Both the position numbers and the translations under genes were made by a program. Below the pieces are notes generated by a model, which was not told the DNA's origin, ran no database searches, and worked only from the letters and a program-made list of their open reading frames with translations. DNA of 54,800 nt, filler included, from Catajapyx aquilonaris (Eukaryota): assembly GCA_000934665.2 (NCBI GenBank). It is 2 parts of 2 records of this genome, joined end to end, with 100 filler letters (N's around TTAATTAATTAA, not from the genome) between each part and the next. Parts side by side here need not be neighbours in the genome. Positions count along the whole stretch, not along the records: positions 27,682 to 54,800 come from JYFJ02005106.1; 1 more part is not named here. One strand, written 5' to 3'. Every line of letters begins with the position of its first letter. Positions within the stretch are counted from its first letter, which is position 1. Positions 1 through 54,800 of the stretch are shown here, in pieces.

Positions 1-197
1 AGGGAGAGGGAGGGAAAAGGACTATTCTTATTTGCCTAAACCGAAATACCCCCATCCGGTATATGCAATACTGCAGCACAGTTCGCTTCCTTGATTAGTT
101 TCAAGTTTGCAGCACACCAAGTCCTTTACTATATGGATAATGCTCGAAATTTCATTGAGAATTGAGCAAATTCTTACAGATGAATTTTTTAAGACCG

Positions 198-758
198 CAA
201 CCGAGTGCGCACCACAGTTTGCACATCATGCATGGTTGGCATTATCAATGAGATCTGTTAAGCTCTCTTGTATACTTCGCTGCACCTATTTCCAACGCTA
301 CGCTTGGGGGGAACAACAACATGGCCAGGGAGCATATACTACATAAGAGGCGAAAACTTCTGTCGGCGCCTTTGATGTTCGCGTCTCTCTGTTTGTGACG
401 GTTGCCAAGGCTGGCGGCCATTTTGAAGTGTGGATAACGCCAACGAGGTATAAATAGGGTACAGGCAAAAATAGGGTCTGCCATCTTTGATGGTTTTGGC
501 GGCCATGGCAACTACACGGAAAGAACACGCACGAATCAAAGATGGCGGACCCTATTTTTGCATGTGCCCTATTTATACCTCGTTGGCGTCGCACACACTT
601 CAAAATGGCCGCCAGCCTTGGCAACACCCCAAACAGAGAGACGCTAAAATCGAATGTTTGTTCCTCTTAATGTAGTATAGTATGCTCCCTGACATGGCTG
701 ACATTTGCGGTGTTGCCAAGGCTCTGAAACTGCGCGAGTGTGGGTGCGCACTCGGTTG
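198..758. mobile_element. Non-autonomous TIR element hosting a nested MITE
   Basis: CAACCGAGTGCGCACC (198-213) is the reverse complement of GGTGCGCACTCGGTTG (743-758). A further copy of the left end lies at ~1965-2015. No clear TSD. Confidence 0.55.
326..691. mobile_element. Fold-back MITE with 7-bp TSD (CAGGG...CCCTG ends, P/hAT-like)
   Basis: Ends CAGGGAGCATA / TATGCTCCCTG; ACATGGC duplicated at 319-325 and 692-698; the interior is a long imperfect palindrome. Confidence 0.8.
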
Positions 759-1799
759 CCGGATTGTCTAGTACGATACGGCTCTAATATTGACAATTTT
801 ATAATATTAATATACTTAAATGGCCGTTGTTTCGAGTGAATGGTTCTCTCTCCAGCAACAGTCGGTTCGATGTGTTGTGGTCAAGCTGTCCCGTCCCTCA
901 GCGGTCCACCACAACAATAATAATTCTCAGCCCTGTTGTGTAGTTGTCCGGGGCCTATGGTTGCACAACCTGTAATGTATGATCATGCTAATTACAAGCG
1001 GCTGTAATAGGCTTAACATGATTGATCAATTACACTATAATTATATTTTCAACTAGTTAATTGCAAATTATGGATTGATCTGCTTAGCCATGTACTTTAT
1101 TTTTTTTTTTTTGCTCGGTACTGTCGCGTACGTAGCTTCTTGCTCTTTAGAAGTACGTATTTGGCCGAATTTTCTTCCCGGTTGGCCCAGTAGGGACCTC
1201 TCCATGTGTAGTAAGGGAGCGACGCCCTCCCCGCCGCTCAATTGAATCTGTCATGGAAGAGAAGCAGGGTCATTTGATACAGGATTACCTCGGATTTTTC
1301 TGCCCCTCTTTTTACAACCCTCCCCCTCCCCCCAACCNACCGATCTTCCCTCCCCGAAAAAAAAAAAAAACCCGGAAATGGAAATGCAAATGGTAACCCA
1401 TGTAATTTTCTGAGTAATGCTTCTCCAAGTGCTCCACAAAGATGGGGAATAACTCAAGTACAATTCTTGCGGGCTGACATCAAATAGTTTGGATGAGAAT
1501 ATATACACTCTCTGGGCCTGTAATATTCAGGGTTACACTCAAGAGGAGAAGATACTAAGCACCCTATTACTCGAGTTGGTTTTGTAATAGAAAACAAGAT
1601 TGGAAAATCACCGCGAGCGTGATTCGAGTTGACTTTTTTTCTTTCATTCGGCATCGGGAAATGAGACGACGCGATTTGATTCGAATAAAAATGACACTGA
1701 TTGTTGTCAGTCTCATTTTGCCAAGGAACGCGAGGAAACTAATATCTCCTTGGCGGATGTAATGAACCCGGAAAACCGGAAGTTGGCCATGAAACATAT

Positions 1800-1910
1800 T
1801 CTGGTTACGCCGAATCCGAATCCGAAAACCGTTTGTCGCTATCTCTTGCGATTTGGGCCCTGATACCTGTCCACAGACAGACGGACGGACACAACTGTTC
1901 TCTTATAGAG
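1800..1910 (+). mobile_element. Probable HINE/DINE-1-like (Helentron-associated) remnant
   Basis: GCCGAATCCGAATCCGAA followed by CACAGACAGACGGACGGACAC microsatellite and CTTATAG, an arrangement resembling DINE-1-type elements. Confidence 0.35.
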
Positions 1911-4900
1911 AAAATGTCTTTAAAAAATTTGGTCCCCAGCCTATAAGCAATTTTAACCTAGTTTAACCGAGTGCGCACAACAGTTCGCGCAGCTTGCAGG
2001 GTTGGAATTATCAACTGCGGGAGTACGAACTAGGTTGGCGAATACACCGGGAGCGAAATTGTCACGGGGGCGAATATTCCGGGGGCGAAACGGGGGGCGA
2101 AAAGTCCGGGACCTGTAAAAATTCATTTTTTAAAATACAGTGCAAGTCAGCTCACTTATAGTGATAGCCTACTCAGAATCAGCTGACTTATGGTGATACT
2201 AATCAGGTGTTGATTTTTATGCTGCCCACAATTTACCTCACGTTTCTGGGACCACACCCGTAGTCTCAAAATATACCCCCACACAAGAAGCGGTATCACT
2301 TGAGGTAATTAGAGCCCGGTAGCCATTACTTTCCCATCCGGCCCATTGTTCCCCAAGAGTTTTTATCTTTGACAGAACTCAGCCCTGCCTCACTTTTTTT
2401 TGTGTGTGCCTCACCGCCAGGAGTGAATAAACGACGCGAAGATAACGCCAGCTTTAATTCCACCAAGAATTTCCCAGATGCCAGTATTTTTTTTCGAGGG
2501 AGGGTGTGGGAGTTGGGCGCGTTATAACTGCAGTGTTTCGGGGGCGAGAAACTATGATCTTAACAGCCATAAACTCCCGGCAGTCGTCACGAACCATATC
2601 CTTTGCTTTGAAAGCTTCATTAAAACTAGCGCCGTTACTCTCTTTTTTTTCCTTTTATTTTTATTTTCCGCTTTTAGAAAAAAAAAGAAAGAAGCCTCCT
2701 CCTCCTCCTCCTCCTCGTTTCTATTTCCAACTCTCTCCACGACATTCTAACAGTCTCCTAAAACGCGTTTACTCCCCAGCAGTCCGTGCGTAAAACACCC
2801 CAAGCTCTGGGTCTTCCCAGATGTCATAACTTTGCATCGAAGACGATAAGGCACCAGTCCCAGCCTCCTCGTAAGACCCGACTCTTTATGAGATCACATA
2901 ATGTCCTCTTCTCTCTCTCTTTTTTTTTGGCACAACCCCCTCTTTGCCTCCTTCTTTTTCGAGGCGTTTGATTGGTCCGAATGAGATTTGATTCAGTTGC
3001 AAAAGCTTAGCCCATTTTCATGATCATCCTTTTGTCCCATCATTTCTTTGCAAGAATAGTAATCCTCCCGTTCATTATACTGTTGGGGGGGAGGGTGGTA
3101 ATTTAAATTAATTTTGAGTTTCACAAGGAGTTTGAGATGGTTTTTAGCTGGCGTCGTGATTGGATTAACGATGATTTCAAGGTCCAAATCATTATGGTAA
3201 TTGACGTGATATTGCTCGGTGTTTCCTGCAGTATTTCCGCATCCAGTTATGTGGTGTTATAGTTACGCCATTAAATAAATTTAAGCGACTATAAATTAAT
3301 TGGCCTTATTTTCTGACTCGAATGTTCCTATAACAAGAGTCAAAACACTTGTGGCTGCGAAGCAATAAGCCATTTTATTAATTTTCATTTTTTCATTCCG
3401 AGGGACTCCGCAGCTAAAAAGTTAAATCGTGGTTTATAACCGACTTAAAAAAAACTTTTTTTTTCTCTCTCTTCCTTCACTTCCCACTTCTTGAACCAGC
3501 TTTATTATTATTTTTTCCTAAGAGAGATATATAGTTCGGCCAGCCTCATCCCCATCCTTTTCCCCAATTGCTCCCAAGAACTCTCGCTCTATTGCCTGAC
3601 ACGCAGCATAATTCGGAGCTTTTAAAAAAAAGTTTGCTCAACATGGGAAAGTGCTGAGGAAAAAAAAAAAGTTTGGGGATTCGACGAAGAGTGACATTAT
3701 TATTGGGGAGGAAAAAGTCTGGAAGGAAAGTCAAAAATCAGTTTGATGTCAACTGGCAACCGCTGATAAATTTGGCGAAAAAAAAAAATCATTACATGGT
3801 GTAACAACCCATCTGGTCTTGACAGGATGGTATTGTAATCAGCGCTAATTGGCTTGAGCGGGTTAATAGTCAACATCCCTTCCCCCCCAAGATTTGATCC
3901 CGCCTTGTAATCCTCCTTGCCTTTAATCCCTAAGATGTCACCTGCATGTCAACCTCGTAAATTAATGAGTTCCTCCCAATCGTTCGAGCCTCCAAAGAAA
4001 TTGGGATTTTTTTTTTTTTGAACGATGTACAGTGTTGGACATGTCGTATATATAGGGTGTGTGAAATAAGTGCTGCTTCCACATGGCGAGCACGGCCAAT
4101 AATATTCGTGGTGACGTCTGAAGGACCCAGGAATTGAATTTCCCGGAGCGAAAAATTGATTTCTACCATCCAAGTTTCATGGGGGAACACGGTCTGGTTC
4201 AGGACCGGAAAAAAAAAGAAAATCCGGGGGTTGAGTGATAGATGATTGTTTCTAGGACGGACAAATGGGGAGGAAAAAAAATTGCGATTGGATCAGGTGC
4301 TTCGTATATAACAAAAGAGTTCCGCAAACACACTCGAACCAACCAGAAGGTTCATCATTTACTTGTCAATCAGTCGTACTCTTTTTTTTTGGCCCAAGCA
4401 AGTGGCAGGATTTTGGGTGAATGATAATCCGGGCAGAGTCTCTGAATCAACAGCTAGTCGATGCAGCCTTAATGTCCTTCATTGAGTCATCCCTTCACTC
4501 GCTTGGTGCAAGTAATTAATTTTCACTCCCCCCCTTCTAAGTAATCCCTCCTTTCCTATTCACCTCCCCCCCTTTTGAAGCAAAACCATCAGTCATTACA
4601 ATCAATTACGGCTTTGGAATTATGATAGCTTCCTCCCCCCCTCAGATCCCAATTAGAGATGATCCATCCAGAAGATTTGCTTTTGGGCTTTCAGAAACAA
4701 GACACCTCACCACCACCCCTGAGCTTAAAGCTGGGCTGGTCCTTTAAGTTTTGGGATCGCCATGTTTACTGGTTTTGGCGTGTCGTGTGCAGGCATCGAT
4801 CTGGCATCGGACCTGCATGGTCTGTCTCGGTTGACAGGAACATCAAGAGCGAGAGAGGACCGCACTAGGGGAATGCCCCCCTGCACATGCCACTCACAAG

Positions 4901-5559
4901 CTGCTCCAAACACTGAGAGAGACCCTTTCAAAATCCGGGTCAGGGTTCAGAACCTCTTCTGTTAGGAGCCGAAAGAGTGTCCTAGGGGTGCGATTCAACG
5001 GTTTTTTGGCGGATGGCACGCCGAAATACGCCGTGGTGGGGGACACGCATCTGCATGTAGATAGGACGTTATTCCATATGACGGCATATTTGACATTTTA
5101 TGCGGATGTTACACGTACACAAAGCACTATCAGAACAGACTGTCCAAATGGCCATGTCCGGCTGATTTTTCTCTCTTTTTTAGCAGGGGGGTGTTGGATA
5201 TGATGGAGGCTTATAAAGTGGGGAGGATGGAACGGGAGGCAGGTAGGGGAGGGAAGTGAAACATTTCTCCGGGTTGGCGTCCGGATCCGCATACCAAGTG
5301 CCAGAAATGATGTAATGTGATTATCCGCGTCTTTGTGGTGGCCGGCCAGGGACCTCCGCTCTGGTTGGTCGGTTGGCCAGGGCTTAGGAGGAAGGACCGC
5401 AGGAACTCGCTCATTACTCCTCTTGTCTGCTGCTGGGAAAAGCAAGGGCCCCCGCTGGGATGTGCTGGAGAAAACATGCACCAAGCCTTTTCTCCAGCAC
5501 CGGACACTAATGGCCCCGCATCTGACACGCCGCTGTGCAAAGCGATGGGAAAAGTAGCA

Positions 5560-6440
5560 GCAATTTTGTCACCACAAGCCGAAAAAAACAATCACTGTGT
5601 CAGGTAGCAGCTTTTTGCCACTTGGATCAAAATTAGCAGTCATTGTCAGATAGCAGTTATTTTGTCATTTTGGTCAAAAATAGAAATCGCAATGTTAAGC
5701 CACTGCGAGTAGGAAACTGTACGAGGTAGCAGCAATCACACAGTATCAGCGAATTGTCACTGCGAGTCTAAAGTAGCAATCACACAGTAGCAGCGATTTA
5801 CCAGTCGAAAATAGCAATCGTTGTGTCATGTCTAACAGCGAATTTCACTGGAGTCGAAAGTAGCAATCACACAGTATATCAGTGATTTACAAGTCGAAAA
5901 TAGCAATCTCTGTGTCATATATAACAGCGAATTTCACTGGACTCAAAAGTAGCAATCACACAGTATAGCAGTGATTTACAAGTCGAAAATAGCAATCGCT
6001 GTGTCATGTATAACAGCGAATTTCACTGGAGTCGAAAGTAGCAATCACACAGTAGCAGTGATTTACAAGTCGAAAATAGCAATATCTGTGTCATGTATAA
6101 CAGCGAATTTCACTGGAGTCAAAAGTAGCAATCACACAGTAGCAAGGATTTGACTTTGCGAGTCGAAAATAGCAATCGCTGTACCAGGTAGTAGCGATTT
6201 GTCATTGAGGGTCGAAAATAGCGATCACACCGTAGCAGTAATTTGACTGGATTTGACACTGCCAAGTCGAAAATAGTTGCTGTCACGTAGCAGCTATGTT
6301 GACACTTGGGTCAAAAACAGCCGTCATTGTCCAGTAGCAGCTATTTGTCACTGCGAGTCGAATATAGCAATCGCACGGTAGCAGTGATTTGTAGTGAATA
6401 ATCTATCGGCTTACGGACGATTTACTGTCATTACTTGGTG
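5560..6440. repeat. Minisatellite with ~87-89-bp higher-order unit
   Basis: About four near-identical units (AGTCGAAAATAGCAATCGCTGTGTCATGTATAACAGCGAATTTCACTGGAGTCGAAAGTAGCAATCACACAGTAGCAGTGATTTACA) at ~5800-6150, flanked by degenerate ~40-48-bp subunits. Confidence 0.9.
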
Positions 6441-6461
6441 TGTCAGCAGATAAATGATGTA

Positions 6462-6540
6462 CTATCGGATTCAATATATTTTATTTATTTTATTTTATTT
6501 TATTTACCCCGTGTTCGAGACCTATCGGATTCAATATATT
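6462..6540 (-). mobile_element. Extremely 5'-truncated retroposed insertion with 19-bp TSD
   Basis: CTATCGGATTCAATATATT at 6462-6480 and 6522-6540 flanks a 41-bp insert that is mostly a (TTTTA)n tail. Confidence 0.6.
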
Positions 6541-6546
6541 AGTTAT

Positions 6547-6646
6547 GGTCACTTTATCCTGGTCTTGAAGCAACCCTTCGCACAGGCTCCACTATGAGGA
6601 GGTGTGTGTGTGTGAAGGGTTGCTTCAAGACCAGGATAAAGTGGCC
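6547..6646. mobile_element. 100-bp hairpin MITE
   Basis: GGTCACTTTATCCTGGTCTTGAAGCAACCCTTCGCACA pairs with TGTGTGAAGGGTTGCTTCAAGACCAGGATAAAGTGGCC. Confidence 0.7.
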
Positions 6647-6710
6647 GGAACTAGTTGAACCTGATAGTACCAACCACCTTTTGCCCGTCGCCTTTTACCC
6701 CCCCCCCCCC

Positions 6711-6813
6711 NNNNNNNNNNNNNNNNNNNNNNNNNNNNNNNNNNNNNNNNNNNNNNNNNNNNNNNNNNNNNNNNNNNNNNNNNNNNNNNNNNNNNNNNNN
6801 NNNNNNNNNNNNN
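6711..6813. other. Assembly gap
   Basis: Run of N flanked by poly-C and poly-G. Confidence 0.99.
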
Positions 6814-9800
6814 GGGGGGGGGGGGGGGACTGCAGTAGCGTCTCCAATCCCTCCATACCTTCCCCCTCCTCTCCCTCTCTCCCTCCTTTTTTTTTCTTTG
6901 TCCGAAGCTCAGACCTCTCCGCTCCCTGAAAGCCCATCTCAGTCGACATTGCTTTTGATAGACATGGCTATCAAGAGGGATAAGAGGAGAGGAGGGGGAG
7001 AGGTGGATGGCATCTAGTTTTAGACAGGCGGCCATTTTCTGATGCTTGCTCTCCGACCCGGGTCGCAGCAGAGAGCAGGGTTTATGTAGGAGATTGCTTT
7101 TTCCTCCCTGTGAAAACTGACAAATGAACTGGAGGGATGCTGAGGGATGAATAGGAAGGATTAAACAGTGGACTGCGGTTCTAGGGATGCTCTTTACTTG
7201 ACGACGCAACAGCATAGGTCGCTTCATGGAAATGTGATCCATTCCTTATAGGACGTGTGAGGAACGTCGCTCTTCCCTTTCCTTTATCTCTCTCAAAGGT
7301 GGGGCTAGAGAGCATCCGGATCCAATTCCCATTGACGGGGACACACTGCTTTTTCGCCCCGGATCGAGAGGCTCGAATCTCCGATTTAGAACCAATATCG
7401 CAGTAACTTCGACCTCCTTTTTACAGGCGTCAAGTTACACCATGAACTAGAGCGGTTTTTGTGTATTGCCGCTTCCTTTTTGTGTGTGATACGGTACGCT
7501 GCTGCGACAGGAGCTCGGAATTTCCTTTCTGTGAAAAGCGATGGATCCAATTTTGAACCGAGATGCTATTAACCGGGATAGGTTCATATTCATCTACAGG
7601 GTGTTTCACGATCCACAACCGTTTTATTTCCCCTTGTATAATAATGCACGTGTAAATTGCAGTTGTTGTAATTCACTAAGGAGAGTTGAATCAGTGAACT
7701 AAGGATGTGACATCTCCTTCCCCCTTTCCATTTTTGGAGGGAGGGCAGGTGCGTAAAGCATTAGTCGTTTTTGGAGCACAATAGGACCATCTTCCCTCGA
7801 GGCTCCCATGGTCCATCTTTTTGACGCCAGGATTTATTCGGTCTATTAGAGCCCCCGCAAAATTCTCCCCCCTTTCCATTCCCCCTTGTATTTTTCCATT
7901 ACAATCACACAGTGGGATTTGATAAAACACCAACGTTGAATAAGGGATGAGACCGTGACAGATAACAAAGACCCGTATCTGGTAATGGGATCCTCTTCTT
8001 TACAACCGTAGGTTTCTCGCGAATATATCCGCAGGAAATCTGCAGGGTTGCTTTTTTTCCCCATCACTATTGGTTCCATTTTTCGATCCAGCAGGTGTTG
8101 ATGCTACATTTCCATAAGGATCCTGCACAGTTCTTTTAAAGAGCTGATTTTTAATTCCCTTACGACCTAGGCCATATTTCAAGCCGTGGGACAACCGCAG
8201 CCATATTTTCCATCCTCAACAATGGTGGGCTCCAGACCCGGAACGCCGTTCCCCAACCGGATCCGGAAATGGCTCCCAGTTTCAACCAGACTGATGTCAT
8301 CCTCTGCTCTTTCCCCAGCCAGCAAACCTCCCAATCAACACCAGCAGGGTATAAAGATGGCAGCAGTCTCCCCCATCCCCCTCCAAAAAAAAGACGTGGG
8401 GTGCGACCTTTTGACCATTCAAGTGGAAAATGCCTTCGTTAGTGTAACCCAATAGAGCCAGGCTTTGACTCGCAATATTATTTGGGCAGCGCCAGGTATA
8501 AAAAGAAAAAGAGGTAGGGCATTTCGGGTTTCAAAAGAGCTCAGGTCTGGGCCCCCTCGAGGTGTGTGCAGGGGAGGGTGGGGAAGTGAGGGAGTCGAAT
8601 TACTCCAAACCCCTGGGCAAAGTCAGTTCTCTTTTTTTTTTCTTTTGGCAGCATCGCCACCTGCTTTTTTCAATCTGGAGTCAAAGAGGAGGTTTGGTGC
8701 ATCGCTTCTTTCAAAGTGATTTCCTCCTCTCCTTTTTTTTTGCTCATAAACTAAGCCACTTACTTCCTTTACGCTGTACGGGGCTGCCTATATTTTCAAT
8801 CTCCTCAAAGATGAGGAGGAAAAATAAATATCAACTTTTGGGGGCAAATTGATTGCCCAAACAGACCGTTTGGGTAGGGTAAAAAGCCCCCCCCCCCCTC
8901 CCTCTCACCCTGCAAAAGTTGACGCTCTGCCACACCACAAGCTCCCATCTTCAAAAGTAGGATCTAGCCATTTCCCCCCGTGTCTCTTTGGGCGAGTAGT
9001 TCGCTAATAATTCGTAATGAGTCGCACAAACTTTCAGGATCAAACTCGTATAGGGACCAAAAGGTCAGTTAGTGTAGACGCGTCATTTTCTGTCCGAAGC
9101 CTTTTTGCCTAGATAATTAGAAATCATGTTGGAACTGTGCCTCTGTTTGTCCGCGGTGAGTCATCAGTAGATGCGCCATCTATGTGAGACATACGTCAAC
9201 AGTAGGAAGAGCAATGTTGCCATGTTCAGTCTCGTTAAGAAATAGTGTAACTGTGCAGTAGGCCATTGCGCTAATCTTTCTCATACGGTCCTGCAATTTA
9301 TCCGGTCATCGCTCTTAATCCGGTTTCCAAGCTACGTCAGCTCCACCTGTCCGGAATCCTCCGTCTTTTCCTTTCCATTTCTCGCACTCGCTTTTTTTCT
9401 CTCTCTCTTTTTCTTGTCGTCCTCGCTTCTCAAACGGAAATCCAGATTTCCAAGCAATTACAGGCGAACAAAATGCCACTTCAACAGCGTTGATTACATT
9501 CCGCTCCTTCCTTCTCCCCTTTTCCTTCCCCCTCCCAGCATTTCTCTCCCTCTCTCCCACCCATCCACCCACTCTCCACCCCCACCTTTTGGGCTTGTTA
9601 TTAGTCGGAGGAAACTCGGCCACTTCATTAGTGGCGCGTTGTACGGACGGCCAGGGTTGCCCTGGAATCTTACTTGGCAGTCTCGGTACCAGACTTATTT
9701 CCAAGGGTGAAAATGGGGGTGGGGGGGGATGATGCTCATTAGGAATTCCTTCGTTCCTATATCATCCTCTGATGGGTGACGACAATCCTGTCTTTTGACT

Positions 9801-9876
9801 CCCGGCGTCATGGAGACAACATTAAAAAAGGGGGTGATCACCTTACAGGTCTACCACCTTGTATAGTTCTAGACAC

Positions 9877-10319
9877 TTAATGATGTCGCACTGGTGGCGC
9901 CACGAGCCACTGGCGATAAAGAAGCGAATCGAAATTTGCCCTCCGTACGACCACCTTCACTTCATCATACAGTGAAGGTGGTCATCCGGAGGCATATTGG
10001 CAAACCCCAAGTGGTCTCCGCAACCTGTCCTGCCCTAACCTTCCTTTCTTCCTAGCGGATACGGCCATATCTTCAGCGGATACGGCCGCATCTTCAGCGG
10101 ATACAGCCTCATCTTCAGCGGATACAGCCTCATCTTCAGCGGATACAGCCGCATCTTCAGCGGACACAGACCCATCTTCAGCGGATACAAAACCTATGAG
10201 AGTAGGTGGGCCGGTTGCGGGGACCACTTAGCGTTTGCCTAAAATGCCACCCGGAGGCACCTTTTGATTCGCCCTTTTGCCGTCAACGGCTCGTGGCGCC
10301 ACAAGTACAACACTATTAA
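9877..10319. mobile_element. TIR element with internal 21-bp tandem array
   Basis: Inverted ends sharing GTGGCGCCACGAGCC / GGCTCGTGGCGCCAC, bounded by TTAA. Internal repeat TCTTCAGCGGATACAGCCGCA, about 6 copies at 10055-10188. Confidence 0.65.
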
Positions 10320-13300
10320 TGTTCAGCACTGTACTACTTGAGCTCAGCAGCACCACAACCAAACTCTCTTTTTCTGGAAAATTCGCGGGATTACCCAGAC
10401 GATGTTTCGACCTTTTTGGAGGTGTGGTTGAGAAGACAGGTTGATGGGGAAGGAAATGTCAGGGTGGGTAGAGCCTTAACTTTGTCTTGTCATCTGCCAC
10501 CTTTCCCAGCGACGCCCGCCGATGGGGATTGCTAAACTTACTTGAACGCGCCACCAACTTTTTCGGAGAAGTATTTGTTTTATCCTGTAAGTCAGGCTGA
10601 CCGTTGCACAGTCGTGTCGTATGGGTAGCTCTGAATAGCTAGGATAAACACATTGTTATCGCTCGAATAAGAAGCACTGCAAAGCGATGTAACCTTTAAA
10701 CGCAGCGGGGACACAGTAAATTGGAGGCAGTCAAAGCTAGGCATGATGTACATAAGCCTTGGCGTTTTAGACGAGAGGCGGAAACTCCTCCAAGACGCCA
10801 TCATCGACACAATGTTACCCCAGCAGCACGGGCGTTTTCTCACGGCGACGGATAAATTGCCATGATATCCTCCCCTCGAAAGTACGTGAGAACTGCGCTG
10901 CAGTCGACTCTTTCTAACGAGTCTGCCTGTGCGAACAAAAGCTCAAAAAGATACGGCAGTGCAGCGAGAGCGAAGAGGAGAAAAGAAGAAGACTACACAC
11001 AAAGTAACAGGATACTTTTTTTTTCTTCTTCTTCCTTAACAACAGGATAGCTCTTCAGACACGCGCAAAAAACGATGCAATACCGTGAGATTTTGCCAGA
11101 GAGACATATGCTACCAAGGTACCTTCCATAATGGCCGGCTATTTTGTCTTATACTGGAGTGGTTTAATCCTGAGGCGAGATGATCCGCTTCCTGGTACTC
11201 GGGAGGGAAGAAGAGTAACCGACAGACAGACAGAGAGACGGAAGTGTTATTTCAGCCATGTACTCTTTCTCTTCCGGCGGCACCCAAGTGGGAATTACCG
11301 GAGGTTTGGCCCACTGCCATCTAGCCCAGAGAGGAAAGGAAAAGAAAAAAAAAACTGGAAGTATTTCTGCGAACATAAGGCCGGGCTATGGGAGAGGAAA
11401 TCGGGGGATTAGTGGACGGGAAGAAAAGGGGAGAGCTGGAAGATGGAGGGTGGTCAACCATGGACAGAGGGATCATAAGGATTGCTCTGAAGGGTACAAA
11501 AATTCCTCCCGAGCGAAATATGCTCGTCACACCCCGCCATCTTGATATGTGAAGCGATCTTTACTTTAAGCTCAGATTCGTTTCCGATTGGTTCACCTCA
11601 CTTTCAGAAGTCCATCTTTAGAGACCATTCCGAGGGGGGCATTATCCGGTCCTCCCCAGTACTTTCCCGGCCAGCCATGTTCATGATTATTCAAGAACAC
11701 TTGACACACATACAGTTCAGCCACCCTTAACGCTTCCCTGCCCCACCACCTCTCTCTCAGACTTTGCCTCCCCCCGCACCCCCCAGCGTCGCAGCAGAAC
11801 AATCTTATTAAGACTATTACCTTGCTAAGCACCCGTGTAATGGTATTATAATCTACAGGCCCCGCTGCTTGGAAGAGTAGGTAAGAGGAAGTAAAGGGTC
11901 GGGCACATGGAGGAAGCAGGTTGAGGTGGGAAGAGGGGGGGTGTTTCATTCGGACGCTGCCTTGACACCTCGCTCAAGTACTCAAATGAGATGGTGCTCT
12001 CCAGGGGGATCCCGCCCAGAGGTATACCCCACTCCAACAGCCCTCAGATATGCCGCGGGACCCTGGAATTACCATGAAAGCAGCTCTAAAGGGGTCTGGC
12101 ACACTGACTTTTCTTATGACGTCACCAACGCCATCTCTGAACGACTGGATGACATCATCTTGACTAGATGGGTGACGTCACCGATTTTAACTGACGCAGC
12201 TGCCGCCATTTTGTTTAACAGGCGGCCATCTTGTTTACCCCCCAAAATCAGGCTAACACTAACTGATGTGGCCATCTTGGACCGCACCTCAACCCCCTGG
12301 CCTGATGCAATGGACTGTGCCCCTCAGAGCAGCACACGGTGCAAGAAAACAGTTTTGAGTAGTTGTGTAACAGTTTCCTTATAGGTTCCAATTCCACCGA
12401 TATGGTAAAGGAGGGTAGGGGGGGTAGGGGGGCTAGAAATGGGCTCGATAGGCGCCGGAAACGACTGCAGCTGCGGCTGCTCTTGAAGGGCCCACTTTGG
12501 CAAATGGCGTCGGAAGCCTAACCGGCCAGAAAATATGGGGTCGCCCTCCCATATAACCACCCCCTGTGGAAGGGGGCAGCAGGCAAGAAAATGGGGCGAT
12601 GGAGCAAAACGGGCCAAATAGATTTGAGGTGACCCGAGCACAGCTATTGTAGGCCCGTTTTCCCTCCAAAACCCGCCGGTTCCGATGCAGATTCGACCTA
12701 GGGTAATTGCAGGCCGTACCTCAACGTGACAGCCCCCAATTGCGCAATAATTGTCTACCACGAGCTGTACAGGGCAATACCCAACTGCTTTTTAAATGGC
12801 CGTAACATAAGCCGTCATGAATATTTTGAAACCGTTTCCAATAAGAAGAAAAAAAAGGCGCACTGAAACACTACGAGTAAATCGTTGTGACCTTATAATG
12901 AGTTACTTATTTTCATTGACCTGACCCGTCGATTTTCATGTTTTATTTTTTTAAAGTTCTGCCGAGGCTCATAAATCCAAGTCGTTTTCAACTATAGAGT
13001 TCACTTTAGTGCCAGCTACTTTGGAATGATCTTTTTGCCAAGTTTCGGTCCAACTTTTTTTTATTTGATAGCTTGGGCTTCTTCGCTGGGTTAATGCCTC
13101 GAATACAGGATCTATCTGAAACTCGTTTTGTCGTAAAAATTCGAACGCGTCCACTAGCAATCTCCACTCAAATTTTTTTAAGAAAAAAAAAGTTGACAAC
13201 TTTGTTGCTGGTGTCCAATTGCAGCATGTATACCTTTTAACGAACAAGGTAACACAAAAAGAGGAAGGATTAATTTCTTCGGCCATTTTCTCACTCCGAA

Positions 13301-14398
13301 CATTTTCCCCCCCAATCTCTTTTTTGGAAGCCTTCTCACTATCGCAAGAACAATTAAAATTAAAATTTAAAGACGGCGCTTCGTGCACAATTAACCCTTC
13401 CCCGGCCCGAGAAGAAGATTGGACGCCTTTTCCCCCCCTTCCCTCCACTCTACCATCCCCCCCTATCCTTGTTATAAAGAAAGGCGAAATTAACAAAGAA
13501 TAAGGGAAAAGGGAACCAAAGATATACGGAACAAATTAGGAGAGAAGAGAATGAGGCCGGAGATTAGCCCCCATTAGTACGAAGAGATAGCAAGAAACAG
13601 CCTTTTACATACGCTCCCTTTTCTAGCTCCAGAAACAAAAAAAGTGGAAGAAGAGTTCTTGCTGAGAATTATACTAGTCGTATAGTTATCACAATTGCAG
13701 ATGAAATTGAGGCATGATGACAATTTTTTAAATGTTCGATCGTTTGATGACAAAAGGTGAGAATCTAGCCACCTGGCAACTTCCAAAGATGGGGGATAAA
13801 ATGGAAGGGGGATGCTCAAACTTCTTCTCCCCCCAGCATCCCCTCCCCCTCCAGCATCCTTGCTTGGTGAGGGAAAGAATTGGGCCATCAGCGGGACCGG
13901 GGCGAGATGATCTGTCAACTCTGGACCGGACATCCGGGGTCACCTCAATGGACACTTTCAAGTGATGAGTCGTCCCCGGAGACGACGTCCTTATTGGCTC
14001 TTTTGAGAAATGGATGCTGCCAGCCTGCTGCTTCTGTCCCCAGCTTTTTTTCCCCCTCAGGATGGGGTTTTTTTTCGCTGCCTTTGGAAACTTTTTTTTA
14101 GAGAGAGAAAAGGAGCTATTTACAGCCATGACACTCTTCATAGGAATTGGAGGTGTCAGAATTCGCACCTGTCAATCGGACTCGTTCCTCATTGGTCCAA
14201 CTGACAACTCAATCTACGAGTGTGGACAGGACCATCGGTACGGTTCACATCGGATATAAAAAATGTATTTGTTCGACCCGGTTGTCATAGGGCGAAGGGC
14301 GCTGTTAAAGATAGCGGTTATCTGCTGCTGTTGGAAAGACTTTGATAAGCTTCAGTATGTCGCATTGCTTTTGACAGAAAAGTGTATAGGAAGTTAAC

Positions 14399-15526
14399 AT
14401 GGACACACTGGACTATTTTATGGAGGCAGCCTCCGTTCCAGCCAATCCTCGTGACCCTCTGGACGACCCTCCTTGTTGGCTGGACAAACAGAGGTTCCGT
14501 CGCGGGCAGCAGTTCGCTCAGAGACATCTGGCCAGCCTTTTTCTGGCCAATTTTTTCGTCACCATCACCGACATAGTGTGGTCGCCCATCTTCAGAGTGA
14601 TGGTCTTCTGCAACGACTACTCCGACCTGAAAGACATGTCTGGTAGGATGGCCTCGGTGGCCAACCATCTCTGCATGTGGTACCACGGCGATCTGTGGGA
14701 TCATACAGATGAAGCATGTCGCAGCATGAGAGAGGTTGTTCAGCTACACAAGGAGCGGATACAACTCACTAATGACAACAAGGAACAAGTAGATGCTGCC
14801 AGGTATGACCATCATTTTGCCTTTTTAAAAAAAGCAGTCATAAACAGGTGGCTAACTTCCAGATTGGACACTTCTGCTGTGCCTGAAATTAGATGTGGCT
14901 TCTGGCCGTATATCCAGCAGGACATGTCCTCATCTCATCCTCCAATCAAATGGCCTGAACACCACTGCCCAATGAGTCAGCTGGACTACTCCATGGTACT
15001 TCTATCGCTCCCATCTTTGCTTCTGGCCTCACCCGAAAGATGGGGCGTCCACGGTGCCACAGACAGTGAGCTATCGGACTTCCTGTACGTCTGGCGTGTG
15101 ATTGGCTACCACATGGGGGTTGAAGATAGGTTCAACCCTCTGTCAGGAAGCATGGAGGTCATTCGTGACCTCAGCAGGGAGCATCGAGAAAGGGTCATGA
15201 TCGGAGGGATGTCCAGATGGGGGGAGGACTCTGAGTACTTCTGGAGGATCAAGCTCAAGACTTTGGGTGGGGTGTCTATAGTCGCGTCGATTTTGACCAG
15301 CCAATCTGAAGCCTTCTTGTTCTACATGGCATGGTGCGTGGGTTCGCTCCACAAGCTGAAGACCACATATGCGAAATCCTCGTGGACTTCAGCAGTCATG
15401 TTCAGACTCTTACAGTTTGTGATGAGCGTCGCTTGTCGATTCAGGGTTGTTACCGCTGCCCTGAATTACGCTGTGAAGCGAACACTTTCGCGATACCAAA
15501 CGACCAATAAAGTAAAACATAGTTAA
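14399..15526 (+). CDS. ER-bound oxygenase MpaB / rubber oxygenase (Lcp)-like catalytic domain protein (DUF2236 family), intronless, 375 aa
   Basis: Long clean ORF with motifs typical of the arthropod members of this family: PPCWLDKQRFRRGQQF, WYHGDLWD, SMREVVQLH, MSQLDY, PERWGVH, ELSDFLYVWRVIGYHMGVEDRFN. Confidence 0.85.
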   Translation: MDTLDYFMEAASVPANPRDPLDDPPCWLDKQRFRRGQQFAQRHLASLFLANFFVTITDIVWSPIFRVMVFCNDYSDLKDMSGRMASVANHLCMWYHGDLWDHTDEACRSMREVVQLHKERIQLTNDNKEQVDAARYDHHFAFLKKAVINRWLTSRLDTSAVPEIRCGFWPYIQQDMSSSHPPIKWPEHHCPMSQLDYSMVLLSLPSLLLASPERWGVHGATDSELSDFLYVWRVIGYHMGVEDRFNPLSGSMEVIRDLSREHRERVMIGGMSRWGEDSEYFWRIKLKTLGGVSIVASILTSQSEAFLFYMAWCVGSLHKLKTTYAKSSWTSAVMFRLLQFVMSVACRFRVVTAALNYAVKRTLSRYQTTNKVKHS

Positions 15527-15651
15527 ACTTCTTATTCCTTCTGCAAACAGTGATTGTTCTAAGCTCAGATGCGCATTTACTGAAGGCGATTTATTGTGCC
15601 CACAACATAGCAACAACGCGCATCGTTTGGGGACAATGCTAACAAAAGTGA

Positions 15652-16222
15652 CTAGTACTCATCAAGGTCTTCGTCTTCCTCATAACTCTCGGTCTGGGTA
15701 TCCGCATCGGCGGATTCATAGTCCTCATCAGTCTCGTCGACTTCCTCAGTGTTCGTGTCATTAGTATTGCAAAGTTCCTGCAAAACATTGCATTGCTGAT
15801 ATTCACCATTACTTTTATATCACTAATTTCGCATTCAAAACACCTCTTGCAACAGTTCGATCAAATTCAGCTCGTCCAAGTCTTCGTCCATTAATTGGTT
15901 TTTCTGCAAGTGCAGCTCACTGGCGCACTCCAGAATCCATTTACTCTTCCTGTTCATTGTTATGGGGAGAAAATTTGAAGGATCCTATAACAATGCATTT
16001 TTTTTGCGAGAAACTTACGGGCAAGCATCCTCCTGGTTTGTGTCGAAAACAATGCTTTTCAGTACAGCCTTGTAGGTCTTCTCGGTGCAATCGGGGTTGT
16101 CAAGAATGTCGGCCGAGATGGTCACAACTGTCGGTGACACAATCTCCGTACATTACAACGCACCAGAAAAGCAACAACAACTTACCCATAAGAATCACAC
16201 ACAATAACTGGAAGAACCGCAT
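15652..16222 (-). CDS. Small secreted highly acidic protein, 4 exons, 125 aa, function unknown
   Basis: Exons 16222-16186, 16127-16019, 15949-15844 and 15777-15652; GT-AG introns of 58, 69 and 66 bp with consistent phases. Product: MRFFQLLCVILMVVTISA-DILDNPDCTEKTYKAVLKSIVFDTNQEDACPKSKWILECASELHLQKNQLMDEDLDELNLIELLQEELCNTNDTNTEEVDETDEDYESADADTQTESYEEDEDLDEY*. AATAAA on the minus strand at 15595-15590. Confidence 0.8.
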
Positions 16223-16342
16223 GTCTATAGCCTCTACGACATTATCAAAAATACTATTCGGAAGTGAAGCGATAATGATGTTTATGACGGTGGTTGTCAT
16301 AGCCACAACAATGCACAACTTAATATTGTCATTGAAGACTGT

Positions 16343-16835
16343 GGGCCGTATTCAGAGTCGTTCGCTAATGCAGCGCAAAAGTCCACTCTAACTAGTGCGA
16401 CGCTAGGTCCGCATTAGCGCCACACTAGTTGCACTGCACTAGCGAAACGCGGTGTTGCCACGATTTCACAGCCAGGTTTTCGGACACCGTCTGTGCGATA
16501 AATGGGCTTGATTTATCCCCAGCGCGACGATCTTCATTTGTTTCCCCAGGCTGGGGAAACAAATGAAAATTGAGCGCCAAAAATCGCTTAGCAGCAGTTT
16601 AAAAAGCTGCTAAGTTATTTTCAAACTACCGCCACGGCCTAGTTCGATGTTAGTTCGACGCAAAAGAAGGGGGTCCCCTTCACTAAGTTTTGGCTTAATG
16701 CACCGCTTTAGTAGGATCTCACTAGGCCCGCACTAGGCCTAAAGTGCGACTCTGCATGCGACTTTTCTTAATGAACTGGGTCACGTGGTTTAAAGCACTG
16801 CACTAAGCTCTTGTTGTTGACTCTGAATGCGGCCC
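16343..16835. mobile_element. PIF/Harbinger-like MITE
   Basis: TIRs GGGCCGTATTCAGAGTC / GACTCTGAATGCGGCCC with a 3-bp TSD TGT (16340-42, 16836-38). Confidence 0.7.
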
Positions 16836-18201
16836 TGTATAAACATGACATTTGGGTGCACATAAATTGCGGCGATTTCAAACTCAACTTTTTGCAAAAA
16901 AAAAAATGGCACAAAGTGCGGTAAGCTTTTTCTTCTCCCTTTTCCATGATTTTTCAAAGAGACGCTCTCTGTTTGCTTGGAGGAGGAGGAGGAAGAAGCG
17001 AAAGCAGAGAAGAGAGAGAGTTTTCTGATGAGGTGATTTCGCGCATGGTCGCCCCTTCCCCAAATCCCCTGTTGGCATGTGTACCTTTGGCTTGCTCCCC
17101 TTTTGCCAATATGCTTCCAACACTGGGGTGGTTTGGTGGACAACTTTTAGGTGACTGGGCACCTTCCACCTGAATTTTGTTGAACAATCTCCTGCTAATA
17201 AATAATTTTTGGACAGCACCAACCCTGTATTTGCTGCGCCCCCTGTTCACCTTACTTTTCCCCCCATCCCAATTTTTAATTACCCGGGCCATCAGAGCAT
17301 CAGGCCAAGTCTCAGTAGACACAGTAATGAGGTGGGTCCATCGGGAGTAGAATTTTACTACCCATTTTCCGGCTCGATTACCTCCCCCACTCTCCCCCCC
17401 AGTTAAATAATTGCTTAAAAACTGCCTACAGGGTGTGGCCAAAAAAATAATGTTGCGGAATGAGGCAACTGAGGCCATCATCAGTCAAAATCTTGTTGGA
17501 GCAACAGGTACCGTTGGTTGGAGGCATGACGAAAACGCCCCCTCAAAACATCCCCACCTAATCAAACGAGGAGAGGAGGGGGGTGGGGGTGGAGGGGGAA
17601 TATGGGCTTAAAAATACCCGGCATCGATTAACCCCCTCTGCAGGAGAAGCAGGGCCCGTCACCAACGGGGCCCGGAATGAAATATCGGGCTGCTCCAACC
17701 CTAAAGTGCACTCCTAAATTCTCAGGCTCACTTCCTCCCCATCCCTCCCATCTTCGTCTTCCTTAATAAATGGAGCAATCTCGCAGGCAGGAAGACTAAA
17801 TGAACACTCCTCAGACAAGACACCACTGCTTTAATTAGTGACATATTATACTCCTTTACTTTTCTACCGAGACCTCCGCCCACCCCACTCTCAGGCCCCT
17901 GTGACCAATGGTCACTTCACATCTCAGAGTAGATGACCTAGGATTTATCCGTGCTCTTCATTGTGTCTGGAGGCAGAACCAGCCCCAAATTTGGCAACAC
18001 TGCCCGGCTCGAACTTGTAGCATTATATATCACTACTAGGTGGCGCGCACACGCCTTCTCTGCACACTACTGCCACTCCACGGGGAAAGTGATAACTACG
18101 TGCACGTTGGTGATGAGTCAACACGTGTAGAGACACTACTGCCACTAAACGGGATATTCTCTAATTTAAAATAATAATAATAAAACATTTTAAAGTACAG
18201 G

Positions 18202-18670
18202 CTTTATGAGGTAGCGAACTCGATTCTGAGAGCCTGTCACTCCCGCACCATCTAGCGGTAGGTATTCACGTTAGGGGGTGAGTTCGCAACTTCCACACGA
18301 TCTAGTGGTACCGTAGTAGTCACGTGAGTGGGTGAGTTTGAAACCTCCACGTCTGGCGTGGCGGTTTCAAACTCACCCACTCACGTGACTACTACCGCTA
18401 GATGGTGTGGAAGTTGCGAACTCACCCCCCTAACGTGAATACCTACCGCTAGATGGTGTGGGAGTGACAGGCTCTCAGAATCGAGTTCGCTACCTCATAA
18501 AGTTCGCAACTTCCACACGATCTAGCGGTACCGTAGTAGTCACGTGAGTGGGTGAGTTCGAAACCTCCACGTCTGGCGTGGAGGTTTCGAACTCACCCAC
18601 TCACGTGACTACTACCGCTAGATGGTGTGGAAGTTGCGAACTCATCCCCTAACGCGAATACCTACCGCTA
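18202..18670. repeat. 300-bp near-perfect palindrome plus duplicated core
   Basis: 18202-18502 reads almost identically on both strands (CTTTATGAGGTAGCGAACTCG...CGAGTTCGCTACCTCATAAAG). The central hairpin is repeated at ~18501-18670. Confidence 0.9.
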
Positions 18671-21600
18671 NCCCCCCCCATAAAAGAGTCAAATCCGGGC
18701 CACAGTTTCCTGATGCACTATTGTTTCTCCCGCAGCAGATATAAATCAGCGTCCCCGTTGCGGAATGTCCGAGACATTAATGCTCGTGGCGGTGTATACT
18801 AGTAACATATAAGAGCTGCCATCGTCAATAGCGGTGGTCGGACAAGGGAAAGAGGCTAACCGCTTTGCTGGGGGAGATTCCACACGGGCCTGTTTTGGAC
18901 AGATACTGTCCCAACAGGCATTGCTGGCTTGCTACCCCCCTTTATATACATCCCCCTCCCAAGTTGCAGTGCAGCATTTTGCACCCCCCTCTCCTCTTCC
19001 ATCCCCTTAATTGGCAAATACCTCTCTGGAAAGTGTGCGCCTCGTGGAAGAAAACTAGAGAAGCAGGGGGTTGTAATTAAAACTTGCGAATCTCTTCGCA
19101 TTGGGTGGGAACCCGCCTTGAGTGATTGTTTGCACCAGTCCCTCCCTCCTCCCCCATCCACCACCAGCTCCCTTCTTCAGACGTTGTAAGAAGTAACGAA
19201 GACGCCTGGGCTGGCATTGATAACGGATTAAGCGGTGCCAAGCCTCAGCTGCTGTCATATAACAGGGTAAGGAAAGTCCCTACCTCTCTCTCTCCCCTTG
19301 TTAGAAATGCCGACTAACACTCCGGGACTGATAGTACTACGCTAGAACTTGCCAGAAATCGTGGTGGCCAGGAGAGGGGGGGGATGGGGGAGGACGGTAT
19401 AACAAAAAATCACGCGTCTGGATAGCTTCAATTTCCTGATTTGGAGAGAAGCTGTGCCGCATTGCACCCATCTTTAGAAGCTCCCAGATTTTTTTCGGTG
19501 GAGAGCCCAACATTAAAAAAGTCAAAACTGTATTTTCAAGCTCTGCAGGTATTAAGCTGGAAAGGCTTGGTCAAATTTGGAGCTAAAAATTATGCAGTTT
19601 ATTTTTTGCAAACAAAAAAAATCTGGTGTCACCATATGGCCTAGTTTTCGTGTCGTTGTGCAAGAAAAAAATATATTTCTTAGCAGTTTCTCGTTTGCAA
19701 TCTTCTTCGCCCGTTGCGAAGATTACAACGTCGCAATATATTCCTGGGTCTCCGGTGGGTTACATCGCTTTTCCGGTTACAGCCTCAGTGCGACACGGTC
19801 TAAATTAAAGGAAGCGAAAAATTGGCTACTGCGTTCCCGGGAATCGGCTCCATTCAGAGTATATGTAACAGTGCGGCCTTTAATATTTTATGAAGTGTTG
19901 TACTACTTCCAGGAACAAGATCGGTCTCGAGGAAGATCAGGACTCTTCTACCTTTTTTTAGGGGGGATACACATGTGCTATGACCTTAATTGCTTTGTCT
20001 TATCCTGTATATGTTTCACTAATCATATTATTATTGTTAGGTTTGGAAATTGTGATGAACAAGGATACAAAAAATGTTATAGTGTTTTAATCTTGGGAAG
20101 AGGTGTCATTATATTAGGACCCGAGCATTCATCTGCCTGCTAATTGCAACCTTAATTATATTTCGAACTCCCACCTCCTGCCAAGTACTATTCATTAAAA
20201 AATGAATCCAAGACCGCATCAATTATCCCTCGCTTCAATCATGACAAAAGAGAAAAGGGGGTGTTGAATCCTCTCAGAAACATTTTCTTAGCCGGTCTGT
20301 GGAGGTCTCTTTTCATAGAAAGGAAAATGAGTCCTCAAACTTGGAGAAAGGAGGTTTGAGGAATAGAAAAATGGTTGAAGATATATATATTATACACAAT
20401 TTTTTTTCTCTCAATTTCTATCTCACCGTACAAGACTTTCAATAAAATGTAAAGAGACCCTCCAAATTTTCGTACTCGTTGTGAAGGCTGTTTTGCGAGT
20501 GCAAAATGCAGTCGTGCTGCAGGGATTCTCTTCAAAATTATTTTTTTTCTTCTTCCCCCTCTTGTCTTTTCTTCTCTCTTTTTTTTGGCCCCCTCCCCAG
20601 TTTCCACCAAAAAAAAAACCCTCCCCATCCCAGGCCGACAAGTCTGCTCCATTATGAGCCCGAAGCGCCTTTTCAGAGCAGCCAGTCTCGTGTGATCGCC
20701 AGGGACTGGAAAGTTCGGTAATTACCGCACAGGATGGGGTGAAGCTCTCTATGTACCTCCCCCTCCAAAAAATGTATCACCTGTTTATACACACTGATTT
20801 ATACCAAAAAAAAAGGTGTATAGTCCTGTCAAATGCATGTTTCCTCTTTATTTCTTTTTTTTTCTGGACCCAAGAAGAAGTAGGTGGGCTGTGAAATAGC
20901 TGCTTGTTTTTCCGGAGCAACAGAAAACAGGACGGGAATTTGAGGGTGGGGCAGAAGAGAAAAGGTAAGGTTTCGATTTCCCATCGGCCAAATGCCGCAA
21001 ACTCTTAAAGGTCCTGGCCCACTTTGGCCCCGGTTTCTTTTTTGCCTTTTGCCGCGGGAGACAGGTTTCGCCCCNCCCCCCCCCCCCGAAAAAAAAACCG
21101 TTCACAAGAAAAGAGCAGCTATCTAGAAAGAGAGAAGGGCTGCTTTTTCCGGGCCCGTGAGGGATCCCGGATAAACGATCGTTCTCAAGGCGGGAGTCCC
21201 GGAAGGGAATCCGGGACAGAATAAGAGCATTCAATTTCCAATCCGGAATCCACTACTTTTTTAAAAAACATGCAACCTATACGTTAGGTTAGGTTGGGCA
21301 ACATGTGCAAGCCGAAATTTAACTACAAGTACAACCATGTCTAATTATTATGGCCGAGTAATGGTGCCGATTAGCTGTTGTATACTGTACAGCTTCACGT
21401 GTTGAGAAAAAGTTGGAGATCAAAAAAAGGTGTATAGTTTTTTTTTAGTCAGCGATTCAAAAAGTTGGACAACTTTTTTTTTTTCTGGAAGCTTCAAAGT
21501 TGAGTAAAAGCACAGGTATTTTCATTTTGTGCCCCCAACCAGACCCCCTGCCGACAACATTAGCAGCCCTGATAATGATTTTTCAAACCCCCCCCCCCTC

Positions 21601-22699
21601 AACTTTTAACTCTTAACAGGAAATGAATCGTGTTGGAAATGTATGGGCTTATCGGCTACCAAAAAAAAGTTGATATCGACGGATAAAACCCATGTTTTTT
21701 TTTTCTTCAAAAACTCAGCCGATTCGTGTTGAAAGACACGTGTAATTGAGCTATGGAATTGGAAAACAGGTTATGTTACATTCTTCTGGCTATTGTTTTG
21801 TATCCGCTGAAAATGAGCGTCTGAAACCTTCCCCGTCGTTTGATCAGATCTTTGCTAATCGGATTAGTCTCGATGCGTCCATTTATCTGCTGAATTTCCC
21901 CCCCAAAATATATGTACATATCCAGCAGGTTCTGCAGTGCGGCATGCCCCCCTTTTTTTCCTCTCTTTCTCTGACTGACTGCAGCCTCATATCCGACCTA
22001 ATCCTCACACGGCCCGTGAAATCCTTAATTCCACTCGTCCAGGGTTGCAGAACAACAAAAGGCAGTTCCTCAACAATCAGGCGGTCAACTCATCCTGAGC
22101 GAGCGTCATTCGTCACATTCCCCCATGCCCTTCCCATTTTATTATCATTATAATACTACCCCCCCACTCTTACGCCCCTCCACTTTGGCCAAGTGCCTGC
22201 CAAATGGGCCATCAACGAGCAACACACTTGGAGGGCTGCTGCATGCCCCACACATACTCTCTCTCTCCAACACCAAGATTGGGGGGCAGGGCTAAAAAAG
22301 GACCGACCCTATCCTCTCTCAGGACTCATTTCATATCAAGAAGAGCCAGCTGTTAAATTTTATGCTTCACGATGCAACCTCTTCGAACGGATTTTAATTC
22401 CTGAGAGAAAAATCGCGTTTGTGACGTAATCCATCAAAATGGCGCTTGTGACATCATCGATAAAAATGGCGGAGCATTACGACAAGAAAAATTGCATGTT
22501 CAAAAATTTGTGATGACACACGGCCGCTATAATATTAAAATCGTATACTAGGAAAACGCTCGCTCTTTTCTAGGCCTACGGGCTGGGGGTACCTATTCGG
22601 CGCACCATATCGCCGGGGAATGGACAGTTTCCCCGGCAACCCAACAGGAGTTGTTTACACCCCATTGCGCAAGAGTAGAACGCGGGCCAATGGGGAGGT

Positions 22700-22905
22700 G
22701 GCGGTAACAATATGCGGCGGACCAATCAGAGGGCTCGGCCAACTCCCGCAAGGATTTTAATATTATAGATGTTGTATATACTGTATAAGACTTCTGATGG
22801 GCCCACAGAATATTGTTGCCGCGACGCTTCTGATTGGTCCACAGCATATTGTTACCGCGGCGCTTCTGATTGGTCCACAGCATATTGTTACCGCGACGCT
22901 TCCGA
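22700..22905. repeat. 36-bp tandem repeat (3 copies) with one inverted copy
   Basis: CTTCTGATTGGTCCACAGCATATTGTTACCGCGACG repeated at ~22791-22900; an inverted partial copy at ~22700-22730. Confidence 0.8.
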
Positions 22906-24173
22906 TTTTCCCCCTCACACCAACAATACTGACATTGTTCCGGTCATTTCAAATGGAAAGCCCTCCACTACCGTAGGTCGCAGGCCTTGAAAAAACGCAG
23001 GCCAAGTGAGGGTTTTTTCTAGTGTAGTGGTTAAAAAAGACTATGTAGTCACATGCACCAAATTAAAACAGCACTTTTTTTTCCCCGCACACATTTTGCG
23101 GCGTTTGCCAAAAATGTTATCTGGACGTTTTTCCAACATATTTTTGCAAGTACCGGACACCACAGGCATTTAAATCAATTTGCGAATCTCCGCCTTTGTC
23201 GTTGCAACAATATGTGCAAGTTAGTCCCACAGAACAAAACTTGGTTCTCGAATCGGGCGATTTTTTTGCACCTAATTTAATTGGCTTCATATTTGGCACT
23301 AATTAAAACGCCAATTTTTAGCTGGTAAAACCTGCCAACAAAAATTTGGCTCCCAGCTCTGTGACATCTCTTCGATAAACCCGGGACCTCCACGAGACTT
23401 GACAACAACACGACGTCAACCAGAATTTCCCTGCACGTCGAGGGTCGAGGGTCCAATATCCCTGTACGAAAAAAATCTGATATGATGATGGCATCATTTG
23501 GAAATGTTAGTGCGCATGCAAGTTCAACCGAGGGAAATGAGCTGAATAAAAAGGCTCTGCTGCTGGCATCACGCAAGTTTGATTTTTTTTTTTTTTCTGG
23601 CGCTCTTGTTATTCCGTTATTAAAAAAATGTGTGAGACAGTTAAAAAAAACGTGTCATTTCATTCAGGAGAATGCCTGTACATGTGTAAAACTGCGTGAA
23701 AAATGTTGGTGGCAGCCGCTGTCATACGCCGCCATTTTTATCCACCCCGAATTTTGCTGCCATCTGCAGAACAAATGGTGAGAAGCATACACGTGTTCTC
23801 CTCCATTTTTTTTTAAATATAGGAAACAAAAAAGGATATGGTTTTTTCCCCCCTCGAGGAAACCAAACATTTTTGGTCTGGTTTAATGGGAGGCCAACAT
23901 TTGTACTGCGGTCGGTTTTAGGGTGCTGGGTTTTTCGACTAACCATCGATCAGGTATGCGCGGCAAAGAGAGTGTGGGGTGGGTGGGGGTGTGGTGGGGG
24001 GAGGCAGGAAAATCCACAATAATTAAACGTGTGCTGACTCTCCCGAAACACATACAAAAAAAAAAAAAAATACGTAACAAAAAGGGCAGGAACGTACTTT
24101 CAAAAAAAAAAGGTCAATTTCATCTGCAGGGTTGACGAATTAAAAAATTCCGCTCGTTTTTTGGAAACCCGAA

Positions 24174-24472
24174 TTTTCCATAAAATATTAAAATTGGCAA
24201 GTTGCATGCATTTTATTAAATTAAATAAGTATGCGCTCTCTTCTTAACATATTTTTAGTTATGCTCGGTCTGGCTATATAGTTTGCCAAAATGAAATGGA
24301 TCAAAAATGGCGACTCATGTTTTTTTTTGTAAACTTTAATTTTTCCATAAAACTAAAATTGGCAAGTTGCATGTGATTTATTCGATTAAAAGTGCGTATC
24401 CTGTTTTAGCATATTTTTAATTAGGCTCGGTCTGGTTGGGTTTCCTAAATTAAATGGATCAAAAATGGCGAC
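24174..24472. repeat. ~165-bp diverged direct duplication
   Basis: TTTTCCATAAAA..AAAATTGGCAAGTTGCATG...AAATGGATCAAAAATGGCGAC occurs twice. Confidence 0.75.
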
Positions 24473-27083
24473 GATCATCAGGGTGGCCCCATATTTTGTT
24501 TTGAGAACAAACTTCAATGATGGCATGTATTTATTTTATAGTTAAACGGTTAAAATTTTATTACTTTAAAATACGTAAATGGAGACACGTCATTGTGGTT
24601 ATTTTATTATAAAACGAATTGCGGCCTACATCATGCACTCACTAGACTACTAGAGGTAGGTTAAAGTACTAATGGGCGCCGCCATTTTTGGTCCATCCCA
24701 TCCAAGTTGGGTCTCCACCTTTCTGCTGATGAAGGCAACATCCGACTGCATTGTTGCTTCTCCTCCATTCCGATAACGGACCGTTTTATCAATTCTGAGA
24801 GCCCGCATCAGGCAAAACAGATGTCTCGAGCGTATGCTTGAGTGGCCCCTGTTCCCTTCCCCACGAGGGCTCGAAGAATGATTCGGGTCATTATCTGGAG
24901 ATTGTTGAAGCCATTTTGTGTTGGGTGGGTAGGCCTCTCTGCTGTTAGCTAAGTGCTTCTATTTATTTACTTGCAGGTGCACTTCATTCCATCGGTAACT
25001 GCTGGAGTCCTGAAAAAAAATCCAAAAAAATACTGGAGACAGAGAAAAAAATCCATCTCCTAGACATTTCCCATCAAGTGGAAACGGATGACAAACGTCT
25101 CGTGTCCTTACTCTTTTCCATTCACCCGAGAAATTGCCCCCCACCCTCTTCCTCCTCCTTCAAACCATAATGCATTTCCGATTGACCATCTATTGTGTGC
25201 TCCGGAGGTCCGGGAGCCCCTTCATCTTGCAACTTTTGTCTTGTTGCTCGGGGGGGTTATTTACAACCCCTGTCGACCGGAATCGCGTCTCCATTGTTCG
25301 CTCCCTTTCCATTGTCCCTTCAATTATTACCCCCTGCTTCTTGCGCTCCCCCTACTCTTTTTAAGCATTAAATGGATGCCTGCTCTCCACTTGACTACCT
25401 TGTGCAAGAGTGCAGAATTTCCTAGCAATTTGTGGACAACAATTTTCTGCTGCCAGAAGCTGCCAGAAATGGATCCACAGCATGTTATCTGTACAAATGC
25501 CAGACTCTGCTTGGAAAGCATCAGAAGCATCGTTTTTTTCCGACCGACCGACGCTCCACTGGGATGCTGGAGAACACCCGATAATCACCCTGGAAATGAC
25601 CCATTAACACCGGAGAACTCCAGTTCATTAACCGCCCCCTTTAGAAAATGGTCTGCCTTTTTTTCTTCTTTCAGTCTAGTTGCGCATTACTCCAGCAATT
25701 TCTAGCCTCTTTAAACTTAATATTAGGGCGGTCAAATTTTCTTATTCGCCAACTCAGTGATGTATATAGCAGTGGGGCCCCCCGACCTCTATTCCTTCAA
25801 GCCTTTTCCAGCACCCAACCCCCTCTTTCCAGCCCAGTCCTGTAAGCCTAAAAGCAAACAGCTAAAACAAACACATGGCCTGCTCTGCCTACTCTCTGCG
25901 ATGGTTCTAGTGGACCCACAGAGAGCAGAATAGGACCTTTTCCTTCTAAGCGAATTCGCCTCCGCAGCATCATGTGTCATGTGTAGAAACAAACAATGTT
26001 TTGGAGCCGAATTTTCGACTATTCGACTATTCGACTTTTGTTCTGCCCACTTTTTTGAATCCGCATAGAGAAAATTATGCGCTATGTTGTGCCAGCCCAC
26101 AGTTTAGCAGGGTTAGTTTTGAATTAATTTCGGGAGCAAGCAAGCAGGCGAGGGGTTGTGCAAATATTATTTGAGCGATTATGGAGCCGGACTTTCTTGG
26201 CCTCTAGGTAAAATCCGGGGGCTGCCACTCATCCAGGACCCGTTTTCTTCTACTTAACGAAGCCCGTAGTTAAGACAGTGCGCCGAAAATGTCATGATTG
26301 TTTAAAAGGTGCATTCAAATTTGCCTCCTTCGAAATGTAGGTTCAAGTTCTGCCGCCAGAGGCCGCCACTGCTCAACATGGCTGGCCCGCCATCTGTCGG
26401 CATTGCCTTGAACCTGTTCCATGCCACGTGCTTACAACACGTGTCTAGGACTTTTTCTCCAGGAATTCCAGCCGATTCGTGCCTCAAAGTCTCCTCAAGT
26501 ATTCGTTCTAATTAAACATTGGCCTGTATTGCAGTACTAGATAATTACCCGCATATGCAGTAGATGTTTGTCATGTGTTGCATTGATCTAGTGGCTAATA
26601 TGGAGCTTAAAAAATGGCAAATAAAAATTGAATCTAGAAAATGTGCGTCATACCTGATTTTCAGACAACCCAGTTCACAACTGTATCAGATACTATCAAT
26701 CTCGCTGAACCATTCGCAATGCTTAATTGCAACCAGGAACCTCCCATTAAATGTGCATAATAAAATGTTTCAAACAGTCAGCCTATTATGCTCTCAGGTC
26801 GAATATTTCAATACTTTGTTATTGCATGCCTTCATAAAAAGTATGAGGTGTGCGTCCGAAATCAGGAGAGACACTATATTCCTTAAGAATGCAATAATTT
26901 TTTGAAGGTGAACACTATTAAATGTGCAACACAATAAATCGTCATCATTGGTTTTGCACAGTTTACTGTCATGGAGTTTTATGCAGAGAAAAACATGTCA
27001 AAATATTCTTGCAAGTCCTTCTCTTGAAGTGACGGCGCCCTTTCTTTACAATAAGTACATGCTGGAGAGAGTGTCAGTATCGA

Positions 27084-27155
27084 AGTAGCGCAGTGGTCTA
27101 GTGGTTAAGACTCTCTCTTCGTAACCAGAAGGTTGAAGGATCGAATCCTGAAAAA
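27084..27155 (+). mobile_element. tRNA-derived SINE head or tRNA pseudogene
   Basis: A-box TGGTCTAGTGG and B-box-like GGATCGAATCC at tRNA spacing, but no acceptor stem. Confidence 0.55.
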
Positions 27156-27293
27156 GGAAGCCGTCGTTTCTTTTTATCGCTATGGACCTTTCCCGCTGTT
27201 ACTTCATCTCTCATTTCACATTTATTTCTCTTTGAAGTGCATCTGGTAAATAGGCTAGACCCTTCCAACACTCACACTCTCGTTGCACCAGAG

Positions 27294-27360
27294 CGTGGCT
27301 CTGTGGTAGCGCATCAGACTCTCAATCGGAAGATGAGGGTTCAAGTCCCGTGTCTCCTTG
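27294..27360 (+). mobile_element. tRNA-derived SINE head
   Basis: A-box-like GTGGCTCTGTGGTAGCGC and B-box GGTTCAAGTCCC. Confidence 0.5.
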
Positions 27361-27581
27361 GTTGATAAGTCAGAAGAAAAAAAAATTTGCAGCCGACATC
27401 TCTGGCCAAGATGGCGACTGTTTCTTCGCAGTTTCTCAAACACTTCTTCAGAGGTGTGAGAGGAGCAGCGAAGAGGGGGGGGAGGGGTGGAGAGGGGAAG
27501 GACAGGGGGGAGGGGAGAAAATTTTTTTGGCAATTTTTAAAACACCTGCTTAATGGGAGGGGGCGGTCACTTTTTTTTTCG

Positions 27582-27681
27582 NNNNNNNNNNNNNNNNNNN
27601 NNNNNNNNNNNNNNNNNNNNNNNNNTTAATTAATTAANNNNNNNNNNNNNNNNNNNNNNNNNNNNNNNNNNNNNNNNNNNN
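27582..27681. other. Artificial contig-joining linker
   Basis: 44 N + TTAATTAATTAA (stops in all six frames) + 44 N, totalling exactly 100 bp. Confidence 0.95.
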
Positions 27682-28822
27682 TCAGGAGAAATGACATTAA
27701 ATTTTTTTGATGATTAAACTTAAGGTCGACCTGGAAAAACAAAGTTAGTGGTTTAGGTTGAAGAAGTTGAGAATGCCAGTAATTGACAACGACGTTGAAC
27801 TTGGCCGTATTTCAGATCTCACCACTTTTGACGGCCAAGCAGTCAGGAGAACTTGGCCTTTTTTTACAGAAAGGTTTTTGGTGGGATTTGTTCACTGTCC
27901 CCACACTGCAGCACGCAATACCTACCAGATCTAGCACCTGGAACAACAAAATTTCGAAAGGAAATTAGCCTATTATTATAAAGGCGATAATAAAGTCCAC
28001 GTGAGGCTGATGGAGACTAGAAGAGAAGGAAATGTTGTACGTTACCAAGAGCTCTTGACGCTACGTAATCCGTTTTGACCGTTTACAATATTATCTTGAT
28101 CATTTAATTCATTTTCAATTCGCAAAGTACATTACCGAAATATAAGGATATGCATAAGTTACTTTAGGTATTTTTAACAATTGCTAATTTCAAATTCTCC
28201 TTGTCACAATCCATGTCCATTACCGGCGGATAGAGTCATCTGTTTAGCCAAATCCGCATTCCTGTGATTCAATAAATACAAGTAGCATTAATGATTTGTA
28301 CAAGCCGGCAATGACATAAAATAAGTTTCATTCAGTGGAACTTACATCGAAAATTTCTCCCGATAAGCATGATAGAGGTTTATACAACTGACTGAACTGA
28401 CATCCCTCCGGAGCATAACCTGCACCTGCAATAAAGCAATGATGAGAAATATTCTCATTTACTACAAAATTATATTGAAGTGTGTGCACTGCTCAAGGGT
28501 TGTGTACAAACAAACCTGTTTCCATACAGTGGGCGAGGGTTTGGACGAAGAACTCTTTGGCCTCTTCGTATCCTTCTCCAGGCATAAAGAAATCCACCAA
28601 CTCCTTAGGTTTTATGTTTCTATCGTCATCAAGCTATGTACCACAACGGAGTAAAGCATTAGTCCCAAACACAACTGTAATGATCATTAGTTCACTCCCC
28701 CCACACTGTACTGTACACATACCAGGTCTAGCACCTCCAATATGCAGTTTTGAACATCACACTGAAATGACAAAATTAATATGGTGCGATAATATTAATT
28801 AGTCCACAATGTACTTGTTTAA

Positions 28823-30261
28823 GGTGGATATGAAGCTACCTCCCTAGTCAATTCAGTGTCTAGAACTAGAACAAAAACGTTAATTAGAGCAGTTAAATTC
28901 GGGAAAACATATGCAGTAGTGGATGCTGAGGAATAATATGCATTCCATTTTAAAATCCACCGTAAACTCGATTTGTTACAGGGCAATACCTAATTCACTT
29001 GCAACACATTGCCAACCTACTGGAATGTACACACCTGAATTTTTAGTTTGCCATAGGCAGCATATTTAGGATCAAAGGCGACGGTAGTGGGTGAGAGTTA
29101 CGAGGCTCTACAATGTCGTGTTACATCCATTACATAATACACATTATCTTCGGAAAGGGAAGGGGGATAAGTATAGGCTTTAATTTACGGTAAGTTGGTA
29201 GACCTGTTGGGAAATAGAAGTGGCAACGCAGCTCTCGCCCCAAGATGGCGCGTTCCAAGTGCACGATGCTCATCATTTTCTGGCTAGGTTGAAATATACA
29301 TTTGTGCTCTTAGCGACGCCCTTGTCGTGCTCCTGTGGAGGTTGTGGGGGCAGGAGGGTCTCCGAGGGCGGACGACACACTCAGATCAGGTGAGGTACCA
29401 CATACACAGTAAACCTGAATGTATATTCACACTGTAAATCTCTCAGGGCCGTTTTCTCGGTTTACCGGGTTTACATTTGAACCACTGTTCGAGAAAACGG
29501 CCCTCAGGCATCGAGCGATCATGAAAAGTTGTGACAGGGTCCTTAGATAACATGAGTTTGGTTTTAACATCTAATTATAATTTTTATTTTATTTATTACA
29601 GTATAGTTTTATCTAAGAACCCTGGTGTGATCGCATATTTCAAATTCGGACACTGCGCGCCATTTCGTAGGAAGACTGCCATGTTGCCACTTCCTCCCGT
29701 GCCTCAGGCTAACCCCGCGCCCTTTTTCTTTTTTCGACGATAAAATTTAAATCATTCGGTTTGATATGTTTTTTTTGCGTTCTTTGTAATTACTATATTA
29801 TTCTTCACATTTCACATAAGGTGAAGTGGGGTAAGTGCATACCCGGGGTAAGTGCATATATTGTGTCGCCATATTGGAATGAAAATGGCTGACGACACCA
29901 AAATGCGTCAGGCACTCTTTTGTGTAGCTGCACATAACATGCCCCGCGTTTTGGTGTCGTCAGCCATTTTCATTCCAATATGGCGGCACAATATATGCAC
30001 TTACCCCGTGAATGCACTTACCCCACTTCACCTTATACAGTATTACTTTCAAACTGTCAAATTGTGAAGATGCTTTAAAATAAAGTTTTAATTTAACATT
30101 GGAGCTTATGGACAGTCGGCACATTCTGAGCCATTTTGCGAGCTTATTTGCCCGGTTAGGGGTGATTTTTTTTCCACCATTGGGAGGAGGGCTTCTTACT
30201 CTATAAACCCTGTGAATTTCAAAACAATGTTCAAAATGTGAACCTTACCTTCATATCCACC
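28823..30261. mobile_element. Non-autonomous TTAA-targeting DNA transposon (Kolobok-like GG...CC ends) in intron 2 of copy A
   Basis: TIRs GGTGGATATGAAG / CTTCATATCCACC with TTAA TSD (28819-22, 30262-65). The paralogous intron of copy E shows the empty site (GGTTTAATTTGCG). Confidence 0.85.
29817..30036. mobile_element. Nested palindromic MITE
   Basis: TAAGGTGAAGTGGGGTAAGTGCAT...ATGCACTTACCCCACTTCACCTTA with ~95-bp inverted arms. A second small hairpin (GGGCCGTTTTCTCG / CGAGAAAACGGCCC) lies at ~29446-29503. Confidence 0.8.
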
Positions 30262-30749
30262 TTAATTTGCGAATATTGTGATTCAGGTAATTAAGATTCA
30301 TCGTATTTAAAAAGTCAAAATCAAACTAACATCATCCCCTTGATCGTGGCAGATCACAAGTGCTGCTTCCAAGTTCTCCTATCGCGCTTTCGGATGGTTC
30401 AGGGAATCGGCAGTGAGCAGGCTGAATATAGAGAGAAGAAATGTGACGGAGCATTTTTCAACAATCACTTGAATGAACTTACCTTTTCTTCGGCTGCTGC
30501 AAAGGCCAATAGAAGAAGGAGGGTGGCTGGGAAGAACCTCATTGTTGTTCTCTGTTGTTCCAAAATGGGAATGAATAGTACTGGACAAAATCAGTATACA
30601 GTACTTATGTAGTGTGGATTATCTTTGGTGTTGTGCGGGCACCTTTTTCTGCACGAATGTGTGAGTGATGATTAGTGTTCATATCGCTCATTCCTGGAGG
30701 ATGTTCATATCGGCGCAGGCCTGCATATGTATACTGATGTGATACTTAA

Positions 30750-31219
30750 CCTTAACTACGTAGGTGGAGCCTGAGAGGCTCCAAGCACTATTTAAACGCA
30801 TGTAACTTTTTCATTGAATTTTATTTTCCCCTGTCCTTCCGTGACTTTGTCAGAAAAACCTTCCTAAGCATGAAAAGGAAAGAAAATTTTTTTAAGTCCC
30901 TATTGTTTGGTTTAAAAAAATTCGTAACGAGGAACAGGTCCCTCCTGGACTCTATACTGGCTCTACCTATGCAGGTGAAGACTGAGCGCCTCAAGCATGA
31001 AGTAACCTTTTAAGAATTTTTCCCTGTCGGAATATGCTGACTCAGCGTGTGATTTTTACGTTTTCGGAAGCCTAATGATCTGAACTGCACTTTCTGTATG
31101 TGAATAGTCCAATATAGCAATTTAGTTGATAAGCAGAAATTGAAATATACCGTTGGAGCCTCTCAGGCTCCATACCTACGTATAGTTAAAGGTGTTTCAC
31201 CCACCTACGTAGTTAAGGG
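30750..31219. mobile_element. piggyBac-like MITE upstream of copy A
   Basis: TIRs CCTTAACTACGTAGGTGG / CCACCTACGTAGTTAAGGG, with TTAA on both sides. Confidence 0.8.
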
Positions 31220-31627
31220 TTAATAATAAATCTTTACATATTATTTATAGGCTACTTAACCAATCACTCCTGGTGGGGGGGGGGGGTACTACAAGGACCA
31301 ATATATTGTCTACAAAGGGGTGCAGAGGCCCGAAAAGGAACCTCTGCCTTATATATATATATTTATTTATATTATTATTATTTTTTACCCCTTATGGGAG
31401 CTATAGGGGGGTGGCATACCACCATCAGTTTTCTGATATATTTTTGCTTCATTCACCGGTGCAAGGAAACAGTGACAATGGGAAAGGATAGGGATTTTTG
31501 GGGAGGGAACATGGGTGCAAGGTGCAATGTCGTAGCTAATGGGTCATGTGCAGTCCCCCAGGAGGTTAGGTTGCCAGACACCTCCTTGGTGCAGGTCAGA
31601 GACCCTCCTGACGCAGGTGAAAGGAAA

Positions 31628-31705
31628 GTTCCCCAGGCGGGGATCGAACCTGGGGCCTTTCACTCAGCAAGCCGAGACGTTACAATCACGGCCACCACAC
31701 CTCCC
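31628..31705 (-). mobile_element. tRNA-derived SINE head
   Basis: Minus strand reads GGTGGCCGTGATTGTAACG...GGTTCGATCCCCG (A-box and B-box). Confidence 0.5.
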
Positions 31706-32154
31706 CCTGCCTTAGATATATGTTCCTGGGCTTGGCTCAATTTTGACATTTTCGTAGGTTGACAAATTATTGCATAACACCGTCCATGCACACCATTCAT
31801 GAGTTAACTTTTCGGTCATTTGTGGCAGAAGTATGCAGATTTCGCCACCTTGATTTTAACTGAATGAAGTACCTGTACTATCCTTTGGGTGTATGTTCCT
31901 GGGCATAACTCAATTTTGACATTTTTGTGGGCTGGCCCATTATTGCACAACACTGTCCAATTATCCCTCCGCTTTCGATCACTTCTGTGTACGTTGACTG
32001 ACACCAAGTTCAACATATGTACCAGACACTACACGCGGGTTTGCTGCTTTAAATAAATAAATAACATATTTTGATAATCTACATACGTAAGGCAAAAGAA
32101 CAATTTTGTTTGCCTGTGGCAACAGAATTTTGTTGGTGATTACCATAGAAAGAG

Positions 32155-32185
32155 GCCGTGCGAAGAACGGGCTCCACTGCTAGTC
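32155..32185 (+). mobile_element. Helitron-type 3' terminus
   Basis: GCCGTGCGAAGAACGGGC hairpin followed a few bases later by CTAG|T. Confidence 0.55.
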
Positions 32186-32234
32186 TACATTAAACTATCG
32201 ACATTTCATTATGTACAAAAAAAAACGTCGCCAC

Positions 32235-33290
32235 AGCAACAACGTCGAGAGGTTGCTCTTAATGAACCAAAGTTGCTACCGGATCAGAGATCCGCTTATT
32301 TGACAATTGTAGACAATGTCCAGGGCCAGAAAGGTGGAGTTTTTTTCCCCTTGATGCACCAGGAGGAACTGGTAAAACATTTGTGACTAATCTGTTGTTG
32401 GCAAATGTTCGTCAGGATCAACAAATTGCACTTGCACTTGCCTCTTCTGGCATAGCATCTACTCTTTTGCCTGGTGGGAGGACTGCTCATGCAGCTTTCA
32501 AACTTCATCTAAATTTAGCTACACAGGAAAATGCACCGTGCAACATCAGCAAGGGTACCGGTGTGGCACAACTTTTGAGTCAGTGCAGGTTAATTGTTTG
32601 GGATGAGTGCACCATGTCCCACAAAGCAGCTTTTGAAGCTCTGGACTGGACACTGCAGGTGTGACCGTACCGGATTTTGCTATGTATAACTTCCCGCATT
32701 TCACTACATTCTGATACTGCATTACATTACCGCATTTTATGTACCCATCTCTTTGGTTTCGAGGCCGTTTACTTTTTTCTACATCTTGTGCAACTTGACA
32801 TTTCCCATCGGCATTTGCGGTTTTCTTGCCAACCTCTGTACACAGTCGTGTGACTTTTCCATCTGCTCGAGGCCTTTTCCCGGGAGAATATCCCGGGGAC
32901 TGGTCAGGCCACTTGTTTGGTCGACATCTCCCATCCCTGACCTTTTTCCCTTTCCCCTCACACACTCACCTTGATGAAGAATAAACTGTACGTGATTGTC
33001 TACCCACTGGCTTTTATGTTCATCCAACCGGTGACATATTAAGTGGTGTCAGAAGTGGGATAAAGACATCAGACAGTATCGTCGAGGGTGTTTCCCTATC
33101 GGTGCGTTTACACGTACCTGTTCCTTCCTTACGGAGACTATATCCGGGAATGAAAAAGATTATGGGTGGAGTTACTTTGGGTTTGGCTGGGGACTTCAGA
33201 CAGACACTGCCTGTTGTTCCACGAGGCACACGAGTCGATGAGATAAAAGCTTGCCTCAAGTCTTCTTATCTTTGGACTCGTGTTATCAAA
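32235..33290 (+). pseudogene. Helitron PIF1-like helicase fragment, frameshifted and interrupted
   Basis: Motifs LDAPGGTGKTF, ALASSGIASTLLPGGRTAH, LIVWDECTM and GDFRQTLPVVPRGTR..EIKACLKSSYLW. About 480 bp of unrelated sequence lies at ~32659-33136 between TLQ and (GNEK)IMGG. Confidence 0.9.
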
Positions 33291-33596
33291 TGTGGTGAAG
33301 ACAATCATTATTATACTATGACATGTGAATTTACCAGTGAGAACAATCGTGCCACAAAGAAAAGGTAATGTAAGAAAATTGCTCTGCTACATTACACCCA
33401 TTATAACACTATCTTTGAATACAGTGTATGTCTGCCAGATGAATCGACGAGACTGGGAGAATTTAATGGTGATGGTACATGCAGTAAATAGAATATCATT
33501 CATAGTAATGTACGAGTATTGTTCAAAAATATTGAGGCGACATTCACAGATTCAGTTACCATGGCATGTTACTGTGTTAATATGTCCGAACCTTAC

Positions 33597-33999
33597 AGGG
33601 TCACTCCACTCAATAAACAAGTTTCTCTCTAAAAATCGGGCAAAAAATCCTGAACCCGAAGGTGAAATAAGTTTTTCGCTACGTGGAACGGTAATCCCGG
33701 GGCGAGGGGTCAAAGTGGGGAAATTCAAATAGTGCGCTAGAGGCTGGCCGTCCGCCAGCGACGCCCTCGGGACCTTGGGAACTGGAGGGCAGCTCCCGCG
33801 CTCTTAGGCCCATCCCAGAGCGGTGACGCCCTCCAGCTCCCTTGGTCCCCGCGTGGCGACGCCGCTCATTAGCAGACGACACACTTTGACACCTCGCTCT
33901 GGGATTACCGTTCCGTGTAGCGAAAAACGAATAATTGCGGATTCAGGATTTTTTGCCCGATTTTTAGAGCCAAACTTGTTTTTTGGGTGGAGTGTCCCT
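33597..33999. mobile_element. MITE with long TIRs (AGGG...CCCT, TTAA-type target; Kolobok-like)
   Basis: AGGGTCACTCCAC..AAACAAGTTT..CTCTAAAAATCGGGCAAAAAATCCTGAA has its inverse at ~33940-33999; flanks are TTAC and TTAA. Confidence 0.7.
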
Positions 34000-34506
34000 T
34001 TAAGGAAGAAACGGATGTGTTCTAACAGACTTCATTCGATAAAAATGAACAATCATGGTCTTTGTTAATATCCCGTGGGAGCAAGAGTCGCGAGGGATAG
34101 AAAATGTGTTGCAAGTAAATAATTGTTATTGTCACTATAATATGCTCTGCGCGTGAACGGCTGCATGAAGGCCCACATATAGCTATATTTTTCATCGTCA
34201 TCCCACATTTCCACGCCGAGAAAAACGTGTGGCAAAGATAGTGGCGTGTGCCGTAAGGCAATGTGTGGGGAAAGAAGGGAAATGATATTTTCCTGTAAAA
34301 TTACCGAAACAGCATATAGTTGGTTTTGCCTTGGGACGGGAGAGTGGAGGTCGACCAAATGACACGGATGCGAAAAGACATACTGGCATTACAATCAATG
34401 TCCTTCATAATATAGTCAAAAATTTTGAGACGAGATCCACACATTCACAGTTGCCATGTCATATCACTGTTGCAATTTGTTCAAACCTGAACGAAGAAAA
34501 GAATAT

Positions 34507-36526
34507 TTATCTACGAGAACTATTTCGACAAAAGTGAGCCATTTCCGCCACCAGCACCACCAGAGCGCCCAACAGGCCCAGAAGCCAAATGTTGAAGATC
34601 CCTTCCAACTTGGCCATTGTCATCACTTCATCTCGCACGTATGTCTTCGCAGCGATCTCTTCGGCCTCTAGGATCCTCCTCAGGTTGCGGAGGAAGTTCA
34701 TGTACTTCTCGTGCTCGATGAAGGTGTAGAATATATTGCTCTCTATAAACAGTACTATGACTTTACTGAACATGTGAAACAGTTGGGTTTGGCCTTTAGA
34801 AGTACCGGCGAAGGCATATCCAGGGAATCTGTCGTCTTGGATGTACTGGAGGTTCATGGTCCCATCACTGCTCGTGTGAAGATACGTTTCTCGCTCCAAG
34901 AGAATGTCCAGTCCGGCGCAGACAACGTTCTCCTTTTGAGTTTTACGCAGACAATCTTGAATAGTGCCCTTCATCTGCATGCGATTACATATCCCCAGCG
35001 TAACCGGATCTTGAGCCGTTTTACCGAAGTGACTTATGAGGAGATAGTTTATGACATCAGCTTCCAAATCCCAGTTTGAATTAAGAAATTCTACCGCAGT
35101 GGTTGGAACAAATTCTTCTGGGGGCCAGGTCAGGAAGGACACCAGTTTGGCTCTGTAACCTGTTATGATCACGGTGACAAACATGAGCATACATGCAGTG
35201 AAGGTGAGTGAGAAATGAGTTCCTGTTAAATTCATGTTCTGCTCCATCAGTGTACGCAGAATGAGCCCGACTGATTGTGACATTGACAGAGTACTGGTCG
35301 AGGCGCGTCTCCGTTTGGAAATGTACCACGCACTGATAAACAATGCGACTAAGCTGGATGCAATCAAGGCCCAGACCAACAGTGGATAAGGCATGAAAAT
35401 CACCTTCCAAGTCACGATGCGTCGAGGGATTCTTGTCAGACCGGTTCCAAAGGCGAACCAGCAAGCTTGGGGAATGTTGAGTACAGAATATGATTCCTCC
35501 GAAGGGAGAATGATTTGCAGGGCATCCGTCTTGTTCTGCACCAATTTACCCACCAACCCTCCCCAGGATCCGTTTGGGTAACGAGTATCCAGCTCCACTT
35601 TAAATTCCTCCGACGTGTTCTCAATTATTGCGTATAGAGCAGTTTCCACAATTATCAAAAATCTCTCATACATACCGACAACACTCACCCTCGGCGTTCT
35701 TCTTCTTTCTTGCATCTGGTACGTCCATGTCCACGTAAAACCGAGTTCTGATAACCCCTCCATTCATCCTCCTGACATCGTAGTCTCGAAAGAAGAGATT
35801 CACCATGTCTCCACCACCGTCATCAGATGGATCGAACACTCCGAGATGCAGTATTTGTGGGTACCCTCCTTGTGCGCAGTAGAAGCAGACCGTGTCCACC
35901 TTGATCCGCCCATCGGGGCCATCCCCTGTGACCATGACCTTTAGCCTGAGGGAGGTGGCGGGTGGGGAGTGGGCCATGATCCTGTGCACCTCTCCTACCT
36001 CCTGAGCATGATGAGGATGAGTGTGACCATCAGTCCTGAAGTGAATGATGAATCGATCTTCCCCTGGAGCCACCTTGACCAAGGAGGCTGCGTGCATGAC
36101 GAGTGGTGGCAGAGCGTGGACATGGGTGGGCATGAACAGGTGCAAAGTGCAGGAGAGTCCGGGCCAGAGACGGGACAGGAGCTGAGGCGGGACAGTGGTG
36201 AAGTCGTGCATCTGGTCCTCTCTTACCAGCCAGGGGTAGTCCTCAAGCGAGTGTTTTTGTCCGTCCGTGGTCATCCGGAGGGGGAAGGTGGGCAGGTACC
36301 TGTCCGAGTGTCCGATCAGGAGCTTCTGAACCGGGACGCTGAAGGAGACTGAATCGGTGGCGGTGACCAGCGTGCATCCAGCTAGATCCGCCCTCCGAAG
36401 GACGTGTCCCACCAGTCGGGACACAGACTCGTCCTCCTCCGAATCCTTGTCCAGGCTAATGTTATTGCCCAACACTATTCTCACAATCACCACCAGCCAC
36501 ACCAGGACACGTCCAAACCACTCCAT
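34507..36526 (-). CDS. Divergent ionotropic receptor (IR, iGluR-related chemoreceptor), intronless, with one apparent 1-bp frameshift at ~35680
   Basis: Signal peptide MEWFGRVLVWLVVIVRIVLG; S1 motif YPNGSWGGLVGKL; IFMPYPLLVWAL (M1); GYRAKLVSFLTWP (M3); S2; MAKLEGIFNIWLLGLLGALVVLVAE (M4). ORFs 35666-36577 and 34507-35763 join if one T is removed from GAGTGTTGTCGGTATG, giving GECVGMYE. Confidence 0.85.
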
Positions 36527-36589
36527 GGATGTTGTCCCACTACAATTTACAAGATAGTCTGTGCCACGCATGCACATTGCGTAGCATTT

Positions 36590-36779
36590 CTGAGAAGCAC
36601 TTAAGCAGCTGGACGCCCCTTACCAGTCTGGACACTGCCCACCACTCTCCTTCCGCATTCTTTTCTTCCATCAGACGAGACAAGTTCTTCCCAACACCCC
36701 ACGATGATGACGAGGTGTGGCCACCAAACATGGCCACGGCCACGGAGCAAAGGACCAGCACTTCTTGCAACCCGGACAT
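36590..36779 (-). pseudogene. Possible N-terminal remnant of a third IR paralog
   Basis: MSGLQEVLVLCSVAVAMFGG...EEKNAEGEWWAVSRLVRGV resembles the signal peptide plus EEDESVSRLVGHV start of the adjacent IR. Confidence 0.35.
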
Positions 36780-37506
36780 GCTACATACAAACACTGACGT
36801 GGCCCAATATTCCTGTACCACATCGCCACTCCGAAATGGTTTAATATTGAATTGACCATAATTACTCCGTACGCAGTAGCCTTCTGCCTTCCAAGGCATA
36901 GCAGTCACAGAGTCCCGTACATCAAAGCGCGGAACACTGATTGCATCAGTCAAAGGACACCAGAGAACATTGCAGCAGTTGACCATAACATATAAATAAA
37001 CCACTTGAACTCTATAGGCTTATGCCTGACGGCTGCGGATTATTCGTATAGGGAATTTTTGAATCACATCGAAATCAAAGGACTTCATTCCACTGTCAGT
37101 GTGATGATGTGTTATGTAACTCTCATGCATGCAAGTCACTGCAATGTAAACTATGCTACTCTGGGTACCCTCTACCCTCTGCATTAATATTCTCACATTA
37201 GCCATATACTGTATAATTGGACCAGAAACTACTTATTCAAGGTTGACAATCACGAAAATAATTCGCGATTTGTTGCGATACGACCCCAAAATAAATTATT
37301 GTTGAAGTTTTGATTTTCGTCAAATTTTGCACTTTTCTTTTCCTTTTTTCTCCTTCAATGATACAAGACCATGTAAGTATATGCATGCTCTAGAAACAGT
37401 GACAGTGATACATAAATTGAAATGTGTCCCCCTCGAATTTGATTGCCATAAAATTGCACCTTTTATGCTTTTCAGACATGTTAAGACAAGCAGCAATTAC
37501 CATTAA

Positions 37507-38311
37507 AAATTAGATCAAAAACTTTCCCTTCAATAAAAAAAAATATGTAAGACCTCCGCGGCGGAATGAAAGTACTGAAACAAGGCAGGCGCACGTAAGA
37601 CCTTCACCAATTGATTTAAGCTGTACCATAGGTCTTACTCAAGCAATTACCAATTTACTACTCATGAAGTCTCCTTTCTGAAAACAAATTTGTGGAATTT
37701 CTGTCGTACTACTAGTTACTTCTAACTTAGCAGTATCAGTGTAGTGCAATGGTACTGCTATAAGTTAGCAGTAACTACAGACCTATAGTTAATAGTAATA
37801 ATAGTAGTACGACGAAAATTCCACCCATTAATTTTCCATGAGCCACTCCATATTAGTGTTTTATGACATTAGGAACTTCAATATTAAGCACATTGAATTT
37901 CTATGCGATTAGTGCGAATTATTGCCATGAAACATTCATGCAGAATCGTCACCTCTTTTAGATGCTGATTTTAACTCTAACGTTTAATTTTTCACATATA
38001 AACGTTAATTATTGGTGAATTTTAGAGGGTCTTTTCCGATTGGACCAAGTCTGTTAGGATGGGCTTAGTTTTTCCCCAATTTTTTTCTTTTCATAATAAA
38101 ATCCTACCTACTGCTCTGAGTAGTTTGCAGCAGTCATTTTTACTAGCCGTTCCATACAGTACTTTAGAATTGCTTGAGTAAGACCTATGGTACAGCTTAA
38201 ATCAATTGGTGAAGGTCTTACGTGCGCCTGCCTTGTTTCAGTACCTTCATTCCGCCGCGGAGGTCTTACTTCTCTTTTTTTTACTGAAGGGAAAGTTTTT
38301 GATCTAATTTC
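37507..38311. repeat. ~140-bp inverted repeat pair, probable TIR element
   Basis: 37507-37648 is the reverse complement of 38169-38311 (AAATTAGATCAAAACTTTCCCTTCA...GGTCTTACTCAAGCAATT). Confidence 0.8.
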
Positions 38312-38329
38312 AGTTCTTTTTCGACAGTA

Positions 38330-40480
38330 CACATAACTTATGCTCTACACTATACAGTCTGCACTATGAATGCATTGGAGACGATTTTCGTCGCTTAGAA
38401 GTCCCTAAAATTATTTTCACAGAGATACGTCGTATAGTAAGTCGTAAAAAACGAAAGTCGAGTGCTACCAGCCTACGGTTAGTCTGATTTAATTATTATG
38501 AAATAGCCTATACGCTAAAATATACGGAATATATACATTGAGAACTGTACCAGACGAATTTGCTGAAATCGTGGTATTTTGCAAGAATTCAATCAATACT
38601 TATCTGCGGCTTGCCTCCGTCACATCTGAAAACACCCAACCGTACTTAATTTTCGCGAAATGCGACGATTTCAGCAAATCAGTTCGTCTGGCACGTTACA
38701 ATAAAATACGCAAGTACATGTCTGCAAAACCTGCGTAACTAACGGACAGTATGTCTGTGTTTGCAGGGAAATGCCCAGGACATGTATCTTTTCCTATTCC
38801 TGGACCCGCGGAAACAAAAACTAGACAACTGTCACCAATGTCACTTACGACATTATTCGGGGCAAACCCTTCAATTATCTAGATTGAGAACCGTACCAGA
38901 CGAATTTACTGAAATCGTGGAACTTTCCATGAATTAAATCAATACTATGTGTGGCTTGCCTCCATCACATCTGAAAACTCCCAAACTTATTTAATTTTCG
39001 CGAAATGAAACGATTGCAGCAAATGTTAGTCTGGCACATTTCTCAAGGTAGATATTCCGCATACTGTATAACATAATTTCATAATTAAATCAGCTTAAGA
39101 GTTGACCGGTATTACCTGGCATTGGCGATATAGCAGGGAGCGAACGGGGTGAATAATACAGTTGAATCCGGATACAACAAACTTCAAGAGACTGCGGGAA
39201 AAGTCTGTTATAACCGAGGTCTGTTATAGCCGAATCTTCACGCAACGAAAACATAAATTTCCGCTTTCAATGTGGCTGTACTATGCACTACTAGACTACA
39301 TAGCGATTAAATGAAATCTGTCACAAATGCAATATTGGCTCACCCGAAAATTATGCAGGAGCAAAATATCCGAAATTTCCTTCTGCCGTCTCCTTTTTGC
39401 AAATTTTATACCTGGAAAACAATATTTTCCCACCGAGGGTCCAAGAAATACCTGTTATACCCGAGGTGAGGTGAAAATGAGTCTGTTATATCAGGAGTAA
39501 AATACACAGTGCCTAATGGAAGCATGCCGGGACAGCCTTTATAACCAAGTCTGTTATAGCCGAGGCTGTTGTATCCGGATTCAACTGTAAATCTGTAATA
39601 AGTGCAATGCGTTCACACCAGCGGCAGGGTAACATTCGGCTAATAACAATATGGCGAGATGGTAAATAAGTATTGACGTTTCTAGGTGATAGCGTCGTGA
39701 ACAAATGAATTAATGACAGAAAAAATACGAGGTAAAAAAATCACAGCTCCAATCCTGTAGCAGTGGGAACTGTGAGATTTTGAACATAGATCCGCACCAT
39801 CCCACTGCACCTTCGGCCCTTTGACGAAGAAACCAAATTCCGAATAGTTATTGAGCAAACAAATGAAAACGTATTTTTCAGCGGTCTCGAATTTTTTGCG
39901 GCGTTTTGAAGAGGAATGAAGTAAAAGTGTAAATGGTAGGAAATCAATTCACGATGGTGGGGATCAGTGTTCAAAATTTGGAAGCTCTACCTGCAGCAGA
40001 ACTTGAGTTAGGGCGAATTTAAAAAACCGTAATAACAAGAAGTAGGAAAAATTCATTGTTGAAACGCTATGCTACGGTCTTACTTAAGGGCTACCGCCCT
40101 TAAAATGCAGAATATCTACCCTGAGAAACTTGCCAGACGAATTTGCTGAAATCGTCGAATTTCGCGAAAATTAAATAAGTTTGGGAGTCTTCAAATGTGA
40201 CGGAGGCAAGCTGCAGATAAGTATTGATTGAATTCTTGAAAAGTACCACGATTTCAGCAAATTCGTCTGGTACAGTTCTCAATGTATATATTCCGTATAT
40301 TTTAAAGTATAGGCTATTTCATAATTAAATCAGACTAGCCCTTGGCTGGTAGCACTAGAATTTCGTTTTTAACGACTATATATATCTAGCTGTGAAAATC
40401 AGTTTAGGGACTTCTATGCGAAGAAAATCGCCTCCAATACAATCATAGCGCAGACTGTAGTGCAGAGCATAAGTTACGTG
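38330..40480. repeat. Large inverted duplication with a third direct partial copy
   Basis: 38330-38692 is inverted at ~40130-40480. The ~165-bp core (TTGAGAACTGTACCAGACGAATTTGCTGAAATCG...) recurs directly at 38884-39060. Confidence 0.85.
39159..39587. mobile_element. Tc1/mariner (pogo/Tigger-like) MITE
   Basis: TIRs CAGTTGAATCCGGATACAAC / GTTGTATCCGGATTCAACTG with TA TSD and internal CTGTTATA(A/G)CCGA repeats. Confidence 0.85.
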
Positions 40481-40691
40481 TTAGTATGATCAAGAGCTAA
40501 TAACTGAGAGCCTCCGAGTGCCCTATCCCTGCCGTATAGCTGGGTTCCTCATCCTCTCCGCGGAACTGGCGACTCCGCAGACGGGCACGGCCAAATGTAT
40601 GCAGCTAATTTACACGGGAGGGAATATCCCGTCTGTCGTCATCAGGGTACAGTCCCCCACACCCCACCCGAACCACGTCCACCACGAGGAA

Positions 40692-42572
40692 ATGACATGA
40701 ACTCTCTATGCCAAATAGACTTGATTGACATGCAGTCAGAACCAGATGGGGAATATCGGTTCATATTGAATTACCAAGATCATTTAACTAAATTTACTGT
40801 TCTTCGTCCATTGAAAACCAAAACTGCTGAGGAAGTGGCTTATCAAGTACTGGACATCTTTTGTATTTTTGGTGCTCCACTTATACTTCAGAGCGACAAC
40901 AGACGAGAGTTTGCAAATAAAGTAACTTAATAAAGAATTTGGCTGAAATGTGGCCTGGATTGAAGCTTGTTCATGGAAAGCCTTGGCATTCCCAAAGCCA
41001 GGGATCGGTCGAGAGATCAAACCAAGATGTTAGGGACATGCTGGTAGCGTGGATGGCTGACAACAGCATCCAGAAGGGGTCAGAAGGACTTCGTTTTATT
41101 CAGAGCAAGAAGAACCGAGCTTTGCACGCAGGAATTAAGACCAGCCCGTATGAAGCTATGTTTGGAACTGCACAATGGATCGGATTTGCAGATTCTCCTT
41201 TCCACAAGGACGTCTACACTTCAATAGAAACTGAAGAGGAATTAGAAGAGCTCTTTACATCACAAATTATCAGATACAACCAGATGAAGAAGAAGCTGAC
41301 AACATTCAGAGCAGAAGAGATGAAGCTGAAGCCAACACTGAGTGTCAAAGTGAAGCAACTGAGAAAGTGTCTGAAAAACCAGTGTACTGTGCGGTTTGTG
41401 AGAAATAGTCTTCTGGTGCTCACAAGTGTTTTGTATGTGATCAATATGTTCACATTATCTGTGGAAAATGCACAGAAGAAAATGAGGGGTTTGGACAGAA
41501 AATCACTTGCAACCTGGAAAGAGAGTATAAAAAGTAAGCGTCAAGGTGCAAGATTCAATCAGAAAAAACAAGCTGAGCAAATGATTTCTCTGTCCAACTC
41601 AAGGCTTTCCCCTGTCGACATAGGGAGAAACGTCGTGGTTAGGGTACCTGAAGTCGATCGAGGACGTTTGGCTCCTAGGAATGTGTTAGCGGTTGTTGTC
41701 GACGTTAATGAATCTAGGCTCTACCAATTGGGCACGAAAGAAGGCAGTTTAGAGAGGCTGTATGCTCGCAATGAGTTCACACCTGCTGATTCCAATTTTA
41801 TAGATCTGAACGAAGTTCCTTCCACCAGTTCTGTATCTCTTCGATCGGCTTCAGCTCTAAGTTCAGGTAGTAAGCAGGGATTCATAAGTTGCAGTTGCAA
41901 AAAGTACTGCACTGATAAGACATGTAAATGTCGATCAAGCAATATTAAGTGCAATTCTAAGTGTCATCCGAAAAGTGCCTGCAAAAACAAATAGACTAAT
42001 AATTGAAGGATAGGAGTTCTTGGAAATGATGTACTAGTAATAATGGTATCAAATATTTGGAGGTAACACCGTTCTTGGAAATGATGTACTAGTAATAATG
42101 GTAATAAATATTTGGAGGTAATAGTTCCTGGAAAATAAACAGCAGCATCAAATGTTAAGTATTTCAACCATTTGCCAAACAACAATAGGGTGATTTTTTT
42201 TCCACGAGCTTCTACATGGCACAGTGGGAAATAGGAAACTGCCACAACGAGTTATGGACGTCTTCTAAACCAGCCATCCCGACACGAAATTGGCGTCCTG
42301 ACGTGTAAGTTTCGCCCAGGAAAGCTTTCTGGCCTTAAAAAGAGCATTTCGGGCTCTGGCCGTTTCATTAAACCGTCCATTCTGCAGAATGGATGGTTTG
42401 AGAAAGGAGCATTCTGCTGAATGGAGGGTTTGAGAAAGGAGGATTCTGCAGAATGGACGGTTTAAAACTGTTTAAAACATCCATTCTGCAGAATGGATGG
42501 TTTGGCACAGATCATTCTGCAGAATGGACGGTTTTTTCGCGCAATGGCCGTTTTCGGGGTTTGAGCCTAACA
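40692..42572 (+). mobile_element. Decayed 5'-truncated Ginger2-type (KRBA2/SCAND3-like) DDE integrase transposon
   Basis: CQIDLIDMQ..DGEYRFILNYQDHLTKF, FGAPLILQSDN, HSQSQGSVER and C-terminal CSCKKYC..CKC..CNSKCH. In-frame stop at 40928-30 and frameshifts near 41270-41510. Subterminal repeats are followed by a candidate ...TAACA end at 42572. Confidence 0.85.
42370..42532. repeat. ~29-bp repeats with palindromic core CCATTCTGCAGAATGG
   Basis: Five or more copies; probably subterminal repeats of the Ginger element. Confidence 0.8.
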
Positions 42573-42760
42573 CATATACTGATGTGATACCTGGTAGAGC
42601 TTTATTATTTCCGGTAAGTATATCACATGGCCTGACACGATATGAACACACTCCAGGAATCAGCGACATGGACACTAATCGTCACTCACACATGCATGTA
42701 CGTGTCTACTTAGGAAATGCTGCATCCACAACACTACAGATAATAATGCACAGCACTACA

Positions 42761-42794
42761 TATAAGTACAAACAGTGTGCAATACTCTTCATTC
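42761..42794 (+). promoter_or_regulatory. TATA + initiator core promoter of copy B
   Basis: TATAAG at 42761 lies 30 bp before the A (42791) of TCATTC, matching the arthropod Inr consensus TCAKTY and sitting 31 nt upstream of the ATG. Related motifs occur in copies A, D and E. Confidence 0.65.
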
Positions 42795-42821
42795 CCATTT
42801 TGGAACTACTAGAGAGCAACG

Positions 42822-43658
42822 ATGATCTTCATAGCCACCCTTCTCCTTCTCTTGGCCTTTGCAGCAGCCGAAAAGGTACGTTCATTCAAGTGATTGTTGA
42901 AATATGTTCCATCATATTTCTTCTCATTATTCAGCCTTCTCACTGCCGACACCCTGATGAACTAGACGAGAGTGTGGGAGGAGAACTGGAAGCAGCGAAA
43001 AGGACCTGCCAGGATCAAGAGGATGAGGTTTGATTTTGACTGCATCACAATTTCTACAAACTGAACAAGAATATGTTGGACTAATATGATACCATGCTCA
43101 TCTTATCTTTTCAGTGTGAACGTTCAAGATGCCAATTAGAGCTGCTACACCTGGTATGTGTGTGCAGTGGGGGGAGGGGCGGGGTGTAGTTAACAAATGA
43201 TCATTACAGTTGTATTAGTTGTCAGTAATGCTATTTACTCTGTTGCGGAACATAGCTTGATGACAATGGAAACATAAAACCACAGGCGATGGCTGACTTA
43301 TTTCTGCCCGAAGAAGGATACGAAGAGACCAAGGAGTTCTTCGTCGAAACTTTTAACCACTGCGTAGAAACAGGTCTGTAGGCTACTCGACCATTGAACA
43401 ATGCACACAGGAATATGTTATAAAGGAGAAAATTACTCGTCATTGCTTTACTTCAGATGAAGGTGGTGATGTACCGGGGTTACCTGAGGGATGTAACTTC
43501 TTGAAACCTCTAGCATGCACAATAGGAAATTTTTTCCGTGTAAGACTTGCTGTAAAATTCTTGTGATATTATTTCCAACTGAATGGAACTAATTTAATTG
43601 CCTGCTCATATACATTTATTAATGCTCCTCGCATTTGTTGCAGGAATGCGGATTGTAA
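42822..43658 (+). CDS. 8-Cys secreted OBP-like family, copy B (intact, 133 aa)
   Basis: Exons 42822-42875, 42935-43027, 43115-43153, 43256-43373, 43457-43539 and 43644-43658. Product: MIFIATLLLLLAFAAAEKPSHCRHPDELDESVGGELEAAKRTCQDQEDECERSRCQLELLHLLDDNGNIKPQAMADLFLPEEGYEETKEFFVETFNHCVETDEGGDVPGLPEGCNFLKPLACTIGNFFRECGL*. Confidence 0.9.
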
Positions 43659-44084
43659 TAGACAGATGACTCTATACATATCGATAATGGACATGGATTG
43701 CGACAAAGAGAGTTTGAAATTTTCAATTATTGTCAAATATAGGCCTACATAAAGTTGGCCTACTGATGTATATCCTTAATTTCGCTCTTGTATTTTGCGA
43801 AGTGAAAATAAATTAAATGATTATGAAAATTGCCTTGGGACGCCTATGTATAGGCCTATACGAGCTCGCATATAGAACCATCAGTATTGTAAATGGGTCG
43901 GGCCAGCTTCATCTTCATGGACATCATGAGTATGAATTTTGAGCCCAAAGTGTTGGTGTTGACGTGAAGTTGGCACCGCCATTCTTAGCATGTGGATATC
44001 TCGGGAACTAAGCGAGGTGATTACGTTGGAAATCTCAAAAAAAGCTCATAAATATGGGCACGTTTGCAATTTTTGAGCTGAAAG

Positions 44085-44353
44085 TGGCGGTGCTATCTTC
44101 ACGGAGCTCCAAGAGGGAGGTCCGGCGTTCAAATCCCGTCCCCGTCACCTTCCGATTTTCACCCGACATGTCCGGGCAGACTTTCGCACTAGGCTACCTT
44201 CTCTGCCCAGGCCCAAGCGAAACTGTATGGCATTTAAGAGGGTCTGAAATGAATAAGCGCCCTCCCTCGGGAACCTCCCCATCCTTCCTATAAGACGGCC
44301 CCTGGCCCTATCACGAGGTATTTAAAACAAACAAACAAACAAACAAACAAACA
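44085..44353 (+). mobile_element. tRNA-derived SINE with (AAAC)n tail
   Basis: B-box GTTCAAATCCCG near 44127, body, then a TTTAAAAC(AAAC)n tail. Confidence 0.7.
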
Positions 44354-44508
44354 ATACTAATCAAAAGACAAGAACATCCATCCAGAGTGCTGTCACTTTA
44401 GGCATTTATTGTCATTCAATCATATATACAAATTAAGTGGACGTACTCTTCACAATAGTCAAGTTCAAATTGTCAGTGTCGTTATCCATCATCGTGCCAG
44501 ATTGGCAA

Positions 44509-45404
44509 TTACAGCAGCCTGCATTCCTGCAAAGCAATAAATATGCAGCGTATTAACCGTCCATATGCTAAAATATACCTAGATCAACATAATTTCGCAA
44601 AATATCGTTACCATCTGAAATGTAGACAATGCGCAGCGTATGGGCCTCTCAAAATCACATGCATCCGAGGAATTACACTGTAGTCCAACTGTAGTAATAA
44701 TGAGCAATTATTTCTGAACCCAGAACTACATTCCATATTGCAATGTACGTATAGTAAAAAACTAACGATGTTCCATGCAGTCTATTAATGTTCCGACGAT
44801 GAAATCCTTGGTCTCTTCGTATCCTCTGGGCGGAAGTAGGTCTACAAAAGCTTCTGGTAGCAAGTTTCCATCATCGTCAATCTATACGTACCCCCACCAC
44901 CACAATTAAAACATCACTCTCAAACGTAACAATAGTGATGACACCCAACTGGGCATATACCCTACATACCACATCTAGATCCTCGAACAAGCATCTTGAA
45001 ACATCACACTGGAAAGACAGACGGAAGAACGGAACATGGTGCCATTGTTAGTCCAATAATTATGACAACTTGTTGTGTTATTGTCATTCAAGTGCAGGCC
45101 TGTGCAGGCTGCACTTGAGTCAAATGCAAAATGGTCTCTATATGTTTTTGAGCGATATAGTACTGTACATAGACTACCCCCTATACCTCATTCCCTTGAT
45201 CTCGGCAGACCAAAAATGCTACTTGAATCTGTCCTTGCGTGCTTTCAGGGATGTCATCAGGGTGTCGGAAATAATCGGGCTGAATAAACTATCTAGAGAA
45301 GATAAACGTGACAAAACCTTCCTCAACAATGACTTGAATCGACTCACCTCGTCTTGGGCTGCTGCAAAGGCCAAGAGAAGGACAAGGGTGGCTTCAACAC
45401 ACAC
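44509..45404 (-). pseudogene. 8-Cys secreted OBP-like family, copy C (start codon and core promoter deleted, Cys1 to Phe)
   Basis: Exons ~45404-45348 (ATLVLLLAFAAAQDE, no in-frame ATG), 45279-45187, 45008-44970 (CDVSRCLFEDLDV), 44881-44767, 44688-44612 and 44526-44509 (ECRLL*). Confidence 0.75.
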
Positions 45405-45686
45405 ACATGTGAGTGGCGATTAATGCTCAGGTGAAAAAAGCGATCATAATTTTTCAACTTCTTAGTAATGAATACTAAAGATTCTGATGGGGACTATAGG
45501 AAGTGTCATATATAGACTAACAACCCCCGTAAATAATTACCGGAATCTTAATGACTGATTTAATTTATTTCCATTTCGCCAAAATACAAGAATGAAATTA
45601 AGGACATACAAATTTGACAGTTGAAAATATCAAACTCTCCACGTCGCAATCCATCATCATTACCGATGTACAGAGTCATCTGGAAA

Positions 45687-46554
45687 TTATAACGGTCCGC
45701 ATTCCTGTAACATTGAAAATATAAGGAGCGTTAATTAGTATAACTGTATAAGGACTATAAGCCATCAAGTTAAATAAGTTTTATTCAGTTGAAAATAAAA
45801 ATTTCACAAGTGAGTGGCCTACATACCTTCCTGATTATTCTGGATGTGCATCCAAGAGGTTTAGCGAAATCGCATCCCTCCATAAAACCACCTTCACCTG
45901 GAGTATTCAAAAATGAGTAATTGTCACTCATTTATAACACACTAGTGCGTACGTATAGTGCATGTGAAATAGTACAAACAAACCTGTTTCTAAGCAGTGG
46001 AGAAGCGTTTCGGCGAGGAACTCCTTGGCTTCATCGTATCCTTCTTCAGGCAGAAATAAGTCCGCCATCTCCTGTGCTTTCAAGTTTCCATCATCATCAA
46101 CCTATACACACCGCACCGCAAAATAATTACTCTCAAATTAAACAATCGGCATTTGTTCACTACCCCACACTACACCATACATACCAGACCTAGCATCTCG
46201 AACACGCATCTTGTAACTTCACACTGAAAAGGCAGGATGAATATACGAGTCCAACATGCACTTGTTCAGTTCGCAAAAATATATTGTGATGCAGGCAATG
46301 AAGAGTCAGTATATTTTTATAACTCAAAATCAAACTAACCTGATTCTCTTGATACTGGCAGGCCATATACGCTGCTTGCATCTCTCCTCGCACACTATCG
46401 GGGACATCATCAAGGTGTTGGCAGCGAGCAGGCTGAATGACGAGAAGAAAAACTAAACATTGGTTTCCAATGACACTTTGAATCGACTCACCAGCACATC
46501 TCTGGCTGCTGCAAAGGTCGACAAGAGGAGGACAAGGGTGGCTGCGAAGATCAT
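45687..46554 (-). CDS. 8-Cys secreted OBP-like family, copy D (intact, 133 aa)
   Basis: Exons 46554-46492, 46432-46340, 46223-46185, 46101-45984, 45897-45827 and 45704-45687. Product: MIFAATLVLLLSTFAAARDVLPARCQHLDDVPDSVRGEMQAAYMACQYQENQCEVTRCVFEMLGLVDDDGNLKAQEMADLFLPEEGYDEAKEFLAETLLHCLETGEGGFMEGCDFAKPLGCTSRIIRKECGPL*. Confidence 0.9.
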
Positions 46555-47095
46555 TGTTGCTCTTTGTTGTTCCAAAATGGGAATGTCGATATTGGGCTAT
46601 GGAGTAGAGTTTTTATGTAGTGTGGATTATCTTTGGGGATGTGGAGCAGCTTTTCCTACATGATTGTATGAGTGACGATTAGTGTTCATGTCGCTGCTTC
46701 CTGGAGTGTGATCATATTATAATTATCTGGTAAAAACAACATGCTCATCATCATAATTTGAAGATTTATTTTACAGCACCGATTAGTTTGACTAGAGCGG
46801 ATATAGTGCATATCCCAGGGCGATAATTGTTGTTAAAGCAACAGACAAGATGTCATTAAATTTTGCAGTTTTATTGTGTCAAATTGGTTCAAACATTAGG
46901 AATTCTTTACATTGAAGATTGTTGGTGCGAAGACACCATATTGTTGATATATTCTAGAAAAATCTTGTTGTAGAGTGTGTTGTTGCATTTAGGACATGTT
47001 GACAACATTTCATCAGTTGCAGTTATACAATGACAGAAACTCATCAGGTGTTTAGAATACACAAACATGAAACAGCTTGTGTCATATTCTCTACT

Positions 47096-48266
47096 TCAGG
47101 AATTCGAATATTGAACATTTTTGCCATCTTTGCGTGAGCACATGTTTGCACCCAACCAGTATCCAAGCTCAAAGGTGAACACCAGTGTTGCGAGAGATTA
47201 TCCGGTGACCCAGAAAAGAAACACGATGAGAAGGTTTCCTGATTTGACGACGTCTTTCACGTCATCGTTCTTCACGATGCCTTCTTCGCGCATTATTCTG
47301 AGATTGGTCCAGAAATCCTGGAAGCTGTCTTCTATCTTCCATTCCTCGTGGATGCCACTCTCCCACAACATCGCTTGAAACTTGAGGACTCTTGGTATCT
47401 CAACATTACCTTTGTTGTAGACAAGATTTGCATACATGTCGTACGCATGTTCAGGAGCCACTTTCAAGGTTGGATCTCCATTTTCATCTCTCATTTTGCC
47501 TTCGTCTCGGTGAATAAAGTAGTCGTACACCAGACAGGCTTTTCCTGGAGTGTCCACCACCAGTGCCATACAGTCCATGGAACTGGAAATAATATTGATG
47601 ATTGGTTGATGAGACTCTCGTAGGTTGTGTTGGCGTTGACTTGTTTGACGACCACCAAGTTTAAGTAGGGGACCAGGGTCTCGTACCGGCTCCTTGGACC
47701 AGATCACCATGTCTTGGGCAGTTCCTCCTTGGACAACACGGTCAAGAAGGCCAGCAGTTTGGTGACGTATCCGCAGGAGACGATAATGGCCATGAGCCTC
47801 ATCGTCCCTTCGAACTCACGAGAGGCTGTGAGTGGGGAAAGGTCGTGAGGCTGACCGATGGGCATCTTGAATAGAGACGCCGTCGCTGATCCCAGGCTGA
47901 TCTGCACCCCTGATCGACAGATGATCATCCACATGGCCACTCCTGAGATGACCCAGGTCACCAGGATCAAAGCCCACAGTGGAGGATCAAAAGGGTGGAT
48001 CAGCGTGCTCCAAGGGATGACCGCCCTTGGCAAGGCAGTGACGAAGGTCATGTAGAACTGGATCACACATGGAGAAAATAGCGCGTACCGGGGGACCTGG
48101 TCAGACATAATGTACACAATTCCAGCATGAACTTCTCCGGAGAGGATGAATCCAACTGTCCCCGTCCAGGTTCCGTTTGAACGCCTCTTGTCTTGTTCAT
48201 TCAAAGTATTTCATACGATCATACCCCGAGCAACGCCGGGTATCCTGCTAGTAAAGCTTATATAAC

Positions 48267-48339
<73 letters not shown>

Positions 48340-48914
48340 CATTACCTGCTTATGATCTTGTACCGGATCCCTCTGGCTGGACGGTCTAGTAGAAGATCCT
48401 TGTTCTGATCCGTCGTGTTTCGAAAGTGCAACACGAAGTGGTCGTACAGACTCCGGACCTGGACAGTCCCGACCAGTTGAAGCAGCTGGTCAGGCAAGGT
48501 AGATGGACTGTTGGACACCAAGAGGTGCAGGACACACTTGTCTCCGAGGTTCACCTGGGACATCATGTCTGGAGGCATGGTGGTGAAGGAATGCATCTGC
48601 TCAGGACCAGTGATTCCGAGGTACTCGCTCCATGGTTTTGGTTGAAACGCGTTGGCTTTTCCTGCACCGAGTGTGACCGTCGTGTGGTACCCTCCGTTCC
48701 TTTCTGCCACCAGTTCGGACAGAGGACGACTCGTGCTGTCCTCTCCTTCGCCCAAGGACAGCACCAACGAGCAGTCCTGAAACTGATGGTTCTCCAGCAG
48801 ATCCAGGACCATCCTGGACAACAGCTGGTCCTCCTCATCATCCTCACGCAGATTCACCCTGCCTCCCTGACAGTCCTGCAGGACAAGAAGCATCAGCAGA
48901 CTGTAAGCCAGCAT
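47096..48914 (-). pseudogene. Divergent ionotropic receptor pseudogene, paralog of the IR at 34507-36526
   Basis: Shared N-terminal motif QMHSFTTMPP..CVLHL; NGTWTGTVG, LIHPFDPPLWAL and GYVTKLLAFLT. Lesions: roughly 100 codons replaced by (TC)n plus a TE-like fragment (48205-48345), stop at 47704-06, frameshift near 47590, premature TAA in M4 (47198-200). The original stop is at 47096-98. Confidence 0.85.
48270..48335. repeat. (GA)n microsatellite
   Basis: About 33 GA units. Confidence 0.99.
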
Positions 48915-49736
48915 GGTTGCCTCGAACAGCGTGTACCTCTTGTTTGGTCGCAATACCTAAATATTACATCACCTCACGTGATCCTAGGAGAGTAAGTAAG
49001 CGATTCCAGATACGACTCAGCCTGCTGGTACGAACAATCAAGGTAGAGTGCTTCACATAAAGGTCTCATAAAATAAATGGTATTTCATCACCTAAGTGCC
49101 TCACTGTTATTCCCTGTGGTATGAGCCATGTCGAAGTACCCCTGAAGAATAAATCATGCAGTAGAGTAGGCCATATCAGAAATTGATTTTCATTACCGTA
49201 CTGAAACCCAGTCAATATTAATGTGTAACTAGAAATTTAGTAGTGGGGCCAGCAATATCAGTTGCAAGACACTACGTGTCACCTGTAACGCAATAGATAT
49301 CCAGAGTATTAATTATTGATCCAGAGCAGGTGATAAATAATTTTTAAAATTTCACACAAATACTATACAAAACTATTGATTCTTATAGGATGAAAGCAAA
49401 AAACATATTTCAAATTCAAAAGTCGCCATAGTTATTTCATACAGGTTATCACGTAAAATATTATATTATAATAATGCATAAAATGTAAAACACAAGCTAT
49501 AATTCAGTGTAATAACTCTTTCACGTTGGTCGGATGCAAACTATATAGAATGGAAGGAAATGCATAGTCTTATCAACCCATATTCAAATATCTTAGTCCT
49601 TGAATTTATTTTCACTTCGCAAAATACAACAGCGAAATTAAGGATATACGGTACTTATCGAATTTGACATATTGAAAATATTTCAAACTCTCTTTGTCCC
49701 AATCCATGTCCATTACCGATGTGTAGAGTCCTTTGT

Positions 49737-50604
49737 CTAGCTGCATTCCTGCAACAAAATGCGAGGAGCATTAATAATATACAGTATATCAGCAAATTAT
49801 TTCCATTCAGTTGGAAATAATATCGCCAGAATCATTTTTTCAGCAAGTCTTACTCTTTCAAATTTTTCTGTTGCGCATGTTAGAGGTTTCGCCCAGTCAC
49901 ATCCCTCAGCTACTGGTGCATGACCTTCACCTGAAGTAAAGCAATGATGAGTAATTTTCTCCTTCATAACATATTTATGTGTGCACTGCTCAAGAGTTGA
50001 GTACAATCAAACCTGTTTCTAGGCAGTGGGTGAACGCTTCTACGAAAAACTCTTTGGTCTCTTCGTATCCTTCTCCGGGCAGATAGAAATCCATCATCTC
50101 CTTTGGTTTTATCTTTCCATCGTCATCAAACTATGTACCACAACGGAGTAAAGCATTATAGTCACCAATGCAACTGTAATGATCATTAGTTCACTGCCCC
50201 CACACTGTACTGTACATACCAGGTCTTGCGAATCCAATATGCAGTGTTGAACAGCACACTGAAAAGACAAATGAACAAAATGAATATGGTGCGATAATAT
50301 TAATTAGTCCAAATTGTACTGGTTTAATTTGCGAATATTGTGATGCAGGTAGTTAAGATTCATCATATTTAAAAAGTCAAAATCAAACTAACCATATCCC
50401 CTTGATCGTGGCACATCATTTTCGCTGCTTCCAGTTCTTCTCTCAAGCTTTCGGATGGTTTATCAGGGTATCGGCAGTGAGCAGGCTCAATATAGAGAAG
50501 AACTGTGAGGGAACATTTCTCAACAATCACTTGAATGAACTTACCTTTTCTTCTGCTGCTGCAAAGGCCAAGAGAAGAAGGAGGGTGGCTGCGAAGAACC
50601 TCAT
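49737..50604 (-). CDS. 8-Cys secreted OBP-like family, copy E (intact, 132 aa)
   Basis: Exons 50604-50545, 50485-50393, 50258-50220, 50130-50013, 49930-49854 and 49748-49737. Product: MRFFAATLLLLLAFAAAEEKPAHCRYPDKPSESLREELEAAKMMCHDQGDMCAVQHCILDSQDLFDDDGKIKPKEMMDFYLPGEGYEETKEFFVEAFTHCLETGEGHAPVAEGCDWAKPLTCATEKFERECS*. The intron 1 acceptor is a weaker GAG. Confidence 0.88.
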
Positions 50605-52909
50605 TGTTGCTCTCTGTTGTTCCAAAATGGGAATGAAGAGTATTACATAATATCAATACTTATGTAGCGTGGATTATCTCTGGGGTTGTGTGGGCAGCTT
50701 TTCCTACATACATGTTTAAGTGACGATTAGTGTTCATGCCGCTAATTAGCTGGAGGATGTTCATATCGAGCCAGGCCTGATGTATACTGATGTGATAATA
50801 ATAAAGCTATACACATTAGGCCATATGACTGTAGTGCTAATTATATCTGAGCTTATAGCAACAGCTTTTGCAACTTACGTGTGATTGGTAATATTAATGT
50901 CGAAATATCTGCTTCCTGAGGTGTGTTCATATCGGATTAGGCAATATACTGATGGGGGCACATACACGGAGAAAATTTAATATTACATAACATAATATTG
51001 CCATATACAGCCCGGGGTTCCCCCCTTCATCTCGTGCAGAGTTGGACCATCTCTGGCTTCGTCTCGGGTGGAAATTTCCGCTGGACTAATCCACCCGGGC
51101 AGCATCAAGCAACGTCATCGCACTTGCACTTTGCACATCCCCTCCTATAGTTACCCTGATCTTGGACCAAGAAATAATAGAAAAATTATATGGTTCCAAC
51201 AGATGGTGGTATTCCACCCCGCCACCCTAAGAGGGCCTACGGCCCTAGCGCGGGGTACAAAAACAAATATATGGCCATATAGTGCGCCAATAAGGAAGAA
51301 ATGGATAGGATGAGAAATAATTTTTTATCATTTTTCTACAAAAAATTGTAATTATTCAATATTCGCACCTGTACATTTGTTTCGCACCTTATATTACGGA
51401 AATGATGACAAGTCAAGGATGAAGCTGTGTTCTACTGATTGGTTCGCATTGTCCAATCATTACAGCATCATCGAGTTCCGTACTTTCCCACAACTACGGT
51501 CCAGTTTGAGCACATTTTCTTTCGTATGAAGAAAACCTCATGTTAATAAACCTTTATGTTTTGGCTTTAGATTGAGCTATGATTACTCTAACTCCTTAGT
51601 AGAGAAAATCTTTAAAATATTAACAACTTTTAAAAATATTAATGAAAAAGTAGCGGTAGCTTCTAGTTCGGCGCAAAGTTGCCCAACTATATGGTCCATG
51701 ATTTATTTATCATGATATTACGAAGTTAAACAGTCATATATTACATTTCTTTAAAGATAATCTATTTTTAAATCCAAATAATTAATAATCGTTTCCTTTC
51801 CATTAAACTTTTTGATAAGAAAAAAGAATTAAAAACAGAGTAACGCTTCTGCGACTCTTTCTGGCCTACCGGTATCTGGAAGGAAGTAAGTTGTTGTTGT
51901 CTAACGAAGTTTTTTATGTTACTAAGGTTTACTTTTGCCTCGAGAAATGAAAGTTTCTCTGAACTGGGATTAAACAGGGTTTGAACCGGGTTTACATTTG
52001 AAACACTTTTCAAGAAATCGGGCACTTGTTAATTATATGTCATCAACTAAACGTATTTAACCCAAGAAGGTTGATGTTAAAGTTTTTCGTTGACTAAACC
52101 GCCAGAAAAAGATAAGCACAAGAAATCATGCAGTATATTATAATACGTTTATTTCGTATATCATTGACAACGTACATAGGAAAGGGTTCCTGTTTAACAA
52201 GACAGAATAATCACCATATAGTAGTAATAATTTCAAGCTACTTACAACCTTGGAGCGTCGACGTGAGTCGTCCTGGAGAGCAGAGAGCCCAAGAGAGGCG
52301 GAGGACGGCTTATATAAATTATATAGGGGCGGTTTGCACTTCACAATATGGAAATCCACACGTGTTACATAACTGACCTTACTTACGCAAAAGTGAAGAT
52401 GGACGGTACATCCGATGTACCTGCAAAACTTAGTTATATTTATTTAATTTCATACCCCTTGCTTGGGCCAAAGGCCCGTTTTGGGGGACACACACACACC
52501 AACCCATACAGTTATAATCAGATTATATAGATCGTATTATATAAAGAAAAATAAACAGTTAACAGGTTTTCCTCTCAGGAGTCACAAAACTGCAAGGTTG
52601 AGGAAAACAAGTATACCTCCTGGACCAAGTGTCAACATTGAGCGACAGGAGGGTCATCCAGATGGAGAACCAAACCCAGCGTCAAAATCTGGTGTTGTAT
52701 GGTGTTCCATATGAGCAAGGCCGCAAGGGGAACTATGGGACGACGCCGAAAGGAAAATCCGCAAGGTGATCGACAGCTACGGGCTCCACCCCTTCCCTAT
52801 AAGCAAGTACAATTCCAACGAGTGCATCGCCTGGGGTCTCACTGGCCCATTATTGCTTTCTTCCTGCGTTTAACCCAACCTCCCCCCTCCCTACGCCACT
52901 GCTAGGTTT

Positions 52910-52982
52910 GGTACTCTCTGGTACTCCCGGTACTCCTCGGTACTCCCAGGTACTCCTCGGTACTCCTTGAATTTGGTACTCC
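52910..52982. repeat. ~10-bp GGTACTC minisatellite
   Basis: GGTACTC(C/T)nn repeated about 6 times. Confidence 0.8.
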
Positions 52983-53274
52983 GGTGTACACTTTTCAGTC
53001 GAGTGATTACCCCCTTGCCTGTAGACTTGAATATATAACCATCATGATAGTACTTCCCTACTTTCTCATTTAAAAAATCTTCTCACCCTTTATTGAAAGG
53101 TCCTTGTACTTGGCATATTCTGTACTTATATGTCCGAATAATTTATTTTTTCATTTTGCAAAATACAAGAGCAAAATTAAGAATATAAATACTTTACGTA
53201 TCTGACAACTTAAAATAATTTCGAGCTCTCTTTGTCGCAATCCATGTCCATTACCGATGTGTAGAGTCATCTGG

Positions 53275-53827
53275 CTAGACCCATCCGCATTCCTGTAATG
53301 CAACAAAAATGCGACGAGCATTAATGGATATCAGCAGAGATGAAGTACCAGAAAATAAGTTTGAATGAGTTGAAAATAATATCACAAGTAGCTATTTTTT
53401 CAGCAAGTCCTTACACTGGCAAGTTTTTTTTCTGCGCATTCTAGAGCTTTATAGACCTCACATTCCTCCGAAGATTCACCTTCACCTGCAATAAAGCAAT
53501 GGTGAGTACTTGTCAGTTTTGTAACATATTGCTATGTGCACTGTTCAAGAGTTAAATAGAAACAAACCTGTTTCTAAGCAGTGGGTGAATGCATCTAAGA
53601 AATACTCTTTGGATTCTTCGTATCCTTCGGGCAGAAAGAAGTCAATCAACTCCTTTGGTTTAACGTTTTCATCGTCATCAATCTATGAACAGGAATGCAG
53701 TAAAGCATTACTCACAAACAACATGGTCAACCTTGTGGTCAGCTGCTCTAATGAACATTAATTCCCTGCTCCCACGTAGTATACATACCAGGTCTAGCAC
53801 ATGGTACATGCATCTGTCAACATCACA
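53275..53827 (-). CDS. 8-Cys secreted OBP-like family, copy F (exons 3-6 only in this window)
   Basis: Exons 53827-53789 (CDVDRCMYHVLDL), 53682-53568 (IDDDENVKPKELIDFFLPEGYEESKEYFLDAFTHCLET), 53485-53415 (GEGESSEECEVYKALECAEKKLAS) and 53292-53275 (ECGWV*). Intron 2 is interrupted by TEs from 53914. Confidence 0.8.
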
Positions 53828-53913
53828 CTGAAAAAACAGGATTAATATGATGCGATAATTAGTCCAACATATTCAGTTTTCCAAAATTGTGATGCAGGTT
53901 AGCAGGTAGTTAA

Positions 53914-54420
53914 GGGGGCGCATTAGCAAAAAAATACGGTAACAATCGGTAACAATGCGAGCCCTTGGCGACCACGTAAACAAACTCGCGTATGCATGGA
54001 CAGCATATGGGGATTCGACATGTCTACGCCCCTGCGGCCGTACGGCGGAAAAAATGGAGCAATGGACACAAAAATTACACCAAAAAATAGGACATGATCT
54101 GGCGCAGGGCACCTTCGGCGTCATTTTACCATTTTCGGCCTAGAAGTGACCTTTTCATCGAGTTGAAGTGAAAGGAAAATGGCGTTCCCGAAAAGCCCAT
54201 TTGAATAACATGGCGGCAGGAACGCGACAAATTCGGGAACGCTTCGGCGCCCGTATGTCCACAATTTTAATGCAATCATATCGAGTATGGTACCATAGTA
54301 AAGGCCAAACCTTTGCGCAGGGCACCTTCGTCGTGATTTTTCCGATTAACGGTGCGTTTCGCCACAAAAAATAAAATTCCCTCAAAAATGCGCCTACCGT
54401 ATTTTTACTAATGCGCCCCC
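53914..54420. mobile_element. TTAA-targeting MITE (GG...CC ends, Kolobok-like) in intron 2 of copy F
   Basis: TIRs GGGGGCGCATTAGCAAAAAAATACGGTA / TACCGTATTTTTACTAATGCGCCCCC; flanks are TTAA and GTAA. Confidence 0.75.
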
Positions 54421-54800
54421 GTAAGAGCGCTCTCTAGGCTACGCGATCCATTGTTGCGGGGAGCCCGTCGCGGGCCGGCCCGTGAGTTTGACACAGTTCT
54501 TCCTCTCGCTGTCACGGCCGCAAATATGGAGGCATCCGCATGAAACTGGAGTATATGGACGCGAAAGAGTTGCACTTTGAGATGGTGCAATTATTTTTTT
54601 CATGCGGCGATATTTGCGGCCGCCGCAAGGTACAGTTTTTTATTTTGACCCGCAATAACTTCTTTCCATGTCGGTACCAGTGAAATTCGAGGCTGTCACG
54701 ATGTTTTTACGCCGAATTACCGTAAGTGTGTGAAAGGGCACGAGTGTGGCAGTCTTGGTTTGGCCAAACTTTGGGATCGAAAATACCCCCCTCCATGAAC

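Follow-up and report, generated by a model that had tools for sequence, protein, structure and literature searches.

A cluster of six-exon genes for predicted secreted eight-cysteine proteins, candidate divergent odorant-binding-type carriers

Six copies of one small gene lie in the window (the whole stretch of DNA that was analysed, 54,800 nucleotides), and searches of its 2,649 six-frame peptides with exon HMMs found no more than these six. The exon 4 HMM gave six matches (E ≤ 2.7e-23; next best E 2.7), as did those of exon 3 (E ≤ 6e-6; next 0.15) and exon 5 (E ≤ 6.7e-10; next 0.78), while the exon 2 HMM gave four intact matches, two split matches in copy A and none in copy F. A six-exon layout is common to all copies, with GT-AG borders in 28/28 complete introns and phases of 0,0,0,1,0; exons 2 to 4 have the same lengths in copies B, D, and E (93, 39, and 118 nt), and intron lengths are variable. 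The description of this locus in the first-pass annotation as a six-gene family with one exon structure is thus borne out, and so is its span of 28244..53827: position 28244 belongs to the stop codon of A, and exon 3 of F starts at 53827. Its proteins of about 132 aa come from three of the six copies, since B, D, and E are intact, whereas A, C, and F are damaged or partial (Table 1).

Table 1. Gene copies and conserved promoter flank, with positions counted along the window
Feature	Span	Strand	Exons	State
Copy A	28244..30542	-	30542-30483, 30421-30331, 28761-28723, 28633-28516, 28425-28346, 28261-28244	Probable pseudogene
Copy B	42822..43658	+	42822-42875, 42935-43027, 43115-43153, 43256-43373, 43457-43539, 43644-43658	Intact, 133 aa, CDS 402 nt; all splice sites GT-AG
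Copy C	44509..45393	-	Exon 1 remnant ..45348; exons 2 to 6: 45279-45187, 45008-44970, 44881-44767, 44688-44612, 44526-44509	5'-truncated at 45393
Copy D	45687..46554	-	46554-46492, 46432-46340, 46223-46185, 46101-45984, 45897-45827, 45704-45687	Intact, 133 aa
Copy E	49737..50604	-	50604-50545, 50485-50393, 50258-50220, 50130-50013, 49930-49854, 49748-49737	Intact, 132 aa
Copy F	53275..53827	-	Exons 3 to 6: 53827-53789, 53682-53568, 53485-53415, 53292-53275	Partial
5' flank (promoter) of copy E	50605..50797	-		Conserved; equivalent blocks upstream of A, B, and D

The damaged copies differ in what they have lost. Exon 2 of copy A measures 91 nt, which shifts the reading frame, and its intron 2 extends over 1569 nt; approximately 1.44 kb (roughly 28823-30261) was inserted there, because both ends of this intron align with intron 2 of copy E, which is uninterrupted. 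Copy C is the oldest copy. It has no in-frame ATG, carries Phe in place of the first cysteine and has an additional cysteine in exon 5, while its exons 2 to 6 are open and every splice site is retained; the 5' truncation therefore makes it a probable pseudogene, or else a gene whose first exon was not seen. No exon 1 or 2 of copy F was found up to the window end at 54800, and the DNA upstream of approximately 53900 is a high-copy repeat (word depth of 2,300 to 7,800 in the DNA run X1). A single X1 contig covers the region of copy D (45358-46698) without gaps. The span of the cluster also contains unrelated DNA that includes PIF1-helicase and integrase fragments, as well as an ionotropic-receptor-like ORF for which no relatives were found at E ≤ 1e-5.

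Copies B and E are transcribed and spliced, because contigs of the public run X5 join their exons exactly at five predicted introns, and the DNA run X1 contains no such joints. Introns 1, 2, and 3 of copy B are skipped exactly in one X5 contig and introns 4 and 5 of copy E in others, which confirms these five of the junctions predicted from the genomic sequence. The contig assigned to copy B may stem from an allele or from a paralogue that is nearly identical, because it differs at 7 of 93 bases from exon 2 in the window. The comparison with X5 and X1 included copies B to F; apart from repeats, X5 does not cover copies C, D, and F, which says nothing on their expression. Every copy is preceded by a TATA/Inr-like promoter of its own and followed by one poly(A) signal 99 to 149 nt past the stop codon, with two in copy F. 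Copy B has a TATA-like element at -61, an Inr-like element at -33, and AATAAA 149 nt past the stop; the corresponding elements of copy E lie at -60, at -32, and at position 49610. The upstream flank of copy A (30605-30744) agrees with those of copies E (50660-50797), D (46613-46717), and B (42693-42629) at 83%, 84%, and 86%, respectively.

The products of copies B, D, and E are predicted to be secreted by way of a signal peptide encoded in exon 1. By simple heuristics, their first 16 residues average 2.1 to 2.4 on the Kyte-Doolittle scale, with an Ala-rich run at the end. The mature proteins would comprise 115 to 117 aa (13 kDa) and be acidic (pI 4.3 to 4.5). The cysteine spacing of the family is 20-6-4-42-(11-15)-7-8; copy D has 20,6,4,42,11,7,8, and copy E has precisely the pattern quoted for it earlier (20,6,4,42,13,7,8); the two peptides quoted with that pattern are present in copies D and E. 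In the alignment of B, D, and E, 8/8 cysteine columns are invariant versus 34% at other columns (chance about 2e-4), and across all six copies 6 of the 7 cysteine-containing columns are all-cysteine (chance about 1.5e-5). The two largest exons are predicted to be helical, as AlphaFold2 models of the isolated fragments have one helix for exon 2 (residues 12 to 29; pLDDT 79) and two for exon 4 (residues 9 to 16 and 23 to 38; pLDDT 81), with no strands in either.

Assignment of odorant-binding proteins (OBPs) rests mainly on the cysteine pattern, and identity among them can be under 10%, as described in part of PMC4145409. The classic signature is C1-X25-30-C2-X3-C3-X36-42-C4-X8-14-C5-X8-C6 (PMC5623005). 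We tried any six of the eight cysteines in B, D, and E against it, and the best choices reproduce three of the five spacings. These choices give 27, 4, and 42, followed either by 11 to 13 and 7 or by 19 to 23 and 8, and C2-C3 is always 4. With cysteines 1, 3, 4, and 5 read as C1 to C4, the values of 27 and 42 fall in the classic ranges (PMC5623005), together with either C4-C5 (11 to 13, in D and E) or C5-C6 (8). The C2-C3 gap that the first-pass annotation called very short disappears in this reading; it arose because the cysteines had been numbered in order, and with cysteines 1, 3, and 4 as C1 to C3 the C1-C2 distance is 27, within 25 to 30. The misfit that it saw in C-X4-C survives as the C2-C3 distance of 4; the two classic spacings that vary least both fail, and the best mapping is 3/5. 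C1-C2 fits, and OBPs with eight cysteines (Plus-C) are already described in part of PMC6303780.

Likeness to the classic insect OBPs (PF01395) has two sides. Both groups comprise acidic, helical proteins of approximately 13 kDa with a signal peptide and disulfides (presumed here), encoded in clusters with pseudogenes, and the C1-C2 and C3-C4 distances agree. A further likeness is an acidic turn with a Gly, which many classic OBPs have a short way past C3. The present proteins differ in having eight cysteines rather than six, a C2-C3 distance of 4 instead of the near-invariant 3, C4-C5 and C5-C6 distances that cannot both fit, and no exon-level Pfam or PDB sequence match. Plus-C OBPs are variants described for cockroach, fly, and bugs in parts of PMC6303780 and PMC5623005; their motif adds the cysteines C4a and C6a, places Pro immediately behind C6, and has a C4-C4a distance of 19 to 29 (PMC5623005). 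The present proteins likewise have eight cysteines, and one possible reading has C5-X8-C6 preceded by an additional cysteine that lies between C4 and C5. However, copies B, D, and E have no Pro after either candidate C6, the next cysteine after C4 follows at 11 to 15 rather than 19 to 29, and the extra N-terminal cysteine lies 6 residues before C2; C6a is absent because the proteins end 1 to 3 residues past the last cysteine. Chelicerates and myriapods have OBP-like proteins (Vizueta et al. 2017) that are characterized in parts of PMC5850775, PMC5381604, and PMC5952958 as small, secreted, and distant from insect OBPs, with a conserved cysteine pattern. By description, the present family resembles them as small, predicted secreted proteins with conserved cysteines. 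Chemosensory proteins (CSP/OS-D), whose cysteines are spaced X6, X18, X2, do not match the family: the spacing 20,6,4,42,11-15,7,8 contains X6 but no X18-X2 after it. They have four cysteines and two small loops, as described in part of PMC4145409.

Homology searches used single exons of 25 to 43 residues, a length too short for remote homology. None of nine single-exon peptides (31 to 39 aa, six of them exon 4) matched any Pfam family at E ≤ 10, and sequence and profile searches of the PDB with exons 2, 4, and 5 returned only chance-level rows (E ≥ 0.12), with no OBP and no EF-hand among them. Exon 4 queries of two protein databases (5.8 and 1.84 billion proteins) likewise retrieved no relative: searches of longer proteins with exon 4 of copy E and, at E ≤ 10, with the exon 4 alignment of five copies gave nothing, and the exon 4 profile had two matches among protein representatives, both of them 6 to 8 short repeated stretches, which were rejected as relatives. 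Foldseek against its PDB library with the 39-aa exon 4 model gave 13 rows (best E 4.2; none at E ≤ 0.001). This cysteine pattern was not described in the literature covered on springtail and dipluran OBP repertoires and on eight-cysteine OBPs, which included few subscription journals. Kinship with PBP_GOBP (PF01395) is accordingly unproven. The soluble OBP-like carrier first suggested for this locus agrees with the small, acidic, helical, and secreted-looking products, but the exons match nothing in Pfam, the PDB sequences, or the protein databases.

Protein change in the family has been fast. The dN/dS ratio is 0.6 to 1.0 among the intact copies B, D, and E (0.94 to 1.0 for B-D and B-E) and 0.93 to 1.39 within the younger group of A, B, E, and F; against copy C, dS is 0.9 to 1.3 and dN/dS falls to 0.38 to 0.47. 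Between B and E, the mature-protein exons are 24% different (bootstrap, 20 to 29%) versus 15% (11 to 20%) for introns 1, 3, 4, and 5 and 15 to 19% for the flanks. Faster divergence of exons than of introns and flanks is typically seen in toxins and in immune or reproductive proteins. We rejected such an excess as a general feature of the family, because in MAFFT alignments the introns of B-D and D-E have diverged more than the exons.

Could these copies be decaying repeats, or fragments carried by transposons, without function and with open frames that are chance survivals? Damage in 3 of the 6 copies, several pairs with dN/dS near 1, and transposon fragments between the copies would fit such an origin. 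It is nevertheless largely refuted and has a very small probability, given that transcripts of B and E are spliced, that a separate promoter and poly(A) signal are present at each copy, that dN/dS against the oldest copy is well below these values, and that the eight cysteines, splice sites, and exon lengths are all retained in B, D, and E at 23 to 28% non-synonymous difference. The retained frame, splice sites, and cysteines, the promoter and poly(A) signal of each copy, and the five spliced introns likewise uphold the earlier call of genes rather than transposable elements: the repeats are real genes of a fast-evolving family. Those genes might instead encode helical, disulfide-stapled secreted proteins of a lineage-specific family that is not homologous to OBPs and has a different role outside the cell (in defence, in reproduction, or as a component of a secretion), with their fast evolution reflecting an arms race or sexual selection. 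The dN/dS ratios of the younger copies and the exon excess of the expressed pair B-E point in this direction, although the more diverged introns of B-D and D-E do not; the incomplete agreement with the classic cysteine signature and the lack of any relative in the sequence searches are also consistent with it, but those searches used exons too short for remote homology, and size, charge, helicity, signal peptide, and 3/5 spacings all fit OBPs. We regard this alternative as rather unlikely.

A further alternative, a secreted and disulfide-stabilised EF-hand-like calcium-binding protein, takes the acidic turn where exons 3 and 4 meet (Asp-Asp-Asp-Gly) as a calcium loop between two helices. In an ESM Atlas feature search with exon 4 of copy E, the ten best named matches were EF-hand clusters (0.91 to 0.93), and a search with exon 4 of copy B from which EF-hand families were left out still retrieved the EF-hand-related SAPC2_N, caleosin, and AIF-1 (0.85 to 0.89). 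However, the Atlas matches share 96 to 139 of 256 features, when 9 of 10 true family matches share 170 or more. The exon 4 fragment is modelled as loop-helix-loop-helix, akin to the helix-acidic loop-helix of EF-hand proteins, in which loop positions 3 and 5 are Asp, position 8 is hydrophobic, and position 12 is often Glu; here positions 3, 5, and 8 fit in 6/6 copies and position 12 is Glu in 4/6. Other features depart from such a loop, with Leu or Val at position 1 and Lys or Leu at position 9 in 6/6 copies (non-ligand residues), Gly at position 6 lost in 2/6, no second loop to form the usual EF-hand pair, and a cysteine-rich, predicted secreted protein around it. A PROSITE-type EF-loop pattern matches 0/9 sequences, Pfam at E ≤ 10 with its EF-hand models assigns no family to any of the six exon 4 peptides, and no EF-hand is among the 13 Foldseek matches of the fragment. 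An EF-hand origin is thus improbable.

We favor, with a probability of roughly 55%, a birth-and-death cluster of one small six-exon gene, three copies intact and three damaged, whose product is most likely a very divergent secreted carrier of the OBP type. Each intact copy would be its own transcription unit, encoding a signal peptide in exon 1 and then an acidic all-alpha protein of approximately 115 residues and 13 kDa, in which the eight invariant cysteines presumably form four disulfides, one more than in classic OBPs. The disulfide-stapled helices would enclose a pocket for small hydrophobic ligands, and gene duplication with fast change of non-cysteine residues may have diversified binding in this pocket. 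Two further observations run against an OBP-type carrier: dN/dS of 0.94 to 1.0 (B-D and B-E) is also expected under relaxed constraint, and the language-model search with exon 4 led to EF-hand clusters and not to PF01395, in an atlas that is unlikely to hold many insect OBPs. More tentatively, and at less than even odds, the genes may belong to an eight-cysteine, very divergent branch of the OBP superfamily that has grown to dozens of loci in a springtail-like hexapod from an early branch and whose mature protein is under diversifying selection.

In the parts of PMC4145409 and PMC5850775 that treat their distribution, OBPs are reported only from Hexapoda, and PMC4145409 in part presents them as a hexapod invention of unknown origin and reports them from Collembola, with only 7 sequences in two springtail species. 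The window has no conserved gene by which its host could be placed, and the crustacean host that the first-pass annotation considered is not supported. A large and fast-evolving set of eight-cysteine OBP-like genes in a genome akin to those of springtails would inform the origin of the OBP family and its ancestral cysteine pattern, and if the divergent OBP branch is real, the fourth disulfide and the C-X4-C helix staple could approach the ancestral state of the six-cysteine insect OBPs. If the proteins are not OBPs, they would represent a novel class of helical, secreted proteins with four disulfides. In either reading, the locus itself is of an ordinary type, a clustered gene family for secreted proteins.

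The six copies (A to F) of a 6-exon gene are a real, partly expressed, and fast-evolving gene cluster for proteins with eight cysteines that are predicted to be secreted and helical. Direct-repeat families connect four stretches of the window (28.2-30.7, 44.8-46.7, 49.7-50.8, and 53.2-53.9 kb). The exons of the best copy, which runs along the minus strand, were placed by eye and then spliced by coordinate; the spliced product matched the window in six places, including one on the plus strand. Exon models for all copies were fixed after a three-frame reading of every place, and exon HMMs derived from them were run on the full set of 2,649 peptides from six-frame translation of the window. These returned one match per exon per copy and nothing beyond, the exceptions being exon 2 of copy A, which is split over two frames, and exon 2 of copy F, for which no match was found. 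The exon 4 HMM gave 6 matches at E <= 2.7e-23, with the next best at E 2.7. The coordinates and quoted motifs of the first-pass annotation were correct, and its description of six genes giving ~132-aa proteins holds for three copies (B, D, and E) but fails for A, C, and F.

All 28 complete introns across the six copies are GT..AG, with phases 0,0,0,1,0. Copy A is frameshifted in exon 2 (91 nt versus 93 in the others), and ~1.44 kb (window 28823-30261) is read as an insertion in its intron 2 because both ends of this intron align with the uninterrupted one of E. The sole match of this insertion elsewhere in the window is 44 nt at 51978-52021. Homology of copy C ends at 45393, Phe replaces its first Cys, and no in-frame ATG is present; its exons 2 to 6 are still open, and every splice site is kept. 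Only exons 3 to 6 of copy F lie within the window, which ends at 54800, and a high-copy repeat stands beside this copy, upstream of ~53900.

Intact gene copies and other features located in the window
Feature	Coordinates	Strand	Details
Copy B	42822-43658	plus	intact, 133 residues
Copy D	46554-45687	minus	intact, 133 residues
Copy E	50604-49737	minus	intact, 132 residues
Open frame, 418 aa	34510-35763	minus	Pfam Lig_chan, E 2.6e-5, 24.5 bits, below curated cut-off 30.8
Two more long frames just upstream of the Lig_chan frame	35669-36619, 36543-37019	minus	
Two adjacent PIF1-like helicase frames	32266-33365	plus	E 1.4e-31 and 1.4e-11
Integrase core (rve) fragment, then 357-aa open frame without family	40508-41991	plus	E 3.6e-5, below cut-off
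Bins of high word depth in DNA run X1	43912-45527, 47952-48355, 50780-51183, 52800-53203, 53608-54800		1,200 to 17,000 versus about 20-50 elsewhere
21-nt tandem repeat	10033-10200		six overlapping 63-nt register copies; upstream half of window, outside cluster
~89-nt tandem repeat	5764-6141		4 copies; upstream half of window, outside cluster

Transcription was assessed with X5, a public run of the same organism that is stored as contigs and whose data type is not on record. Its contigs skip exactly introns 1, 2, and 3 of copy B (42876-42934, 43028-43114, and 43154-43255) and introns 4 and 5 of copy E (50012-49931 and 49853-49749). None of these exon joints occurs in X1, and that run covers all 30 bins. 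X5 has joints that are absent from X1 and covers only 12 of the 30 bins; it therefore behaves like RNA-derived data. Of the ten introns in B and E, five are thus spliced as modelled, the remaining five having no bridging contig, and the cluster is partly expressed. In exon 2, the B contig differs from the window at 7 of 93 bases and may therefore derive from an allele or from a nearly identical paralogue.

Conservation among copies extends upstream to about -200 in the 5′ flank. Copies A, B, and E share an Inr-like TCAKTY (the Inr consensus) at -32 or -33 and, at -60 to -67, a TATA-like motif, which is the only one of the two found in D. Five copies carry one AATAAA or ATTAAA 99-149 nt past the stop, and F carries two. 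The position of the stop codon within exon 6 shifts slightly between copies. The 150 nt past the stop (e.g., 49587-49736, minus; 43659-43808, plus) differ by 15-23% between copies, versus 24-31% for the mature-protein exons, and a shared regulatory element may be present in the 3′ UTR.

Values of dS separate a young group of A, B, E, and F (0.25-0.34) from the older D (0.38-0.74) and the oldest copy, C (0.9-1.3). For full coding sequences, dN/dS is 0.94 (B-D), 1.0 (B-E), and 0.62 (D-E), and comparisons with copy C give 0.38-0.47. The mature-protein exons of B and E differ by 24% (bootstrap, 20-29%), their introns 1, 3, 4, and 5 by 15% (11-20%), and their flanks by 15-19%. A general excess of exon divergence, obtained from a gap-tolerant pairwise aligner, was rejected, and the claim is limited to the expressed pair B-E because intron divergence exceeds exon divergence in B-D and D-E. 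All eight Cys columns are invariant in B, D, and E versus 34% of other columns (chance, about 2e-4), and in the six-copy alignment of exons 3 to 6, 6 of the 7 Cys-containing columns are all-Cys (chance, about 1.5e-5). A fixed scaffold whose surface or pocket residues change fast is compatible with unvarying cysteines and an overall dN/dS close to 1; relaxed constraint could also lie behind such a ratio.

By heuristics, the protein has a hydrophobic N-terminus with an Ala-rich run at its end and a mature part of 115-117 residues (13 kDa, pI 4.3-4.5). The cysteine spacing in B/D/E is 20,6,4,42,(15/11/13),7,8. AlphaFold2 predicted helices at 9-16 and 23-38 for the exon 4 alignment (39 aa, pLDDT 80.7) and a single helix at 12-29 for exon 2 (31 aa, pLDDT 78.9), with no strands in either fragment. 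These all-helical models, covering 70 of the ~115 residues, would argue against beta-rich carriers such as NPC2 and lipocalins.

The first-pass annotation had proposed an odorant-binding protein (OBP)-like family. All profile, folding, and database searches used single-exon peptides. With these, Pfam gave no family at E <= 10 for any of nine peptides, sequence-profile searches of the PDB gave chance rows only, a word-indexed set of 5.8 billion proteins held no relative, and a HMMER scan of 1.84 billion proteins gave two repeat-like matches and no relative. The classic OBP cysteine signature, as given in PMC5623005, was tried on all possible sets of six cysteines. The best set reproduces three of the five spacings: C1-C2 (27) and C3-C4 (42) fit, C2-C3 (4) fits under no set, and either C4-C5 or C5-C6 fits, never both. 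The additional cysteine pair would then join Cys 2 to either Cys 8 or Cys 6. The Plus-C motif is also lacking, with neither a Pro after C6 nor the extra cysteine C6a. Both classic and Plus-C OBPs were accordingly set aside, and the family is not filed under either because of this partial signature, the missing Plus-C motif, and single-exon searches without a relative. The likeness to OBPs extends to size, charge, helicity, secretion signal, partial spacing, and clustered birth-and-death, and this resemblance is the best lead for the family. According to PMC4145409, the cysteine pattern is the main basis for assigning OBPs, at identities below 10%, and those reported from Collembola comprise only 7 sequences in two species; OBPs are taken as hexapod-specific in PMC5850775. 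Within the part of the literature searched, neither the A-F cysteine pattern nor an extensive set of OBPs in springtails was described. The most likely reading, with a probability of roughly 0.55, is that A-F represent a divergent OBP-type carrier family; failing that, which is the less likely case, they probably form a lineage-specific family with another function.

An EF-hand-type exon 4 is a minor rival to the OBP-type reading. A feature search of the ESM Atlas with exon 4 returned EF-hand clusters (0.91-0.93), and EF-hand-related families were still returned when EF-hand families were excluded. However, the shared features (96-139 of 256) are below the tool's level for true family matches, the Pfam scan of exon-4 peptides gave no family, and a PROSITE-type EF loop pattern matched 0 of 9 sequences. 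Loop positions 1 and 9 carry non-ligand residues in all six copies, a second EF loop is absent, and a Foldseek search with the exon-4 fragment found nothing.

Other features are interspersed with the gene copies. A search with the Lig_chan (ligand-gated ion channel) frame gave no relative at E <= 1e-5. Taken as one unit with the two frames upstream (34510-37019, inside the A-F cluster), it resembles a strongly diverged chemoreceptor gene of the ionotropic-receptor type, or else a pseudogene interrupted by changes of frame. The helicase frames, lying between copies A and B, are probably a Helitron-type transposon that has been broken up, and the integrase region, immediately upstream of copy B, is likely what is left of a retroelement or DNA transposon. 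No conserved gene from which the host lineage could be placed is present in the window. The word depth in X1 points to high-copy repeats interspersed between the gene copies.
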